This document shows, piece after piece, positions 1 to 64,000 of a stretch of DNA of 64,000 nucleotides. Made by a program: the position numbers and the translations under genes. The notes beneath the pieces are model-generated. The model worked only from the letters and a program-made list of their open reading frames with translations. It did not search any database and was not told the DNA's origin. Each line of letters opens with the position of its first letter. Within the stretch, counting starts at the first letter, position 1. The stretch covers positions 6,016,001 through 6,080,000 of the forward strand of contig CBDETY010000003.1 in assembly GCA_965243025.1 (NCBI GenBank), given 5' to 3'. Source of the DNA: Candidatus Latescibacterota bacterium (lineage in GTDB: Bacteria > Latescibacterota > UBA2968 > UBA8231).

Positions 1-169
1 AGCTCCACCCTCCCTGGGTGCGGCGGAACAAATACCTCGACATTCCCCCGCCCATCAAGGGCCCGCTGTGCCCTGGGTATTTGGCGCGAAAGCAGGGGCG
101 GGAATGAGGGTGGGAGCCTGGTGGATCCCGCGGCGGGATTCACGCGGACCTTGCCCGCCGCCTCTAACT

Positions 170-1643
170 CTAATAGGCCATGCCCAGCCCATTGCCCGTC
201 GTTCCGGTGAAATAGTCGACGATCAGCCAGAATCCCCCGGCGACGAACTGCCCGAGGATCAACCCGTAGAACAGGGGCCAGAGCGAGCGGTACGCCTTCA
301 GGCCGCCGTACTTCAGGAGGACGATCTTGAGCAGCCAGGCGAGAAAGACCGGGAACCAGGCGGTGTCCATCACCCGGTCCATGCTGACGACGAACCCGAG
401 AGGGTGCAGCGGCCACCACAGGAAGCGGCGGTTCAGGAAGAGAAGGCCGGCCATCACTCCCGCCCCGGACAGCCGGATGAGCCAGCCCAGCCAGTTCGGC
501 CCCGCGTTCTCGTCGACCCGCCGCCCCACGTACTCCCAGGTGAAGTCGGGCAGACCTTCGACGAAGCGGGCGACGTTCACACCCCCCTCGCGGTAGGTGA
601 TCGACAGCGACATCCAGAAGGTGCTGACCCCGGATACGGCGATGGCGAGGGCGATCGCCAGCAGCAGCCAGCGCTTCCGGCGGGCGATCTCGCCGCTCAG
701 CTTCAACCCGGTGGCGGTGTGCGCCATCATCGTGCTCGCCAGCGATTCCGTCCAGATCACCGTCGGCCCCAGCGCCGCCATCCCCGCAGGCCCCAGGTAG
801 CGCACCCCGATCCCGGAGACCGCGAAATCCAGGGGGATGTTGCGCGGAAACACCATCGGCAGCCCGGCCTCGGCGATGATGCGCGTCAGGCTGAGGAAGG
901 TCACCAGCGCCCCGAACAGGAACAGCGGCCCGGCCCACAGGGGAAGCCCGGCGCGCCACAACCACAGGATCATCACCGCCAGCCCGAGGATCACCCCCCA
1001 CACCGCGGTGCGGTAGGACAGGATCTCGCCGGAATCGTCGACGGATGGGTCGCCGCGGAACGCCTTGCGGAACACCGACCGCAGGTGCCCACGGGCTATC
1101 CACAGGCCGAACAGCACCAGGGCTATCATCGCCCCGATGCTCTGGTGCGCGAGGATTCCGTTTACGCCGCCGCCCCCGCCGTAGCGGGACAGCGCTTCCC
1201 CGATGCCGGCGCCGGTCATGTGCAGCACCCCCTCCTCGAGGCGCCGCAGCAGGTGAAACACCCACATCCCGAGCATGACGTCCGACTTGAGGAAGTAGGC
1301 GAACCCGAGGATCATCAGGTTCAGCGAGAAAGAGGCGTGGGAAACTCCCCGCAGCAGTTGAATGCTCCCGAAATGCCGCGGAACGACAGGGACGAACGGG
1401 AAGTAGTGGTTGAGCGCGTTGAGGCTCTCGCGGCCGAACGAGATCAGCAGCCCCACCCACATCAGGCCCTTCCTGAAAAAGGGGGCCACCAGCCCACCGC
1501 CGGGCGGCGGTTCGACCATCGCCAGGGGGACCTTGGTGATGGGGTAGATCAGGTGTTCGTGCTCCACCCACTGGCGGCGCAGGATCACCATGGCGCAGAT
1601 GCTGACCGTCCACAGGGCCATCATGAACAGCAGCCACCAGAAC
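170..1643 (-). pseudogene. 3' part (~490 aa) of a polytopic membrane protein (DUF6785/DUF6784-like putative transporter), interrupted by the 40-kb element
   Basis: Many hydrophobic segments; motifs WVEHEHLIYPI and WWPLHPLGF. It joins in frame with 42068-42569 after removing the element and one TSD copy (..WLPPLFWW|LLFMMALW..). Family name from recall. Confidence 0.85.
1636..1643 (+). repeat. Left 8-bp target-site duplication ACCAGAAC
   Basis: Identical to 42068-42075; both abut the terminal inverted repeats. Confidence 0.95.
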
Positions 1644-1850
1644 GGGATATATGTATTTAATTACACAAGACAATTTTAGTAATCTGGTCCGCGAATTTAA
1701 AAGAAATCTGGTATATTATAATAGAGAAAATGCAGAGAAATGGACATCCCCCGTCCCACTGTTTAGCCGGGAGATGGGGATGTCGGCTGGCTGGCCATTT
1801 CACATGATTGCCTGCTGATTCCGGAAACCTGCCAGATTGGCACCCTGGGG
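1644..1850 (+). repeat. Left terminal inverted repeat plus ~200-bp subterminal segment
   Basis: Aligns to the reverse complement of ~41862-42067 with scattered mismatches; AT-rich. Confidence 0.92.
1709..1722 (+). promoter_or_regulatory. Inward-pointing extended -10-like element (TGgTATATT/TATAAT)
   Basis: tggtatattataat; the right-end counterpart is a perfect TGgTATAAT. Confidence 0.4.
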
Positions 1851-2448
1851 TCGGGATCGATGCGAGCATCATTTTCTGTGTGCAGGCTGCCCTTGGGGGT
1901 GACCAGAGATCATTCCGTTTGGTCGACAAGATGGCAAGCAGGATGACTGAGGATTCCTCTGGTGCAGGCTGAGCTTACGCGCAAGAAGACGACACCCTGG
2001 ATCGGAGCCACCGCTCTGATGGAGGAGGAACCGGGATTCCTGCCCTGATCTGAATCGGCGACTCGCAGCAGCATTTCATGGCGTTCTCAAAGTCAGGCAA
2101 TCCGCATCCAGCGATGTGTCCGGATTCGCAGGTACCCCTCCCCTGAGTCGGCACCGTGGCTCGAGAAGGCCACCGCTCTGATGGAGGAGAGGATGTGCGA
2201 GCCCCCCCGGAATCTGCAAAGCCGTCGTCGTCGAGGTGAGGAGGAGATCATTCGGTTTGGTTGACAAGTTGGCAAGGCAAGCTGGATCTCATTCCGGCGG
2301 CCGGTGATGCTGACCGGAGCAACGGGGCAGCAGGTCATCTTATCTTGCTGACCATTCGAGAAGATTTTCCCTGCATCCAAACCACAGTTGAGAGTCGATT
2401 CCGTTCCGCCGGCTATGCGCAAGCCGGCAGCGAGATGTCCCTTGCCGA

Positions 2449-3453
2449 CTACTCGAAAAGCTTCGCCCTTTCCTTCGACCGATGGTGCGTGTAGGGAACC
2501 GGAGGAATTTCCGTCGCCAGCAGATCCCGGTAGCTCAGCCGTTTCCCCAGCATCCCTCGAACGAGGTATTCCATCTGATCCAGGAGAGCCATTCCCCGGA
2601 TATTGTACCTGCCGACGATCTCCTTCAGGTAGCGGGAAAAATACTTGGGGGACACGTGCCGGTAGGTCCCGAAAATAACAGCCTTCAACTTGGCCCAGAA
2701 CGCTTCGATGGTGTTGGTATGGGCCTCGTCCCGGACGTATTCGCCTTGTTGGTGGTTGACGACCAGGTGCCTGCCCGGCCATTTCAAGGCCGCATAGACC
2801 GGGGCCTCGTCGGTGCACAGGGTTTCATTTTCTTCCAGCTGACCCTCTACGAAGGGGGCCACGGTCCCGTGATCGGCATGGAAGATCACCTCGGCGGCCG
2901 CCCTGCGGCTTTCCCGGTCTGCCCCTCCGAGCACCTGAACCCTGCCCTTCCTCCAGTTGCGACCGAACTTCTTGTCGGCGTGCCTCTTCTTGTCGTTTCC
3001 TCCGACCCAGGCTTCGTCCACCTCGAGGAACCTGCTGCGCAGCGGTTCGGGATCCGGCCAGCCTTCCCGGAGGCGGTGCAGCATGAACGAGGCCGACCGG
3101 TAGTTGAGTTCGAGTTTGCGGCTCAGCTGCACGGCGTTGATCCCCATCGGGTCGGACAGATACAGCCAGATGCCGAAAGCCCAATTCCGATAGGAGATCC
3201 TGGAGCGGTACAGTACCGTTCCGATGCGCACGCTGAACCGCTTTTGGCAGTCGCTGCACCGGTAGGGCATGGGTTTCCGGCCGGGACATTCCGATATCCT
3301 GCCGTCGCAGCCGCAGTGCGGACAGCGTATGAATTCGGGCAGGCCGTCTACCCTCTTCCCCCATCTGATCTTCTCGATCCATCTCTCTGCTGCTGCATTG
3401 TCTGGAAACAGTCTGTACAAATCAATCAACGAGACATCTTTACCCTTACTCAT
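2449..3453 (-). CDS. IS1595-family (ISXO2-like DDE) transposase, left arm
   Basis: Zn ribbon CPHCG..YRCSDC; catalytic motifs EVDEAWVGG, CTDEAPVY, HTNTIEAFW; C-terminal YLKE..GRYN..GKRLSYRDL. Confidence 0.95.
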   Translation of the reverse strand: MSKGKDVSLIDLYRLFPDNAAAERWIEKIRWGKRVDGLPEFIRCPHCGCDGRISECPGRKPMPYRCSDCQKRFSVRIGTVLYRSRISYRNWAFGIWLYLSDPMGINAVQLSRKLELNYRSASFMLHRLREGWPDPEPLRSRFLEVDEAWVGGNDKKRHADKKFGRNWRKGRVQVLGGADRESRRAAAEVIFHADHGTVAPFVEGQLEENETLCTDEAPVYAALKWPGRHLVVNHQQGEYVRDEAHTNTIEAFWAKLKAVIFGTYRHVSPKYFSRYLKEIVGRYNIRGMALLDQMEYLVRGMLGKRLSYRDLLATEIPPVPYTHHRSKERAKLFE

Positions 3454-4150
3454 CCTTACTGACCTTCGGGCCGTGGAATACCGTACTGGAGACCTGCGGC
3501 CCTCAACAAATAGTGTGATTCACGCTCCCATGGCAGTCCTTTCGGGTTTCGTGGGAAGGTGACTCTGCCGGAATGTCACCGACAGATGGGACTGGGGAAG
3601 CGGCGGTGGATCCTGCGGCTTCCCGTTGCATGTGCCTCTAGTGTAACCGGTTTGAGCTAAACAACCAAATCGGCTTCCGAGTTTTTCCAGAAAATCTCGT
3701 AATGGGGGCGGGAAACTTTAGTCTCTGCAAGCGGAGGAGGGGGGATGGTGGGGGAGGCCGGAGGAGGATCTCAGTCCGTATCGGGTTTCCGGGAGACTCC
3801 GGAACTGCCGGTGGGGTGGCGCTGAGGGATACCATCTGGGGGTGCTGTTCCTCGATGGGAGGGCCTTGCCGACGTGGATATCTGCATCGCCTTCGGTGCA
3901 GGCCGTCGAACGATCTGCTTCGGCTTCTTCCCTGGCATGGTCTTTGCCGAGGCCCAAGACCGGCAGGCTCCATCGGAGGATTCCCCGGTTGCCAGTCTGG
4001 ATCCCACCGGCTCAGGCGGGCGCTGGGAAAGAGGGGTATTCTCCGTAGGAGAATGCAGAGGCGGAAATCGGCACGGTGGATCGGAGTCCCCCGGCTTCTG
4101 AACGAGGGAGGGTGGTCTCAGTCCGGATCGGTGCCTGGGGGATTCAGGGT
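3454..4150 (+). repeat. Non-coding inner part of left arm (inverted homologue of ~39530-40268)
   Basis: Near-identical to the right arm up to ~3820, then degenerate similarity to ~4150. Confidence 0.85.
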
Positions 4151-4333
4151 GTCGAGGGTGCTGGCTGCCCGGAACTACGAGGTGAGGGTATCCCGAAAGC
4201 CTGGCGAACCGGCAAGCCGTGAGTGCCCCCTGGCACGGTCCTTGCAGGACTACGCTGCGAAAAAGGGGGTATTCTCCGCGGGACCCCGCTGAGGGCAGGG
4301 TCCCGTACTCACTTTCACCGCCGTGCCCTCCGC

Positions 4334-7300
4334 CTACTTGAGCAGCAGCATCTTCTTGACGTCGGCGAACTCACCTCCAACCTGGACGCGGTAGAAGTAA
4401 ATCCCCGACGACATGCTCTGGCCGCGGTCGTTGGTGGCGTCCCACTGGACTGCGTAGCGGCCGGCAGTCTGGCGCTCGTTGACCAGAGTCCTGACTACCT
4501 GCCCCAGCATGTTGTAAACCTCCAGCTTCACGTCACCGGCTTCCGGCAAGTCGTACTTGAGGGTGGTCTCCGGGTTGAACGGGTTCGGGAAGTTGTTCCG
4601 AAGCGCGTACACCTCGGGACGGGTCTGAATCCGAACCGAAACCGGAGTGTCCAGACTGTTCAAGCCGTAATTGCCGTCTCTCAACTCGCCGCTGAGGATC
4701 TCGATGTAGCTGTCCTCGATCTCCCTGAGAGAGCGGAATACGAGGTTCAACCCGAGATCGCCCTCGGTGCCTACGTCTCCGTAAGCGACGAGCGACACGA
4801 GACCGTCCTTGTTGGCAACCACATGACCGTCCGCGAACTCGCCGGTACCGAGGATGCTGTTCTCCACCTCGGTGCCTACGTAGGTCAGGAGCTGCGGATC
4901 GTAGCTGACGCTCAACCCGTAACCCTTGAGCTCGGCGAAGTCCTGCAGGCTGACGGCGATGGCCATCTCTTCCCCGACCCTCGGCAACTCGAGGCCGGCG
5001 TCGAGGTAGAAGCGGGCGTCGCTGTTCAGACCGGCCATGAAGTTGGGCAAGCCCTTCCCAACACCCTCGATCTCCCTGCCGAAGAAATCGGCAAAGGTGA
5101 AGAAGTCGTTGAGGTCGATCTTGTTGTTCTGACTCAGGTCGAACGCGGGCTCGAAGGATTCGTCTTCAGCCGTGAGACCGAACTGGTCCGCGAGGATGAA
5201 GAAGTCATCGAAGCCCACCTGGTTGTCCGCCCCGAACAGACCGAAGACGGCCTTGCCGTTGGAGTCGAAGACACGGTTCCGGATCGCCATCGCGGTCTTC
5301 TCCATGATGGTTTCACCGAGGTTGTCCTGGTCGAAGGGGCGGACCTGGTAGGTGTAACGAATCCCGTTGAAGACCATCTGGTCCTCGAAGGAAGTCGAGC
5401 CACCCGGAGCCTCGCCTACGACTTCGTACGCCGCGTCTCCGATCCTGCGGAACACTTTGTATCCCTTAACACCGGCAGTCGTGTAGATCTGACCGCCGAC
5501 AGCCTGTCCGACCGAAGTGGTAACCATGTGGTCATCCGGAGACTTCGCCCAGGAGACCGTTATGCTGCCACCCGCGTCGCCCGGGGTATCCAGGACCCTC
5601 ATGTAAGGAATGGCTCCCGGAGGAATGTTGTCGATCGCCCGAACGGCTTCCGACCGCACTCTCTCGGACAGGTAAGCGTTGTCTACAGCCTTCATCAAGG
5701 GAGCGATCCCCTTGGTGGAGAAGGCAATGGCCTCCGGAGTCAAGGCGGCGAACAGCGGACCGTCCGAAACCTTCGGCTGGACGGCAGACTCTTTGCTCAT
5801 CGCCATCGTCTGAGCCATCACCTCGTAAGGATTGGAGAGGCTCATCCCAGGCATGAAAGCCTGCTTGCTCGCCGGGACCACATACTCGGCGGCAACCTCG
5901 AACGCCGTGGCATCCGAATCGAGAGTCGCTACCACGACCCGCATGAGACCCGGATCGGGAACGGCGTCGACGAACGCCCACGGAATGAAAGCCATGGCGT
6001 CCTCTTCCTGCACTATGCTGCCGTCTTCCCCGAGGACGTGGGTTACGGCGATCTCACGATAAATGCGGTACCCGTCGATGATGTCGTGGTTGTCCGACGG
6101 GTCGAAGGTCAGGAGGACGAAACCGCCCTGGTCGCCATTGCCGAGCGCACCTCTGAAGTCCTCGGCGATGAGGGTATCAGGAGCATCGATCTCCTCGACC
6201 GGCGGTCCGACCGGGGGCCGTCCAGGATCGACGGGGTCACCCTCGACATTGATCACACCGGAGACGCCGTGGATGAAAGTGTCACCCTGCTGCACGATGT
6301 CTCTGACAGTAACAACCATTGTCGCAAACGATGTAGAGAGACCGGAATTGGCGATGAAGCTGCCCGTTCCGTCCCGGATGGGCACATCACCGGCCGGGAC
6401 GATTGCGCCGATCTGGTTGGCCGTGACATTCACGAAACGGCTGTCCTTTTCGCGGACGTTCCCGAACGAGTCGGCGATGCTGACCTCGACAGTGAAGTCC
6501 TCACCCCTGGTAACGGGATCCGCCGGCCCTGCAACAATGAGCTTTGCATAGGCATCGTCCTGAACCAGGACCGTGTCGCGCAACTCAAATGCACCATCGA
6601 CACTTCCGCCCTGCAAGCTGAACACGAGCTTACCGTCGGAAACGGTGTCGCGAATGGCCACCGTCCGCTTTCCGTCGGAACCCCAGCCGTCGTCGTCCAG
6701 AGTGATGACGTTGCCTCCGCCGTCCGGCTGGGAAGCTCCGGGGCTGCTCTTCTCGACCAGATCAACGCCCTGACCGCCGATTACCGTCAAAGTGGCTTCC
6801 TCCCTGTAGAGGAAGGCCGTCTTGTCGTCCTCGGTCTGGGCCTGAAGGGTTACCAACACGACCTTGCCGGCATTGATCATCAGCATCTTGTCGTCGTCAA
6901 GGTCGTCCTTGTTGTCGTCCTTGAATCCCCTCAGCTTGAACTGGTCCGACTTATCCGACTGACCAGCAATCGTGACCTTGAAGTTTTCAGCAGGCACCAA
7001 CTCGTGGTCCTCGTCGAAGGTAAAGGTGTCAGGACCGGCCTGCGTCCAGTTTCCGGCGGCGTCCCTGGCGTCGATTCGGACATAGTACATCTTGCCGTCC
7101 TCGAGACCGGTCACGCTCAACTCGGTAAAGGTATCCTTCGCCAGGCCATCGCCTCCGATGGTCAGGGTGTCGTTCTTGGAGGCATCAGCAGACCCCGGAC
7201 CGAGGTGCTTGTAGATAACGGCCAGGGTGTCAGCGTCCTTGTTCAACTCCACGCTGACATTGGCGCTGGCGGCCCCCAAGGTCCTGAGGTCATCGTCCGA

Positions 7301-9469
7301 CCCGTCCATGATCGGGAACTTGTGGGTGAAGCCGATGTCCTTGAGATCGAGGGTAACGCCGCTTCGCGTCTCCTTCGGCCCTTCGTTTCCGGCAATGTCC
7401 ATGGCGACGAACTCGAAGACGTAGTCCGTCTTCCCGTCCGACAGGAGGGCGCCTTCAAAGCCGTCTTTCCTCGCAACCGTAAACGAACCTGCCGCGTCGA
7501 ACTGGCCGGCGTTGTCGCCGCCTTTGTCCTTCCAAATGTCCACGATATCATTGGCATCGATGTCACCGGCAGGGCCAGCGGCCATCATCTTGCTCAGATC
7601 GATCGCGATTCTGCTGTCGGTCTTCAGCCCTGCATAACTGAAATCCAGCACCTTGGCATCGTCGCTGCTGCCCTCGCTCTTGATTTCCACAACCACGTCC
7701 GGCCTATCCGCAAGCCTGCTCTTCAAGGTGAGCTTGAGCTGACCGAGCGTCTCATTCGGCACGTAGACCGGCGGATTCTCGTCGGCAGGCAGGTCGACAT
7801 CCCTGTTGGGTCCACCGCCGGAAACCCTGTCCCCGCCCAGGGGGGCGTGAACGAGGGTGTCACCACCGTCATCAACCGGCTTAATCCCGGCTATGATGGT
7901 AGCTCCACCGTTCTTGATTTCCGTGACCCCGGTCCCCGCTGCGCGGGAGGCCAGGGACGGCTTCACTCCGTCAACAAGAATAGCCGTGGTGACGGAGGCA
8001 GGATCTACCCCGTCGCCATCTATCGAGAAGCTTGCAGCCGTGTTTCCGGCGCCATCCTGGATATTGGCCGTCAATACCAGCGGCGCATCCGAAAGATCCG
8101 GGTACTCGTTCTCGGCGATAGCGTCCTTGTGCTGCAGGATGGTTTTTCGGGATCCATCGGATTTCTCAAAGTACCCCGAGGCGTCCGCAGTTGATACCTT
8201 GCCTCCTGCCTTTACGACAATTGACCAATCCCCTTGAAGGTTCGTCCGGATATTGCCGTACTCGTCATCGTTCAACTCGATATAGGCAATAAGCGTATCC
8301 TGGATTCCCAGGACGATTCGATCGGTCGGAAGCTTGCCCGCCCCTATCAAGGATACCGCGTCAGCCGAATTGCCATCGGCGTCTACCGTCAAACCTCCGA
8401 GGGCGGTAAACCCTGTTGCATATCGAAGATCAGCCCCTTTGAGCTCCTTGGCGTAACCGAGACCTGCAACATCCACCGCGTGGAAGTCGCCATCCGTTCG
8501 ACCCACAAGAGCCGAAATTCCGTCTCTATCGCCATCCGAACCATCCGTTGCTGAGGCATCTGGCTCGTCAGCATCCATCTTGAACCCAAAACCGTCCTCC
8601 TTAAACGGCCTCGAGAAATGCAGATAATTCCCCTGAACCGGACGGTCGCCGTCAATCTTCATCGAGTTGTCCGAAAGGACTATGGACGAATAGGCAGTTC
8701 CATCTCTAACGACAGCCGCCGCATAAACCTCGTCGTGCTCGCCCATGATTTCAGAGCCCGTCGAGTACCATCTGATCAGGTACCTCGTATCAACGGCTAT
8801 GTTCTTGTGCTTGCTCTCCGCGATCTTGGAATCGTCGATGCCTGTCCCGGTTATAAACAGCGAGTCGGCATCGCCTACCCATTTCCTGTCCGCCTCGGGA
8901 GTGGGAGTATCACCTTCTGCAGGAATATCGTTCCGGTCCGTTCCGCGGTCCGCTGTCCGAAAGGCAGCAAACGGGTTATCGGCACCGGGAGCATCCGCGT
9001 AAGAACTGCCTCTCACCGGGGCATCAATGGTGGCCCCTGTGGTGGTGGCTTCATTGATTATGGCCGGCGAGGCGCCAACAGTGAAAGGGGCTATACTGGA
9101 TGAGGTGCCAAATGCCCCATCGAGAAATGCCGCAGCAGTTCCGCCGCCGAAATTACTGGCGTGTTGAGCAAGCCTTTCTTTGCCCCGAACGTCGTTGTCC
9201 CAACCGCTTTCAACGATCAAGGTGTCGGTCACATTCCCGTCGTTGTCTTTCTCAAGCGCAACAAGAAAGACTGCAACCTCAAGCGCCGGGTCTTCGTCGA
9301 AGTCCTGCACCGTGACATCGACCTGGAAGACGCCGTCGATTCCGACCAGCCCCCCCTTCTTGATGGTCACGCCCTCGACCGTCTGCGCCAGAAGCTCACC
9401 GCTTCCTATCGGGCCCAGACCTACGAGACCCAGGAGCGTCAGGATAATCCACTGTCTGCTACGATGCAT
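4334..9469 (-). CDS. Large secreted acidic surface protein (~1711 aa) with C-terminal dockerin-like EF-hand pair, cohesin-like domain and FlgD-Ig/T9SS type A sorting domain
   Basis: RBS aaggagg before ATG 9469; signal peptide MHRSRQWIILTLLGLVGL..LLAQ; FGADNQVGFDDFFILADQFG..FDLSQNNKIDLNDFFTFADFFG; tail NFPNPFNPETT..SSGIYFYRV..KKMLLLK. Confidence 0.9.
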   Translation of the reverse strand: MHRSRQWIILTLLGLVGLGPIGSGELLAQTVEGVTIKKGGLVGIDGVFQVDVTVQDFDEDPALEVAVFLVALEKDNDGNVTDTLIVESGWDNDVRGKERLAQHASNFGGGTAAAFLDGAFGTSSSIAPFTVGASPAIINEATTTGATIDAPVRGSSYADAPGADNPFAAFRTADRGTDRNDIPAEGDTPTPEADRKWVGDADSLFITGTGIDDSKIAESKHKNIAVDTRYLIRWYSTGSEIMGEHDEVYAAAVVRDGTAYSSIVLSDNSMKIDGDRPVQGNYLHFSRPFKEDGFGFKMDADEPDASATDGSDGDRDGISALVGRTDGDFHAVDVAGLGYAKELKGADLRYATGFTALGGLTVDADGNSADAVSLIGAGKLPTDRIVLGIQDTLIAYIELNDDEYGNIRTNLQGDWSIVVKAGGKVSTADASGYFEKSDGSRKTILQHKDAIAENEYPDLSDAPLVLTANIQDGAGNTAASFSIDGDGVDPASVTTAILVDGVKPSLASRAAGTGVTEIKNGGATIIAGIKPVDDGGDTLVHAPLGGDRVSGGGPNRDVDLPADENPPVYVPNETLGQLKLTLKSRLADRPDVVVEIKSEGSSDDAKVLDFSYAGLKTDSRIAIDLSKMMAAGPAGDIDANDIVDIWKDKGGDNAGQFDAAGSFTVARKDGFEGALLSDGKTDYVFEFVAMDIAGNEGPKETRSGVTLDLKDIGFTHKFPIMDGSDDDLRTLGAASANVSVELNKDADTLAVIYKHLGPGSADASKNDTLTIGGDGLAKDTFTELSVTGLEDGKMYYVRIDARDAAGNWTQAGPDTFTFDEDHELVPAENFKVTIAGQSDKSDQFKLRGFKDDNKDDLDDDKMLMINAGKVVLVTLQAQTEDDKTAFLYREEATLTVIGGQGVDLVEKSSPGASQPDGGGNVITLDDDGWGSDGKRTVAIRDTVSDGKLVFSLQGGSVDGAFELRDTVLVQDDAYAKLIVAGPADPVTRGEDFTVEVSIADSFGNVREKDSRFVNVTANQIGAIVPAGDVPIRDGTGSFIANSGLSTSFATMVVTVRDIVQQGDTFIHGVSGVINVEGDPVDPGRPPVGPPVEEIDAPDTLIAEDFRGALGNGDQGGFVLLTFDPSDNHDIIDGYRIYREIAVTHVLGEDGSIVQEEDAMAFIPWAFVDAVPDPGLMRVVVATLDSDATAFEVAAEYVVPASKQAFMPGMSLSNPYEVMAQTMAMSKESAVQPKVSDGPLFAALTPEAIAFSTKGIAPLMKAVDNAYLSERVRSEAVRAIDNIPPGAIPYMRVLDTPGDAGGSITVSWAKSPDDHMVTTSVGQAVGGQIYTTAGVKGYKVFRRIGDAAYEVVGEAPGGSTSFEDQMVFNGIRYTYQVRPFDQDNLGETIMEKTAMAIRNRVFDSNGKAVFGLFGADNQVGFDDFFILADQFGLTAEDESFEPAFDLSQNNKIDLNDFFTFADFFGREIEGVGKGLPNFMAGLNSDARFYLDAGLELPRVGEEMAIAVSLQDFAELKGYGLSVSYDPQLLTYVGTEVENSILGTGEFADGHVVANKDGLVSLVAYGDVGTEGDLGLNLVFRSLREIEDSYIEILSGELRDGNYGLNSLDTPVSVRIQTRPEVYALRNNFPNPFNPETTLKYDLPEAGDVKLEVYNMLGQVVRTLVNERQTAGRYAVQWDATNDRGQSMSSGIYFYRVQVGGEFADVKKMLLLK

Positions 9470-9519
9470 CTTTTCCTCCTTATTCAGGAATGATTTCCCT
9501 CGACAGAATTCCACGGGCC

Positions 9520-9833
9520 ATCTCCCGATTCCAACCCGAACTCTGCGGTTTGAGGGGGGCGACGAGGTGCTGGCGGAGACGGTGGAGGGGATTCCACCTG
9601 TCTACGCCGACGATACCTTGTTCGACATGTTCTCCCCACAGATTGCCGAGCTTTTGCGAAAATAGGGCGTCACTCGTCTGTACCAGCATCAGGCGGACGC
9701 CGTATCGGAGGGGATGTCGGGCGCCAATGTGGTGTTGCAGGCGCCTACCGCCAGCGGCAAGACCTTCGCCTTTCAGATTCCCCTGATGGAGCGGTTGATG
9801 CGCGAGGGAGGTCATGCCTTGATGATCTACCCG
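9520..9833 (+). pseudogene. N-terminal fragment of a DEAD/DEAH helicase (YprA/MrfA-like)
   Basis: GVTRLYQHQADA..NVVLQAPTASGKT..ALMIYP (Q motif, Walker A, motif Ia); in-frame TAG at 9663; truncated by IS21 DNA. Confidence 0.75.
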
Positions 9834-10263
9834 AGAAGAACCGTCTGTCTGTCCTGCTCCAGACGCTGACCCGACCCGACCTGCTGGTCCTGGACGAGGT
9901 CGGCTACATGCCCCTGGAGCGCCAGGACGCCACCTTCCTCTTCGAAGTGGTCAGCAAGCGCTACGAGGCGCTCAAGTCCATCACCCTGACCAGCAACAAG
10001 AGCTATGGCACCTGGAACGAGATCCTTCCGATCCGGTGCTGGCCACCGCGCTCCTGGATCGCTTGTTACACCACTCCTCCACCATCAACATCCGGGGGGA
10101 CAGCTACCGGCTGCGGCATCCTCGCCAGGCCGGATTCACCACCGGGGAAACCCCTCGTCAACCGGAAGGAGAAAACATGCGCTGACAGAATCCAGCCGCG
10201 TGGGGTAGAAAAGTGTCCAATTTTAAACCGTTGGAACTGTCAACTTTGAAACCGTTCTTGACA
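9832..10263 (+). mobile_element. istB: IS21-family fragment (3' istB plus right IR)
   Basis: LLVLDEVGY..TSNKSYGTW..LLDRLLHH; ends ..ccgttcttgaca; near-identical to the inverted copy at 32675-33107; frameshifted. Confidence 0.9.
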
Positions 10264-10755
10264 GGTCATGTCGGACGGCTTGCTGCGCGTCTCCGAGTTG
10301 GTAGCCCTCCTGGTCGAGGATCTCGCTTTCGAACCCGATGGCGGCCGCGTTACCATCCGCCACTCGAAGACGGACCAGGAAGGGACCGGACTCGTTTTAT
10401 ATCTGGGTCCTCCCTACCATGACCCGGGTCAGGGCCTGGCTGGAACGGCCAAGATTACCTGGGGGGCGCTATTTCGTCGTCTCTATCAGGCGGGAATGTC
10501 GGCGGCCCGAAGGAACTAAGCACCGCAAGTGTCCGACAGATCATCAAACGCCGATGCACCGCCGCTGGCGTGAAGGGGTTTATTTCCGGTCACTCACTGC
10601 GCGTCGGCGGGGCGGAGTCGCTGGCTGCGGGGGGTGCTTCGATTGCCGAAATGCAGACGGCCGGCCGCTGGCGGTCGCCGACGATGCCCGGTTACTCTGC
10701 CCGGGGCCAGCTTGCTGTTCGTGGGGCCGTAGCTCGCATCCGCTACGGCAGGTGC
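10264..10755 (+). pseudogene. Cre-like tyrosine recombinase, C-terminal catalytic fragment
   Basis: LLRVSELVAL, IRHSKTDQEG, SGHSLRVGGA, GRWRSPTMPGY spread over shifted frames; 5' part lost at the IS21 end. Confidence 0.85.
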
Positions 10756-10874
10756 GCAGAACCCCGGCAGGATATTTCCTCCTGGTGGCGATTCGGGTCC
10801 CATTGGGGCAGCGGTAGCCGTTGGCCATCTGCTCCGGCCAGACCCCCGCAAGGGTGGTCAGCTTCCACCTTTCA

Positions 10875-11040
10875 CCCCTTTGGGAAATCGGCACTCTGGG
10901 ATCGGAAGGCCACTGCTCTGATCAAGGAGGGGATGGGGGCGTCAAGACCTTCCCTGGTTGATCCCTCCGGGTTTGGAAACCGGTCGTCGCCTCGAGGGTT
11001 CAGTTCAGATGGGTGTGCCCGGCAGATTCAGGAACTGAGT
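10875..11040 (+). repeat. Internal copy of the element-specific non-coding repeat
   Basis: ggaaatcggcactctgggatcggaaggccactgctctgatcaaggaggggatg resembles copies at ~2150, ~4065 and (inverted) ~30900, ~39600, ~41460. Confidence 0.7.
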
Positions 11041-11496
11041 TTCGAGGTGTCGCTGGAAGCTGACCGGGCCTGTTGGTGGGGTGCTGAAAAGCATCGCCAA
11101 CGCGGAACTGCGAGATCTGCGCGGAGGGAATTGGCTCAAGCTGGTCCAATTTCTTTCAGGGATCGACCGGATGGCGCTGTTGCTCAACCGGAAAGAGTTT
11201 TGCCGACGAGGAGATCCTTCATGGTCTTGGGTTTCGTACGGGCAACCACCGGAAAACGAGCGGGTCCCCTTCTGCTTCCTTCCCGGTCTGGCACCGTCCT
11301 CGATTTCAGGTGAAGCAGCACAGGCTATCCGGACACCGAAGCAGGTAAAACACCTCCCTGAAATCGGCACTTTGGACGGGAAGACCCCCCCGGGTCGAGA
11401 TGGGAGTCCCGTATCGAGGCCATCCGGTGTCTGATCCCCAGCGGTTGAGAAGGAGTCGACAAGGGAAGGCGGGCCTCGTTTCACCTCATCTGGGGA

Positions 11497-11820
11497 TCAC
11501 CCTCCAAACAGCTTCCAGTAGATGAACACCGTCAGCCCGACGGTGATCAGGATATTGCTCAGGGAGGCAACGGCCCCAACATTTCGCAGATCCCACTTGT
11601 TCTCCACGACCAAGACCCTGTTCGGTGTCTTGCGCACCAGGATCCCGTAGATCGGAAGCGATACGATGGTCGGGATAGCGAAGCTCCCAAGGATCAGAAG
11701 GACCGCCATGTCGCCCGGGGTGGTCTGGAAGATGAGTCCGGCGAGGAAACCGGTGATCCAGAACGAAAAAAGGGTCGTGAAGAGGGTGTGTTTGGCCAGC
11801 CGGCCTTTCGGCTTTTCCAT
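11497..11820 (-). CDS. Small membrane protein (~3 TM), unknown function
   Basis: 107-aa hydrophobic ORF MEKPKGRLAKHTLF..; start uncertain. Confidence 0.55.
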   Translation of the reverse strand: MEKPKGRLAKHTLFTTLFSFWITGFLAGLIFQTTPGDMAVLLILGSFAIPTIVSLPIYGILVRKTPNRVLVVENKWDLRNVGAVASLSNILITVGLTVFIYWKLFGG

Positions 11821-11939
11821 CGTTACGCATCCGTTGCGGTTGTTACGTTGCCCGGTTTGTGACAGGCTGACGGCCTCGCGGACCATTGGGAAAGGGAAAC
11901 CCATCGTGGCAGCAAAGCCATACATGGCTCTTCCCGCCC

Positions 11940-12077
11940 CTATCTACGGAAAAAACGATTCAGGATGAGTGATGCCGGATTCTCCGGGAATACGACGGTG
12001 CAGACATACATCATCACCATGGCGACTACAAGGTAGCCGATGGCCAGCATTCCGAGAAGGACCGCGGTGAGGAACAT
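11940..12077 (-). CDS. Putative 45-aa single-TM protein
   Basis: MFLTAVLLGMLAIGYLVVAMVMMYVCTVVFPENPASLILNRFFRR; gagg/ggtga upstream; below the ORF-track cutoff. Confidence 0.4.
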   Translation of the reverse strand: MFLTAVLLGMLAIGYLVVAMVMMYVCTVVFPENPASLILNRFFRR

Positions 12078-13055
12078 TATCACCGCCTCTCAATTTCATT
12101 TTGATCTTTGTCCATAGGGCTGGAACCCCTTGCTTGTGTAAGTCCAGTTATCGAACCTCAGGCAATCCCGCAGCCTCTTACGGTGCAAACGGCATCAGGA
12201 CCTCTGCCGGCTACCTCCGACCTGCGTGCCAAAGGCGCCACTTTCGGGGCACGAATTGTCGTAACGCGTTGTTTCATAAGGGGTTTACTCAGAAGGTGGG
12301 GCAAGGAATCATGAACCCGCTCTTCTGGACCGGGGGTTCATCGTCTTGGCCTTCAATGGTCATGAACCGGGGGATCACACCCTGTACCCGGGATCTGCGT
12401 CCCCGGGTCCATCGGCCTGATCTACTTGGGGGGGATTTCGCACGGGGGGACTGAAACCTGGCTTTTCCGCAAGGGCCTGTCCCAAGGCATCCCTCCAGCA
12501 CGGCGCACGATGGATGATGCAGGGCTCACAGCAGTATGATTTTCCCATGTGGGAAAAACCGGACCGGGTCTTGAAGGCCGGCTCAAGTCCCCTGCTCATT
12601 GCGACGGTAGAATGCCCCCTGACCAAAAGCGCGAATTTCGAAAAAAACTGGTATAACCATATAGAGGAAGATTTACTCCTGTCCCTGGGGGACCTGCGAC
12701 TGCGCGCTTCAGCGGACCCGAAGGACTGCAACCGAATCAGTTGCGATTCCAGGTTTTCATCACTCAGTTCAGTTATACACCGACGCCGCGAAGGTTGCCG
12801 AATTCGTACCACGCTGAGTCCCTTCTGATCCCTTTTTGCAGATAACGGGAAGGTAGTGAGAGCGGAGGTAGCTCCGGCTACCGGCTCGCTGAATTCCGTC
12901 GCGGGTTTCTCCCTCCAATCCCGGCTTTACCGGGAACCCGAATACCCTCTCAACACCCTGCTGCCGGCTTTCCGTTTCAAGCCCGGTTCAGGGCCAGTCT
13001 GCGCCTTCTGCCGGTGACCACCGACAGTCAACCCCCCAAAATGGAGAGAATGAAG

Positions 13056-13304
13056 ATGAAACAAGATCAGCTGAAAAGGGCCAGAGACGCCCTGGGCATG
13101 AAGCAATGGGAGCTGGGCCTCGCCCTGGGTGTCAGTGAAGCCGAGGTCTGCCTGTGGGAGAAGGGAAAGCGAACCATGCCGGAAAGGTATCTCCGGCTCA
13201 TGGGAGCGATCATCCACCACCAGGAACGGGGCTTGATCCTGTCCTACAAGGCATTCAATCCACCCGGAAAGGAGAATGCTCGAAATGGCCACCACAATCT
13301 GTGA
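13056..13304 (+). CDS. XRE/Cro-type helix-turn-helix protein
   Basis: LKRARDALGMKQWELGLALGVSEAEVCLWEKGKRTMP; alternative ATGs at 13041 and 13050. Confidence 0.85.
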   Translation: MKQDQLKRARDALGMKQWELGLALGVSEAEVCLWEKGKRTMPERYLRLMGAIIHHQERGLILSYKAFNPPGKENARNGHHNL

Positions 13305-13503
13305 TATCTGCAACGGGGTCGTAGCCGAAGACGACTTGCGCGGCCAGCTCAAGGTCGGAAGGGCCAGCATGGCCGAGGGGAGGAAGTTCGATGTCTGCAT
13401 CGAGTGCGTGCACGGCCTTACCAAGTCCTCTCGCAGAACGGTTTCCTCGCCCTTCCGGATCTTCGTCGACGAGGAGGGCCGTATCCGGGACACGAGGGAG
13501 TAA
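13285..13503 (+). CDS. Small CxxC..CxxC zinc-binding protein (phage-like)
   Basis: CDIC..CIEC; RBS aaggag; overlaps the HTH stop. Confidence 0.6.
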   Translation: MATTICDICNGVVAEDDLRGQLKVGRASMAEGRKFDVCIECVHGLTKSSRRTVSSPFRIFVDEEGRIRDTRE

Positions 13504-13656
13504 ATGGTTTTCAAGCCGGTCTGCTGCGTATGCGGCCAGGAAATCAGGCCTTATCACCTGTTCTACAGGCCCGCTCCCGGTGTGCACATCTGCATCCCCT
13601 GCAGCGAGAAGGAAGGCCCCGAAGAGGAAAAGAGACCTGCCGACGAGGACGGGTAG
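13504..13656 (+). CDS. 50-aa CxxC..CxxC zinc-finger protein
   Basis: MVFKPVCCVCGQEIRPYHLFYRPAPGVHICIPCSEKE..; ATG directly after the preceding TAA. Confidence 0.5.
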   Translation: MVFKPVCCVCGQEIRPYHLFYRPAPGVHICIPCSEKEGPEEEKRPADEDG

Positions 13657-13773
13657 TTGTGTGGCAGAGGGGATCGAGCAGGCTGGGAGGCACTGGGCCG
13701 GAGCCTCTTGTTCGTCTATTGAATTGCGCCCCCGAGCGTAGTCTCTTGAGCCGGAAAGAGCCACTCCCGCATT

Positions 13774-14046
13774 TTGTCGATTTCGTCCAGCCCTGCCTTC
13801 GGTTCCCTCTGCCACTTCTCTCAACCTCACCAGGACAGGCGCAAGGCCAGCCGCCCTGTCCTCCTGGCCATCCGCCGAAATGCCGTGGTCAAAGACAAGA
13901 AGGTTGCCCGGTTCGAAACCCTGCACGAAGCAACCGCACACCGCCAGAAGCACGGAGGGGAAGTTCGCGAGCTCGTGTTTCGCCTGTCCGAGGTCAAGAC
14001 CCTGCTTCAGAGGAACGAAGGGTGGATCAGGGCAGATGGAGAGTGA
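13774..14046 (+). CDS. Hypothetical protein (start uncertain)
   Basis: C-terminal half looks protein-like and is co-oriented with its neighbours. Confidence 0.35.
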   Translation: MSISSSPAFGSLCHFSQPHQDRRKASRPVLLAIRRNAVVKDKKVARFETLHEATAHRQKHGGEVRELVFRLSEVKTLLQRNEGWIRADGE

Positions 14047-14132
14047 CAGGACAGGCCGACACCCCAGTGCTCTCCTGTTCTCCACAAGCTCGCATTATGC
14101 AAATCCCCCTTTCCGGGAAAGGAAACCAGTCA

Positions 14133-14405
14133 ATGGACCAGAAAACGAGAAGCAAAATCGAATCCGTATATCAGGACGTGGCCTTCGAGAAAGTTCACCT
14201 GATGGCGGACGTAGATCCAGCCTGTATTGCCATCTTCTTCCGGCACCCCGAGATGGGAGGGATCGCCCTCCCGGTGTCGGCAGTGCAGGCCATATGCCTC
14301 ACCTTCTCACTGCTGGAGTTGTTCGGAGAATCCGAGGGTATCATGGATCCGTATCTGGACACCGCGCTGGAGGAGATCAGGAAAATGGCGGTGAAGAAAG
14401 GATGA
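14133..14405 (+). CDS. Hypothetical protein
   Basis: RBS gaaagga; MDQKTRSKIESVYQD..; 90 aa. Confidence 0.6.
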   Translation: MDQKTRSKIESVYQDVAFEKVHLMADVDPACIAIFFRHPEMGGIALPVSAVQAICLTFSLLELFGESEGIMDPYLDTALEEIRKMAVKKG

Positions 14406-14593
14406 CAGGCAGGGACACCCTCATGGAATCACTCGCAGCATCGTAAGGGCAAAGGCCACCACCACGGCAACCAGAGCGGCCAAAAGGAACCTTCTCATCG
14501 GGCAACCCCTCCTTCAGATTTCGCAAGATGCCGGGGGATCCGCTGGTTTCAAAAGCTCATCAAGGGTCCAGGGAGGGGAAGGGGGGACGGGGA

Positions 14594-15091
14594 TCAGCTC
14601 CGGGATGTCACCACGACCGCGTAAGCGCTTTGTATCTCCTGAAACTTTTCCTCCGCCAGCCGGATGATCCCAGCGGGAATCTCCTCGCCTGCCAGCCTGT
14701 CCGGGTGATATTCCCGAGACAATTCCCGGTATTTCCGTTCCAGTTCCTCGTCGGACATCTCCGGGGAGCATCCCAGCGTCTCGTAAGACGACGCCAGCAC
14801 CTGTTCCTCGAACTCCCTCCCCAACTCTTCGTCCGTCACCGCTTCGCCTCCGGCGCAGACGAACAGGTGCCGGTTGACCCCCCTGGTCAACTCGAACAGG
14901 GCCACCTGATCCTTGCCGCCGAGGATCCTTCTGAGAGGGTCGTCGGAATGGATCCTTCGCGGATTCCTCGCGTCCTGTAAGCCGTTCTCCCGGAGGTAGC
15001 CCCACAGTTTTTCGACGACCTGAGCCGGGGACATCGGCTCGTCGCCGACAACGGCAGCCAGTTCCTCAGACGGCTGCAGCCGCTTCAACAT
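14594..15091 (-). CDS. SWIB/MDM2-domain plus DnaJ (J-domain) fusion protein
   Basis: SWIB: LQPSEELAAVVG..QVVEKLWGYLRENGLQD..D.PLRRILGGKDQV.LFEL..VNRHL. J domain: YETLG..YRELSREYHPDRL..AEEKFQEIQSAY. Strong RBS. Confidence 0.85.
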   Translation of the reverse strand: MLKRLQPSEELAAVVGDEPMSPAQVVEKLWGYLRENGLQDARNPRRIHSDDPLRRILGGKDQVALFELTRGVNRHLFVCAGGEAVTDEELGREFEEQVLASSYETLGCSPEMSDEELERKYRELSREYHPDRLAGEEIPAGIIRLAEEKFQEIQSAYAVVVTSRS

Positions 15092-15118
15092 CTCCCTCCT
15101 TCAAAGAAAGGACTTGCC

Positions 15119-15430
15119 ATGACCGAACGGATCCGTGCCCTGCCGGGCAAGACCGAGAGGGTGAATCCGAACCGATTCGCTGACGGCATCTTCGCGCCGC
15201 CGGCAGGAAAATACGTTACCGAGGTGGAGGTTGTCCTGTTACTCCACCAACCGCCGCTTCAGCCGGGCCCCTCTTTCGAATTCGAGATCTATCCCCGCCA
15301 GGAGAAGCTGACGGTGCTGGTGTACCACGATACCCCCGAAACCAGCTCGGGAGAGGCGCAGGCCAGGGCGAAAAAAGCACTCCTTCAGGTATTCAAGGAT
15401 CTGGAATCTGCTCTGGTTCCGGTAGGGTAG
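15119..15430 (+). CDS. Hypothetical protein
   Basis: RBS gaaagga; 103 aa; starts 27 bp from the divergent SWIB-J start. Confidence 0.5.
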   Translation: MTERIRALPGKTERVNPNRFADGIFAPPAGKYVTEVEVVLLLHQPPLQPGPSFEFEIYPRQEKLTVLVYHDTPETSSGEAQARAKKALLQVFKDLESALVPVG

Positions 15431-15554
15431 TCTCGGGGATTTCCCTCCTGGCCGATTCGATGCCGTCAGGAGGGTTCTTGCGACCTGCCTGGATAATCCG
15501 GGAGTCCAGGCTGCCTCTCTTTACGTCAGTCCGGCGGTCTTCCTGATCGCCTGT

Positions 15555-15760
15555 CCTGTTTGCCTTCAGCCCGGACGAACAGGGTGGTTGGACCCCGCCT
15601 GATCAACTCGAAATCACCTGATCCTTGCCGGCTGAGGATGCTCCCGCAACCGTCCTCGTCCTGAATCCTTCGCCGGTTCCTCCGTCCCGTAAACCGTTCT
15701 CCGGTGTCCCCAACCCGGCTTCGACTCCCCGGGCTGGGGAATCGGCGGGTCGAAACCAGT
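15555..15760 (-). pseudogene. Decayed second copy of the SWIB-domain coding sequence
   Basis: Reverse complement ggagaacggtttacgggacg..gcgaaggatt..ggcaaggatcaggtg..ttcgagttga..cctgttcgtc aligns to 14845-14995 with indels. Confidence 0.7.
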
Positions 15761-15849
15761 TTTACAGCCAGCCCGTAACCCTGCTGCAGAAGCGCCACAC
15801 ACCCCCTCAATCAGTCAGAGTAGCCTTATATAATGAATGAAAGGAACCG

Positions 15850-16287
15850 ATGAAACTCGAAGTCGTAGAACGCAAAGTGCGGCAAATCTGGCAGGACGTA
15901 TGCTCAGAGCCGCTGACCAGCCCCAACGAGGTGCTCGCCTACCTGGATTCCCTCGACATAACGTCCGCCGACCGGGAGGTATTCGTCGTCCTCCACCTCG
16001 ACACGCGCAATCGCGTAGTCGCCCATGAAACGACCTCCATCGGCAGCCAGAACGCGTCCCTCGTCCATCCGCGAGAGGTGTTCAAGGCAGCGATCCTGAA
16101 GGGAGCCACCAGCATCATTCTGGCGCACAACCACCCCTCCGGAGATCCGGCGCCCTCCAAGGAGGACATCGATCTCACGCACCGTCTTGTCGAGGCAGGT
16201 GGGCTAATGGGGATTCAGGTGCTCGACCATGTCGTCGTGGCTCCTCCTGGCGAGAGCGTGTCCATGAAGGAACTCGGGATTGTCTGA
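15850..16287 (+). CDS. radC: RadC-like JAB-domain protein
   Basis: REVFVVLHLD..VHPREVFKAAI..AHNHPSGDPAPSKEDI..GIQVLDHVVV. Confidence 0.93.
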   Translation: MKLEVVERKVRQIWQDVCSEPLTSPNEVLAYLDSLDITSADREVFVVLHLDTRNRVVAHETTSIGSQNASLVHPREVFKAAILKGATSIILAHNHPSGDPAPSKEDIDLTHRLVEAGGLMGIQVLDHVVVAPPGESVSMKELGIV

Positions 16288-16761
16288 TTTGGGTTCCTCT
16301 CCAGTCAGTGATCGCTGGTATAGTGCTTAAAAGAGCACTTATTCTGCTATGTTGTAGTATTGCCTCCTGCACAAGTCAAAACCTCTTGCACTCAAGGATC
16401 GGTGGTTTGCCCGGGTTCAGCGAGAATGTATGGGTGCGGGAAAGTCGTGGCCCGGTTCATCCGTGCAGGATCGCGCGCCCTTTGCCGAAATACCAGATCA
16501 TGTCGATGCCCGTACGAAATGCCGGGGCCGGGGCGTTGAGTGCCGGATCCCATCCGTGGAAGTCTCGTTTCGGCTGCCAAGAGGAGGGGTCATCGGACCG
16601 GGTACGACGGCCCCTTCTGTCGGTGACCACAAAAGTCAGCTTCCAGACTCGGGGATCAGGCTTGGAAAACCGGGGCCGTGGGACCGAGCAGCGCCCCTTG
16701 TCCGTGAACGGCGGAAATCCAGAGCCGCTCATGGGCATCGGGGTGGCCGATCCACAAAGAG

Positions 16762-16837
16762 CTCGAAGCCCATGTACGACTCGAGGCCCATGTACGAGGG
16801 CCTTTATACATGTACGAGGGCCCCTATAATTGTATAG
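16762..16837 (+). repeat. Tandem 18-20-bp repeats (CATGTACGA x3) ending at a TATAAT box
   Basis: ctcgaagcccatgtacga / ctcgaggcccatgtacga / gggcctttatacatgtacga / gggcccctataattgtatag. Confidence 0.75.
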
Positions 16838-16949
16838 GGAGCGGGACACCCGTTGCAGCCCCGTTTTCAACCTGCCAGGGCACCGAACGGCTCGCGGGGG
16901 GTCGGTCCCGACCACCCGCTCCCCCCCATTCTCACCAGAAAGGAAACCC

Positions 16950-17933
16950 ATGAAACGATGGAAGCGATTTCTGGGCCGCTGGTCCAAGGCCGGCAGAGGC
17001 CTTGTTCCGGAAGAGCCGGAAAGGAAGGGCCTGTCCCTGATCGAGCTGTTCGCCAGGTTCCCCGACGACACCGCGGCCGAACGCTGGCTTGAAGAAACCC
17101 GGTGGAGCAAGCAAATCCACTGCCCGCATTGCGGATGCTGCGGCATGATCTCCGAATGTCCCGACCGCAGGCCGATGCCCTATCACTGCGGGGATTGCCG
17201 AATGCGGTTTGGCGTGCGCACCGGAACCGTGCTGTCCCACTCCAAGGTGCCCCTGCAGAAATGGGTGATCGCCATCTACCTGCACCTGTCCAGCCTCAAG
17301 GGGGTGTCCAGCCTGAAGTTGCACCGGGACCTCCAGGTAAACCGGAAAACCGCCTGGTTCATGGGCCACCGCATCAGAGAAGCCTGGTCGGACCAGAAAC
17401 CCCTGCGCAGCAAAATCGCCGAGATTGACGAGGCCTATTTCGGCGGCAAGGAGCGCAACAAGCACGCCGAGAAAAAGCTCCACGAAAGGTGGACGGAAGG
17501 AAAGACGGCCGTGGTCGGCATGAAGGACCGCCGCACGGGCAAGGTCGTGGCCGAGGTGATCCCCAACATCGAAAACGACACCCTGCGGAAATTCGCCCGA
17601 AGGCACCTGAGACGGCGGGGGACCCTGTTCAGCGACAGCGCCGCGGCCTATGTCGGGTTCGACTGGCCGAACCGCAACGAGGCGGTGGCCCATTCCCGGG
17701 AAGAATATGTTCGGGGCGATGTCCACACCAACGGCATGGAGTCCTTCTGGGCGGTGATGAAGCGAGCCTACAAGGGGACCTATCACAAAATGTCCCCCAA
17801 GCACCTGCAGCGCTACGTCGACGAGTTTGTCGGCCGGCACAACATCCGCGACAAGGACACCCTGGAGCAGATGGAGGACCTCGTGGCGCGGATGGTGGGG
17901 AAACGGCTGTTGTATCGGGATCTGATCAAATAG
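16950..17933 (+). CDS. IS1595-family transposase (third, divergent copy)
   Basis: RBS aaagga; CPHCG..YHCGDC; EIDEAYFGG, FSDSAAAY, HTNGMESFW, YVDEFVGRHN. Confidence 0.95.
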   Translation: MKRWKRFLGRWSKAGRGLVPEEPERKGLSLIELFARFPDDTAAERWLEETRWSKQIHCPHCGCCGMISECPDRRPMPYHCGDCRMRFGVRTGTVLSHSKVPLQKWVIAIYLHLSSLKGVSSLKLHRDLQVNRKTAWFMGHRIREAWSDQKPLRSKIAEIDEAYFGGKERNKHAEKKLHERWTEGKTAVVGMKDRRTGKVVAEVIPNIENDTLRKFARRHLRRRGTLFSDSAAAYVGFDWPNRNEAVAHSREEYVRGDVHTNGMESFWAVMKRAYKGTYHKMSPKHLQRYVDEFVGRHNIRDKDTLEQMEDLVARMVGKRLLYRDLIK

Positions 17934-17947
17934 AAACAGCCCTTCGC

Positions 17948-17987
17948 CGCCCCCCCGCCACTTCGAAGGTGCCGGGGGCTTTTTTGT
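17948..17987 (+). terminator. Intrinsic terminator
   Basis: ccccc-gccac-ttcgaa-ggtgc-cggggg stem-loop followed by tttttt. Confidence 0.65.
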
Positions 17988-18028
17988 GCTCTTCCCGCAA
18001 CATCAAACCGCTCAAAAAAGGAAACCGC

Positions 18029-18238
18029 ATGGTCGAACATCGCACGGTGGAGATCCAGACCGTAGAGGAATGCACCTTCCTGTCGGGACTTCAGATACCG
18101 GGAATCTCCATTCAAGGCGACCGCCAGGGAGGCGGCACCTACGAAATCATCCTGCCCGCAGGCCGGGCAAGGCAACTCATCGAACTGCTGTCCCGGGAGG
18201 CCGGAGGAAAGACCGCCGGGCGTCCGAAGGACATTTGA
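18029..18238 (+). CDS. Hypothetical protein (69 aa)
   Basis: RBS aaagga; MVEHRTVEIQ.. Confidence 0.55.
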   Translation: MVEHRTVEIQTVEECTFLSGLQIPGISIQGDRQGGGTYEIILPAGRARQLIELLSREAGGKTAGRPKDI

Positions 18239-18259
18239 ACGCGAAAGGAGATAATCCTG

Positions 18260-18610
18260 ATGATTCCCAATCCCATCAAAGGCAACGGCGAACAGCGGAA
18301 ACTGCTGGCCGCCCTGAAACCCGTTGTCAAAATCGTCGCCGTGGTCGCGGCCAGGGAAGCGGGGGTGTACCTCTACAAGCTGGCCCTAAACAAGGTCCAT
18401 TCCGAGTGGATCAAGGCCAAGGTCAAGGACAAGCTGAACGTCATCCGCAGGGACTTCGGAAGGGAAACCGATCCCGAGCCCGATATCCAGAACGGCGTGG
18501 ACCCGGAAGGACCCAGCCCGAGAAGTCGGGCTGCCCAGCGCAGAGTGCGGGACGAAACCGGGAAGTTCGTCCGGAAAGACCCACCGCAGGAAGGGGGTGA
18601 TAGCTCATGA
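18260..18610 (+). CDS. Hypothetical protein (116 aa)
   Basis: RBS gaaaggag; N-terminal hydrophobic stretch; RDETGKFV near the C-terminus. Confidence 0.6.
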   Translation: MIPNPIKGNGEQRKLLAALKPVVKIVAVVAAREAGVYLYKLALNKVHSEWIKAKVKDKLNVIRRDFGRETDPEPDIQNGVDPEGPSPRSRAAQRRVRDETGKFVRKDPPQEGGDSS

Positions 18611-18690
18611 TGCCAAGATGGTTGGCGATTCTGCTGGAAGTCGCGCTGGAAGTGATTCAGATCGTCCTGAACCACTGGCGCAGCCGGTAG
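18607..18690 (+). CDS. Putative 27-aa amphipathic peptide
   Basis: MMPRWLAILLEVALEVIQIVLNHWRSR; ATGA overlap with the upstream stop; hairpin follows. Confidence 0.4.
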   Translation: MMPRWLAILLEVALEVIQIVLNHWRSR

Positions 18691-18704
18691 AGGTGCCGAC
18701 CGAG

Positions 18705-18734
18705 GGGTAGGTGCAATCCGTTGCGCCTATCCTT
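18705..18734 (+). terminator. Stem-loop, probable terminator
   Basis: ggtaggtgcaa-tccg-ttgcgcctatcc then ttt. Confidence 0.45.
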
Positions 18735-19352
18735 TAGCCCGGAAAGGGAGAAGGACGGTTTCCGCTGCTGACCAGGCGAGCGTCTGCTGCGCCTGAAGGA
18801 CTCTACCCGACCCCGACGAAGCAGAACTCACCCCACCCGGTTCTGCTCGACCTCATGGGACGGATCCGACGGGCTTGAGCTGATGAGAACCTGCTCAGCG
18901 TGTCCGACGTACCGGTCATCTTCGGGTCCCGGCTACGGGCGTAAAGATCATTTCCCGCCTTCGAGTCGGGGCCGCCGATTTGCCTCCCGAAGCCCTTTCG
19001 CCCCGCCGGGAAGGTGACTTGGGTCCGGGCGGCCTTGCGAAAAGGGGGAGGCGGGAACCCCGACCGGGCCCCGAGAGCTTTGCGGGCACCTCCGGCTGGC
19101 TCTCCCTGGCCTGTCGCTTCCATTACGCAATCATGTGGGGACAAGGCTCGACGCGGCCAGTCCCCGACAGGCGCAGAAACCCATTGCGGTAAGCCGTGTA
19201 CTGATCGGCAGGCAACGGCGGGGGCGGACGGATTACAAAGACATGCCCGGGCGGGGAATGCCAGCGTCCAACGGCATATGGAGCCCCGGTGAGAAGGTGA
19301 GCCGTCGCCAGGGCGCACGATTATGTCCGATATGATGGGTTAAACGAACTAT

Positions 19353-19379
19353 CTATTGGCATGTCCCTATTGGCATGTC
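19353..19379 (+). promoter_or_regulatory. 13-bp direct repeat CTATTGGCATGTC x2, putative operator
   Basis: Exact copies at 19353 and 19367 in an AT-rich region upstream of the FN3 gene. Confidence 0.5.
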
Positions 19380-19623
19380 AACGATCCTAAGTAAGGGGCA
19401 TTCTGTCATGGTGTCAAGCCATTTTTCGGTAAGGAAGAGAGTCCCCCCAGAAATTAAGGCGCCGGGGCCGAGCCAAACCCTTTCGAGGCCTCAGACTGCG
19501 CCTGAAAACCTCCATGAAGCCCTCGAGAAGCCCTCGAATGGTTTGATAACCCATCATATGGAAATCTACCCTCGTCCGAACCGTGTGAAGATGCGGTTTT
19601 CTCAAAGGAGAAGGACTGTTCTG

Positions 19624-22600
19624 ATGAAAAATAGCCACCAAGTATCCATGAAATGGTTGCGAGGGGGAATGCTCGTCTTGCTGGCCATTTCGTTTCTCCC
19701 AAGGGGGCTGCAAGCGCAGTTTGCTCCTCCAACAGTGACGGTGAAATCCGGACCGGAGCAGCTCACGGTGGAGTGGAACGAGGTAGAGGGGGCCACCGGC
19801 TACAAGGTGCAGTGGAGGAATTCCTCCACTGAGGCGGATGCGGAAAATACTGACTGGGATGCCAGCCGCCAGGCCATGGAACCCGGGACGAGTAGGAGTA
19901 GTCTCATCGAGGATCTGGACCCAGCCATCACCTACGAAGTGCGGGCTTTCGCCAAAGACATGTACGGTGACTACAGCAATCCTTCGAATGATCCCGATGG
20001 GGACGGTACTCCTATATCTCCACTCACCACTGGCACGCCGGCACCGGGCCAGGTGACGGGCGTGACGGTGACCGTTCCTGCCGCCGCGGGACAGCTCACG
20101 GTGACTTGGGACGGGTTAGATGTCGCCACTAATTACAAGGTACAGTGGAGGGATCCGGATGAGGTAGACTCTTGGGAGGATTTCGAGCCCGACGATGACG
20201 GAACGGACCCGGACAACGAAGAATCGGTGGCCGCGTCGACCTCGGACCCACTCCCAACAACCTATAGCCATACTATTACGGCGACTACTGGAGGTCTGTC
20301 GGCGGAGAACACGTACATAGTGCGGGTGATCGCCACCAACGGCGTCGACACCGAGGCCAGCAACGGCGGCGACGGCACGCCCTCAGACGACGCCACAGGT
20401 AGGCCGAGGCCAGGTCAGGTGAACGGCCCGGGGGATGCTACTGACGATCCTTTGACGGTGGAACCTGGTGAGGGGAAGCTCACCGTGAAGTGGGAGGGGG
20501 TCGAGGGGGCCGATGAATACAAAGTGCAGTGGAAGTCGGGGACGCAGGACTGGGACCCGAGCAACCGCCAAGGCATGGAGGACCAGGACGCAACCAGTCA
20601 TGAGATTACGGGTCTGACGGCGGGCACCGAGTACACGGTGCGGGTGTTCGCCACTAACGGCGACGACACCGACGCCAGTGACGGCGGCGACGGTACCCCC
20701 TCAGTGGAAGCCACAGGCACGCCGCAGCCGGGCCAGGTAACGGGGGTGACGGTGACCTCCGACGCGGCGGCGGAGCTTACGGTATCGTGGACGGCGGTTT
20801 CTGGAACTGGAATTGAATACAAGGTGCAGTGGAGGGATGCGACTAGTGTTACCTCTTGGGATGATTTCACACCCACCGACGGCACCAACCAAGCAACGGC
20901 GACCGCAACGAGCTATACGATTTCTCCTTCAACGCCTCTGACGGTGGGCACCGAGTACACGGTGCGGGTGATTGCCACACACGATGCGGCCGCAGCTGCG
21001 GTCGAGGACGTTTTTCTAGCCGACGGCACGCCTTCAGAGGACGCCACAGGCACCCCGAGGCCGGGCCAGGTGCAGAACTTGGCGCAGAACCCCGCCCCGG
21101 CCAGCGCCCTACCGGGGGAGGTTACGGTAACATGGGACCGGTTGATAGGGGCAGATAGCTACACGGTGCAGTGGAAGTTGGCGACGGAGGTGAATTACGA
21201 CGGGACCCGCCTAGCCACGATCGACCAGACCCCCACTGGGGAGAATCCTTCCCATAGGATTACGGGGCTGGGGAGCGCCGCCCACACGGTGCAAGTGTAT
21301 GCCACAAACAATGATGAGCAGGATGGCGCGCAGGATGGTGCGCCTCTGGAACTTTCTGTAACCCCGGGAACCCCGGGGAACAACCAGGTAACGGGCGTGA
21401 CGGTGACTCCCGGCTCGCAGCAGCTCACGGTGGAGTGGGTCGCGGTCACCGGGGCCACTGAATACAAGGTGCAGTGGTGGAAGGGAGACGACGCAACATT
21501 CGATGCTGCTGATGATGATGAAAAAGGCGATGTCACGGGGATTCGGGGTACACGGTATACGATCAGGAGCCTGGATGAGGACACCGAGTACATGGTCCAG
21601 GTGATTAACGGGGAGGATGATGGAACAGCCTCCCCAGTGACCGATCAGTGGACCAAGCCGGGTCAGGTGACGGGCGTGACCGCGGAGGCCACTTCCGGCC
21701 AGACCGGACAGCTCACGGTGGGTTGGACTGTAGCCACCACCGTGGGGACGAGGACCGACGGCGGCTACAAGGTGCAGTGGAGAACGGGGTCAGAGAATTG
21801 GGACCCCGACAGCCGTCAAGTCGATGTGACCGGTGCGAGTGCGACGGGGACGACGATTGGCGATGAAACGCCTGCTTCGGACATGCCTTTGGGGGGCACT
21901 CTCTACCGAGTGCGGGTGATCGCCTACAATGATGGCGGCGACGGTGACCCCTCGGGCGAGGCCAGAGCAACGCCGTTGGCGGCCCAGGTAGCAACCCCGA
22001 CGGTGACTCCCGGCCCGGAGGAGCTCAAGGTGGTGTGGGTCAAGGCAAATGGGGCCTATAGGTACAAGGTGCAGTGGACGACGGAATCAGGTTTCACAGG
22101 TTTCACAGCCACTGAAGGCACCAACCAAAAAACGGTGACCGACGATAACCCGGAATTTACGCCGGAATTTACGATTGAGGGTCTGACGGGGGGGACCCCG
22201 TACCAGGTGCGGGTGATCGCCGAAAACGAAAGCGGCACGGCGGCCGAGGGGACCGTGAACGCGACATCAGGCACGCCGGCGCCGGGCATGGTGGGAACTC
22301 TGACGGTGACTGCCGGCTCGGAGCAGCTCACGGTGGAATGGGATGCGGTCACGGGCGCCACCAGCTACAAGGTGCAGTGGAGGGTTCCGGATGAGAACGC
22401 TTCTTGGGGTGCGGATGATTTCACAGCCGCCGAAAACGACAACCAAGCAACGGTGACCGGGAGCCCACTGCCAACGAGCTATACGATTTCTCCTACCTCT
22501 ACACCAGCGGCTACATCGGCTCTGTCGGCGGACACTGAGTACACGGTGCGGGTGGTCCCCGTAGTAGGCACTGTGGACGGCACCCCCTCAGCCGACGCCA

Positions 22601-25600
22601 CAGGCAGGCCGGCGCCAGGCCAGATTGAGGACGACACTGGCACTTCTGATGTCGATGAGGGTGTAACGGTGACCCCCCTGGAGGGAGCGCTCAAGGTATC
22701 CTGGGGGGAAGTCTCGGGAGCTACGGGTTACACGGTGCAGTGGAAGTCGGGGAGTGACCCGTACTCGAGGAATAACCAAGCTGACCTCAGCGAAACCGAA
22801 CGTGAGATCACGCCTCTGACGGCGGGCGTCCAGTACACGGTGCGGGTGTTCGCCTACAACGGCGACGCCAGCGACGCTAGCGACGGTGGCGTCGGCCCGT
22901 CCTCAGACGAGGCCACAGGCACGCCGCAGCCGGGCCAGGTAACGGGGGTGACGGTGACCTCCGACGCGGCGGCGGAGCTTACGGTATCGTGGACGGCGGT
23001 TTCTGGAACTGGAATTGAATACAAGGTGCAGTGGAGGGATGCGACTAGTGTTACCTCTTGGGATGATTTCACACCCACCGACGGCACCAACCAAGCAACG
23101 GCGACCGCAACGAGCTATACGATTTCTCCTTCAACGCCTCTGACGGTGGGCACCGAGTACACGGTGCGGGTGATTGCCACACACGATGCGGCCGCAGCTG
23201 CGGTCGAGGACGTTTTTCTAGCCGACGGCACGCCCTCAGACGACGAAACAGGCATCCCGAGGCCGGGCCCGGTGCAGACCCTGGCGGTGGCTACCTCACC
23301 AGCTAACGGCTGGGCGGCCACGGTAACCTGGGACCGGCTCACCGGGGCAGATAATGGATACATAGTGCAGTGGAAATTGGCGACGGAGGTGAATTACGAC
23401 CGGACCCGCCAGGCCACGGAGCCCCAGACTGAGGAGACTCAGACCACTGTCACCCATAGGATTACGGGACTGACGGCGGGCACTGCGTACACGGTGCAGG
23501 TTTACGCCACAAACGATGGAGGCCATGGGCCGGCTACGTCACCAGCCGCGAACCACCCTTTCACCCCGGTTGCCTCGACAGGCAACCAGGTGGTGGGGGT
23601 GATGGTGACGGCGGGCTCGGAAGAGCTTACGGTAACGTGGGACAGGGTCCCGGGAGCCACTGGATACAAGGTGCAGTGGAATAGTGATGGTACTTACGAC
23701 GACTTAACCGTTGATACTGATGATCCTGACGACAGAACAGCCGATGCGTCCGGGACCAGTTATACGATAACGGGTCTGACGGGGGGAACCACCTACAATG
23801 TTCAGGTGATTGCTGTTGTGGGCGGGGAGAATCAATCACCCTCAGCCACCGGGTCCACAGGCATACCGAAGCCGGGCAAGGTTACGATAAAGGCGGTGAG
23901 ACTCGGCGAGGGGACCCTCAATGTGTCGTGGGATGAGGTCACGGGAGTCACTGGATACACGGTGCAGTGGAGGGAGGATTCGCAGCAGTACAGCTCCCGG
24001 TCAAGGATGAAACAACCCACCCCCGCCACAGCTACGCAGATAGAATTAGATATGGATGACCTGCGTGGTCCTGGCCAACTGATGCCTTCGGGTCAGAAGT
24101 ACTGGGTGCAGGTTTACGCCACAAACGCTTCGGGTGATGGCCCGACTTCAGACGAAGTCGCAGGCACCCCGTTGCCGGGCAAGGTGGACGACACGGATGA
24201 GAATCGCGGCCCTGTGACGGTTACTCGCGGGCCGCAGCAGCTCGAGGTGGGGTGGGATGCCGTCCCGGGAGCCACGGGCTACACGGTGCAGTGGAAGTCG
24301 GGGAGCCAGGATTTCGACAACTTGCTCGATAGTGATGATGCGGCCGACACCAGAACGGCGCGCTTGGGAGTTGTGTCCAGTTATACGATTGAGAATCTGA
24401 TCGCAGGCACCCAGTACACGGTGCAGGTTTTCGCTTCCAACGCGGGCGGGTTGGGGGCGGCTTCGGATCTGCAAAGAGGCACCCCAGCACCGGGCACGGT
24501 GACGGGGGTGACGGTGACTGCCGGCTCGGGGGCGCTCACGGTATCGTGGACGGCGGTCCCGGGGGCGGCTGGATACAAAATCCAGTGGAAGTCGGGTTCA
24601 GAGGAGTACGACCCGGCAACCCGCGAAGGCCGGAGGACGGGTCTGAGTTACACCATCGAAAGCCTTTCGGCGGACACCGAGTATACGGTGCAGGTGATCG
24701 CCACCCTGGACCTGAGCAACTCCAACACCCCGGAGACAGACGACAGCGCTCCCTCAGACGAAGCCACAGGTACTCCGTTGCCGGGCAAGGTGGCAAGCGT
24801 GAATGTGGTGGCCGGGGCGGAGAAGCTCCTGCTGTCGTGGGACGAGGTTACCGGGGCCGACGGCTACACGGTGCAGTGGAGGTCGGGTCAGCAGACGTTC
24901 GCGGATGCCGCAACCGACAACCGCGAAGCCACGGATATTACGGGGACGAGGTATACGATTGAGGGTCTGACGGCGGACCCCGCGACCCAGTACACGGTGC
25001 AGGTGATCGCCTACAATGCGAGCGGCAACGGCGATCCTTCAGACGAAGCAACAGGCACTCCGGTGCCGGTGGCTGAGGGCCAGGTCGCGAACGTGATGGT
25101 GGACCCCGGCCCGGAGCGGCTCGCGGTATCGTGGAGCATGGTCCCGGGCGCCACCGGCTACAAGGTGCAGTGGAAGTCGGGATCGGAGACGTTCGCGAAT
25201 GCGGCAACCGACGACCGCGAAGAAGAAGTGACCGGTTTGAGCTATACGATTCCGGATCTGGAACCGGACACCGAATACACGGTACGGGTAATAGCTGTCC
25301 TTTCCACGGGCGACGGACCGGATTCGGATGAGGCCTTCGGGACTCCGACGGATCGTCTGGGCCAGGTCGCGAACGTGATGGTAACTCCCGGCCCGTACCA
25401 TCTCTCCGTAGCATGGGACGAGGTCACGGGCGCCACCGGCTACAAGGTGCAGTGGAAGTCGGGGGACGAGGACTACGACGAAACGAACCGCCAAGCGCTG
25501 ATTGAAGTCGGCGACGACCCTGGCTTCAGTCATACTTCGATTGGCCTTGGCGGTCGGACGGCAGGCATCGAATACACAATTCAGGTGATTGCTACAATAA

Positions 25601-28600
25601 TCGAGACCGGAGACGCCGACGATGGACCGGCTTCCGCTCCGGCCACGGGCACTCCGCAGCCGGGCCAGGTAACCAACGTGCGGGCTGCCGGCGTAGAAGC
25701 CCTCACGGTATCCTGGAAGGCAGTCCCTGACGCCACGATGTATAGAGTTTATTGGAAATCGGGCACGCAGGATTTCGACGCCTCCCGCCTAGCCGAGGTG
25801 ACCAGCGGTACACGCCATGTGATTCCGAATCTGACGGTAGGCACCCAGTACACGGTGTTTGTGGTTGCCGGCGTGGCCTCCGTCTACGGACAACCTTCAG
25901 ACGAAGTCACAGGCACGCCGACCCGGCGGCGACCATCTACACCATCAACACCCTCTACACCCACTCCTCAGCCGCCAACAACGCCGCCTGCGCAACCTAC
26001 GACGCCGCCTGTCACCAGTGCGCCCAAAGACCCGAAACCGGGCAAGGTAGTGCTCTCGTCGGTGAAGGCGGGAGCAGAAGGCGGTCAGCTTGCGGTGAAG
26101 TGGCGGGTGATGGCCAAAGCATCCGGATACAAGGTGCAGTGGAAGTCGGGAGACCAGGATTTCTCCTCGTCTCGCCAGGCCAGAGTAAGCGGAATGCTGG
26201 CGGTCAACCACGTCATTGGCGATCTGGACTATACAATCGAACACATGGTACGGGTCATCGCCTATAACCAGCACGGGGACGGCCCGCCTTCGGATAGCCG
26301 CGAGGCAACTCCGAAGCGCGGCGTACCCAAGAACAACCTCGCCATAGAAGATCCGGACGAGGCTCGCACCGTCGGTCAGGCCATTTCCCTGACGGTATCG
26401 GTGGCTGAGGAAGGCGCTCATGTCCTCGAAGTAACCGGAGGCCGGGGCGTCACGCTGAGCGGAGACGGGGTAACCGATCAGGGCGGCGGCTCGGCTCAGT
26501 TGGATGCGGACTCCTGGTCTGAAGGACAGCGCACCGTCGTCCTGAACGACACGGTAGGTCCGGACGTACTGTCCATCGTGCTCCGCAACACGGACGGTGA
26601 TTCCCTGGCCGGGCTCTCCGGGATCATGTACAACCCGGGCGAGGCCAGTCAGTTGGTGGTCACCGGATTGCCGGATACGCTGGCCGTAGGCCGGGCGTAC
26701 CGGGGCCAGGTTTCCGCTACGGATTCGTACGGTAACGTCCGCACCGAGGACCGCGAGGTCACCATATCCACCGATGCGAGGAACGTCAGTTCGTCCTCCC
26801 CGGTGGAGCTGGAGGAGGGTACCGGCGGATTCTGGGTACGCAGCGACGAGGTACCGGCCACGGCTCTGGTGCTGACGTTCGAGGATTCGGAGGACAGCGA
26901 TCTGAGCAGTTCGGTATCGGTGACGGTGCGGCCGTTGGATGCACCGGATCGAGTGGTCGCCGCCGACAACCCGGGTGATGAGGGCGGATTCGTCCTGCTC
27001 ACCTGGGATCTGTCCGACGATCATTCCATACTGGACACGTACCGCATCTTCCGGGGTGAGGGTTCGGCCAGAGAATGGGGGAGCGTCGCCGCCGCTCCCG
27101 GCGCTACGGAAGGCCGGGCAGTAGTAGCCACCCTGGACACGATGTCCTCTGTATGGGGCGTCCTGGGCCAGATCGGCGGCAGCAGCATGATGGACGATAT
27201 GGCCTGTATGGCCGACATCGTCGTGACCGGATCGGACGTGGACGGACTGGAGGTACTGGTCTGGCGCACCGGCTCGGGGAACCGGGTCAGTTCGCCCCGG
27301 TCTTCCAACATCCTCTGGAAAGGCACCACGGACGCCACCGGGCAGGTCAGCCTGAGTGTCAACAACTCGGGTCGCACCAGCTCCTATGCCGCCACCGCCC
27401 GCAGGGACGGTGAGTTGGTAGCCAGCTGGCGCGGTATACAGCTGACTCCGTCCGACTGTCCCAGTCTCGAACTGGCCATCGGGGGCGAGGCCACGGTAGG
27501 CGGAGCGACCGACCAGCGACCGAGCGTCGTTCTGATGTCGTCGATTACGCAGTCGGGTTCGGCTCGCGCCCTCGACAACACGCCGCCGGCTGCGGCGGGG
27601 TCCTTCCGGGCCGTGGATGTCCCCGACGACGACGGAGGCCAAATCCAGTTGTCGTGGACCGAGTCGGCCTCGGACGTCTCGATAACCCGCTCCGTCGAGG
27701 GCGCCGTAGGTCCGGTAACCTCGGACATGAGCCGCGGCGTGGTGGGCTATCGTATCTACCGGGAGGAGGCCGAAGGGTTTGCTCTCCTCGGGACGGTCGG
27801 TCCCGGTGTCACCGGGTTCGTGGATACGACGGCCATCACCGGAATACGGTTCACCTACGTCGTCTCCGCCTTCGATCAGGACAACGAGACCGTATCGGAG
27901 GAGGAGGAAGCCATGTCCATCCGCAACCGCGAGGAAGACGTCAACGGCAAGCTCATCCAGGGCTTGTTCGGGGCGGACAAGACCGTCGGCTTCGACGACT
28001 ACTTCCACTTCGCCGATCACTACGGTTCGTCGGTGGAGGATACGGAATGGGAACCGGCCTTCGATCTGGCCGCCAAACAGGCCGTGGACATCGACGGATA
28101 CAACGTATTCGCCGAGAACTTCGGCCGTCAGACCGCTTCGGCCGCCAAGGTCATCCCGCTCGAGCCCGGCCGGAACGAACAGACCCGGCTGGACTTCTTC
28201 GGCGGCGTACCGCTTCCGCGAGTCGGTGAAGAGTTCGTCCTGACCCTGCACCTGAGCGACTTCGGTCTGCTCAAGGGCTACGGCTTCCAGGTCGAGTTCG
28301 ACGGCGAGGAGCTGGAGGTGGTTCGCGCCGTAGCCGCCGATAACGGCCTCGGGGAGGGCATCCTCGCCAACCCGCAAGTCCTGGCCGTAGCGGAGGGGAA
28401 ACAAGCCATCGTCGCCTACGGAGACGAAGTGTCCGAAGGCACCGTGGCGGTGGAGTTGGTGTTCCGCGCCCTGCGGGAGTTCGAAGACGGTTGGATCAGG
28501 ATCACTGAGGGCCAGGTCAGAGACGGCGCCTTCGCCGTCAATCCCCTGGTCCTGCCGGCCCCGGTGCAGATGGAGACGCTACCTGAGGTCTACGCGCTCG

Positions 28601-28863
28601 GGTTCAACTACCCGAACCCCTTCAATCCGGAAACCACGATCAAGTACGCGCTGCCACAGGCGTCTGACGTGAAGCTGGTGGTATACAACTCGATTGGACA
28701 GGTGGTCCGAACCCTCGTGAACGAGCGCCAGAGCATCGGCCGCTACGCCTTCACGTGGGACGCGACCAACGACCGCGGCCAGGCGGTGTCTTCGGGAATC
28801 TACCTGTACCGCCTGCAGGCAGGAGAGTTCGCCCAAGTCAGAAAGATGCTGTTGCTCAAGTAG
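19624..28863 (+). CDS. Giant secreted fibronectin type III repeat protein (~3080 aa) with dockerin-like, cohesin-like and FlgD-Ig/T9SS-A C-terminal cassette
   Basis: Signal peptide MKWLRGGMLVLLAISFLPRGLQA; 21 repeats of L.V.W..V.GA..Y.VQW..YTV.V.A; P/T linker; tail NYPNPFNPETT..SSGIYLYRL..RKMLLLK. Start at 19624 or 19648. Confidence 0.93.
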   Translation: MKNSHQVSMKWLRGGMLVLLAISFLPRGLQAQFAPPTVTVKSGPEQLTVEWNEVEGATGYKVQWRNSSTEADAENTDWDASRQAMEPGTSRSSLIEDLDPAITYEVRAFAKDMYGDYSNPSNDPDGDGTPISPLTTGTPAPGQVTGVTVTVPAAAGQLTVTWDGLDVATNYKVQWRDPDEVDSWEDFEPDDDGTDPDNEESVAASTSDPLPTTYSHTITATTGGLSAENTYIVRVIATNGVDTEASNGGDGTPSDDATGRPRPGQVNGPGDATDDPLTVEPGEGKLTVKWEGVEGADEYKVQWKSGTQDWDPSNRQGMEDQDATSHEITGLTAGTEYTVRVFATNGDDTDASDGGDGTPSVEATGTPQPGQVTGVTVTSDAAAELTVSWTAVSGTGIEYKVQWRDATSVTSWDDFTPTDGTNQATATATSYTISPSTPLTVGTEYTVRVIATHDAAAAAVEDVFLADGTPSEDATGTPRPGQVQNLAQNPAPASALPGEVTVTWDRLIGADSYTVQWKLATEVNYDGTRLATIDQTPTGENPSHRITGLGSAAHTVQVYATNNDEQDGAQDGAPLELSVTPGTPGNNQVTGVTVTPGSQQLTVEWVAVTGATEYKVQWWKGDDATFDAADDDEKGDVTGIRGTRYTIRSLDEDTEYMVQVINGEDDGTASPVTDQWTKPGQVTGVTAEATSGQTGQLTVGWTVATTVGTRTDGGYKVQWRTGSENWDPDSRQVDVTGASATGTTIGDETPASDMPLGGTLYRVRVIAYNDGGDGDPSGEARATPLAAQVATPTVTPGPEELKVVWVKANGAYRYKVQWTTESGFTGFTATEGTNQKTVTDDNPEFTPEFTIEGLTGGTPYQVRVIAENESGTAAEGTVNATSGTPAPGMVGTLTVTAGSEQLTVEWDAVTGATSYKVQWRVPDENASWGADDFTAAENDNQATVTGSPLPTSYTISPTSTPAATSALSADTEYTVRVVPVVGTVDGTPSADATGRPAPGQIEDDTGTSDVDEGVTVTPLEGALKVSWGEVSGATGYTVQWKSGSDPYSRNNQADLSETEREITPLTAGVQYTVRVFAYNGDASDASDGGVGPSSDEATGTPQPGQVTGVTVTSDAAAELTVSWTAVSGTGIEYKVQWRDATSVTSWDDFTPTDGTNQATATATSYTISPSTPLTVGTEYTVRVIATHDAAAAAVEDVFLADGTPSDDETGIPRPGPVQTLAVATSPANGWAATVTWDRLTGADNGYIVQWKLATEVNYDRTRQATEPQTEETQTTVTHRITGLTAGTAYTVQVYATNDGGHGPATSPAANHPFTPVASTGNQVVGVMVTAGSEELTVTWDRVPGATGYKVQWNSDGTYDDLTVDTDDPDDRTADASGTSYTITGLTGGTTYNVQVIAVVGGENQSPSATGSTGIPKPGKVTIKAVRLGEGTLNVSWDEVTGVTGYTVQWREDSQQYSSRSRMKQPTPATATQIELDMDDLRGPGQLMPSGQKYWVQVYATNASGDGPTSDEVAGTPLPGKVDDTDENRGPVTVTRGPQQLEVGWDAVPGATGYTVQWKSGSQDFDNLLDSDDAADTRTARLGVVSSYTIENLIAGTQYTVQVFASNAGGLGAASDLQRGTPAPGTVTGVTVTAGSGALTVSWTAVPGAAGYKIQWKSGSEEYDPATREGRRTGLSYTIESLSADTEYTVQVIATLDLSNSNTPETDDSAPSDEATGTPLPGKVASVNVVAGAEKLLLSWDEVTGADGYTVQWRSGQQTFADAATDNREATDITGTRYTIEGLTADPATQYTVQVIAYNASGNGDPSDEATGTPVPVAEGQVANVMVDPGPERLAVSWSMVPGATGYKVQWKSGSETFANAATDDREEEVTGLSYTIPDLEPDTEYTVRVIAVLSTGDGPDSDEAFGTPTDRLGQVANVMVTPGPYHLSVAWDEVTGATGYKVQWKSGDEDYDETNRQALIEVGDDPGFSHTSIGLGGRTAGIEYTIQVIATIIETGDADDGPASAPATGTPQPGQVTNVRAAGVEALTVSWKAVPDATMYRVYWKSGTQDFDASRLAEVTSGTRHVIPNLTVGTQYTVFVVAGVASVYGQPSDEVTGTPTRRRPSTPSTPSTPTPQPPTTPPAQPTTPPVTSAPKDPKPGKVVLSSVKAGAEGGQLAVKWRVMAKASGYKVQWKSGDQDFSSSRQARVSGMLAVNHVIGDLDYTIEHMVRVIAYNQHGDGPPSDSREATPKRGVPKNNLAIEDPDEARTVGQAISLTVSVAEEGAHVLEVTGGRGVTLSGDGVTDQGGGSAQLDADSWSEGQRTVVLNDTVGPDVLSIVLRNTDGDSLAGLSGIMYNPGEASQLVVTGLPDTLAVGRAYRGQVSATDSYGNVRTEDREVTISTDARNVSSSSPVELEEGTGGFWVRSDEVPATALVLTFEDSEDSDLSSSVSVTVRPLDAPDRVVAADNPGDEGGFVLLTWDLSDDHSILDTYRIFRGEGSAREWGSVAAAPGATEGRAVVATLDTMSSVWGVLGQIGGSSMMDDMACMADIVVTGSDVDGLEVLVWRTGSGNRVSSPRSSNILWKGTTDATGQVSLSVNNSGRTSSYAATARRDGELVASWRGIQLTPSDCPSLELAIGGEATVGGATDQRPSVVLMSSITQSGSARALDNTPPAAAGSFRAVDVPDDDGGQIQLSWTESASDVSITRSVEGAVGPVTSDMSRGVVGYRIYREEAEGFALLGTVGPGVTGFVDTTAITGIRFTYVVSAFDQDNETVSEEEEAMSIRNREEDVNGKLIQGLFGADKTVGFDDYFHFADHYGSSVEDTEWEPAFDLAAKQAVDIDGYNVFAENFGRQTASAAKVIPLEPGRNEQTRLDFFGGVPLPRVGEEFVLTLHLSDFGLLKGYGFQVEFDGEELEVVRAVAADNGLGEGILANPQVLAVAEGKQAIVAYGDEVSEGTVAVELVFRALREFEDGWIRITEGQVRDGAFAVNPLVLPAPVQMETLPEVYALGFNYPNPFNPETTIKYALPQASDVKLVVYNSIGQVVRTLVNERQSIGRYAFTWDATNDRGQAVSSGIYLYRLQAGEFAQVRKMLLLK
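20710..21032 (+). repeat. ~323-bp intragenic repeat, copy 1 (FN3 unit 4)
   Basis: No mismatch seen versus 22912-23234. Confidence 0.9.
22912..23234 (+). repeat. ~323-bp intragenic repeat, copy 2 (FN3 unit 11)
   Basis: Offset 2202 bp (734 codons) from copy 1. Confidence 0.9.
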
Positions 28864-28875
28864 AAGCAGGTGGGT

Positions 28876-28936
28876 AAAGAGGGGGGTTGGGAAAGGAGGC
28901 AATTTCGTCGTCTCCCTCCCACCCCTCTTTTTATTT
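28876..28936 (+). terminator. Intrinsic terminator after the FN3 gene
   Basis: aagagggg..cccctctt stem followed by tttattt. Confidence 0.65.
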
Positions 28937-29088
28937 CAGATTTCGGGGAGATGGGATGTGATTGGGGATGATCGGCAAAACCCCTGAAACCTGGTTCTTG
29001 GGGTGGCCTCCATCGCCAGGTCAAAGGGGGAATGAACATCGGCATCCCATCTTCCTTTTTTCTTTTTCCCCTGTGAAATAAGACGAAC

Positions 29089-29298
29089 ATGGCCAAGAAG
29101 AGAAAATACAGGCGGCCAAGCCACTATCCCGAGCATTTGAGTGTAGCCGTGACCCAGGCCACACAAGAAGCCGTCGAGGAGGTCGCCGACCAGGCCGGGT
29201 GGTCGGTCGCCGAAACGGTCCGGGAGTGCATCGAGGCCGGCCTGCCGAAGGTGCGGGCCAGTGCGGGCAGGAGCAACGACATCCCCTCTTCGGCATGA
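29089..29298 (+). CDS. Ribbon-helix-helix (CopG-like) protein, paralogue 1
   Basis: HLSVAVTQATQEAVEEVADQAGWSVAETVRECIEAGL (strand-helix-G.S-helix). Confidence 0.75.
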   Translation: MAKKRKYRRPSHYPEHLSVAVTQATQEAVEEVADQAGWSVAETVRECIEAGLPKVRASAGRSNDIPSSA

Positions 29299-29531
29299 CC
29301 CAAACCAGACCCTACCGGCGAAGGAGCCACTACCCCGGGCACCTGAGTGTATCCATGAACGGGGCCACGAGAGAAACCGTCGAGAAGATCGCCGACCAGG
29401 CCGGTTGGTCGTTGGCCGAAACAGTCCGGAAGTGCATCGAGAGCGGCCTGCCGGTGGTGAAGTTGCGGGTGAAAAGAAACTACCACCCACACCATCCCGG
29501 AAGGTGGCCCGGCTCGCCTTCCATTTCCTAG
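29295..29531 (+). CDS. RHH-like protein, paralogue 2
   Basis: ATGA overlap; HLSVSMNGATRETVEKIADQAGWSLAETVRKCIESGL. Confidence 0.75.
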   Translation: MTQTRPYRRRSHYPGHLSVSMNGATRETVEKIADQAGWSLAETVRKCIESGLPVVKLRVKRNYHPHHPGRWPGSPSIS

Positions 29532-29549
29532 CTGAAATTCCCCTCTGGC

Positions 29550-29879
29550 ATGCCCAGGAGACCATACAGGCGAAGGATCCACTTCCCCGGCCATTTGAGG
29601 GCGTCGGTGAGCACTTCCGTACAACAAGCCGTTGAGGAGCTGGCCGAAGAGGCCGGTTGGTCCTACGCCGAGGTGGTCCGGGAGTGCATCGACGTCGGCC
29701 TGCCGGTGGTGAAGTCGCGGGTGACTACCCTTGAGGAGTTGGCCGACGAGACCGGTTGGTCCTATGCCGAGGTGGTCCGGGAGTGCATCGACGTCGGCCT
29801 GCCGGTGGTGAAGTCGCGGGTGATCTCATCCTGGTTGGATTCAGAAAAAGAAACAGAAGGGGTGGCCGGAAACCCCTGA
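29550..29879 (+). CDS. RHH-like protein, paralogue 3, with duplicated helix-helix segment
   Basis: EELA.E.GWSYAEVVRECIDVGLPVVKSRV occurs twice (99-bp period). Confidence 0.75.
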   Translation: MPRRPYRRRIHFPGHLRASVSTSVQQAVEELAEEAGWSYAEVVRECIDVGLPVVKSRVTTLEELADETGWSYAEVVRECIDVGLPVVKSRVISSWLDSEKETEGVAGNP

Positions 29880-30243
29880 AGGGGAAAGCGGCAAGGTGTT
29901 TGGGAAACGCCTGCAATTCGAAGGTGCCGTCCTGCGGTTCCTGATTTGCAGGCGTTTTCGTTGGTACCGAAAACACCGCACCGGAACCCCGGTTCCAGAC
30001 AGGGATGGAGGAAGGGGTCCCTACAATTAACCCCGGCCCCACCAGGTGGGACCTCAACTATCCGTAACTGAAAGCGTCACCGGAGACGAGGGTTCCGGCA
30101 GGGACTACAACCAGGTCTGGAACCTTGTTTCGGCAGGAGGAGAACACGGTTCGCGAGAGCCTGCGCGAACTGCTCCACGATTTGTAATGAGAACTTTCTG
30201 ACGTTCACCGACCATTAAAGACCCTGTGTGTGGAGAAAGACCA

Positions 30244-30465
30244 ATGAACCGACGTGAACATCACGACCTGATGGCCGTGGTGATTGAATCCGGGCTTCAC
30301 CTAGAGAAACTCAACATCCTGAAAACCGAAGTGAACGGAATTGCCCCGTATCCCAAGACCCATAAGGCCCACCGGGTGGTACTGGGCTGTCTGAACATGC
30401 TGGCAGCATCCCTTGAGGAATTCAAAATGGCTGCCAGAGAGGAGATACAGATTACAGGGCCATGA
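30244..30465 (+). CDS. Hypothetical protein (73 aa)
   Basis: RBS ggag; helical composition. Confidence 0.5.
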   Translation: MNRREHHDLMAVVIESGLHLEKLNILKTEVNGIAPYPKTHKAHRVVLGCLNMLAASLEEFKMAAREEIQITGP

Positions 30466-30834
30466 CCCTCGTCCCATGGTACCGGCCGTCGATGAATACG
30501 CTCAAACCTCGTCCGGCCTCCGCCTATGGATGGAAGGTTCCACTTCTCCATAGGAGCGGTTCCTCGGCGGCTTCCCGCGCCTCCGCTTGGCTTGCTCTCA
30601 CCCGTCCGCACCTCACCCATGTCAAACGACACCCCAGGTTCCCCACTTGGCGGGGCACCCAGATTCGCGCACCCCTGACTGGATGTCGGGGTGGGGTGAA
30701 ACACCGTTACCATCAAGTGAATTCTTGCAGATTTTCGGCCAGCTTCGGATTCTCGGCGCAACCCTCGCAGTTCCACTGATTTTTTCTTTCCGCCCACGCA
30801 GCCGGTTTTTCCCACACCGCCTCCTTGAGGCAAG

Positions 30835-31135
30835 CCGTTCCTGAAATCTCCCGGAAACCCGATCTGGACTGAGGTCTCTCCTCGATCCGAGCCGGGGGCC
30901 TCGGATCCACCTTGCCGATTTCCCAAGGGGGGCAAAGGCTCCGAGAGGATCCCTCGCGAATTCTCCCCTTCCGTATTCTCCTACGGAATACCCCCCTTCT
31001 GCGCACCATGTGCCGAACGGAAGAAGATCCCAGCGGGGCAAAACGGGGAATGCTCCGATGGAGCCTGCCTTTCCCTATCACCTGTCTCGGAAAAAGACCA
31101 TGCCAGAGGGGAAGCCGAAGCAGATCCCTCGATTT
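30835..31135 (-). repeat. Internal ~300-bp copy of the element-specific non-coding repeat
   Basis: Colinear degenerate similarity to 39535-39840 and to the reverse complement of 3880-4150 (gccgatttccc, attctcctacgga, aagaccatgccag, gaagccgaagcagatc). Confidence 0.8.
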
Positions 31136-31567
31136 TCGGCTACGAAACCCCAAACAATAGGGATCGGGTCCGCGAGGCCCTTGCTGTCGTGGAGCAAAGG
31201 TCACCAGGTCGTATCACTCAGCCACCACCTCGAACCCCTGTTCCAGAAATCTCTCTCGCTGCATCGCTATGGATAGTCGAGGTCCCCGATGATGCGAGCG
31301 CCTCGTTCTCCCGTTCCATCTCCTCAGCCGGTTTCATCTTCTTCTCTCCTGCTCGGAGCCTGATTTCAGGCCATATCGTCCGAAATGGCCCCCCTCTGTC
31401 CTTTTCCATAAAGAAACCGCTGGAATGGACCTTATTTCCACCGATTTATCACTCATGGGGGGATCGTTTTAGATCTATATTACTGAATCCGGTTTCTCGG
31501 GTCGCAGCCGGTTTCCTCGGCGGAGTCCCTTAAATCGCGCGAACTCGGGTCCACTCTAAACGGCTAC

Positions 31568-32458
31568 ATGACAGCAGAACAACGCCAGTTTTCTGGAATA
31601 TCCCGGATTTTCAACGGCCTGTTAATCCTGGCAGCAGCCGTACCCGGCTGGTCGGCCCCGGCTCCACCGGATTGGGTCCTGATCGACCCCAGCGACGAGC
31701 CCGGGTTCTGGGTGGTGACTTGGCCTTCGGTTGCCGACGCCGACGGTTACCAGATTTACCTGCAGATCGGGGCCGCTGACGTTGAGGGGGACCAGGCCCC
31801 CGAGCCGGTCTTGGCCCGGTGGGGCTACGTCGAACAACAGGACGGGGTGATCAGGGTCAAGATCGCCGGCCTGTCTCAGGAGACGTTCTCCTTCGGGGTA
31901 GCCACCGTAAAGGACGGGGTCGAATCCGAAATCACCTGGCCGGCACAGCCTTCACAGCCTTCTGTAGCACCCACGCCACCGGATTCGGTTTGGGTCGAGG
32001 AATACGGAGAAGGTATGGTAGTTCTTGCCTGGACTGTCGTTCCGGGAGCCGATGGGTACAGGATTTACGGAGAGGTCCTCGTGACCGTTGCATTGAATTC
32101 TCAAGGGGAAATCGTAATCCTTGAAAGCCCAGAGGTAGTTTGGGTGTCGTGGGGCTATGTGGACCAGCAGGATTCGGAAATAATCCGGGCTACCATTCCG
32201 ATCCTGGATGAGGGGCCGCCCGCCCTTGCCGTGGCCGCAGAAAAGGACGGGGTGAAATCAGAAATCGCCTGGCCGCCGGCACATCCGGACTTCAACCGGG
32301 ATGGCCAAGTGAACCTCCTCGACTTCTTCCTGCTCGCCGACGCCTTCGGGAGCACCCTTCGGGGATTCGACCTCGACCGGGACGGCCGGGTCGACCTGAA
32401 CGACTATTTCCTGTTCGCCAATGCCTTTCAGACCGGCCAATGGCAACCGGGGAACTGA
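31568..32458 (+). CDS. Secreted protein: two FN3-like beta repeats plus C-terminal dockerin-like EF-hand pair
   Basis: Signal-like N-terminus; repeats ADGY.IY..WGYV.QQD..KDGV.SEI.WP; DFNRDGQVNLLDFFLLADAFG..FDLDRDGRVDLNDYFLFANAF. Confidence 0.85.
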   Translation: MTAEQRQFSGISRIFNGLLILAAAVPGWSAPAPPDWVLIDPSDEPGFWVVTWPSVADADGYQIYLQIGAADVEGDQAPEPVLARWGYVEQQDGVIRVKIAGLSQETFSFGVATVKDGVESEITWPAQPSQPSVAPTPPDSVWVEEYGEGMVVLAWTVVPGADGYRIYGEVLVTVALNSQGEIVILESPEVVWVSWGYVDQQDSEIIRATIPILDEGPPALAVAAEKDGVKSEIAWPPAHPDFNRDGQVNLLDFFLLADAFGSTLRGFDLDRDGRVDLNDYFLFANAFQTGQWQPGN

Positions 32459-32749
32459 ACTCCCCGGAGGGGCACCTTTCCTGGCCGGTTGGGGAAACTG
32501 CTTCGGTAATTGATCGGACAACCATGAGAACTGCGAAAGCAGCCACGAGGGCGTGCAGGGGATCTTTCTCCGCGATTTGGGTCGAAGCTCTTGCCGTCGT
32601 GGAATAGGTCACTCCCAGAGAGTTATCGCTCAGTGCTACCTCGCCGCAGCCGTTCCTGAATCTCCCCAGGCAAATGTCAAGAACGGTTTAAAAGTTGACA
32701 GTTCCAACGGTTTAAAAGTGGACACTTTTCTACTCCACGCGGCTGGATT

Positions 32750-33553
32750 CTGTCCGCGCATGTGTTCTCCTTCCGGTTGACGAGGGGTATCTCCGGTGGT
32801 GAGTCCGGACTGGCGACGATGCCGCAGGCGGTAGCTGTCCCCCCGGATGTTGATGGTGGAGGAGTGGTGTAACAAGCGGTCCAGGAGCGCGGTGGCCAGC
32901 ACCGGATCGGGAAAGATCTCGTTCCAGGTGCCATAGCTCTTGTTGCTGGTCAGGATGATGGACTTGAGCGCTTCGTAGCGCTTGCTGACCACTTCGAAGA
33001 GGAAGGTGGCGTCCTGGCGCTCGGGGCATGTAGCCGACCTCGTCCAGGACCAGCAGGTCGGGTCGGGTCAGCGTCTGGAGCAGGACGGACAGACGGTTCT
33101 TCTCGCGAGCGCTGCGGGAGCGGGTGACCAGATCGTGCAGGGTCAGGAAATAGACGCGGTGGCCGCGCTCGATGGCCTTGAGGGCCAGGCCGAGAGCCAG
33201 GTGCGATTTGCCGACCCCGGGCGGTCCGAGGAACAGGACGTTGGTCCCCTGGTGCAGGAAGCGCAGCGTGGCGAGCTCGTCGATGGTCTGTTTGGGCACC
33301 TGGGCCTGGGCGTGGAAATCGAAGCTTTCCAGGGTCCTGGTCGCGGCCATGCCCGACAGTCTCAGGTTGGTGGCCACCCGGCGCTCGAAGCGGTCGGCGC
33401 GCTCGCGGTTGAGGAGCTCATCGATCACTTCCACCGGCAGCTGCTGCTTTTTCTGGCCCTCTTCCAGGACCGTATCCAGCCGTGCGGGCGGCGTTCAGGC
33501 CGAGTATTTCCAGGTGTTCCTGCACGCCGCTCGTAACTGACGGTCGCGCTCAT
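32750..33553 (-). pseudogene. istB: IstB ATPase, frameshifted
   Basis: GPPGVGKSHLA, LLVLDEVGY, LLDRLLHH; frameshifts near the 5' end and ~33025. Confidence 0.9.
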
Positions 33554-34879
33554 GCGAGCACCTCCTGCGACGTTTCGGCGAGCAGGTCCTCATACACCTC
33601 CAGCGACCGGACCTGGACCTCGAGATCCGGATCGGCCGCCCTCGGCGGCGGTGCCGTGAGCGCCCGGGCCGGCTCGGGCGGCCTCTGCTCGAAGCGGGGG
33701 CGCCGTCCTTTCCGTCGGCTGTGCTGCCGGGCCGCTGCTCGCGTGAGCCGGCGGAGGGCGGCGGCGTGCTCGGGCAGGGTGACGGCGGCATGCCCCTGGA
33801 CTCGCGCTGATGACGAGCCACCGGGACGTCGCCCAGATACACCCAAAACAGTTCGCCGACCTCCTCGCCGTCGGGTCGCACTCTCACCGTGCGCCCCACC
33901 GCTTGCGGATCGACGCTGTAGCGGGTGCCCCCGTAACTGATATGACCGTCGGAGGGCACCTGTCGGAATTCGATCGGACGCAGGTCGTAGACCGGCACCG
34001 CGGCCGGCGGCCGCAGGTGGGCGCGCTCCTCGGCGTGACGATCCACCGGTCGGGCCCGGGTGGTGCCGTGCACCCGCACGTTGGCCACCGTGTCGAGCCA
34101 GATCTCGAGCTGGCGATTGAGATCGGCCAGGTCGACGAAAGCGCGGCCTTCGAGGAAGGATGTTTTCACATACCCTACCCCGCGTTCGACCTTTCCTTTG
34201 ACCCGCGGCCAGTACGGAGGCGACGCTACCGGCACAAACCCGTAGTGATGGGCGAACGCCAGGAACGACGGGTTCCAGTGCACGGTGCCGGTGCAGACCT
34301 CGTGCTGATCGACGGCCTGCTTCATGTTGTCGACCAGAAGCTCCGCCGGGATGCCCAGCCGCCCGAACGCCGCACTCAGACAGGCCAGCAGCACCGGCCG
34401 TCTCGAGGAGGTCGTGAAGCGGGCGTACATCATGCGGCTGTAGCCGAGCACGACGACGAACACGTAGAGCTTTCTGCGCGCTCCGGCCACTTCGAGGGTG
34501 CCGCACTCGCCCCAATCCATCTGCGCCTGCTGGCCGGGCAGGGTTTCGAAGGCTCGCTGAGACGCCGGACGAACTCCTGCTTGAGGGGCCGTACGTAGGC
34601 GCGCAGGATGCTCAGCCCGCCCCGATACCCCCGCGCCGCCAATTCCCTGAACAGCACCGTGGCGGGCAGGTCGAAACGTTCCAGACGCGCGCCGATGTAG
34701 TCCTTGTGCGCATCGAGCTTGGAGGCCTTCCGCCGCCGCTTCCCGGCGAAGGGGGTGGCGCGCTGCAGGTGGTTGTACACGGTCTGGCGGCTGACGCCCA
34801 CCTGCCGGGCGATCGCTGCCTTCTTCATGCCCTGACGGGCCAGATAGTTGATCTGCATGGCCTTCTCCCAAACGATCAT
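33550..34879 (-). pseudogene. istA: IstA transposase, frameshifted
   Basis: HTH GVSRQTVYNHL; FETLPGQQAQMDWG; VDNMK; KGKVERGVGYVK; frameshifts ~34560 and ~33800. Confidence 0.9.
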
Positions 34880-35393
34880 CGATTCGAAGCCTTCCCTGTG
34901 TTTGTCGGGGATGTTTTTCAACGGACCATCCCAAAGTACAAGGCACAGCGGAGGCTTCATCAGGGTGGACACGACCGGACCTGAAGGCCCGGCTTCGAAT
35001 CGGCGCGGAAACCGGGCGGAGAGGGGCTGAGAATCACAGTGTGGATAACTTGCTGGAAGACGCTCACACCGGGTTATCCACATCTGAGTCCGGTACCTCC
35101 GAGAGGACGAGCGATTATCTCAGGAGATACGCACCCCGAAGTGTCCAACTTTATATCCGTGATTTTGTCAAAGAAAAAACCGGCGGTGACAGATTGACCA
35201 CGACCCATCCCGGTAGGGGTTCGCGGCTGTGGCTGCTACGGGGCTTCCACTGACAGCATACGGGGCATCGATTCGAACAACGGTGCAACCTGACATGCTT
35301 CCCTGATCCAGAGGAACCCAGCGTAGGCTCGAGCGTCCATGTCGGGATACACGAACCGGTAAACTCTCTCCAGACCTTGAAGTTCCCACGCAA

Positions 35394-38300
35394 GTGATCT
35401 TCAACCGTGCTCCGCGGGACGGGATTGTGTTCGTCCTCTCGCTCGCGGCCCTGACCGCGGCCGCCGAAGCGCAGCCCCCCTGGCCGGCAATGGACTCACC
35501 CCCGCCCCGCGGGCCTGAAACCCCCGCCGGACTCGCCGGGCAGCTTTCCCATGCCCGAGCCGTCCTGGCCAGTTCCTGGACGGCGACCGCGGAAATGACC
35601 GGGAAGACTTCCGGCAGCGTGCGCCTTCTCTACGAGGCCGGGCCCGCGACTCCATCCGGTCCCGCTTCGGTCGAGCCGGTCGCCTTCGATCACCTCCGCG
35701 ACCTCCACCGCAGCTGCACCGTCGGCATTCCCCCGGACAGCGAAGTCGAGATGGAGGTCATCGAAGCCCGCGTCGCGGCTCGAGTCCACGCCCCCGGGGC
35801 GGTTGAGCACTTCGCGGGTCTGGTCCAGGGCCCGGTCGCGCTCGGGGAACGCGGCCTTCTGCGAAGTCAGGAAGTAGTTGCGGTCGGGTTCGGACCCCGG
35901 CTCGACGGCGAGGAACTCACCGTTTTCGACCGCATTGAGGTCGAGCTGCGTTTTTCCACCTCCCGGGGAGCGAAACGGCCTTCCTGGCCCGACAAGTGGG
36001 GGGAACTGCTGTACCGCAACACCCTCGTCAACTACGAGCAGGCGAGGTCCTGGCGTCTCCCGGCGGGTGGCCTCGGGGCCGGCAAGGCAGCCGACGAGCA
36101 GGTGCTGAGCGGCGAGGTGCTCAGGCTTACGGTCCGCAGCAACGGCATGTACAAAGTTACCGGGGCCGACCTTGCAGAAGCGGGCATCGACCTGGAGACG
36201 GTTGTCCCGGAACGCCTGCGCATGCTGTACGGAGGGGGCCGGGTTCTGGGTCTCCAGCGCGCCGTAATTCCAGGTATCATCCGCCGCGAAATCCCGGTTC
36301 TGGTCGAGGACGGCGGCGACGGCCGCTTCGACGCGGGCGACTTCCTGCTGTTCTACGGCGAGGCGACCCAACGCTGGGAGTACGGGCGCGACGCGAAGCA
36401 GTATTTCTGGCGGCAGAATCCCTTCACCGAGGAGAACGTCTACTTCCTCGATACCCGAGCCGAGGTGGAGGGTCTCAGGATGAGTCAGATCAGCGGAGCT
36501 CCGGACAACGGTTCGGCGCGCCGGATCGACAGCTACCGCGAGCGGATCCATCTCGAGGACGACCGCATGATTCGGTTGCTGTGGTGGAGCATAAAGACGG
36601 GTTACGACTGGTACTGGGAGGACTTCGGGGGGAACGCCCGCAACTTTTCCGTGATCGTGCGCGAAGCGGTTCCGGGAACTCCCGTCGACATCCGGATCCG
36701 TTTCTGGGGATCGAGGAAAGCCGTCCACAGGTTCGATCTGTACTGGAACGACGAGCTGGCAGGACAGGTCAGGATGGACAGCATGTTCGTGGCCACCCTC
36801 CGGGCGCAGGCCCCGCAGGGCCCGAAGGAGGGCCTCAATCAGCTGGGAATCTTCCAGCGCGACAACAAGGGGACGCGCCTGGACTGGATCGAGGTCGAAT
36901 TCGACCGCCGGCTGTCGGCAGAGGGGGGCGAGCTGACCTTCGCCTGGCCGCCGTCGGCGGTGCTTGAGAATGAGGGCGCGGTAACGGCGGAGTTTGTTCT
37001 GTCGGGGTTCGCCGAAGAGGGCAAACCCCGGATCTTCGAGATCTCCGCGCAGGGGTGGCCGGGGGAAATCGTCGGTTTCGACTGGGACGGGACCACGGGA
37101 ACCGCGGTCTTCCAGGACCGGTTCGGCGGGGAGGGAGTTCCGCCGCGCTACATCGCCATCGTGCCCTCGCGGTGGAAGCGGCCGGCGGCAATTGAGCGCG
37201 ATGCTCCGAGCAGGTTGCGCACCCGGGACAATGGGGCGGACTACATCGTTCTCACCCATGCCGATTTCCGCGCCGCTGCCGACCGCCTGGCCGAGTGGCG
37301 GGCGGCGGACGACCGCTTCGGACGTATGCGGACGCTCACTGTCGACGTCCAGGACGTCTACGACGAGTTCTCCGGGGGACTGCTCGACCCGATGGCGATC
37401 CGGTCGTTCGTCAACTACGCGGTCGACAACTGGGATCCCGCTCCCTGGTTCATCTGCCTGATGGGTGACGGTACTCACGATTACAAGAACAGCACGGGCA
37501 CCAGCCACCCGAACTGGATGCCGGCGTACCAGGAAGGCATAAGCATGTTCGACGAATGGTACGTGCGCGTGGAAGGAGAGGACCGGATTCCCGACCTGGC
37601 CATCGGCAGATTGCCGGTGCAGTCGGCAACAGAGGCGGAGGGGGTGGTCGACAAGCTGATCTCCTACGACTCGGACCCGGAGGTCGGTCCATGGCAGAGC
37701 CGGGTGCTGCTGGTGGCGGACGACCTGCGCAATCCGTCGAAACTGGACTTCGTGGAATCCTTTTTCATTCGCGACGCCGAGTCGCTGGCGAAGCGCGTCT
37801 TCCCTGCCGACCTCGATCTCGTCAAGCTCTACATCGCCCAGTTTCCGCTCGAGGGGAGCACCAAGCCGCAGGCAAGGGATGCCTTCGTGCGCCGCTTCAA
37901 CGAGGGAGCGCTGATCGTCACCTACCTCGGACACGGGAGCCTCGATGTGCTCGCCCACGAGAAGATGTTCCTGCTTTCAAGAGACGCCGACCGAATCGAC
38001 AACGGCAGGCGGCTGCCGTTCATGTACACCGCCGCCAGCCAGGTCGGGGTGTTCGACGATCCGGACCAGCAGTCGATCCCGGAAGTTCTGATGAACCGCG
38101 CCGACGGCGGGGTGATCGGGTTCATATCGGCCGCCCGGGTAGGCTTCCATACCAGCAACATGTACCTCGCCTGGGAGTTTCACCGACTGATGTTCAGGTC
38201 GGAGGAGAGTAACCTTCCTCTGGGACTGGCGCTGACCATCGCCAAGCAGAACGTCACCGGCAACCAGGACGACCGCACCAACATGCAGCGCTACTGCCTG

Positions 38301-39332
38301 ATCGGCGACCCGGCGTTGCGCCTCGCCAGACCCCGGTACGTCGTCGCCCTCGCGGTGCCGGATTCGGTCCGGGCGCTCGAGGAGGTCCGCGTCGCCGGCC
38401 GGATTCTCGACTCCGACGGACGGCTGGCGGAAGACTTCGCCGGAACCGCCCTCGTGCAGGCGTTCGACTCCACTACGAGGAGCAAGCTGGACGACATCCC
38501 CTACGACCGCGTCGGGAACCCGATTTTCCGCGGCCTGGTGCCGGTTGCAGGGGGCCGTTTCGAGACCGCCTTCCGCGTGCCCAAGGACATCAGCTACAAG
38601 GAGGACAACGGCCGGGTCAGTGCCTATGCCTGGAGTGACCATGCTCCGGCCGCTTTCGGGTCGGTCGACGGCCTGGTTCTCGCCGGCACGGCGACCGGCG
38701 TTTCCGCCGACGAGACCGGACCCGGGATTGCGATTGGATTCAAGGGGAAGGATGGTTTCAAAAGCGGGGACACCATCCCCGGCGAAGCGGTCCTCGAAGC
38801 TGTGATCAGCGATCCGAACGGCATCAACATAACCGGGGAAACCGGGCACGAAATGGAGCTCCGGGTGGACGGTGCGCGCTTCATCGTCACCGAGCACTTC
38901 CACAATACCGGGGACTACCGCAGCGGCCTCCTCGAGTTCCCGCTGCCCGCCATGGAACCCGGTACCCATACCTTGCGTCTCAAGGCCTGGGACACGTTCA
39001 ACAACTCGTCCCAGGTCGAGGCGGAAGTGCGTGTCTCGGAGGCGGAGGACGGGGTGCTTTCCCGGCTGCTGTTCCACCCGAACCCGATGCGGGACAGGGG
39101 CGACTTCACGTACACTCTCGAAGATGCGGCGGAGTCTGTCCGCATCAGGGTGTTCTCGCTCGCCGGAACGCTCGTCGACGAGCTTTCCGGCACGGGGCAC
39201 GCCGACTTCAACCAGGTGGCCTGGACTCCTCCCGGGGAGCTCGCCAACGGCACCTACCTGTACCAGGTAGAGGTCGAGCTCGCCGATGGCTGGCGCATCG
39301 AGAGGAAGGCCGCCATCCAGGTGATGAAGTGA
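35394..39332 (+). CDS. porU: PorU-like peptidase C25 (T9SS sortase family) protein
   Basis: Signal peptide; DYIVLTH..VDVQDVYDEFSGG..DP.AIR.F..GDG..DYKN..IGRLPV..YLGHG..LIGDPA; PorU-type C-terminus (DPNGINITG..GH, HTLRLKAWDTFNNSS, PNPM, LANGTYLY). Ser at the expected catalytic Cys. Confidence 0.85.
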   Translation: MIFNRAPRDGIVFVLSLAALTAAAEAQPPWPAMDSPPPRGPETPAGLAGQLSHARAVLASSWTATAEMTGKTSGSVRLLYEAGPATPSGPASVEPVAFDHLRDLHRSCTVGIPPDSEVEMEVIEARVAARVHAPGAVEHFAGLVQGPVALGERGLLRSQEVVAVGFGPRLDGEELTVFDRIEVELRFSTSRGAKRPSWPDKWGELLYRNTLVNYEQARSWRLPAGGLGAGKAADEQVLSGEVLRLTVRSNGMYKVTGADLAEAGIDLETVVPERLRMLYGGGRVLGLQRAVIPGIIRREIPVLVEDGGDGRFDAGDFLLFYGEATQRWEYGRDAKQYFWRQNPFTEENVYFLDTRAEVEGLRMSQISGAPDNGSARRIDSYRERIHLEDDRMIRLLWWSIKTGYDWYWEDFGGNARNFSVIVREAVPGTPVDIRIRFWGSRKAVHRFDLYWNDELAGQVRMDSMFVATLRAQAPQGPKEGLNQLGIFQRDNKGTRLDWIEVEFDRRLSAEGGELTFAWPPSAVLENEGAVTAEFVLSGFAEEGKPRIFEISAQGWPGEIVGFDWDGTTGTAVFQDRFGGEGVPPRYIAIVPSRWKRPAAIERDAPSRLRTRDNGADYIVLTHADFRAAADRLAEWRAADDRFGRMRTLTVDVQDVYDEFSGGLLDPMAIRSFVNYAVDNWDPAPWFICLMGDGTHDYKNSTGTSHPNWMPAYQEGISMFDEWYVRVEGEDRIPDLAIGRLPVQSATEAEGVVDKLISYDSDPEVGPWQSRVLLVADDLRNPSKLDFVESFFIRDAESLAKRVFPADLDLVKLYIAQFPLEGSTKPQARDAFVRRFNEGALIVTYLGHGSLDVLAHEKMFLLSRDADRIDNGRRLPFMYTAASQVGVFDDPDQQSIPEVLMNRADGGVIGFISAARVGFHTSNMYLAWEFHRLMFRSEESNLPLGLALTIAKQNVTGNQDDRTNMQRYCLIGDPALRLARPRYVVALAVPDSVRALEEVRVAGRILDSDGRLAEDFAGTALVQAFDSTTRSKLDDIPYDRVGNPIFRGLVPVAGGRFETAFRVPKDISYKEDNGRVSAYAWSDHAPAAFGSVDGLVLAGTATGVSADETGPGIAIGFKGKDGFKSGDTIPGEAVLEAVISDPNGINITGETGHEMELRVDGARFIVTEHFHNTGDYRSGLLEFPLPAMEPGTHTLRLKAWDTFNNSSQVEAEVRVSEAEDGVLSRLLFHPNPMRDRGDFTYTLEDAAESVRIRVFSLAGTLVDELSGTGHADFNQVAWTPPGELANGTYLYQVEVELADGWRIERKAAIQVMK

Positions 39333-39384
39333 CCGAACGGGAGATCCTGGGAAAGCCACAGCCTGGTTGGCTCGCGACGCCGAC

Positions 39385-39433
39385 TCCGGATCCGCAGGCA
39401 ATCATGTGGAATTCCCCAGCCGGCTAAAACAGT
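39385..39433 (+). repeat. Relic of the element's subterminal sequence (right-end orientation)
   Basis: ccggatccgcaggcaatcatgtggaattccccagccggctaaaacagt resembles 41889-41953 and the reverse complement of 1758-1824. Confidence 0.65.
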
Positions 39434-39529
39434 CAAAAGACCGTGCCCGGGCACTCACGGCCTGCCGGTTCGCCCGCTTTCGGGATTGCCCTCGTCTCGT
39501 AGTTCCGCAGCTGCACCTCGACCCGGGCC

Positions 39530-40268
39530 GTTCCTTAATCTCCCGGGCACACCGATCCGGACTGAGATCCCTCCTTGGTCAGAAGCCGGGGCCTCGATCC
39601 CCGGTGCCGATTTCCCAAGGGGGTGTGCAAAGGCAAACGAGAGGATCCTTCGCGAAGAGAAGCCGCGATGCATTCTCCGAAGGAGAAACACCCTGCCTTC
39701 CGCACCCCCGACCGAACGGAAGAAGATCCAGCCGGGCAACCGGGGAGCTTCCGGGGTAACCTGCCTGTCCTCCGCATAGCCTGCAGGTCTCAGCAAAAAC
39801 CATGGCAGAGAAGAAGGGAGGCAGATCGCCCCGACGGCCTGCTCGAAATTCCAGGTGATGAAGGGGTTTCCACGTCGGCGAAGCTCTTTGCCGTCGAAGA
39901 ACAGGGCCACCCCCCGGCAGTTCCGGTGTCTCCCGGAAACCCGATACGGACTGAGATCCTCCTCCGGCCTCCCCCACCATCCCCCCCTCCTCCGCTTGCA
40001 GAGACTAAAGTTTCCCGCCCCCATTATGAGATTTTTCGGAATAACTCGGAAGCCGATTTGGTTGTTTAGCTCAAACCGGTTACACTAAAGGCACATGCAA
40101 CAGGAAGCCGGCTGGATCCACCGCCGCTTCCCAGTCCCATCTGTCGGTGACATTCCGGCAGAGTCACCATCCCACGAAACCCGAAAGGACTGCCATGGGA
40201 GCGTGAATCACACTGTTTGTTGAGGGCCTGGTTTCAACACGGTACTCCACGGCCCGAAGGTCAGTACG
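39530..40268 (-). repeat. Non-coding inner part of right arm
   Basis: Inverted homologue of 3454-4150. Confidence 0.85.
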
Positions 40269-41279
40269 ATGAGCAAGGGTAAGGATGTCTCGCTGGTTTA
40301 TTTGTACAAGCTGTTTCCAGACAATGCCGCAGCAGAGAGATGGATCGAGGAGATCAGATGGGGGAAAAGGGCAGACGGCCTGCCCGAATTCATACGCTGT
40401 CCGCACTGCGGCGGTGGCCGCGACCGCATCCGGGAGTGTCGCAACCGCAAGCCGATGCCCTACCACTGCGGAGCCTGCCGAAAACGGTTCAGCGTGCGCA
40501 TCGGAACGGTTTTGTACCGCTCCAGGATCTCCTATCGGAATTGGGCTTTCGGCATCTGGCTGTATCTGTCCGACCCGATGGGGATCAACGCCGTGCAGCT
40601 GAGCCGCAAACTCGAAGGAGTCAACTACCGGTCGGCTCTGTTCCTGCTGCACCGCCTCCGGGAAGGCTGGCCGGATTCCGAACCGCTGCGCAGCAGGTTC
40701 CTCGAGGTGGACGAAGCCTGGGTCGGAGGGAACGACAAGAAGAGGCACGCCGACAAGAAATTCGGGCGCAACTGGAGGAAGGGAAGGGTTCAGGTGCTCG
40801 GAGGCGCAGACCGGGAAAGCGGCAGGGCGGCCGCCGAGGTGATCTTCCATGCCGATCACGGGACCGTGGCCCCCTTCGTAGAGGATCACCTGGAAGAAAA
40901 TGAAACCCTGTGCACCGACGAGGCCCCGGTCTATGCGGCCTTGACCTGGCCGGGCACGCACCTGGTCGTCAACCACCAGAAAGGCGAATACGTCCGGGAC
41001 GAGGCCCATACCAACACCATCGAGGCGTTCTGGGCCAAGCTGAAGGCGGTTATTTTCGGGACCTACCGGCACGTGTCCCCCAAGTATTTTTCCCGCTACC
41101 TGAAGGAGATCGTCGGCAGGTACAATATCCGGGGGATGGCTCTCCTGGATCAGATGGAATTTCTCGTTCGAGGGATGCTGAATAAACGGCTGAGCTATCG
41201 GGATCTGCTGGCGACGGAGGTCCCTCCGACTCCCTTCACCCATCACCGATCAGGAGAAAGGGCGAGTCTTTTCGAGTAG
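40269..41279 (+). CDS. IS1595-family transposase, right arm
   Basis: Roughly 90% identical by eye to 2449-3453; DDE motifs intact. Confidence 0.95.
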   Translation: MSKGKDVSLVYLYKLFPDNAAAERWIEEIRWGKRADGLPEFIRCPHCGGGRDRIRECRNRKPMPYHCGACRKRFSVRIGTVLYRSRISYRNWAFGIWLYLSDPMGINAVQLSRKLEGVNYRSALFLLHRLREGWPDSEPLRSRFLEVDEAWVGGNDKKRHADKKFGRNWRKGRVQVLGGADRESGRAAAEVIFHADHGTVAPFVEDHLEENETLCTDEAPVYAALTWPGTHLVVNHQKGEYVRDEAHTNTIEAFWAKLKAVIFGTYRHVSPKYFSRYLKEIVGRYNIRGMALLDQMEFLVRGMLNKRLSYRDLLATEVPPTPFTHHRSGERASLFE

Positions 41280-41861
41280 TCGGCAAGGCGACATCTCGAT
41301 GCTGCCTGCCGTCTGGCGCAAAATGGTCAGTCTGTGCCTGTGGAATCCGCCGCATCGTCTCGTCGAGCTGGAGTCGCCGAACAGAAATGACCCCTGCTCA
41401 CCCCGGTGACGACGGATTTGCAGGCTCAGGGGAATCCGCGCATCCCCACCTCGATCCGAGTGGGCTTCCGATCCACGGTGCCGACTTCAGGGGGGAGGTA
41501 CCTGGGAGTCCGGATAGATCGGCGGATGCAGACTGCCTGGCTATTGGGAACGCAATAATATGCTGCTGCTCGTTGCCTCCGGTCAGTATCCTCCGTAGGA
41601 GAATACCCCGTCTTCCGCATCGGTCGAACTGAGTCTGGGGGTGGAAGGCGATCATTTCGAATGGTCAGCAAGGCGACATCCCTGCCGGCTGCCTCCCCTG
41701 TTGCGCCTGAAGCTCAGGCTGCACCCGAGGAATCCTCAGTCATCCTGCTTGCCATCTTGTCGACCAAACGGAATGATCTCCTCCTCACCTCGACGACGAC
41801 GGCTTTGCAGACCCCGGGGGAATTCGCGCATCCCCCTTCCTCGATCCGGGTGGGCTTCCGA

Positions 41862-42067
41862 TCCAGGGTGCCAATCTGGCAGGTTTTTCCGGTCAGCACA
41901 CAATCATGTGGAATGGCCAGCCAGCCGACATCTCCATCTCCCGGCTAAACAGTGGGACGGGGGATGTCCGTTTCTCTGCATTTTCTCTATTATATTATAC
42001 CAGATTTTCTTTAATTTCGCGGATGAGATTACTAAAATTGCCTTGTGTAATTAAATGCATATATCCC
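41862..42067 (-). repeat. Right terminal inverted repeat plus subterminal segment (TGgTATAAT at 42002-41994 on minus)
   Basis: Reverse complement of 1644-1850. Confidence 0.92.
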
Positions 42068-42075
42068 ACCAGAAC
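42068..42075 (+). repeat. Right 8-bp TSD ACCAGAAC
   Basis: Identical to 1636-1643. Confidence 0.95.
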
Positions 42076-42569
42076 AGGGGGGGCAGCCACATCTCCCAGG
42101 GGATGGACTCCCCCTCGGGCATCCCCTCGAAGAACCAGCGGATTCCCGGCTCGTCCCGGGGAACCATCCAGTCGGCGACGTAGGGATGAACCCGCTCGCC
42201 CCAGTCGTTTTCCGGGGAGGCGAGGTAACGGACCCCGGCGGTCGACGACAGCAGCATCAGGCAGAACCCGTTGCGCTCGCCGCCGGAGAAAGCCGTGGCG
42301 ACCACCATCATTATGTAGATGGTCAGCAGCTCTCCCCGGTCCAGGGCCAGCCTGCGGCGGATCGCTCCCAGCACCACCTGGACGACGCCGACCCACAGGA
42401 AGAACAGGAAGAAGGCGGCCGGAGCGTTCAACGAGCTCATCTGGCTGCCCATGACGACCAGGGCGCCCCAGGGCACGCCCACCCCGATCGCCAGGCTGAG
42501 TCCTGCGCCGATCGCCAGGGAGCGCGTCGTCACGCCCGATGCCGGCTGTTGCGATTCTTCCCGGGGCAA
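42068..42569 (-). pseudogene. 5' part of the interrupted membrane-protein gene
   Basis: GVTTRSLAIGAGL..ELLTIYIMM..YLASPENDW..FFEG..IPWEMWLPPLFW; TTG start at 42569 is uncertain. Confidence 0.85.
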
Positions 42570-42901
42570 TGGACCGGTTGCCTGGTTTGGAGTAGGGGCA
42601 AGGGGAGAATTTCCTTGAGGGGGGAGTTGCGTTAGGGGAAATTCCCTGCCCGCCGGTGGTGCCGAGTGAGTCGGCCGAAAGTTCCGGTTCACAAAACGTC
42701 CTTGCAACCGCTTCCGGCCCCACTCGAAACCGTTGGCTCTGACTTGAATGATCCCGGTGCTGAGACGGGATGATCGGCGCGGGAAACTGCAGGGGATTCC
42801 TGGGACGCGACCATAGTATCGAGCAGACAGCGATCGCCGTGCCGCACGCCCCCCGCAACGATAACCTCTCCCGGCTCCGGGCCGGGCACGGATAAACTGA
42901 A

Positions 42902-44263
42902 ATGGCCGACATGGAACTGTTGAGCGACGAGGGTATGCGGGAGTTCATCCGCAACGGCTTCATCACCTTCGAGGCCGACATGCCCCCAGGTTTTCACGAA
43001 ACCGTCTTCGAGCGCACTGAGAAGGGGATGGAAACCGCGGGGAATCCGGGAAACAACATCCTCGCGGTGGTGCCGGAGCTGCAGCAGGTCCTGGACCATC
43101 CCCGGGTCGCCGGCACCCTCGCCAGCATACTGGGGGCCGACTACGATCTCAACGCCCACCGCTACTGCCACCGCCGCCCCCTCGACGCCGAAGCCCAGTC
43201 CCACCTGCACAAGGACGGCAGGAGCCAGCGCCATCACCGCGCCCGCTGGTGCATGGCCTTCTACTATCCGCAGGACACCAACCTGGAGCTGGGCCCGACC
43301 ACGGTGGTTCCCGGGTCGCAGTACTACAACCGCGAGCCGGACTCCGAGGTAGGCCAAGAGATTCCCCTCTGCGGCGCGGCCGGCACCGTGACGATCCTGC
43401 ATTACGACCTGTGGCATCGGAGGTCGGAGAAGACCGGCCGCGGGCAGCGCTTCATGTTCAAGTTCCTCTTCACCCGCATGGGGGAGCCCGCCTCTCCGGC
43501 CTGGGATTCGCAGGACCTCCGCTGGCAGGAAACCGGCGATCGCCGCGACCCGATGTGGAAAACGATGTGGGAGTGGAGCGCCGGCAGCCATGGCAACGGC
43601 TCGGGCGGGCTGGAGGGCGATCCCGGGGAGCTGGCGGCTCGGCTCGCGGACGGGAACGAGACCACCTGCTTTCAGGCCGCCTACTCGCTGGGCGCCATGG
43701 GCGTGCCTGCAGTGCCCGAACTGATCGCGTGCCTGTCGTCAGAAGACGAGGACTTGCGGCGCAACGCCGGGTACGGGCTGGCCGCGGTCGGCCGGGAGGC
43801 GGTCCCTGCGCTCGAGGAAGCGGCGGGGGCTGAGCGCCCCGAGACCCGGGCGGCGGCCGTCGACGCCCTGGGGGACATGGGCATGCCGGCGGCGCCGGCG
43901 GTCCCGACACTGCAGGCGGCACTGAAAGACGGGGAGGAGGAGGTCAGCACCCGGGCCGCCTACGCCCTCGGAAATGTCGGCGAAGCCGCGGCCGCGGCGA
44001 TTCCCTCGCTCGTCGACGCCCTCGACGATCCCCGGGACTGGGTGGTCCGCCACTCGTTGCTGGCGCTGGCGAAGCTGGGTCCGCGCGCCGCCGAGGTCGT
44101 GCCGGAGATTACCCGCTGCCTGCACCACGACAACCGCTACGTGCGGGGGAAGGCGGCGCTCGTGCTGAGACGCGCAGGCACGAAGGAAGCGACCGATGCC
44201 CTTATCGACCACCTCGCCACGGCGAGGTGGTGTCCGCTTACGACGAAGGACAGCCAGTATTGA
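42902..44263 (+). CDS. PhyH-family Fe(II)/2OG dioxygenase fused to HEAT repeats
   Basis: HLHKDG, YYPQD..GPT.VVPGS, LWHR; C-terminal PBS-lyase/HEAT repeats (AAYSLG..AVP.L). Confidence 0.85.
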   Translation: MADMELLSDEGMREFIRNGFITFEADMPPGFHETVFERTEKGMETAGNPGNNILAVVPELQQVLDHPRVAGTLASILGADYDLNAHRYCHRRPLDAEAQSHLHKDGRSQRHHRARWCMAFYYPQDTNLELGPTTVVPGSQYYNREPDSEVGQEIPLCGAAGTVTILHYDLWHRRSEKTGRGQRFMFKFLFTRMGEPASPAWDSQDLRWQETGDRRDPMWKTMWEWSAGSHGNGSGGLEGDPGELAARLADGNETTCFQAAYSLGAMGVPAVPELIACLSSEDEDLRRNAGYGLAAVGREAVPALEEAAGAERPETRAAAVDALGDMGMPAAPAVPTLQAALKDGEEEVSTRAAYALGNVGEAAAAAIPSLVDALDDPRDWVVRHSLLALAKLGPRAAEVVPEITRCLHHDNRYVRGKAALVLRRAGTKEATDALIDHLATARWCPLTTKDSQY

Positions 44264-44296
44264 CAGCCCGATTCACAAATGGAGGCAGGTGCGGCA

Positions 44297-45061
44297 ATGG
44301 ATGACAACCTCGACCCGAAACGACGCCTGGACATCCCGGGGAGCTACAACATCCGGGACCTGGGGGGCTACGAGACGCGGGACGGAAGGCAGACCCGCTG
44401 GGGCCGGCTGCTGCGCGCCGACTCCCTGCACCGGCTCGACGCGGACTCGCGGCAGGCCCTTCTCGACTACGGCCTGCGCACGGTCATCGACCTTCGCAAG
44501 AGCCTGGAGCTGCAGAACCTGGGCCATCCCTTCATGAGGTCGGACCGGGTGACCTGGTACCATCAGAACATGGTCGGGGACGACCCCTGGCGGGAAGGGG
44601 AGAGCATTACCCGTCCGGAAGGTATAGCCGAGGTCAAGCGCAGGTCGTACTCCCTCATCCTCGACAGGCGCGGTCAGCAGGTGCGCGAGACCCTGGCGCT
44701 CCTCGCCCTGCCCGACTCGCTGCCCGCCCTCTTCCACTGCTCGGCCGGAACCGACAGGACGGGAATGATCGCGGCGCTGGTCCTGGGAATAGCCGGAGTG
44801 CCTCGCGAAGTCATCGCCCGGGACTACGGCCTGAGCGGCCGCTTCCTGCTGGCCCGCTACCTGGACGACAACCCGGAAATTTCCGCCGGGGAGATCACCT
44901 GGCAGGAGTACCAGGCCCGGACCTGCCCTCCCGAAGTAATGCTGGGCGTGCTGGAGGATCTCGACGAGCGCCACGGCGGCGTCGAGGGGTACGCCCGCGC
45001 CATCGGCCTCGACGACTCCCAGATCGAAGCCCTGCGGGAAGCCGTGGTCGAACAGGATTGA
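44297..45061 (+). CDS. Tyrosine-protein phosphatase (PtpB/Y_phosphatase3-like)
   Basis: NIRDLGGY, VIDLR, P-loop HCSAGTDRTG (CX5R). Confidence 0.9.
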   Translation: MDDNLDPKRRLDIPGSYNIRDLGGYETRDGRQTRWGRLLRADSLHRLDADSRQALLDYGLRTVIDLRKSLELQNLGHPFMRSDRVTWYHQNMVGDDPWREGESITRPEGIAEVKRRSYSLILDRRGQQVRETLALLALPDSLPALFHCSAGTDRTGMIAALVLGIAGVPREVIARDYGLSGRFLLARYLDDNPEISAGEITWQEYQARTCPPEVMLGVLEDLDERHGGVEGYARAIGLDDSQIEALREAVVEQD

Positions 45062-45124
45062 AAACCTAAGCTCTCTTTACGCCGCTGACTGCGCCTTTCC
45101 CCCTGTCCGACAGGGTCGATTCAC

Positions 45125-46042
45125 ATGATAGAAATGGACGAACGCGAGAAGTTCCTCCTGGATCTGCAGGGGTTTCTGCATGTGGAGGGCTTTCTGACCG
45201 CAGCAGAACTGCGGGCTCTCAACGAGGCCGTGGAGGCCAACGTCGACGAGGAGGCGGAGGGTTTCTTTCCGAGGGGAACCCAGTACGGCGGCGGCATGGA
45301 CGGGCAGTTCGGCAAAGGCACGGTAGAGGGAATGCTGACATGGGAGCAGCCATGGTGCCAGCCCTTCCGCGACCTTGTCGCCCATCCGAAGCTCATCCCC
45401 TATCTCAACACCCTCTTCGGCCGCGGTTGGCGGATGGACCACCTGCCCTTCATCAGCTTCGCCAGGAAAGGGACCGGCGGCCACGGGCTGCACGGGGCGA
45501 CCAGCCGGATTTTCGACGGAGGCCAGTTCTACCACTACGCCAACGGCGAGATCCGCACCGGACTGGCGGTTGTTCAGTTCCAGCTGGCGGACATCAATCC
45601 CGGGGACGGCGGGCTGGCGGTGATTCCGGGCAGTCACAAGGCGAATTTCAAGTGCCCGGAAGATATCATGCTCTACAACACCGACAGGGAGGTGGTGCGC
45701 AGCGTCGGCGGCAAGGCAGGGGACCTGGTGATTTTCCTCGAAGCCACCATCCACGGGGCCCTGCCCTGGACCGCGGAGCACAACCGGCGCTCCCTCTTCT
45801 ACCGCTACGGCTCGAAATACCTCAACTACCACCAGGACTACGTCGAGACCGCACTGCCCGGGTGGGTGAGTGAACTGACGGATGCACAACGCACCGCATT
45901 CGAGCCGGCCTATGCGCACAGCCGTTCCCTGGTCGAGGACGACGGCGCGACCCTGACCAAGCCCGGTTCGGAGCCGAAACCCCACCGGGCCCCGCACAAG
46001 GACGAGATGGCGCGACCCGACGCCCACAGCAAACCCGGATAG
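45125..46042 (+). CDS. PhyH-family dioxygenase-like protein
   Basis: DLQGFL, LHG, DGGLAVIPGSHK, KAGDLVIF.EA.IHG.LPW, RRSLFYRY. Confidence 0.85.
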   Translation: MIEMDEREKFLLDLQGFLHVEGFLTAAELRALNEAVEANVDEEAEGFFPRGTQYGGGMDGQFGKGTVEGMLTWEQPWCQPFRDLVAHPKLIPYLNTLFGRGWRMDHLPFISFARKGTGGHGLHGATSRIFDGGQFYHYANGEIRTGLAVVQFQLADINPGDGGLAVIPGSHKANFKCPEDIMLYNTDREVVRSVGGKAGDLVIFLEATIHGALPWTAEHNRRSLFYRYGSKYLNYHQDYVETALPGWVSELTDAQRTAFEPAYAHSRSLVEDDGATLTKPGSEPKPHRAPHKDEMARPDAHSKPG

Positions 46043-46047
46043 TCTCG

Positions 46048-47181
46048 TTGCGAATCGTCGAAAGAGGATACATCCACGACGGCCGCAGCGCCGCACCCCA
46101 CCAGCGGTCCTGCGCCCGCACCGCCGTTCTCGAGATGCGGGACGGCACCCTCGTCGCCAGCTGCCGTCTGGGCAGCGCGCGGCAGTCGGTCGACGGCCAC
46201 GAGGCCGTCTTCGCCAGCGCCGATGCCGGCAGGACCTGGGAGCTGCGTCACCACGGGTACGGGCAGGGCGCCTGGGAAGACGGGACCCCCGGCGAGGTGT
46301 TCTCCTTCACCGTCGCCGAGACGTCGCCGGGCCTGCTGACCGCTACCGGAATCTGGATGGACCGCTCGAACCCGGAGCTGCCGATGGTGAACCCGGCGAC
46401 CCAGGGGTTCCTGCCGATGCGCATGTTCCACACCACCTCGGCCGACGGGGGTTTCACCTGGGGTCCGCGGCGGCGCATGGACACGCGGCCGCACAAGGCC
46501 GCATCCTCGGCGACCCAGGGGGTCTGGCCGCTCCCCGGCGGCCTGCTCGCCCAGCCCTACGAGTGGTGGAAGGAGTACGACGACCCGTCGTCCGGGCGGC
46601 CCGGCTGCTGCTTCCGGGTATCCCGCGACGGAGGCCTGACCTGGCCGGAGTACCTCCCCGTCGCCCGGCACCCGGAGAACCTGCTCTACTACTGGGATAT
46701 CCGGCTGGCGGCGCATCCCGAAAGCGGCCGGTGGGTGGCCATGTTCTGGACGCACGAGCCGGCCGCCGGGGCCGACCTCGACGTCCACGTCTCCTGGGGG
46801 GCGCCGGACGCGCGCTCGTGGACGATTCCGGCCGGCACCGGTCTCCCCGGCCAGCACTGCGACCCGGTGCCTCTGGGCGGGGACCGCCTGATGGCGGTGT
46901 ACTCCCACCGGGCCGACCCTCCCGGCATCGCCGCTTCGGTCAGCGGCGACTTCGGACGCACCTGGGACCGCAGCCGGGACCTGATGGTCTACGACAGCAG
47001 CGCCGGGACCGAGCCCGGGGCCAGGGGGCCGCGCAGTCAGAAGGAGAAGTTCTCCGACATGGAGGCCTGGCGCTTCGGCCATCCGCGCGGGGAGTTGCTG
47101 AGGGACGGCTCGGTCTTCGTCGTGTTCTACGCCGGCGGCGACGATGCCAAGAGCGCCTGCTGGGCGAAGGTGGAACCGTGA
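46048..47181 (+). CDS. BNR/Asp-box sialidase-family beta-propeller protein
   Basis: Asp boxes SADAGRTW, SADGGFTW, SRDGGLTW, SGDFGRTW; TTG start. Confidence 0.85.
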   Translation: MRIVERGYIHDGRSAAPHQRSCARTAVLEMRDGTLVASCRLGSARQSVDGHEAVFASADAGRTWELRHHGYGQGAWEDGTPGEVFSFTVAETSPGLLTATGIWMDRSNPELPMVNPATQGFLPMRMFHTTSADGGFTWGPRRRMDTRPHKAASSATQGVWPLPGGLLAQPYEWWKEYDDPSSGRPGCCFRVSRDGGLTWPEYLPVARHPENLLYYWDIRLAAHPESGRWVAMFWTHEPAAGADLDVHVSWGAPDARSWTIPAGTGLPGQHCDPVPLGGDRLMAVYSHRADPPGIAASVSGDFGRTWDRSRDLMVYDSSAGTEPGARGPRSQKEKFSDMEAWRFGHPRGELLRDGSVFVVFYAGGDDAKSACWAKVEP

Positions 47182-47368
47182 GGTTTCCCGCGGAAATCGA
47201 CAGGCACATACACGGAGTCGGATGTCCGGCGCTCCGCCGCCTGTAGACAAATCGTGCATTTCCCCACGGAACCGGGATACAGCGGCGGCGGAATTCACGC
47301 GAAATTGCGCGCGCAGACACTTGGGTGAACCGGCGCAGTTCCACGAAACGAAAATCTGGAGATCAAGG

Positions 47369-48958
47369 ATGACCGAGCAGAGGAAGAAGATCCTGGAACG
47401 GGGCAGCTACTTTCCCGGCGACTGGGTGCGCCCGCGGTTCAACCCCGGCACCTGGATGGCGATGGTGGACGTGCAGGAGATCTTCGCCGGCCACAGGAGC
47501 ATCACCCGCGACGGGCGCTACGAGATGTACGACGGTGCGGTCGGCGTGCAGCTGCGGGTGGAGGAAGCGGACAAGTCGGAACCGTTCATCAGGCGGGAGA
47601 AGGAATGGGAGCAGGAGGGCCACCTGGGCCCCTCCAATTTCTGGCACGAGGACGGCCGCATGCACATGATCTACAACGTCGGAGGAAACAGCTGCTACGC
47701 GGTCAGCGACGACGGCTACAGCTGGGAACGGCCGGTCCTGAACCAGAAGGAGTTCAACGGGTCCACCGGGAACAACATCCTCGGGATCCCGGTGCCCGGC
47801 CACATTCTCGAAGACCCCGGCGCGCCGCCGGCCGAGCGCTTCAAGTCGATCAGCGCCGCCGGGTTCTGGCTCGACCGCGAAACCGGCGAGAAAGTCGACG
47901 GGGACGAGGCGGACCGCTGCTGGCGCGCCGAGCATTACGAGGGGGAGTCGTACAGCGGGCGCAAGGTGGTTCTCAAGGGGGCGATGGAGGGGCACGTCTC
48001 CCCGGACCGCTTCAACTGGACGAAGATCGAAGAGCCTCTCGGCAACTACTCCGTCAACGGCGGCCTTGCCCTTTACTACGACGACCACAACCAGACCTAC
48101 TTCTCCTACATACAGCCGCAGGGCTGCGCCCCGGTCGAGCCGCAGAGCCTGGGAACGGGCATGCCCGAGACCGAGGTGGTGCGCCGCGCCGTCGGCCTGA
48201 CGCGGACGAAGGACTTCCGCCATTGGCCCGCGGCCAAGCTGCTGGTCCATCCCGACGCCCAGGACCCCCTCGACATCTCCTTCTACGGGGCCTGCTACTT
48301 CCCGTACCCCGGGCGGCAGGAGCTTCACGGCATGTTCCTTCCGGTGTTCCACGGGGTGACCGACCACGTCGACATGCAGCTCGCCTTCAGCCGCGACGGC
48401 CTGGTCTGGACCCGGCCCGAGCGCCGGCCGATAGCTCCCCTCGGTCCGCCGGGAAGCGGCGACGAGGGCCAGATCCACGTCTGGCGCCAGGGTCTGGTGG
48501 AGCTTCCCGACGGCAGCTGGGCCGTGCCCTACGAGGGCCGCTCCACCCTGCACACGGTGCAGGAGGAGCACCAGGCCGCGGTCTTCGGGCAGAAGGAGTC
48601 GATCCGGAACCGCTGGGCGCGCTGGCAGCCCCATCGTCTGTGCGGCGTGGAGGCCCAATCGGAGGGGCGCTTCACCATCCCCACCGTGTTCCGGCTGGAG
48701 AAGGAGCTGCGCCTGAACTACCGCTGCGCGCCGGGAGGCTGGATCAGCGTCGAGCTGCTGCCCCGTGTTCCCACCATGCTGTGCCCGGATGCCAACCCGC
48801 TGAAAGGCTACTCCTTCGAGGAGTGCGACCGTCTCACCGGGGACGAGCAGGACCGGGTCGTCACCTGGAGGGGAAACGGCGACATCTCCGCGGTCGGCGA
48901 GATGGCGGCCATCCGCGTCAGGATGTTTCAGGCGAAGCTGTTCGCGTACCGGCTGTAG
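47369..48958 (+). CDS. Beta-propeller glycoside-hydrolase-like protein (GH32/43-clan-like)
   Basis: YAVSDDGYSWERP.L, EDPGAPPAERFK, LAFSRDG..WTR, C-terminal VTWRG..LFAYRL; paralogue of 57236-58786. Confidence 0.7.
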   Translation: MTEQRKKILERGSYFPGDWVRPRFNPGTWMAMVDVQEIFAGHRSITRDGRYEMYDGAVGVQLRVEEADKSEPFIRREKEWEQEGHLGPSNFWHEDGRMHMIYNVGGNSCYAVSDDGYSWERPVLNQKEFNGSTGNNILGIPVPGHILEDPGAPPAERFKSISAAGFWLDRETGEKVDGDEADRCWRAEHYEGESYSGRKVVLKGAMEGHVSPDRFNWTKIEEPLGNYSVNGGLALYYDDHNQTYFSYIQPQGCAPVEPQSLGTGMPETEVVRRAVGLTRTKDFRHWPAAKLLVHPDAQDPLDISFYGACYFPYPGRQELHGMFLPVFHGVTDHVDMQLAFSRDGLVWTRPERRPIAPLGPPGSGDEGQIHVWRQGLVELPDGSWAVPYEGRSTLHTVQEEHQAAVFGQKESIRNRWARWQPHRLCGVEAQSEGRFTIPTVFRLEKELRLNYRCAPGGWISVELLPRVPTMLCPDANPLKGYSFEECDRLTGDEQDRVVTWRGNGDISAVGEMAAIRVRMFQAKLFAYRL

Positions 48959-48997
48959 GTCCCGGTGGTGCAGGCAGAGAAACCGGAATGTTGGGAA

Positions 48998-49085
48998 CTA
49001 CACGGAGGAGGCCGGGGTCATGCCGTTCATGTTACGTGCCTGATGCGGGCGTCTATCGTTGTACTGGACCAGAAATTTCATATTC
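48998..49085 (-). pseudogene. IS481-like transposase C-terminal remnant
   Basis: FLVQYNDRRPHQARNMNGMTP matches the YN..RPH..M.G.TP end of the integrase core. Confidence 0.5.
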
Positions 49086-49298
49086 GAACGTGGCGAGGCC
49101 ACTATACCAAGGTGGCACTCGCCCAATGTTGAATCGATGCGCCAACATGGTAACATTTTCCAACCCACCGGGTTCAGTCTCTCCGTAAGTGTTTCTTGGA
49201 TTGCCTCATCTCGAGTCATCAACTCGGTGGCAATGATCCAAGCGATCCTGAGCTTGTTCTCGGGTGACAACACAGCGAAGACGGATTGAATTCGAGGT

Positions 49299-49390
49299 CT
49301 ACCCGGCCATTTCCCGGGTGGTCAGGCCCTCGCTGATGAGCCGAACCACCTCGCGCTCCCGCTCGCTCAGCTCCGGATGTCCGGCAAAGG
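49299..49390 (-). pseudogene. LuxR-HTH fragment duplicated from the response regulator
   Basis: 49328-49387 is identical to 51575-51634 (AGHPELSEREREVVRLISE). Confidence 0.8.
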
Positions 49391-49642
49391 GCCTGCCGTG
49401 ATCGTCAGGGGTGATGGCAGGGGTACGGTCTGGAGTTGCTCTCCGGTAGCCGATATGAAATAGAACAGGTGTTATCATGGGTGTGCTGGAAGTAGCAAAT
49501 CTAATCCGCCGTCGGGGGACCATACCGGGGAGACCGCTCCGAAATCGGATAACCGGCGAGTCTCGCCGTCTCCTGCGCAGTATACGCTCCCGTCCAGATC
49601 GTGCGCATTGGCTTGAACAAAGCAGGAGCAGAAGGATGAGAA

Positions 49643-50599
49643 CTACCACAGCGAGGCCTTGATCCGTCCCCAGGAGACCGACTCGACGGCGCTGTCTTCC
49701 ACCGGTCCGGCCGCGTTGGCCGGCAGCAGCAGTCCGTCCAGGTAGAGCTCCGCCCGATATCGGTGCAGTATGTCAATTTCCGGGTCTTCACTCTGGACAG
49801 CTTCAGGCCCCAGGTAGAATCTACTGTATTCGTCATCTCTTTCGTCCACGAGGACCGCAAAGCCTATGACCTTTCCTGCCGTCAGATCGCTGACCACGAC
49901 GTCTTCAGGCCGACTGTCGGGTCCCTGCCAACTGTCGTATGGGGTGACGTACAGCTCGATTACCCTGATGATCGGGTTCTCCCCGGCTACGCCGCCGCCT
50001 GCCTCTCCATAGGGTGGAAAGAACATCCAGGAATCCTCCTTGGCAGCTTTGCTGTACGAGCGGCTCAAGCCGGACGTGAAATAGGCATACAACGCAGCGC
50101 GGCCACTGGCCGTACGGGCTATTACCCCGTATTGTTGCGATTCCCCCCAAAAACCCCTCGTTTCCCAAGATTCCAAATTAAGTCCTCCGCCGCTGTGATC
50201 TGCGTCGAGAGCCAGGACAAGCTCGGCATTGGTGGCAAGCACCTGTTGAGGTATGATGTGCGCATCATCACTGGCCGAGAAGGCGACATAGAGCCGATCC
50301 GGCTCATCGTGCCAGGCCAGCCATATGCGGAAGTCCAGGTCGGATGGATCAGGTACGTCACCGAAGGCTCTGAAATCGACCAGGGACATGGTGGGTTCGC
50401 CCACGAGATCGTACCACTCCTCCACCGAGCCGTCGTGAAGCTGGATCTGTTCCAGCATCTCGTCGGTCAGCTCGGCGATCGGGAAGACTCGACCGCCGCT
50501 GTGGGCGCCTGCCTGAGCAGGAAAGCAGGCGGACAGGGCGGACCCGACGAGCAGGCCGAGGGCCATGCGCCGGTGATTCCTGAGACCTACAGGGACCAT
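49643..50599 (-). CDS. Secreted protein (possible CBM9/DOMON-like fold) with C-terminal SAVESVSWGRIK motif
   Basis: Signal peptide ending AQAGA; DGSVEEW, WLAWHDEPDRLYVA, GKVIGFAVLVDERD. Confidence 0.75.
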   Translation of the reverse strand: MVPVGLRNHRRMALGLLVGSALSACFPAQAGAHSGGRVFPIAELTDEMLEQIQLHDGSVEEWYDLVGEPTMSLVDFRAFGDVPDPSDLDFRIWLAWHDEPDRLYVAFSASDDAHIIPQQVLATNAELVLALDADHSGGGLNLESWETRGFWGESQQYGVIARTASGRAALYAYFTSGLSRSYSKAAKEDSWMFFPPYGEAGGGVAGENPIIRVIELYVTPYDSWQGPDSRPEDVVVSDLTAGKVIGFAVLVDERDDEYSRFYLGPEAVQSEDPEIDILHRYRAELYLDGLLLPANAAGPVEDSAVESVSWGRIKASLW

Positions 50600-50721
50600 C
50601 TGGTTTCCTTGCCTATTGCCTGTCAGCTATTCTGCCGGTCAGCGGGCTCCGCATGGCTTCCTTTTCCCTGTCGATTTGCCGAACGGCACAGATGGTCTTT
50701 CTCCTCTTTCAGGAATAACAA

Positions 50722-50762
50722 GGACGAGGGCCCACCCCCCTGAAGGGGACGGGACCCTCGTC
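50722..50762 (-). terminator. Stem-loop downstream of the peptide gene
   Basis: gacgaggg-ccc..ggg-accctcgtc. Confidence 0.5.
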
Positions 50763-50802
50763 CGAGTATGCCGAGCGCGTCAGCCAAAGCGCCGGAGGAT
50801 GC

Positions 50803-51054
50803 TCAGTTCCTGCACTCGCAACGCCAAGTCCCCGGGCCGGTGTTTTCAGCATCGGACTCGGAGTGCCCGGCACTGGAGCAAGCACTGGCGCACTTTCCGT
50901 CCGCCTCGCTGTTCGTGAAGGCGTACACGGTGTGGCAGTGGTGCCAACCGTTCTTCTGGTCGGCTTCCACCCAGGACAGGCCCCCGGTGGTCAGCAGGAC
51001 GCCTGTCAGAATGGCGAGCCCGGCCCCGAAAAAGCTCTTCAATACGCGTGGCAT
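50803..51054 (-). CDS. Small secreted Cys-rich peptide (C..CxxxC..CxC)
   Basis: RBS aaaggagg; signal peptide ending VEA; Cys at 40, 55, 59, 79, 81. Confidence 0.75.
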   Translation of the reverse strand: MPRVLKSFFGAGLAILTGVLLTTGGLSWVEADQKNGWHHCHTVYAFTNSEADGKCASACSSAGHSESDAENTGPGTWRCECRN

Positions 51055-51248
51055 TTTCTGCCTCCTTTGGGTTCGGGTGTTTGAGATCCGGCCGCCCTTT
51101 TGGGCTTATCGCCAATCGGGTCGGCACATGATCCAACGCGGCGTTGCTTCTTGCGGAATGGTGGCGGCTGCAGCAATGACCTCCTTTCCTGGGCAGCGAC
51201 CTTGTTCATCTTGAGGATAAAGATCGCTCCGAAATGTCCGCTCCGGTA

Positions 51249-51311
51249 TCACCCGATCAGGTGATTTCTTGTCACCTGATAAGGTGATTTTTTTGTCACC
51301 CGATCAGGTGA
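51249..51311. promoter_or_regulatory. Three tandem palindromic operators TCACC-N6-GGTGA
   Basis: tcacccgatcaggtga (51249), tcacctgataaggtga (51272), tcacccgatcaggtga (51296), with T-rich spacers. Confidence 0.8.
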
Positions 51312-51425
51312 CACTTCCGAAAAAGACGGGGGATTGGCCCGGAAAAGTCCGGCGCCGTGGGCGCCGGGGGGGCCTATGGAACCGGAAGCCGAAACCGGTG
51401 GGGAGTGACCGCCGCGAAGAGGCAG

Positions 51426-52055
51426 CTACAGCGTGGTGAGGCCGGTTCTGATCGCGAACTTGGTCAAAGAAGCCACGCCGTGCCGGTCGAGCTTGTCCAT
51501 AATGCGCTGCCGGTGCGTGTGGACGGTGTTCTCGCTCAGGTTCAGTTGCCGGGCAATTTGCCGTGTCGTCAGATCCTCGCTGATGAGCCGAACCACCTCG
51601 CGCTCCCGCTCGCTCAGCTCCGGATGTCCGGCAAGTGTCTGCATCTGGTCGTACACGGCCCCGGCCAACTCCGGACTCAGGTAGGTGCGGCCGGACAGGG
51701 CCGCCCGCACCGCCCGCAGCACCTCGACCGAGGCCGCCCCTTTCACCACGTACCCCGAGGCCCCCGCCTCCAGCATGCCGGCGACGTACTGCGGGTCGTC
51801 GTGCACCGACAGGGCCACCACCTTCACCTCCGGGGCCTGGCCGAGAACCTGGCGCGTCGCCTCGACTCCGCTCAGGTCGGGCAGGGATACGTCCATGATC
51901 ACGACGTGCGGCCGGCAGGCCGCGGCCAGCTCCACGGCGGTGCGCGCGTCCCCGGCTTCCCCCACCACCTCGAACTCCCCGTCCTGCGCGAACAGGGAGC
52001 GCAGGCCCTTGCGCATCAGCTCGTGATCGTCCACCAGCACAACGCGGATCGTCAT
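51426..52055 (-). CDS. NarL/LuxR-family response regulator
   Basis: VVLVDDH..IMDVSLPDLSG..GASGYVVK..LSERE..LNLSENTVHTHR; RBS aaggag. Confidence 0.93.
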   Translation of the reverse strand: MTIRVVLVDDHELMRKGLRSLFAQDGEFEVVGEAGDARTAVELAAACRPHVVIMDVSLPDLSGVEATRQVLGQAPEVKVVALSVHDDPQYVAGMLEAGASGYVVKGAASVEVLRAVRAALSGRTYLSPELAGAVYDQMQTLAGHPELSEREREVVRLISEDLTTRQIARQLNLSENTVHTHRQRIMDKLDRHGVASLTKFAIRTGLTTL

Positions 52056-52099
52056 CGGGAGTTCTCCTTGGCTCCAGGGATGAGGAAGGGACCGCCAGG

Positions 52100-52330
52100 C
52101 TCGGTGCCTCTCGTCGCGGCGCAGGGACCCTGCCGCCGCGTCGTTCGTGCCGGCATGCCGGGCGAGGTTGAGCAACAGCTCGCGAAGACACCGGAACAGC
52201 GTAGCGCGCAGACCCTCGCCGGCCACCTCGCAGTTCCCCTCGCTTTGAGGCTGACCCGCAGCCCGTGCTCCTTCTCGGGGTGCCCGGCGACCGAGCGCAG
52301 GCCGGCCACCAGCCCGACCTCGGTAAATAT
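52100..52330 (-). pseudogene. NarX-type histidine kinase remnant
   Basis: EVGLVAGLRS..HGLRVSL then, frameshifted, LRATLFRCLRELLLNLARHAG (N box); the rest is missing. Confidence 0.65.
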
Positions 52331-52339
52331 AATCCCTCC

Positions 52340-52933
52340 TGAGTGATAAACCGGTGGAAATAAAAGCAACCGCCCTTCAAGTTCGTAGCTCCAACACGAA
52401 GCCTTCGTATGAAGAACATTTTCGACAGTCCGGTCCGGCTCTCGAAAAAAATCTAGCCCATCAACTCTGGTGTCATCTCGATAGTTGACTGGGCTACAGG
52501 CAATTCCACCCAACTCGTTCCTACAATTTCGTTCGAACTCGATGCAAAAACCGGGATGCTTGTTTGCGTAGTGGGACCAGAGAAGGTTTTCGTACGGAGT
52601 GGCACTGAATGAAACAACCCCGCAGGACCTCAAATCCCTTTGTCTTTGTGCAAGGTAATCCAACATCTTGCGCTTTTCCTCCGGGACGTTGCTGGGTGTA
52701 TACGTCATTGGTTCGCCTCGGCTTTTTGCACAACTGTTTAGATGGTCAGCCAAATCCTGAAACGAAAAAGAATCATCAAAAAGAAACAGTGAATCGAAGG
52801 GGTCATTAAATGAACGGAGATCAGCAAGCCAAACAGTGCGTTTTATTAAACCCGACAAAGCATTTTTTTCAATACAGGAATACTTGAATAAAGATTTCGG
52901 GTTCTCGATATCTATTTCGTTTTTTCTGGACAT
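52340..52933 (-). pseudogene. DUF2971-like gene, AT-rich, 3'-truncated and fused to the kinase remnant
   Basis: LFKY, FNDPFD, SFS..NLLWSHYA..H.GFCIEF, TKA.CWSYE.E.R; GC sharply lower than the flanks. Confidence 0.75.
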
Positions 52934-53040
52934 GTTCTTCCTTCTTTTTCAAACTTTGAGGTGTCCATCATGTTATTGGGAGGTTAAAACCTAAATTGTT
53001 TGGTTACCTTTCAGGGAAAGGTCGACCCTCCGTATTTGTA

Positions 53041-53856
53041 TCAGGCGCCGGCGATGATGCAGTTCCGCAGCAGGCGCTTTCCCCGGTCGGACAGCTGATC
53101 GAACTGGTCCCGGGTCAGTTCCGGCACCGCGTCGCGATTCCGCCCGCCGAACCACGACTGGGTGTAGCTGATGCCCAGCATGATGCGGGTGTGATCCGAG
53201 CGGTTCGGGGTGCCGCGGTGGATGACCCGCGGATCGCAGATCCAGGCGCTCCCGCGCCTGAGGTTCAGGCGCATCTTCGAAGGATAGCGCCCCCTTGCGA
53301 TGATCTCGTTCAATGACCGGGCGGTTTGCGAGCCGGGGACGTGGTGCAGCCGGGCGATGGAGCAGTGGTGGGTACAGGGGATCAGCTCGGTGCTGCCGTT
53401 CTCTTCGTTCGTGTCGACGAGGGAGAAGTTCAGACTCAGGGCGGGATAAACAGGCAGGGTGAGGTTGGCCGCCAGAAGCATCCCGTCGCGGTGCCAGTTC
53501 TGGTACTCGGTGCCGGGTGCGGGACAGTTCGAGCTGTAGCTGTCGATCTCGATGTCGTCGGTCCCCCACACGCGTTCGAGCAGCTCGAGCACCAGGGGGT
53601 TCTCGGTGATGACGGGATCGCAGAACGGCATCTCGAACGGCGGGTAGATCTTGAACCGCTGCTTCTGCGTCACCCGGCCCCGGCCCGTTGACAGCTCTCC
53701 CTTCAGCGCGGTCGAGTTCCATGCCTCGACCCGGTCCATCATCGGCTTGCAGCGCGCGTAGATCCGGTCGATGGTGTCCGCGGGAATGAGATCGTCCAAC
53801 ACGACGAAACCGTTTATCTGGAGTTCGTCGACGAGCTGATCGATACCGGGCTGCAT
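53041..53856 (-). CDS. PhyH-family Fe(II)/2OG dioxygenase
   Basis: QNWHRDG, ENGSTELIPCTH, VIHRGTPNRSDHTR. Confidence 0.9.
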   Translation of the reverse strand: MQPGIDQLVDELQINGFVVLDDLIPADTIDRIYARCKPMMDRVEAWNSTALKGELSTGRGRVTQKQRFKIYPPFEMPFCDPVITENPLVLELLERVWGTDDIEIDSYSSNCPAPGTEYQNWHRDGMLLAANLTLPVYPALSLNFSLVDTNEENGSTELIPCTHHCSIARLHHVPGSQTARSLNEIIARGRYPSKMRLNLRRGSAWICDPRVIHRGTPNRSDHTRIMLGISYTQSWFGGRNRDAVPELTRDQFDQLSDRGKRLLRNCIIAGA

Positions 53857-53926
53857 GTCCTTGCTCCTGATTTTGATCCCGAACCTTCGCTGGGGCAGAT
53901 GTGGGCGTCTAGGGAGACCGATGGCG

Positions 53927-55156
53927 CTACCGTATCACGGTGCCGTCGGGGCGCCTCGTGTTCCTGGGGACCCCCGGGTCCCTGGCCGGGAAGCGGGCGG
54001 CGAGCTCCTCGTCGATGTCCACCCCGAGCCCGGGCTTGCCGTTCGGCCACATGTAGCCGCCGCGCAGCTCCGGGGTGCCGGGGAACACCTCCTTCAGGGT
54101 CGGGTGGGTGTTGAGGTAAACCGATGCCTCCTGAATGCCGAAGTTCCACACGTTCAGGTCGAGCATCAGGTTGGCCGCGTGCCCGACGGGGGAAACGTCG
54201 GCCGAGCCGTGCCAGGCGGTGCGGACGTTGAAGGCTTCGCACAGGGCCGCCATCTTGCGCGCCGGCGTCAGCCCCCCGATCGCCGAGATGTGCAGCCGCA
54301 GGAAGTCTATCAGCCGGTCCTTGATGACGGGGACGACCTCCTGCGGATTGCTGTAGAGCTCCCCCATCGCCATCGGTGTGCTCGTCTGCTCGCGCACGAG
54401 GCGGAAGTAGTCGTTGTCCTCCGGCGTGAAGATGTCCTCCATGAAGTAGGGCTTGTACTGCTCGACGTCCTTGGCCATCGCCAGGGCCTGTATCGGCGGC
54501 ATCACCGCCTTGACGTCGAGAAGGATCTCCGGTTCCGGGCCGAAGGTGGAGCGGAATTGTTCGAAGGCGCCGACGATGTTGCGGCATACCGCCGACGGGT
54601 CGAGGATGTCCCCGTCCTCCATCGACGCCTTGCCGGTAATGACGGCCGGCCCGTAGAAGGCTCTGTCCCGTTCCGTCATCGCGCTTCCCCATCCGAACTT
54701 GATGTGGCGGAAGCCCTGGTCCAGGAGCTCGCGGGTGAGCTCCTCGCTCTGTGCCTGGTCCCGCCCCTGGGGGATCACGTACACCGCCGCGGCCTCCCTG
54801 GCCTTGCCCCCGAACAGCTCGTACACCGGCATCCCCGCCACCTTGCCCTTGATGTCCCACAGGGCCTGGTCGACGCCGCTGACGGCGTTATTGAGGACGG
54901 GGCCGCTGCGCCAGTAGGAGGAGGCGTAGCACGACTGCCAGATGTCTTCGATCTCGGCCGGGTTCCTGCCGGTCAGGAGGGGTTTCAGGTAGTCGTCGAC
55001 GGCGGCGGCGACGGCCGTCGGCCGCGTGCAGAACGAGGCGCATCCCACTCCGTAGAGCTCGGGTTCGCTGGTTTCCACCTTGACGACGGTGAGAGTGCGC
55101 GCTCCGGGCGGGTGGGTGACGATCGCCCGCACATCGCGGATCTCGAGGTTGCTCAT
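53927..55156 (-). CDS. Enolase-superfamily acid-sugar dehydratase (RspA/ManD-like)
   Basis: YWRSGPVLNNA.SGVD.ALWDIKGK.AGMPVYEL.GGK; metal ligands D, FMED, MGEL; WHG..D.SPVG; PGLGVDIDE. Confidence 0.9.
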   Translation of the reverse strand: MSNLEIRDVRAIVTHPPGARTLTVVKVETSEPELYGVGCASFCTRPTAVAAAVDDYLKPLLTGRNPAEIEDIWQSCYASSYWRSGPVLNNAVSGVDQALWDIKGKVAGMPVYELFGGKAREAAAVYVIPQGRDQAQSEELTRELLDQGFRHIKFGWGSAMTERDRAFYGPAVITGKASMEDGDILDPSAVCRNIVGAFEQFRSTFGPEPEILLDVKAVMPPIQALAMAKDVEQYKPYFMEDIFTPEDNDYFRLVREQTSTPMAMGELYSNPQEVVPVIKDRLIDFLRLHISAIGGLTPARKMAALCEAFNVRTAWHGSADVSPVGHAANLMLDLNVWNFGIQEASVYLNTHPTLKEVFPGTPELRGGYMWPNGKPGLGVDIDEELAARFPARDPGVPRNTRRPDGTVIR

Positions 55157-55169
55157 CGGGTCCCTTTCG

Positions 55170-57155
55170 CTACTGGTACGGCACCGGGATCGAGTCCCCG
55201 TGCCAGGGGAAGGCGTAGGTCGGCCGGTGGGCGAAGCGGCGCATGCCCGCGTCCAGCCGGATGGAGGTTCCTGGGGGGAGCTGCACGGCGAAGTACTTCG
55301 ACCCCACCGGGACGGTACGGCCGTCCCAGGTCAGCTCGACGAACTCGTGCTCGGCGAAGGCCCCGGCCTGTACGATCAGGTTGCGGGTCTCGCTGTCGTT
55401 CAGGTTGACGAGCTGAAGACCGGCGCTGTCGGCTCCCAGCCGGTCGACGAGAGCGGCGACGTCGGGCGGCAGTCCGGGCCGGGTGCGGTCGCTGTCGAAG
55501 TAGCGGACGGTGGCGCGCAGCAGCCCTCCGGTGTAGATCGATTGCGGCGCCCCCATCGTCACCTGCGTCAGCCCCTTGGTGTAGACCGTAGTGGGAGGAG
55601 AGGGGTTGTCGGCGATCAAGGTCCTGGCGTCGCGGGTTTCGTTCCGTATCGACTCGAAGTCGTTCAGGGCGTTCTGGTACTCCGCCTGCAGGATCTTCTC
55701 GGGCCAGTCAGGGTTCTGCCCGTCGTAGTACTGGAAGCGCGCCAGCTCGGTGTCGGCGTAGCTCTTCTCCCCGAGGACGGGCGGGTTGTTCCAGTCGCGC
55801 ATCTTGTCGGTTTCCCGGATGCGGACGATGAGGTCGTAGTCCTCCCGGGCCATCGAGGCGTGGTAGAGGTGGGCGAGCTCCTGCATGCGGAAAGGCACGA
55901 ACCTGCCTCTTTCGTAGTCGTAGTCGTCCCTCGTGTACTCCCAGCCGTCCGCACCGTAGCGGGACGGCAGCAGCAGCTGGCCGTCCTCGCGGGTGACGGC
56001 GTTGTCCATGAGCAGCCGGATCTGTGAGCGCAGCAGCTCGAGATAGCCGAAGTCGCCGGTGAGCAGGAGGGCGCACTCGGCGGCGATGGTGAGCGAGCTG
56101 AACATGATGTAGTGGCCGACGAAGGTGTTCCAGCCGTAGAGCCCGCCCCACCAGAGGCCGTTGCGGTTTTCGCCGATCTCGCCGGTCGGGCCGACGTTGT
56201 CGGGAAGGATGCCGCCGTTGCGCTCGATGCGCTCCATCCACCCTTCCGTGTAGTCGAGCACCCACTGTTTGTACTTGTCCTCACCGGTGTAGAGAAAGGC
56301 GTTGGTCATGAGGCCGGTTGCGCCGAGGCTGTGGGGGACGTCGCCGTTGAGGACGATGTGGTCGAACAGCTTGAGGATTTCCTCCCGGCGCGCCGGGTTC
56401 TCGAACCAGTTCCCCTCGAGTTCGGTCACCACCGGATCGAGGGTCGCCCGCACCTTGTAGGGGCGGTAGCCCTTCTCGTACCCCGTTTCCCATCCCTGCA
56501 GCCACATGACGACGTTGTCGACGGTCGCGTGGCGCATGGGGCCGGCGCTGGTCTGAATGGGGCTGCGGAAGACCCTGTGCTCCGGATCGTAGTTGGGGGC
56601 CTCGGGATCCTCGTCCATGAACATCGCCGCGAACCGCCTGGCGCGGCGCACGTTCTCCGAGATGGTGGGGTCGGCCAGGCCGAAATGGTAGAAGGCCATG
56701 TTGCCCTCGCCCTGGTGGTACCACTCGTTGGCGCCGGCCGAGGCCTGGTTGTAGTACTCGTTGTGGATCTGGGGCTGGAAGCGGGGATGGACGCGGCTGA
56801 CGATGTCGTCGGAAAAGAACCGCGTCGTTGCGTGCCACTGCTGCAGCCCGAGGTCGAGCACCTTCCGGTCCGCCCCCATGGCGTAGAACAGGCCCCAGTT
56901 GTACACCCTCTCGTAGAGGTCGTCGACGTCGTCGGCGTAGTAGAAGGCCCCGCCCTTTTCCGCGTACTTGTCGACCATCGGCTCGACGGCGTCCTCCATC
57001 AGCTTCATCAGCCGGCGTTCGAGGAGCGCCCACCCGGGGGGCGGCGATACCCGCGCCGCGGTGACCTCGACCAGCCCGGGGACCGCGCCCGGCCCCGGGG
57101 ATGAGCCGGTTTCGGCTATGGTTGCCCCTGGTTCGTCTGCCTGGTTGTGCGGCAT
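55170..57155 (-). CDS. Conserved-looking hypothetical protein (~661 aa), possibly an alpha/alpha-barrel hydrolase
   Basis: RBS caggag before ATG 57155; host-like codon use; DDVDDLYE, YHQGEG, PDNVGP.G motifs. Confidence 0.75.
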   Translation of the reverse strand: MPHNQADEPGATIAETGSSPGPGAVPGLVEVTAARVSPPPGWALLERRLMKLMEDAVEPMVDKYAEKGGAFYYADDVDDLYERVYNWGLFYAMGADRKVLDLGLQQWHATTRFFSDDIVSRVHPRFQPQIHNEYYNQASAGANEWYHQGEGNMAFYHFGLADPTISENVRRARRFAAMFMDEDPEAPNYDPEHRVFRSPIQTSAGPMRHATVDNVVMWLQGWETGYEKGYRPYKVRATLDPVVTELEGNWFENPARREEILKLFDHIVLNGDVPHSLGATGLMTNAFLYTGEDKYKQWVLDYTEGWMERIERNGGILPDNVGPTGEIGENRNGLWWGGLYGWNTFVGHYIMFSSLTIAAECALLLTGDFGYLELLRSQIRLLMDNAVTREDGQLLLPSRYGADGWEYTRDDYDYERGRFVPFRMQELAHLYHASMAREDYDLIVRIRETDKMRDWNNPPVLGEKSYADTELARFQYYDGQNPDWPEKILQAEYQNALNDFESIRNETRDARTLIADNPSPPTTVYTKGLTQVTMGAPQSIYTGGLLRATVRYFDSDRTRPGLPPDVAALVDRLGADSAGLQLVNLNDSETRNLIVQAGAFAEHEFVELTWDGRTVPVGSKYFAVQLPPGTSIRLDAGMRRFAHRPTYAFPWHGDSIPVPYQ

Positions 57156-57235
57156 GCGATCAATCTCCTGAAAATCCGGTTCTCGTGCGCCGCGGCAGGC
57201 CGGATGCCCCGCGGCAAGGGTGCGCAGGCAATCCG

Positions 57236-58786
57236 CTACCGGAACTGAAACGAGTAGAGCTTGGCGTTCCTGAAGCGGAACCGCAGCCGGATCGCCTGCC
57301 CCTGAAACCGGCCCACCTTCGAATTTCCGTTCCAGCTGACAGCGTGGGCGGTGCCGGTGGTCGTCAGCGCATCGGCGTCGTCGGCGGTGAATCCGGGAAT
57401 GCGTTCGTGGTTGGCAGTCAGGATCTCCACCCGCACTTCGCACGGTCCGGCGCTGTTGAAGCGCGGGGGCGCCTGCATGTTCAGGTACAGCTGCTCCCCG
57501 GAAAACCCGAAGGAACGGGTCACCATCAGGCTGTGCGGCTCGATGTCGGTCGGAGCCGGCCGGTAGTCGATAGGTCCCTTGGCCCCGTCCAGCGAAACGA
57601 ACCCGTCGAGGGGGAGCGTCGCCAGTCCGATGGCCGTAGTCGCCTTCCCGCCGAGGTCGAACGCCTGCTCCGGGGAGCGGCTGTTGGTGCCGTAGTAGTA
57701 GACGAGGATTCGGTCTCCATGCAAGATCGGCGCCCGCGCGTAAATCGAGTTGGCGTCGAAGTCGTCCCGGGGTCCGCGGGCGATGAACGGCTCCCGGTAT
57801 TCCCGGTTGTAGTGGATGCCGTTCCTGCTGAAGACGATCTGGGGGTGATGGGTCAGGTTGGTGGTGCGGAAGTTCCAGAGCACTCCGACGTACAGCCCTG
57901 CGTACACGGTGGCCGCAAGCGCGTAGTACTCCGTGTCCGGGGTGTCGCCCTCGCCGGGCACGAGGATCGTCTCCGCCTCGCTCCAGTGGATCATGTCCGG
58001 GCTTTCCGCCCGGCCGATCACCCTTTTCCCTAAGGGACCGCGCCAGTGCAGGTTGTTCTCCATGTGGACGGCGTACACCTGGCGGACCGGATCCCAGCCC
58101 ATGAAATCGGTCGGTCCCCAGCGGCCCGGCTTCGGCGAATAGTCGATGACGGGGTTGCCCTCGAAGGCCGTCCACTCGAACCCGTCGGGCGAGAAATAGA
58201 GGTGGAACTTCATCCCCGGGGGGGCCGCCCCTTCGGTGCCGTCGGAGCCGGCTTGCCCTCCGTCGGGATCGGCGTCCCAGGCAGCGAAGGTCCGGATCAA
58301 CCCCTTGAAGCGTTTGCCCGGGTCCTTTTCGCGGGGATCTTCGAAGAATGAGAACCCGGGTCTCGATTCGGGAGGGAAGAGTTCGGGCATGCAGCTTTTC
58401 GGCGGCAGGAGGTTGTTCCGGGTCGATCCGTTGAAATCGACCAGCCCCAGCTCCGGCCGCTGCCAGTGGATCCCGTCCTCCGAGGTCGCCAGGCAGGTAG
58501 CGTGCCGCGGCCCCTCGTACTCGTCCGCTGTCGCGATCTCCTCCCCCTGGCGCCGGGCGATGTACCGGCCAGGTGAATACCACATCCGGAAGATCCGGTC
58601 CCGCCGGTCGTAGATGACGTTTTTCAGGGCGACGTGCGTCCCTTCCCAGGGCCGCTCGGCCCGGATGACGGGATTGTCCGGCACCTTGACGGCGGGGTTC
58701 ATGATCTGCCGCGTGTTGGTCATGCTTTCGATCAGGTAGTCGTCGACGAAGAGCTGCCTGGTGGAGCCGATATCGATCAGGGCCAT
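57236..58786 (-). CDS. Beta-propeller glycoside-hydrolase-like protein
   Basis: RQLFVDDYLIE, ATSEDGIHWQRPELG, SPDGFEW, SPDMIHW, DGFVSL, KLYSFQF. Confidence 0.75.
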   Translation of the reverse strand: MALIDIGSTRQLFVDDYLIESMTNTRQIMNPAVKVPDNPVIRAERPWEGTHVALKNVIYDRRDRIFRMWYSPGRYIARRQGEEIATADEYEGPRHATCLATSEDGIHWQRPELGLVDFNGSTRNNLLPPKSCMPELFPPESRPGFSFFEDPREKDPGKRFKGLIRTFAAWDADPDGGQAGSDGTEGAAPPGMKFHLYFSPDGFEWTAFEGNPVIDYSPKPGRWGPTDFMGWDPVRQVYAVHMENNLHWRGPLGKRVIGRAESPDMIHWSEAETILVPGEGDTPDTEYYALAATVYAGLYVGVLWNFRTTNLTHHPQIVFSRNGIHYNREYREPFIARGPRDDFDANSIYARAPILHGDRILVYYYGTNSRSPEQAFDLGGKATTAIGLATLPLDGFVSLDGAKGPIDYRPAPTDIEPHSLMVTRSFGFSGEQLYLNMQAPPRFNSAGPCEVRVEILTANHERIPGFTADDADALTTTGTAHAVSWNGNSKVGRFQGQAIRLRFRFRNAKLYSFQFR

Positions 58787-58964
58787 CTGTTTTTTCAAAT
58801 CCGGATCGGGAATCCGCGAAAGGATGGATGGAGCGGTTGCTGGGGGGGTTGGCAAGATATATGATTCCGCCTTCCCCGGTCTATCCCCTGGCGGACTGGG
58901 GCGCTCCGTTCACTCGCACCTCGGCGCGCGAACCGGAAGCGCCGGGGTTCCAGGTTGAAAGAAG

Positions 58965-59774
58965 GTGAAAGCCGTGAAGCTTGGCGCTTCGACCATACCG
59001 TTCCTCGGGGAGCCTCTTACCCGTGAGGTGCTGGCGAAGTTCAGAGACGCCGGCATCGAGTCGCTGGAACTGTGCGACTACCACCCCAACTTCGACTTCG
59101 CCGACTCGGGGTTCCGCGCCTTCCTGCGACAGGCCCTTCCCGACATGGGGTTTCACCTCAACTCCATTCACATCCACCTGAAGAACCGCGACCCGGCCTG
59201 CGATCTGGCGAGTCTCGATGAGGCGGGGCGCCGCAAGGCTCTCGACGATCACAAACAGGCGGTGGACCTGGCTGCCGACCTCGGGGGCTGCATCCTGGTG
59301 ACCCACGACATCGCCATTCCCGAGCCGGAGGAGGCGCTGGGCATGGAGAAGCGGGCAGCTTTCCTGCAGAACCTCTGGGAGGTCGCCGGGTACGCCGCGC
59401 CGGTCGGCGTGCGGCTGGCGCTGGAAAACATCCCCCGCGGCTACACCGGGGATCCGCAACGACTGGTCGGCCTGCTGGAAGATCTCGGTGCCCCGAACGT
59501 GGGCGCGGTGATCGACACCGGCCACCGCAACCTCGGCGGCGATCCGGCCGCCGCTCTGAGAACGGTCGGGCGGCATCTGATCACCCTGCACCTGCACGAC
59601 AACCACGGCGAGCGGGACGAGCATCTGCTTCCGGGGCGCGGGAACATCGCCTGGGACGAAGTGAACCGGGCGCTCGCCGAAATCGGCTATGACGGGGTTT
59701 TCATGTACGAGATCAACCGGCCCGAAGACCTGCGGGAGCTGGCAGAGAACGCGGCGTGGATCCAGGGGTTGTAA
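58965..59774 (+). CDS. Sugar phosphate isomerase/epimerase (xylose-isomerase-like TIM barrel)
   Basis: LALEN, DTGH, HLHDN.G..D.HL.PG.G.I.W, MYE. Confidence 0.9.
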   Translation: MKAVKLGASTIPFLGEPLTREVLAKFRDAGIESLELCDYHPNFDFADSGFRAFLRQALPDMGFHLNSIHIHLKNRDPACDLASLDEAGRRKALDDHKQAVDLAADLGGCILVTHDIAIPEPEEALGMEKRAAFLQNLWEVAGYAAPVGVRLALENIPRGYTGDPQRLVGLLEDLGAPNVGAVIDTGHRNLGGDPAAALRTVGRHLITLHLHDNHGERDEHLLPGRGNIAWDEVNRALAEIGYDGVFMYEINRPEDLRELAENAAWIQGL

Positions 59775-59899
59775 ACGGCATGCCGCCGGGACGGGCGGTA
59801 CCGCCGTCCGCACAGCCGCTGCAGGTTATTTTCTTTCCCCCCATAAAAAGGGAATTACATCGAATGTTATGAAAAATCAGCAAGATGGATAGAATTGTG

Positions 59900-59965
59900 G
59901 TTCCCTGTCTGCTTGCCGGAAATCGGGGTGTTGACTGGCTGGCAAGTTCACATGATTGCGTGCAG
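59900..59965 (+). repeat. Degenerate copy of the transposon's left subterminal sequence, outside the element
   Basis: ggggtgttgactggctggcaagttcacatgattgcgtgc vs ggggatgtcggctggctggccatttcacatgattgcctgc (1776-1815). Confidence 0.6.
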
Positions 59966-60159
59966 AGTCATGCAATCTGGAAAGCGCACCTTCACGATTT
60001 TGGCGAATATGACGTTCATATCAGGCTCCAACTCCTTCTCTATCAATGCACTCGGCGTAACGCTACGGGGTTTCCGGAGACTGGTCTATTAGGTTATACC
60101 AGTTTTTTTTTGAAATCGCGCGCCGCACCGGGTCCTTCCGCTCGCTGGTCCAGAGTCAC

Positions 60160-60334
60160 CCAGGAGGTTGTTTCGCCGGCGGGTGCCGCCCCCATTACCC
60201 TCATCGACCGCGAAAAGCTGGTCGGCCTACTCATCCAGTACGGCATAGGAATCCGCAAACGAACGATTCAGTTGTTGGAAATGAACCGGGAAGCCTTCGC
60301 CCCCGAAGAGAAACTGAACGAAGAGAAACCATGA
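60160..60334 (+). pseudogene. Mrr-like restriction endonuclease C-terminal remnant
   Basis: GAAPITLIDREKLVGLLIQYGIGIRKRTI resembles the Mrr_cat tail (I.LIDG..L..LL..GIGV). Confidence 0.65.
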
Positions 60335-60353
60335 GCAAAGAAGGAAAGAAGGG

Positions 60354-63300
60354 ATGATTCCAGCAGGAGTTCGTGTCAGACGCATTGCTGATCCGGGCCG
60401 GATCGGCGTAACAACGGGCAGAAGCCGAGAATTCGCTGGCAAAGAACGGGTTCAGGTGCAGTTTCCGGATCGGGCCGAGTTCATCGCTGTCGACCAAATC
60501 GAGGTTGTCCAAAGCGATGAGGATTATTGGGACCAGATAAAAAAGGGACGCTTTGGTCGTGCGCTGAACTTGCGGCAGACCCTCACCTTCCACCGCCTGA
60601 GTGGTCGGCTTGCCAACGTGATCTACAGTATGCAGACGACAAATACAGATTTTTTTGCCTACCAGTTCAAACCGATTTTCAAACTCCTGCATTCGCCCAC
60701 CAATGGGATACTGATAGCGGATGAGGTGGGTCTGGGAAAAACCATCGAGGCGGGACTGATCTGGACTGAGCTACGCGCCCGGTTCGACGCCCGAAGGCTG
60801 CTGGTGGTCTGTCCGGCTATGCTGCGAGAAAAGTGGCAAGAAGAGTTGCGAGAGCGATTCGGCGTTTCTCCACAACTAACCGAAGTAGATAACCTGCACG
60901 GTGTGTTGCGGGCGTCGGCCACGGGGACCGAACGCGGATTTGCCCTTATTGCCAGCATGCAAGGGATACGTCCGCGGCGGGGATGGGATGAAGTGGAGGA
61001 GCCAGAATCTCTGGGGCCAAGATCGAGGTTTGCGAGGTACTTGCAAGACGCCGCCTATGAAGAGGAGCTCATCGACCTGCTGGTCATTGACGAGGCTCAC
61101 TACCTTCGTAATCCCGAAACGCTGACAGCCAAGATTGGAACATTGCTGCGCAACGTGTCTGCCAATGTCGTCCTTCTTTCCGCAACCCCAATCCACCTTC
61201 ACAATGAAGATTTGTACCAACTGCTCCACCTTGTCGATGAGGACACCTTCGACAGTTCAGCCGACTTCGAGAGAATGGTTCAGGCGAACGAGCCGCTTAT
61301 TCAGGCGCGGGATCTGGTGTTAAGTGGAAGTACAACCCCTGAACGCTTGGTTGAGCTTCTTGTGCAGGCGAGAAGGCACGAACTTCTCGCGGAAAACCGG
61401 CAACTGCAGTCGCTGTTGAAGAACCCACCGGATGAAAGGGTGCTTACCAGCAGCAAGCAACGGCGGGCGATAGCCAACCGACTTGAGGGGGCCAATTTGT
61501 GGAGTCACGTGTACACCAGAACAAGGAAGCGCGACGTTCTAGAGCGACGCGTAGTCCGGGTACCCCGAAAGGAAGCCGTATTGCTCACTTCATTGGAGCG
61601 TGAGTTTTACGACCGGGTCACCGAAGTCGTAACGGACTACGCCAGCAGGGCAGCCATCCCGACCGGGTTCCTCTATGTGACGCCACAACGACAAATGGCC
61701 AGTTCGATGCCGGCCGCCCTCGAGGGATGGCTGTCGCGAAGGAAGCCTTATGAGGAGGAGGTTGCCGAGGATGTGGGTGAGTCGATAGAAACCAACGGCA
61801 GCGGTCTTGGTGACGTTCCCCCTCTCATCAACGAACTGGTGGACCGCTTGGCAGGGGAGTTCCATGTGCAGGAACTGCGAGCGGCCGACACAAAGTACCG
61901 CAGGCTCTCAACGGTTTTACGCAGGTTTCTCACCGACCACGAGGAAGAGAAGGTCGTTGTGTTCGCCTACTTCCGGCCGACTCTCGACTACCTGTACGAG
62001 CGTCTTGCCGAGGATGGGGTCTCCTCGATCGTGCTCAAGGGGGGTGAGGGCCTAGATAAACAAGAGGTGATCCGGACTTTCCGGAAACCGGAAGGTCCCC
62101 GGGTGCTTTTATCGTCGGAGGTCGGCAGTGAGGGGATCGACCTGCAGTTCTGCCATGTTCTTGTGAACTACGACCTCCCCTGGAACCCAATGCGGGTCGA
62201 ACAGCGGATCGGTCGACTAGATCGAATTGGACAGAAGTCAGACCGGATTTCCATCTGGAACCTGTTCGCGGCAGACACCATCGACGAGCGGATCCACGAC
62301 CGCTTGTATATGCGCCTTGATCTGTTCAAAATAGCGCTTGGGGACCTTGAGGCCGTGCTCGGGGAACCGATCCGAGAGCTCACGGTGAATCTGTTGTCCG
62401 GGAGACTGTCGGATGCAGAGCGAAATGAGATGATCGAGCAGACGGCGCAGGCGCTCGTAAACCGAAGGCAGGAAGAAGAGAAGCTTGAGCAGGATGCGGC
62501 GGGCCTGATCGACCACGGGGACTACATCCTCAACGAGGTAGAAGCTGCCCGAGAACTGCAGCGGCGTATTTCTGAGCAGGATCTGGAAGCGTATGTGCGC
62601 GACTTCCTGGACGCGCATTACCCCGGGTGTAGATGGCGGAGCGAGGAGGCGGGCAGGTATGAATTATGGCTTTCGATGGACGCCAGGAATGATCTGGAGG
62701 TCTTCGTCGATAGGGAGAATCTCCGTGGCCTCACGTCGCTGACCCGGACCAATCTGCGAGGAACGAGGTGCAAGTTCGAGAACCGCACAGCGAGTGCTCG
62801 CCCGGGTCAAATCGAGTCGGTGAGCCAGTTTCATCCTCTGGTACGCTGGGTCAGCCATGAGCTGGCGAAGCAGGAATCGCCGCTCCGGGCGGCTGCGGCC
62901 ATTCTCCATCAGTCCGAGCTTTCTGAGGTAGCCGCAGGGGACTATGCCTTCTTCGTGGATCTTTGGGACGTCCAGGGAGTCAGGGACGTCGAGAAGCTGC
63001 ATTTCGAGGTGGAATCACTGGGGGACAGCAGGAACCTGCCGGAGGACCTCGCGGAGCAACTGGTGGTAACGGCTAGTCGGCGAGGACGAGACTGGGTGAC
63101 CGCCGCGGCGGATATGGACTTGGATCTCCTCATCAATGGCATCGAGTCGTGTTTGGCGAAAGCCGAGGAGAAGCATGAGGATTTCGTCAGATCCCTGAGT
63201 GATGAGAACCTGGATAGGGCGGACGTGCAGCTCCAGAACCTGGACCGGCACCACGAGGGGCAGATGCGAAAACTTACCGAAATTCGCGCCGGCCATGAGG

Positions 63301-63464
63301 CTGCCGGGCGTCGATCCTTGGTGCGGGCAACGCAAGGGCGGATTCAAGCCTTAAAATACCGCGTAGAGACCAAACGGAGACGGATCGAAGCCGGAAAAAA
63401 ACAGGTGTCTCATCGTAACGAGATCGCAGTAGGGATTCTGCGAGTCGAGGAGGATGGAGTATGA
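60354..63464 (+). CDS. SNF2-family helicase (RapA/DrmD/ZorD-like)
   Basis: LIADEVGLGKTIEAG, VIDEAHY, LSATP, SEGIDLQ, NYDLPWNPMRVEQRIGRLDRIGQ. Confidence 0.93.
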   Translation: MIPAGVRVRRIADPGRIGVTTGRSREFAGKERVQVQFPDRAEFIAVDQIEVVQSDEDYWDQIKKGRFGRALNLRQTLTFHRLSGRLANVIYSMQTTNTDFFAYQFKPIFKLLHSPTNGILIADEVGLGKTIEAGLIWTELRARFDARRLLVVCPAMLREKWQEELRERFGVSPQLTEVDNLHGVLRASATGTERGFALIASMQGIRPRRGWDEVEEPESLGPRSRFARYLQDAAYEEELIDLLVIDEAHYLRNPETLTAKIGTLLRNVSANVVLLSATPIHLHNEDLYQLLHLVDEDTFDSSADFERMVQANEPLIQARDLVLSGSTTPERLVELLVQARRHELLAENRQLQSLLKNPPDERVLTSSKQRRAIANRLEGANLWSHVYTRTRKRDVLERRVVRVPRKEAVLLTSLEREFYDRVTEVVTDYASRAAIPTGFLYVTPQRQMASSMPAALEGWLSRRKPYEEEVAEDVGESIETNGSGLGDVPPLINELVDRLAGEFHVQELRAADTKYRRLSTVLRRFLTDHEEEKVVVFAYFRPTLDYLYERLAEDGVSSIVLKGGEGLDKQEVIRTFRKPEGPRVLLSSEVGSEGIDLQFCHVLVNYDLPWNPMRVEQRIGRLDRIGQKSDRISIWNLFAADTIDERIHDRLYMRLDLFKIALGDLEAVLGEPIRELTVNLLSGRLSDAERNEMIEQTAQALVNRRQEEEKLEQDAAGLIDHGDYILNEVEAARELQRRISEQDLEAYVRDFLDAHYPGCRWRSEEAGRYELWLSMDARNDLEVFVDRENLRGLTSLTRTNLRGTRCKFENRTASARPGQIESVSQFHPLVRWVSHELAKQESPLRAAAAILHQSELSEVAAGDYAFFVDLWDVQGVRDVEKLHFEVESLGDSRNLPEDLAEQLVVTASRRGRDWVTAAADMDLDLLINGIESCLAKAEEKHEDFVRSLSDENLDRADVQLQNLDRHHEGQMRKLTEIRAGHEAAGRRSLVRATQGRIQALKYRVETKRRRIEAGKKQVSHRNEIAVGILRVEEDGV

Positions 63465-64000
63465 GCAAGGCAGGTCGGTCTGACACGCTTTTTCAACGAA
63501 TCATCGAGAAGTTTAGAGGCACCGGATCCGGCGTTACAACAGACCCTGGCTCAAGAACCAAGGACACACTATCTCCGGACAAGGCACCTGATGATGTCAG
63601 AGCCAAAGCCATGCAACCGAGCGTCAAAGCTGCAGATGATGCTGCCCTATACTCCGAGCTGGTAGTTGGAATCGATTTTGGCAGTTGTTGGACAAAGGTT
63701 ATTGTTCGGGACATAAACCGCCAGAGGACTTGGGCGGTCCCATTCAAAGAAACAGAGTCGACAGGGGCCTATCTGCAGTACACCGCCATCGAGGGGTTGG
63801 CGGAGGGGCAACCCAAGCTGGTCGAGGCACTGGCAACCGGGGGGGATAGCCTCAAAGTCCAGTTACTTGCCTGTGCAAGGGAAGGGACCGTTTCCCCGCC
63901 TACTACCGAAGAGATTGGGAGCGTTGTTTTCCTGGCTTTGATCCTTCGCAAGGTAAAGGAGTATGTCCATAACCTGCCGTTGTATAAGGACGGCAGGGTG
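63461..64000 (+). CDS. Partial ORF with actin/Hsp70-like phosphate-1 motif (runs off the window)
   Basis: ATGA overlap with the helicase stop; 180 open codons; LVVGIDFGSCWTKV. Confidence 0.7.
   Translation, partial: MSKAGRSDTLFQRIIEKFRGTGSGVTTDPGSRTKDTLSPDKAPDDVRAKAMQPSVKAADDAALYSELVVGIDFGSCWTKVIVRDINRQRTWAVPFKETESTGAYLQYTAIEGLAEGQPKLVEALATGGDSLKVQLLACAREGTVSPPTTEEIGSVVFLALILRKVKEYVHNLPLYKDGRV

Follow-up and report, generated by a model that had tools for sequence, protein, structure and literature searches.

A 40-kb element with IS1595-type ends in a Latescibacterota genome and its probable place in a genus-restricted family of giant unit transposons

Introduction

Can some 40 kb of DNA that carries an IS1595-type transposase gene near each end, and that splits an otherwise readable gene, have moved as a single unit? 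The question is raised by a locus of a Candidatus Latescibacterota bacterium (GenBank assembly GCA_965243025.1, contig CBDETY010000003.1), of which a window of 64,000 nucleotides was analysed; positions given below are those of the window. An earlier note, made from the sequence alone, had read positions 1636-42075 as an old, stable giant transposon of the IS1595 type that inserted whole, and not as a fresh pair of identical insertion sequence copies.

The founding paper of the IS1595 family is said to be that of Siguier et al., which appeared in Res Microbiol in 2009, and the passenger-carrying IS1595 entries of ISfinder measure a few kb, up to about 8 kb. According to PMC8101967, the characteristic features are a DDE_Tnp_IS1595 domain, a zinc ribbon (except in the IS1016 group), an 8-bp duplication and termini that start with GG, together with a single transposase gene per element. 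The concept of an insertion sequence that carries passenger genes, the transporter IS (tIS), is set out in PMC11891212.

Results

The ends of the element and the interrupted gene

The element itself spans positions 1644-42067 (40,424 bp), the wider range of the earlier note having included both copies of the target-site duplication. These copies, ACCAGAAC at 1636-1643 on the left and again at 42068-42075 on the right, are exact and directly abut the ends of the element, and the site is single in the congeners. The terminal inverted repeats are 26 nt long (left, 1644-1669, plus strand, beginning GGGATATAT; right, 42042-42067, minus strand) and identical at 25 of 26 positions, so the terminal repeats and perfect 8-bp duplication of the earlier reading are confirmed. 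The 26-nt terminus GGGATATATG(T/C)ATTTAATTACACAAG has exactly two matches in the window, against none expected from 100 shuffles. It is conserved across 25 aligned termini from three genomes, all of which start with GGGA or GGGG, and the end sequence GGGAATTAT presumably fits the ISNwi1-type end of ISfinder.

The gene that the element splits lies on the minus strand and encodes a membrane protein of the DUF6785/DUF6784 type. Its downstream, C-terminal part (170-1643) has 92-93% amino acid identity to intact orthologues, and its upstream, N-terminal part (42076-42707) matches the DUF6785 profile. The right half (42051-42707) covers positions 1-153 of the Pfam DUF6785 profile, and the left half (170-1624) covers positions 156-498 and includes DUF6784. 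When the element and one copy of the duplication are removed in silico, a single open frame of 853 codons runs through the junction, and this rejoined gene aligns to both congeners as one tblastn segment that crosses the junction; the two halves do rejoin in frame over 40 kb, as had been claimed. The site is uninterrupted in both of the same-genus genomes (G001 and G002), and the two flanks, each taken with its own copy of the duplication, overlap by exactly 8 bp at the empty site (positions 1482-1489 in that comparison).

On the branch leading to the genome of the window (G000), the interrupted gene has a dN of 0.026 and a dS of 0.281, a ratio of about 0.09. Relaxed constraint is not seen, and on these rates the gene appears to have spent essentially no time as a pseudogene. 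A short-read contig of 13,443 nt, from runs X1 and X4, which may derive from the source sample, extends from the flank to position 1672, which lies 29 nt inside the element where the threshold for bridging was 31. In a contig comparison with a reach of 20 kb, against the 40 kb between the two junctions, there was neither a contig crossing the element nor an empty-site form. Small shares were found in runs labelled as marine and sponge metagenomes; no habitat claim is made from them.

Related elements in the genome and the genus

The genome holds three more such elements (E2-E4, the one in the window being E1), with lengths of 48,545, 34,446 and 44,915 bp and perfect 8-bp duplications, CGACGCGA, GAACGAGG and CTCGTAGC. 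Their flanks are contiguous in both congeners; the overlap is 8 bp in the case of E3 and E4, and for E2 it is about 6 bp. The empty sites in two congeners and these three further duplication-bounded pairs, 34-49 kb in size, uphold the earlier view that the whole unit moved. The four intact copies amount to 168 kb of a 6.8-Mb genome. Eight of the 12 termini in G000 are accounted for by the four giant pairs, and the other four (U1-U4) are unpaired: no duplication partner next to a terminus was found for them within 70 kb, with start coordinates that are a few bases off for two of the four, and the two exact 8-mer recurrences in that range do not abut a terminus.

Among 14 termini examined in G001 and G002, eight can be matched in pairs through their duplications. 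The elements so delimited measure 24.9, 25.9 and 4.57 kb, the last of these, in G001, being the smallest duplication-bounded element found, and there is one pair that has been separated by rearrangement. A single arm transposase is present in the 25.9-kb element of G001, and at one end of the 24.9-kb element of G002 there are three to four arm copies, all in the same orientation; the two-armed layout is not universal in the family. Other duplication-bounded copies of the terminus, with varying cargo, thus exist as the earlier note had envisaged, and the opposite outcome that it had named, arms that occur elsewhere only as solo insertion sequences, was not found among the 12 termini of G000.

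The search for a wider distribution covered related genomes, a metagenome collection and a genome collection. Of the 31 related genomes, three have matches to the terminal 207 nt and these three belong to a single genus, and exact-pattern scans of a metagenome collection returned no stretches. A search of the genome collection with the right-arm transposase gave 15 loci, the best of them 41% identical, in a comparison from which records of the genome itself may have been left out.

The arms and their transposases

From the termini the inverted repeat reaches 205 nt at 91% identity, and beyond that it continues as collinear inverted blocks of 81-98% identity up to position 4228 on the left and 39449 on the right. 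These blocks define a left arm of 2,585 bp (1644-4228) that is an inverted copy of a right arm of 2,619 bp (39449-42067). From the tip inward, each arm consists of the 26-nt terminus, a promoter-like motif, some 700 nt of non-coding DNA and a transposase gene that reads outward. The left arm transposase (2449-3453, minus strand, 334 aa; DDE_Tnp_IS1595, 2.7e-29; Zn_ribbon_IS1595, 7.5e-06) and the right arm transposase (40269-41279, plus strand, 336 aa; profile match and alignment) are both intact, and score 102.6 and 106.1 bits against DDE_Tnp_IS1595 (ISXO2-like; cut-off 27). The N-terminal zinc ribbon scores 26.3 bits in the left arm (cut-off 25.4) and 22.4 bits, under the cut-off, in the right. 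The residues C44, C47, C66, C69, D146, D215 and E250 are invariant in all nine aligned proteins, including a paralogue encoded in the interior. The DDE residues, the four cysteines and the 8-bp duplication bear out the assignment to the IS1595 type.

The left and right arm transposase genes are 91.9% identical in nucleotides and 90.4% in amino acids, with a dS of 0.19 and a dN/dS of 0.29. An arm difference of about 10%, as the earlier note put it, is thus correct for these genes and for the terminal 205 nt but not when 2,800 nt are counted inward from each terminus: this stretch, made up of the complete arm plus some 200 nt, is 81% identical at ungapped aligned positions. Comparison of the arm dS of 0.19 with the dN and dS of the interrupted gene indicates that the arms diverged before insertion and, since the gene is without relaxed constraint, that the insertion of E1 is much younger than that divergence, in agreement with the earlier note.

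No inner copy of the terminus was detected: there are no further matches in the window at up to three mismatches, none inside the element at up to six mismatches in a genome-wide search, and local alignment gave scores of 7-9 against a shuffle mean of 8.5-8.8. The arms are therefore not complete insertion sequences, a point on which the earlier note needs correction. Judged by their sequence they would be non-autonomous, and they are best read as the long inverted repeats of one element and not as two autonomous insertion sequences. The arm transposases of E1-E4 are open in eight of eight cases (331-362 aa), and within an element the two arms always share one subfamily of terminus and transposase, with E1L, E1R and U1 in one and E2-E4 in the other. 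This is what would be expected if transposase and ends are cognate.

The promoter-like motif, CCGCGAA-TTTAAA...CTGGTATA-T, reads inward (left arm, 1689-1720, plus strand; right arm, 41991-42022, minus strand) and is the best-conserved stretch of the termini. Its hexamer is TATATT in the left arm and TATAAT in the right arm and in most other termini, and the motif may be an extended -10 element (TGnTATAAT). A promoter and terminator scan of positions 1500-4500 gave three promoter-like sites against 0.9 expected, none of them decisive. The termini also contain a short hairpin, TGCCA-GAT-TGGCA, in place of which other termini have TGTCA-GAT-TGACA; a palindrome to which a protein binds is an equally good reading. 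The arms were also considered as a source of guide-type or regulatory structured RNA, an idea that was dropped: in the window no Rfam family was found at gathering thresholds and no tRNA, and the folding z-score was -0.06 for a 400-nt stretch that follows the terminal promoter-like motif and +0.43 for one of 390 nt upstream of the left transposase.

A conserved core and variable cargo

A second copy of the promoter-like motif (12629-12665, plus strand) stands at the head of a conserved core. It is followed by three small genes read from the sequence (13056-13656, plus strand), which encode an XRE-like HTH protein (13056-13304; HTH_3, E=5.6e-4, below the curated cut-off) and two small Cys-rich proteins with no family match (13285-13503 and 13504-13656). 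Further genes encode a SWIB-DnaJ fusion protein of 165 aa, copies of which occur in other core modules (14594-15091, minus strand), and a RadC-like JAB protein of 145 aa identified by profile match (15850-16287, plus strand). There are seven copies of RadC in the genome, 97-100% identical in amino acids, one in each of the seven core modules. The core also holds a third IS1595-type transposase paralogue (16830-17933, plus strand), which is an addition to the earlier note. It scores 122.6 bits against DDE_Tnp_IS1595 (cut-off 27), is 46% identical to the arm transposase and keeps the zinc-ribbon cysteines and the DDE residues; it is without the arm-type C-terminal tail and without insertion sequence ends of its own, and a hairpin and T-run follow the gene. 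This core of XRE-like regulator, SWIB-DnaJ, RadC and third transposase paralogue is present in E1-E4, each of which has two arm transposase genes and one core paralogue, and in both 25-kb congener elements, and at least three further core modules lie in a separate 185-kb region of the genome.

The cargo of E1 includes a protein of 1,726 aa with a C-terminal FlgD_ig/Por_Secre_tail sorting domain (4334-9514, minus strand), a protein of 3,162 aa with internal repeats, 19 fibronectin type III stretches and a C-terminal FlgD_ig domain (19375-28863, plus strand), a protein of 296 aa with a dockerin-type domain (31568-32458, plus strand) and a gingipain-type peptidase C25 protein of 1,312 aa (35394-39332, plus strand; 2.7e-76). 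An IS21-family element is nested at 32675-35083 on the minus strand (istB, 32730-33434; istA, 33495-34946; an HTH piece, 34430-35083). A fragment of the 3′ end of istB (9832-10263, plus strand; IstB profile positions 166-203) is an inverted duplicate of 32675-33105 with 95-99% identity, and a 23-kb internal segment lies between these inverted IS21 fragments. Cargo differs among the giant copies, and includes giant secreted proteins, WD40 proteins, type I restriction-modification genes and Cas genes.

Discussion

Positions 1644-42067 very probably represent one member of a family of giant unit transposons that is confined to the genus and descends from an IS1595-family element. A DDE transposase would recognise only the two outermost inverted repeats, excise or copy all 40.4 kb between them and insert this DNA by staggered cuts that give rise to the 8-bp duplication; between the arms, the conserved core would be retained and the remainder would be replaceable cargo. 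The acting enzyme would be one of the three transposases, movement may be by cut-and-paste or by copy-and-paste, and the core and the promoter-like motif may each have a role in it.

The best surviving alternative, which we nevertheless regard as improbable, is growth in place: a small element like the 4.57-kb family member of G001 inserted and then expanded to 40 kb through recombination or gene conversion and nested insertions, so that the 40 kb never moved whole. The interiors of E1 and E2 are 84-97% identical and their arms only about 65-73%, which indicates that the interiors recombine and that part of the content came by recombination and not by transposition. To this extent the 'stable' of the earlier note was overstated, while the age of the arms agrees with its 'old'. 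The nested IS21 element and the segment between inverted IS21 fragments likewise fit growth in place. Near-identity from end to end is seen in no pair of giant copies, which means that a recent transposition of one and the same 40-kb unit is not observed directly. Growth in place would, however, have to occur independently in four giant elements of G000 and in both 25-kb congener elements, all of which already hold the same core, and arms of about 70% identity would be poor substrates for the double crossover required. Stepwise growth would also have had little time, since the interrupted gene has hardly existed as a pseudogene.

Somewhat less probable still is a classical compound transposon of the Tn10, Tn5 or Tn7560 type, in which two autonomous insertion sequences of about 2.1-2.6 kb came to flank chromosomal DNA and later moved together by their outer ends. 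The arms of Tn10 and Tn5 are inverted, IS-like and carry transposase genes, and movement is by the outer ends; these arms are complete, near-identical insertion sequences able to transpose alone, around a few kb of cargo. The inverted arms of E1, each with its own intact transposase, recall that arrangement but are 8-19% diverged, appear non-autonomous and enclose a shared core. IS1595-family insertion sequences do form small (pseudo-)compound transposons: according to PMC12561309, the pseudo-compound Tn7560 is a 5,765-bp element with two 712-bp copies of ISApl4, of the IS1595 family, and ISApl4 has 14-bp inverted repeats of its own, 8-bp direct repeats and 39 copies in the genome. With Tn7560 as so described, E1 shares an IS1595-family transposase, two copies around cargo and 8-bp direct repeats, but where Tn7560 has complete insertion sequences the arms here are without inner ends, and the 12 termini of G000 yielded no arm that stands alone with a duplication of its own; neither a complete flanking insertion sequence nor the same sequence alone with a duplication, the two marks of a composite transposon, is seen. 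Nor is the DNA between the arms arbitrary chromosome, given a core common to four elements and three further modules and a GC3 of 0.69-0.83 in the genes of the element against 0.80-0.92 in flanking genes, and the arms were already diverged when E1 inserted. An assembly artefact in which unrelated repeats were wrongly joined, to which the short-read contigs that end inside the terminal repeat might point, is scarcely credible. A misjoin would give neither an exact duplication of 8 bp nor a host gene that rejoins in frame, nor flanks that overlap by 8 bp at the empty site of two other genomes; the pattern recurs at three other loci, the contig is 6.78 Mb long, and arms that are only 81% identical are not collapsible repeats.

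Among known systems, a giant unit transposon of IS1595 descent comes closest to the tIS elements. Like these elements (ISNwi1 and ISNha5 subgroups), E1 has DDE_Tnp_IS1595 with a zinc ribbon, an 8-bp duplication and GG ends, and one pair of terminal repeats encloses transposase and passenger genes with one duplication bounding the whole. It differs in the 25-49 kb size of the family, three transposase paralogues, inverted 2.6-kb arms and a conserved non-transposase core; the three transposase genes depart from the single one of the IS1595 family, the other features of which are all present. Our search of the literature found no description of a giant IS1595-family transposon. The view that the element is a very large variant, previously not described, of passenger-carrying IS1595 elements is largely supported.

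Tn7-like elements, Tn3-family catabolic transposons and fungal Starships also carry tens of kb of variable cargo by means of one recombinase system. The likeness extends to cargo that includes defence or niche genes, but the enzymes are unrelated, being TnsABC in Tn7-like elements, a Tn3-type DDE transposase with a resolvase, and a tyrosine recombinase in Starships, and none of these three groups is known to have a pair of inverted arms that carry transposase genes, as in the IS1595-type elements here. It is conceivable, and we offer it as speculation that we do not favour, that these elements are a class of giant DDE transposons in their own right, a bacterial counterpart of Starships, on an IS1595-derived chassis of diverged cognate arms and an obligatory core, that tens of kb could not be moved without the core, and that the class is the main vehicle by which the lineage shuffles defence systems as well as giant proteins that are secreted or have eukaryote-like repeats.

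IS1595-family elements have been treated as small, with at most a gene or two, and here 25-49 kb appears to be moved by the same chemistry. This would provide a concrete route by which gene sets for defence, WD40 proteins, giant fibronectin III proteins and gingipain-type proteases spread in the lineage. The diverged, co-varying arm pairs offer a clean case for the co-evolution of transposase and ends, and the family as a whole is a natural system in which to ask how a simple DDE transposase handles DNA of such length and for what reason three paralogues persist.

Results

E1 has the boundaries of a single insertion

The G000 genome, from the Candidatus Latescibacterota bacterium studied here, comprises 6.8 Mb in three contigs, and the window spans G000:C3:6016001-6080000. 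At positions 1644 and 42067 of the window, a GC3-rich host gene switches abruptly to an AT-rich terminus, and the 8-bp duplication ACCAGAAC lies on both sides (1636-1643 and 42068-42075), delimiting an element, E1, of 40,424 bp. The 26-nt terminus is present in the window as two inverted copies with one mismatch between them, none being expected (100 shuffles). The inverted repeat continues past the termini in collinear blocks of 81-98% complementarity, reaching 4228 from the left end and 39449 from the right end, and the extent of these blocks sets the two arms at 2,585 bp (1644-4228) and 2,619 bp (39449-42067). Each carries one outward-reading gene, encoding 334 or 336 amino acids with DDE_Tnp_IS1595 and Zn_ribbon_IS1595 domains.

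The host gene encodes a DUF6785/DUF6784 membrane protein and is split into a left part at 170-1643 and a right part at 42076-42707. To the left of E1, a minus-strand open reading frame matches positions 156-498 of the Pfam DUF6785 model together with DUF6784; to the right, the match is to DUF6785 positions 1-153. When E1 and one copy of the duplication are removed in silico (empty site ..CAGCC ACCAGAAC AGGGG..), the halves rejoin in frame as an 853-codon open frame, which aligns through the junction as a single segment to both same-genus genomes, G001 and G002. With 50-51 DUF6785 matches scored per genome in the three genomes, the family is a large one in this genus, and orthologues of the host gene were therefore sought. 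Uninterrupted copies are found in G002 (93% identical over the 484 C-terminal residues) and G001 (92%). The flanks of E1, each with its copy of the duplication, align to the G002 locus at 1182-1489 and 1482-1779, an overlap of exactly 8 bp, and the G001 locus has the same upstream span and overlap. As read from these alignments, the exact overlap is the signature of a single insertion event. The best short-read contig ends 29 nt inside E1, and the read data, which consist of contigs only, lend no independent support. The DUF6785/DUF6784 family is greatly expanded across the lineage, with matches in all 31 related genomes searched (about 51 scored in G000, and similar numbers in the congeners).

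A compound transposon built from two insertion sequences would require both to be complete and is rejected, because the terminus is not repeated at the inner end of either arm. No further match was found in the window at up to three mismatches, nor within the element at up to six in a genome-wide search, and local alignment of the terminal 60 nt to the inner arm regions gave scores of 7-9 against shuffle means of 8.5-8.8.

E1 belongs to a family of giant elements

A conserved subterminal motif occurs at 16 sites in G000, 12 of which adjoin a GGGA-type terminus. Eight of these 12 termini are the ends of four elements, paired in inverted orientation and flanked by perfect 8-bp duplications: E1, E2 (CGACGCGA, 48,545 bp), E3 (GAACGAGG, 34,446 bp) and E4 (CTCGTAGC, 44,915 bp). 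The flanks of E2-E4 are contiguous in both congeners, where they overlap by 8 bp (E3, E4) or about 6 bp (E2); the corresponding site there falls within an AcrB-type transporter gene for E2, a GH42 glycosidase gene for E3 and, for E4, an open reading frame without a Pfam match. For the four unpaired termini, U1-U4, the flanking 8-mer was not found next to any terminus within 70 kb, in a search for which the start coordinates of two were a few bases off; U4 is nested in E2. None of the 12 termini could be assigned to a solo arm flanked by a duplication of its own.

Matches to the terminus DNA were confined to three of the 31 genomes searched, all of this genus. Eight of the 14 termini fetched from G001 and G002 pair by duplication, yielding elements of 24.9 kb (GGTCGATC), 25.9 kb (AACGCCAC) and 4.57 kb (ATCGAGGC). 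The remaining pair (ATGCAATC; loci L009 and L016, at G002:C1:3233153 on the plus strand and 958103 on the minus strand) lies 2.3 Mb apart and in the wrong order, a layout that points to two elements having recombined and inverted part of the chromosome. With inverted repeats of 86 nt and only one transposase, the 4.57-kb element shows that one arm is enough for a bounded element.

Beyond the window, a stretch of some 185 kb on the same contig (G000:C3:852184-1036000) holds one intact E1-type terminus (U1, at 852184), several arm fragments and at least three further copies of the conserved interior segment, or core (about 872-881, 952-959 and 1023-1034 kb). Matching duplications were not found in this region, where elements of the E1 family seem to lie clustered in a decayed or rearranged state.

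The arms are paired by subfamily and probably diverged before the insertion

E1-E4 contain eight arm transposases, every one of them with an open reading frame (331-362 amino acids). In an alignment with six outside relatives, the four cysteines of the Zn-ribbon and residues D146, D215 and E250 are invariant in both E1 arm proteins and in an internal paralogue, and a 21-residue C-terminal tail is present in the arm proteins alone. In the outermost 2,800 nt at each end, the E1 arms share 81% identity with each other and 80% with the unpaired U1 arm, compared with only 65-73% with the arms of E2-E4. The termini split into the same two groups as the arms, and both arms of any element come from one group, as a cognate relationship between transposase and end would predict. 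In E4 (arms at 1941107-1943900 and 1983200-1986021 of G000:C3), the transposases are 100% identical over 362 codons and the arms only 85% identical at aligned positions of the first 2,800 nt, which suggests that gene conversion has acted between the two arms of this element.

The E1 transposase pair shares 90.4% protein and 91.9% DNA identity, with a dN/dS of 0.29. An earlier note had described a 40.4-kb IS1595-type transposon, inserted as one unit, and had taken the insertion to be recent and the element, with its diverged arms, to be old; this timing is borne out by a rough three-genome calculation. For the C-terminal half of the host gene, dN on the G000 branch is 0.026 and dS 0.281, and the ratio, about 0.09, does not differ from that on the other branches. 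A gene left as a pseudogene for any appreciable period would show a raised dN, so little such time can have elapsed. The arm transposases differ by a dS of 0.19. Taken together, these values, which are crude Nei-Gojobori distances from three taxa, imply that the arms diverged well before E1 landed and that it moved with unlike arms. Gene conversion of the kind suggested for E4 would only lower their apparent age. Some of the content of E1 may have been gained after insertion, though probably not much, given how little time the host gene has spent as a pseudogene.

Core, cargo and surroundings

The core is common to E1-E4 at 83-94% identity. In E1 it includes a third transposase paralogue (16830-17933), 46% identical to the arm protein, for which no insertion sequence ends of its own were found. 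Just upstream, the word CCCATGTACGA (or ACATGTACGA) occurs four times in 70 nt (16740-16830), adjoining a TATAAT, in what looks from its layout like an operator array. The core also holds an XRE-like gene, two small Cys-rich genes, a SWIB-DnaJ gene and a RadC gene, the last present in seven copies of 97-100% protein identity: one in each of E1-E4 and three in the 185-kb region. The strongly conserved motif found at each end, 46-77 nt in from the tip, has a second copy heading the core and another outside E1; the terminal and core copies are TGGTATAAT motifs, and the XRE-like and Cys-rich genes lie behind the core copy.

The variable cargo of E1 encodes proteins of 1,726 and 3,162 amino acids with FlgD_ig/Por_Secre_tail-type C-termini, the larger with 19 fibronectin-III stretches, as well as a peptidase C25 protein, a dockerin-type protein and a nested IS21. 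E2 carries Cas GSU0053 and GSU0054 proteins, a WD40 protein and a CARDB protein; E3, type I restriction-modification genes hsdR and hsdM and three WD40 proteins; and E4, an NYN-cold-shock protein. Element genes have GC3 values of 0.69-0.83, compared with 0.80-0.92 for host genes in the flanks. The giant copies all differ from one another when compared over their full length. The interiors of E1 and E2 are 84-97% identical, against about 65-73% for their arms, and have therefore been exchanged by recombination. The 430-nt istB 3' end of the IS21 is found as inverted copies of 95-99% identity (9832-10263 and 32675-33105). These bracket 23 kb of E1, including the core and the 3,162-amino-acid gene, which suggests IS21-mediated inversion or abortive transposition within E1. 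Small proteins are encoded at 29088-29879 by three to four direct repeats (96-166 nt, 69-95% identical), and one of the two open reading frames scanned gave weak ribbon-helix-helix and HTH matches, below curated cut-offs; the repeats resemble a short array of regulator-like genes, duplicated in tandem beside the giant fibronectin-III gene.

Outside E1, an 86-nt direct repeat (49302-49387 and 51549-51634; 92% identical, 2.2 kb apart) probably lies in two paralogous genes. From 59918 to 64000 the GC content falls to 55-59%. This stretch contains 52 nt (59918-59969) that are 81% identical to part of the terminus, the third copy of the promoter-like motif (60085-60121, minus strand) and a gene for a SNF2-type helicase of 1,036 amino acids (60354-63464), and it could mark the border of a further island or be what is left of one.

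Discussion

We propose that the DDE transposase binds subfamily-specific 26-nt tips, pairs both ends and moves everything between them, and that staggered 8-bp cuts in the target would give rise to the duplication. Its domain content, the length of its duplication and its GG-type ends class E1 as an IS1595-family element. As far as their size ranges are known, it is several times larger than any IS1595-family member in ISfinder. Size alone is not unprecedented, since other families are well known to include large bacterial transposons. A single transposase gene per element is a trait of the IS1595 family (PMC8101967), and E1 departs from it. E1 works like the passenger-carrying insertion sequences (tIS; PMC11891212), and differently from Tn7560, a small pseudo-compound transposon of the IS1595 family (PMC12561309). 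What we have not found described in the literature searched is the combination: IS1595 chemistry at 25-49 kb, paired and diverged transposase-bearing arms, a conserved core with a third paralogue, and a cargo of defence genes and giant proteins.

Folding gave no sign of a structured RNA. The subterminal motif reads like an inward-facing extended -10 promoter, and if it does act as one, an RNA antisense to the arm transposase gene would result.

Follow-up and report, generated by a model that had tools for sequence, protein, structure and literature searches.

Locus structure and gene content

Positions 1644–42067 of the window, the whole 64,000-nucleotide stretch of a Candidatus Latescibacterota contig analysed here, form a single transposon of 40,424 bp whose insertion splits a gene for a DUF6785 membrane protein (Table 1). 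Both halves of this gene lie on the minus strand in collinear order, and the 8-mer flanking the element on both sides, ACCAGAAC, occurs once in each of two intact DUF6785 paralogues. The terminal 26-mers of the element match at 25 of 26 positions. The target duplication and the split gene show that the element was inserted as a unit and, together with its sibling elements, bear out the proposal in a preliminary description of this DNA that the block is transposon-borne. The cargo listed there is likewise present: two giant proteins and a PorU are the three largest open reading frames of the block, accompanied by one small dockerin gene. Cargo proteins are labelled as secreted on the basis of T9SS C-terminal domains (CTDs) and of N-terminal hydrophobic leaders with Ala-X-Ala-like ends, judged by eye.

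Table 1. Features of the transposon, its cargo and its target gene (positions in the window)
Feature	Position	Strand	Details
DUF6785 target gene, 3' part	170..1643	-	DUF6785 positions 149–498 plus DUF6784; Pfam 272 + 103 bits
8-bp target-site duplication, left copy	1636..1643	.	ACCAGAAC; single in uninterrupted paralogues
Left arm	1644..3767	-	IS1595-family terminus GGGATATATG...; transposase gene 2449–3453(-), NF033547 138 bits
Giant 1, 1726 aa	4334..9514	-	Leader, Ig/FN3-like beta-sandwich string, two FN3-like modules, dockerin-like, cohesin-like, T9SS CTD
IS21 istB fragment, two frames	9554..10263	+	Pfam IstB_IS21 59.7 + 42.2 bits
SWIB-DnaJ protein (backbone gene)	14594..15091	-	Present also in E2 and E3
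RadC-like JAB protein (backbone gene)	15850..16287	+	Pfam RadC 142.9 bits; copies in E1, E2, E3
Inner, more distant IS1595-family transposase (backbone)	16830..17933	+	NF033547 172.8 bits
Giant 2, 3162 aa	19375..28863	+	Leader, ~19+ FN3, Pro/Thr linker, dockerin-like, cohesin-like, CTD
Small secreted dockerin protein, 296 aa	31568..32458	+	Leader, two FN3-like modules, canonical dockerin, without CTD
IS21 element	32639..35119	-	istB over two frames 32639–33494, istA 33498–35033; Pfam
porU copy, 1312 aa	35394..39332	+	His847; Ser882 at the P. gingivalis catalytic Cys position; no porV after
Right arm, inverted relative to left	39957..42067	+	Transposase 40269–41279(+), NF033547 140 bits; terminus 42042–42067
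8-bp target-site duplication, right copy	42068..42075	.	ACCAGAAC; identical to left copy
DUF6785 target gene, 5' part	42068..42707	-	Profile positions 1–153; Pfam 107.5 bits

The two arms are 85.9% identical overall, the extent of the left arm having been set by matches to other copies in the genome. Tn5/Tn10-type composite transposons carry inverted IS copies at both ends, but the element does not fit a composite of two complete IS copies, as no inner terminal repeat was found in its arms. In none of the eight arms in the genome did a search over 4.5 kb find the outer 30 nt again in inverted orientation (up to 11 mismatches allowed), and genome-wide only outer termini were found. Between the arms, the istB fragment is an inverted repeat (95–99%) of positions 32675–33105, and the IS21 element has a 97.6% identical DNA copy within the sibling element E3.

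Four such transposons of 34–49 kb occur in the genome, including the 40.4-kb element of the window. All have a perfect 8-bp duplication at their terminus pair and an inverted arm of about 2.1 kb with a transposase at each end. Their assignment to the IS1595 family reflects a DDE_Tnp_IS1595 transposase, terminal inverted repeats and the 8-bp duplication, present in all four. RadC and the inner IS1595 transposase are common to all, the sibling copies of the latter being 81–84% identical in DNA, and SWIB-DnaJ is found in three. The insertion of E1 splits a GH42 gene and that of E3 an AcrB gene. A genome of the same genus carries a 4.6-kb relative with a single transposase and a target-site duplication.

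Giant proteins and their tails

Both giants end in the same dockerin-like, cohesin-like and CTD tail, as had been proposed. In DNA, the two tails share 71% identity. An alignment of the proteins spans 911 columns at 37% identity, giving a common C-terminal region of about 870 residues that exceeds the tail alone. Upstream, giant 2 has 19 fn3 stretches (450.5 bits), and its leader probably starts at an internal Met. The N-terminal model of giant 1 is of low confidence (pLDDT 62) and matches Ig/FN3 ectodomains and giant adhesins.

Among the models named as checks in the preliminary description, those for the CTD, FlgD_ig and Peptidase_C25 matched. TIGR04183 (T9SS type-A CTD; cut-off 23) scores 36.7 bits in giant 1 and 32.7 bits in giant 2, and FlgD_ig scores 45.5 and 43.2 bits, respectively. 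PF18962 (cut-off 27) reaches 28.4 in giant 1 and, in giant 2, 24.6 over the whole protein and 28.2 over the tail alone. Cohesin (PF00963, cut-off 24.1) stays below its cut-off in giant 1 (17.7 bits) and has no match in giant 2, while Dockerin_1 (PF00404) has none in either giant and passes narrowly in the small protein only (23.8 bits, cut-off 22.9).

Profile and structural comparisons nevertheless place the cohesin-like module of the tail in the cohesin family and, probably, the dockerin-like one in the dockerin family. Cohesin was passed by 19 and Dockerin_1 by 3 of the 32 tail homologues scanned, and a profile of 32 tail homologues matches solved dockerins (2y3n_B, E 8e-12) and cohesins (2o4e_A, E 3e-9). 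The AF2 tail model (pLDDT 93.3) contains the cohesin beta-sandwich fold and both dockerin helices. Foldseek matches it to cohesin modules at TMt 0.6–0.78; for 2vo8, 2jh2, 1g1k, 5nrk and 6kgc the TMt is 0.67–0.78, with rmsd 2.5–3.6 over ~140 columns. Calcium loops (D-x-N/D-x-D-G) are canonical in the small dockerin protein and in 16 genome paralogues; those of the giants have degenerate calcium-loop residues (GADNQ/GADKT and DLSQNNK/DLAAKQA) and an insert of 6 residues. Neither a glycoside hydrolase nor a CBM was found in the element cargo, which makes it non-cellulosomal, as first suggested.

The giants would be exported by Sec and would then cross the outer membrane via the T9SS by means of their CTDs, after which the PorU/PorV machinery may fix them to the cell surface. 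The predicted dockerin-like and cohesin-like modules lie directly before the CTD and probably link surface proteins near the membrane.

The dockerin–cohesin–CTD tail is widespread (720 clusters). In the host genome it is present in 6 genes, with dockerins scattered over about 30 further places. Giant 1 has a paralogue at C3:4598832-4604100 (96.2% DNA identity over 5,278 bp). Giant 2 has one inside E3 (C3:4250272-4240163; 89%, 10.3 kb) and a second at 5943503-5947669 (90%). To judge from these identities, the large cargo genes are recent copies of genes elsewhere in the same genome. Of 18 family members sampled, 13 have a single relative of giant 1 in their genome. No CTD remnant was found downstream of the small dockerin protein, whose paralogue (C3:3003645-3004260) is shorter and likewise lacks a CTD.

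The porU copy and the host T9SS

The PorU of the window matches NF033707 at 620.9 bits (cut-off 420; model positions 4–1079 of 1095) and Peptidase_C25 at 257.7 bits. The preliminary description had asked for a second porU and other T9SS genes in the host, and a native porU, SprA (598 bits) and a PorV-like gene (95.6+49.4 bits, below the 250 cut-off) were found. Of 99 CTD matches in the host, 96 are over the cut-off. With Bacteroidota models and a genome completeness of 96%, GldM has no match and GldK a best match of 70.6 bits (cut-off 350), so the T9SS of the host is only partly accounted for.

The window and native porU genes are 94.8% identical in DNA over 4,011 bp. The native gene is followed by the PorV-like gene, a porV neighbourhood that recurs in 30 of 50 metagenome porU loci; beside the transposon copy, the resemblance to the native locus ends 3 nt past the stop codon (39335), and no PorV match is present in the window. 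The window protein shares 93.3% identity with the native PorU and 82% with PorU of same-genus genomes, which have one PorU each, and at least two PorU over the cut-off are found in 7 of 19 family genomes. Both host copies lack gaps and stops and have a dN/dS of 0.30, so they look selected and the transposon copy is not junk. No region stands out as re-specialised within their 6.7% protein divergence. At most, the transposon copy adds a second dose of PorU.

To our knowledge, only one PorU has been studied, that of P. gingivalis, where the cysteine is essential. Its catalytic residue is given as Cys690 in PMC5121618. The window PorU retains His847, but the residue opposite the Cys of TATCDF in 6za2 is Ser882, and the Cys–His pair is absent. 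That Cys is equated with Cys690 on the assumption that chain and protein numbering differ by 2. Serine occupies this position in all 14 full-length family PorU (two host copies and 12 from relatives), in 120 of 120 homologues among the matches listed, and in 20 of the 35 metagenome porU loci that could be aligned, the remaining 15, which are distant, having Cys. A serine may be able to act as the sortase nucleophile; otherwise this role would fall to another protein in these phyla, for which a Cys-bearing PorU2-like protein is a candidate. A whole PorU clade with Ser in place of an essential Cys deserves specialist attention.

Origin of the element and its cargo

We consider it probable that the locus is a 40.4-kb IS1595-family unit insertion, with cargo copied from the same chromosome and a porU–giants linkage that arose as an accident of duplication. 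The transposon at 1644–42067 would have moved into the DUF6785 gene as one unit, and the space between its arms would have been filled by IS21 insertions and by segments copied from other parts of the chromosome. The copied segments would comprise the two giant T9SS cargo genes, the small dockerin gene and a housekeeping porU without porV. If right, this offers a well-bounded example of an IS-rich genome multiplying and reshuffling its surface-protein genes, which helps annotation and is unsurprising.

A broader reading, which we regard as unlikely, takes the four elements as an undescribed giant IS1595-type class that shuttles host-facing surface and defence genes, here with a Ser-type PorU in the cargo bay. 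Independently of this reading, the elements are rich in genes for T9SS cargo and for eukaryote-like repeat proteins. Their cargo is not random at the family level, which, like the apparent selection on both porU copies, counts against an origin by accidental duplication. They hold 9 of the 96 CTD matches, against about 2.4 expected from their 2.5% share of the genome, which leaves room for selection on element cargo. If the broader reading were true, two transposase-bearing inverted arms would enclose a growing bay of host-facing T9SS adhesins and WD40, LRR, ankyrin and FN3 proteins. Transfer would bring giant dockerin–cohesin–CTD proteins along with the sole sortase variant able to anchor them. 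Apart from the broader reading, a family of 34–49-kb transposons in which T9SS cargo and eukaryote-like repeat proteins are enriched would offer such genes a concrete vehicle to spread, and likewise deserves specialist attention.

The preliminary description went further and saw a mobile surface-display kit, in which a scaffold travels with a processing factor. On this reading, a dedicated, co-adapted PorU would process the tails of the cohesin/dockerin scaffold, and a recipient would gain the whole function. Its transposon-borne, dockerin/cohesin/CTD and non-cellulosomal parts are supported, and the four named genes are all T9SS-related and lie within one mobile unit. Purifying selection on both porU copies, the enrichment of CTD cargo in sibling elements and the multi-copy PorU of some family genomes are also in its favour. 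The joint travel of scaffold and processing factor, however, finds no counterpart among the loci and genomes compared: porU is in one of the four elements only, absent from all three siblings, and a lack of co-occurrence in related elements is what the preliminary description had named as refuting its proposal. Within 10 kb of the tail, PorU (beyond CTD-only matches) is found at none of 8 full-tail loci, and all 79 tail loci yield one weak C25-like match. Tail or IS genes adjoin none of 50 metagenome porU loci. Among 30 relatives, none has PorU near tail-bearing genes, and in the 5 with both on one contig they lie at least 0.7 Mb apart. The missing porV, the low divergence of the window PorU from the native protein, in which no region stands out as re-specialised, and the dispersal of tails and dockerins in the genome also argue against a kit, making it distinctly improbable. 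The linkage of porU to this cargo probably came about when duplications in a highly plastic genome happened to bring them together, and would then not reflect a module conserved through co-adaptation.

It is very unlikely that the island was instead built in place, from two IS and many later insertions that piled up at this site, with no joint movement of the 38 kb that the two IS enclose. The modest identity of the arms, a mosaic interior with IS21 and a third IS1595, and inner arm ends without a terminal repeat would fit such a history. Two separate IS insertions would each bring their own duplication, whereas the outermost termini share a flanking 8-mer that is single in intact paralogues, the DUF6785 halves are collinear, and the pattern recurs in the three sibling elements, of which two lie within other genes.

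An assembly artefact, with the 89–96% 'paralogues' being alleles of a co-assembled strain stitched into one contig, is also very improbable: estimated contamination is 6% at 96% completeness, such repeats are hard to assemble and short-read contigs from other runs break throughout the block, but the assembly comprises 3 contigs with the window inside one of 6.78 Mb, the junctions are clean and carry the duplication, a 7,365-nt contig from run X3 (which may be the source sample) spans the right junction without differences, and copy divergence is patchy with dN/dS ~0.3, as in paralogues with gene conversion.

Comparison with known systems

For Ca. Stygibacter (Cloacimonadota), a cohesin scaffoldin anchored by a CTD has been proposed, together with enzymes that bear dockerins (PMC8542988). 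The earlier statement that no such arrangement had been described is thus too strong for the surface scaffold, since a T9SS-anchored cohesin/dockerin assembly is already put forward in that study. As described there, Ca. Stygibacter resembles the host in belonging to the FCB group and in carrying cohesins and dockerins on secreted proteins with a T9SS C-terminal domain as anchor (PMC8542988). Its scaffoldin has tandem cohesins and CBMs, with dockerins on hydrolases and peptidases; the giants differ in having one dockerin-like and one cohesin-like module per tail, with no enzyme or CBM found, and in being transposon-borne.

The cohesin-like domain finds its best structural and profile matches among non-cellulosomal cohesin–dockerin modules, such as the NagJ cohesin of Clostridium perfringens (PDB 2o4e, 2jh2, 2w1n). 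These modules are, like the tail, unconnected to cellulose degradation. They differ in forming Gram-positive toxin and glycosidase complexes without a T9SS, and the dockerin calcium loops of the giants are degenerate.

The window PorU matches the P. gingivalis PorU structure 6za2 with an E of 5e-64, and the native host locus, with porU followed by a PorV-like gene, resembles the PorU–PorV system as outlined in PMC5121618 and PMC7323717. Unlike P. gingivalis, the host has Ser in place of Cys690 with His retained, a transposon copy without porV, and motor genes that were not found with Bacteroidota models.

A putative 47–70-kb IS5-flanked element around porR is also mentioned for P. gingivalis in PMC7323717. 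Like that element and composite transposons, the window element has inverted terminal IS, large cargo and a T9SS-related gene inside. The differences are the IS1595 family, the carriage of porU, a demonstrated unit insertion and a single, outer terminus per arm.

IS1595 elements with passenger genes share with the window element a DDE_Tnp_IS1595 transposase, an 8-bp duplication and termini of the kind GGGAATTAT / GGGATATAT. Those of the ISNwi1 type have ends reading ggnnatTAT and make 8-bp duplications. The elements described here are set apart from them by a length of 34–49 kb and by a transposase in each 2.1-kb inverted arm.

Mobility of the block

The block at window 1644–42067 interrupts a minus-strand DUF6785/DUF6784 gene, whose pieces cover profile positions 149–498 at 173–1660 and 1–153 at 42051–42707. 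ACCAGAAC flanks the block on both sides, and in two intact DUF6785 paralogues the 8-mer, as ACCAGAAC or ACCACAAC, is present once. The block ends are a single 26-mer in inverted orientation, matching at 25/26 positions. At each end lies an arm of ~2.1 kb with an IS1595-family transposase, the two arms being 85.9% identical. No arm contains an inner copy of the terminus, so the moving unit is the whole 40,424 bp. The target-site duplication, split gene and sibling elements bear out the preliminary description of the block as transposon-borne, and its mobility as one transposon is well shown.

Public sequencing runs from three further studies (X5, X6 and X10) contain parts of the block at 97–100% identity on short contigs. 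The right junction is bridged only in run X3, which may be the source sample. On a contig from X10, the arm is matched up to 42067, the right terminus, and is followed by unrelated DNA; apparently a terminus of this kind occupies another site in that sample.

Sibling elements

Three more terminus pairs in the host genome, each with perfect 8-bp duplications, delimit elements of 34,446, 44,915 and 48,545 bp. E1 has inserted into a GH42 gene and E3 into one encoding AcrB, splitting each. Common to all four elements are RadC and an inner IS1595 transposase, and SWIB-DnaJ occurs in E2, E3 and the window element. Together the four make up 2.5% of the genome and hold 9 of its 96 over-cut-off CTD matches. 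Arm DNA was found only within the same genus (3 of the 21 genomes searched, the host included). A same-genus genome, G001, contains two forms of the element, each with a target-site duplication: one of 4.6 kb with a single transposase and terminal repeats of 86 nt (L176, G001:C11:1961238-1965811), and one of 25.9 kb (G001:C11:1182940-1208810). These forms suggest that the large elements arose by growth from a small one.

Features of the block, its host genome (G000; C3 is the contig holding the window) and the sibling elements E1–E3
Feature	Location	Strand	Remarks
Giant 1, 1726 aa	window 4334-9514	minus	T9SS type-A sorting domain at end
Giant 2, 3162 aa	window 19375-28863	plus	T9SS type-A sorting domain at end
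Small dockerin protein, 296 aa	window 31568-32458	plus	leader, two FN3-like modules, dockerin
PorU, 1312 aa	window 35394-39332	plus	NCBI PorU model and Peptidase_C25
Ser882 codon of window porU	window 38037-38039		within porU
Native porU (chromosomal copy outside the transposon)	G000:C3:3585441-3589379		Ser at same position
Sibling elements	G000:C3:1304677-1339122; 1941107-1986021; 4234635-4283179		perfect 8-bp duplications
E1 cargo			type I restriction system, three WD40-CTD proteins
E2 cargo			NYN, ankyrin and GmrSD-like proteins
E3 cargo			giant-2 paralogue, Cas3-like helicase, CARDB-dockerin, LRR-CTD and WD40-Big_1-CTD proteins
Por_Secre_tail/FlgD_ig-then-dockerin ORFs	G000:C3:4622663-4623319, 3268308-3268946, 825623-826255, 2405396-2406028, 909340-909972, 895386-896024

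Cargo proteins

The G+C content of the window ranges from 56 to 69%, and the three longest ORFs between 4334 and 39332 have 3162, 1726 and 1312 codons' worth of amino acids (giant 2, giant 1 and PorU). Domain matches bear out the preliminary description of the cargo, whose products are putatively secreted: two giants with a common tail, a dockerin protein and a PorU. Giants 1 and 2 match TIGR04183 at 36.7 and 32.7 bits (cut-off 23) and FlgD_ig at 45.5 and 43.2 bits, and Pfam fn3 is matched by 19 stretches of giant 2. PorU scores 620.9 bits to the NCBI PorU model (cut-off 420) over nearly its whole length, with Peptidase_C25 matched end to end. The dockerin of the small protein passes its Pfam cut-off narrowly (23.8 against 22.9 bits). 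A hydrophobic leader is seen by eye at the N-terminus of all four proteins. The first 841 residues of giant 1 give a predicted fold with pLDDT 62, whose structure matches (TM 0.1–0.39) are giant adhesins and ectodomains of Ig/FN3 type; this is enough only to say that the region is probably a string of beta-sandwiches; no enzyme is seen in this low-confidence model or its structure matches.

Small proteins with a leader, one or more FN3-like modules and a dockerin are encoded both in the block and at G000:C3:3003645-3004260, and neither has a CTD or lipobox that would explain passage across the outer membrane. The idea that the block protein is a dockerin-CTD gene cut off by IS21 was dropped: the in-frame text past the stop is only faintly linker-like, and the shorter paralogue ends directly after its dockerin.

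Just 3' of giant 2, at 29088-29823, lie four tandem copies, 75–95% alike, of a unit of roughly 100–250 nt that encodes a ribbon-helix-helix-like peptide (Pfam matches are weak only). The same array lies 3' of the giant-2 paralogue in E3.

Origin of the cargo

The cargo consists of copies of genes from the same chromosome. Giant 1 has 96.2% DNA identity to C3:4598832-4604100, and the porU copy 94.8% to C3:3585438-3589444; in both, similarity breaks off no more than tens of bases from the gene ends. For giant 2, DNA identity is 89% to a gene within E3 and 90% to a third gene, and synteny with E3 extends over window 11268-30848. Alignment of giant 1 with its twin gives 1653 identities in 1727 positions (dN/dS 0.27), with the differences patchily distributed. 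The window and native PorU proteins are 93.3% identical (dN/dS 0.30), their genes differing at roughly 200 nucleotides; each same-genus genome has a single PorU, and these are more distant from the window protein (82% identical). Native porU sits among high-GC3 genes with a PorV-like gene 3' of it; the neighbors of the window copy are IS21 and the right arm, and no porV lies beside it. Of 18 family members sampled, 13 have a single relative of giant 1 in the genome.

The shared dockerin-cohesin-CTD tail

Aligned over 911 columns, the C-termini of the giants show 37% identity, so ~870 aa are common to both, beyond the tail alone. No Pfam dockerin or cohesin call exceeds its cut-off in either giant; Cohesin is matched in giant 1 only, at 17.7 bits (cut-off 24.1). 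The 220 residues preceding the CTD were therefore searched against 1.84 billion cluster representatives, giving 720 matches at E<=1e-3 and 41 at E<=1e-30, mostly ~90 residues from a C-terminus. When 32 matches were scanned with Pfam, the Cohesin cut-off was passed by 19 and that of Dockerin_1 by 3; some have the exact dockerin-cohesin-CTD order, and one, with 10 cohesins plus a CBM3, is a scaffoldin of the classical type. Among solved structures, a profile built from 32 tails matches dockerins (2y3n_B, E 8e-12) as well as cohesins (2o4e_A, E 3e-9). The 310-residue tail was modelled with AlphaFold2 (pLDDT 93.3, pTM 0.86), and the middle domain of the model aligns with cohesin modules at TMt 0.67–0.78. 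The dockerin-like part keeps both helices, with calcium loops that are degenerate, most so in giant 2. The dockerin and cohesin identity of the tail modules thus holds at the level of fold and family, with cohesin-dockerin binding putative. A complex modelled from the cohesin-like domain of giant 1, the dockerin of the small protein and two calcium ions scores 0.29 against a mark of 0.32, a result that counts neither for nor against binding.

The host genome has six genes with the full tail, and dockerins akin to that of the small protein occur in ~30 places, usually directly 5' of a CTD. Six long host ORFs show the reverse of the usual order, with a non-terminal Por_Secre_tail/FlgD_ig-type domain followed ~230 nt on by a Pfam dockerin.

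Host T9SS and a serine-type PorU

The host carries SprA (598 bits), two PorU, a longer PorU-related protein and a PorV-like gene. The native copy is a second porU, and SprA and the PorV-like gene are further T9SS genes; GldK and GldM are not found by the Bacteroidota models TIGR03525, TIGR03517 and PF12081. This negative does not show absence because the genome is 96% complete. Either the T9SS motor is very divergent here, or the system has none.

When aligned to P. gingivalis PorU (6za2), the window protein keeps His847 and has Ser882 opposite the Cys of TATCDF. The catalytic residue of the P. gingivalis enzyme is given as Cys690 in the relevant passage of PMC5121618, which we take to be the TATCDF cysteine, assuming an offset of two in numbering. 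Serine occupies this position in all 14 full-length family PorU (two host copies and 12 from relatives) and in 120 of the 120 homologues listed, the named ones being Latescibacterota or Gemmatimonadota MAGs. Of the metagenome loci, 35 are alignable: Ser is present in the 20 that are close, Cys in the 15 that are distant. Three PorU2-like proteins examined keep Cys, and C3:5086330-5091141 in the host encodes a Cys-bearing protein of this type. Given this serine across the lineage, the putative processing factor may work differently here.

Linkage of porU to the cargo

The preliminary description joined scaffold and processing factor into a travelling kit. PorU is present in one of the four elements, that of the window. 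Five of 30 relatives have PorU and a tail gene on one contig, with the nearest pair at least 0.7 Mb apart; in eight others the two lie on different contigs. In 79 genome loci taken around tail or CTD matches with one tail protein as query (full tail in 8), there is one weak C25-like match as the only PorU-type match, and no IS1595 or IS21 transposase. The 50 metagenome loci taken around relatives of PorU include 30 with a PorV-like neighbor; a tail, IS1595 transposase or istA is seen in none. A functional kit is not supported; the linkage of porU to the other cargo looks as if a housekeeping gene had been duplicated and captured by chance, and large IS1595-type transposons look to be gathering surface-protein genes in this genome.

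Parts of this arrangement have precedents. For a Cloacimonadota genus, an earlier study (PMC8542988) inferred a cohesin scaffoldin anchored by a CTD, together with dockerin-bearing enzymes; the reference list of that paper includes a review of non-cellulosomal cohesins and dockerins. A passage of PMC7323717 proposes a putative IS5 composite transposon around porR in P. gingivalis; that element carries porR, whereas the window element carries porU. Searches of open-access text found neither a transposon-borne porU nor a Ser-variant PorU described. Of the present findings, the IS1595-type element family and the Ser-type PorU merit follow-up.

Elsewhere on the host contig, a 222-kb region (G000:C3:818000-1040000) holds 28 of the 96 over-cut-off T9SS CTD matches together with many arm fragments.
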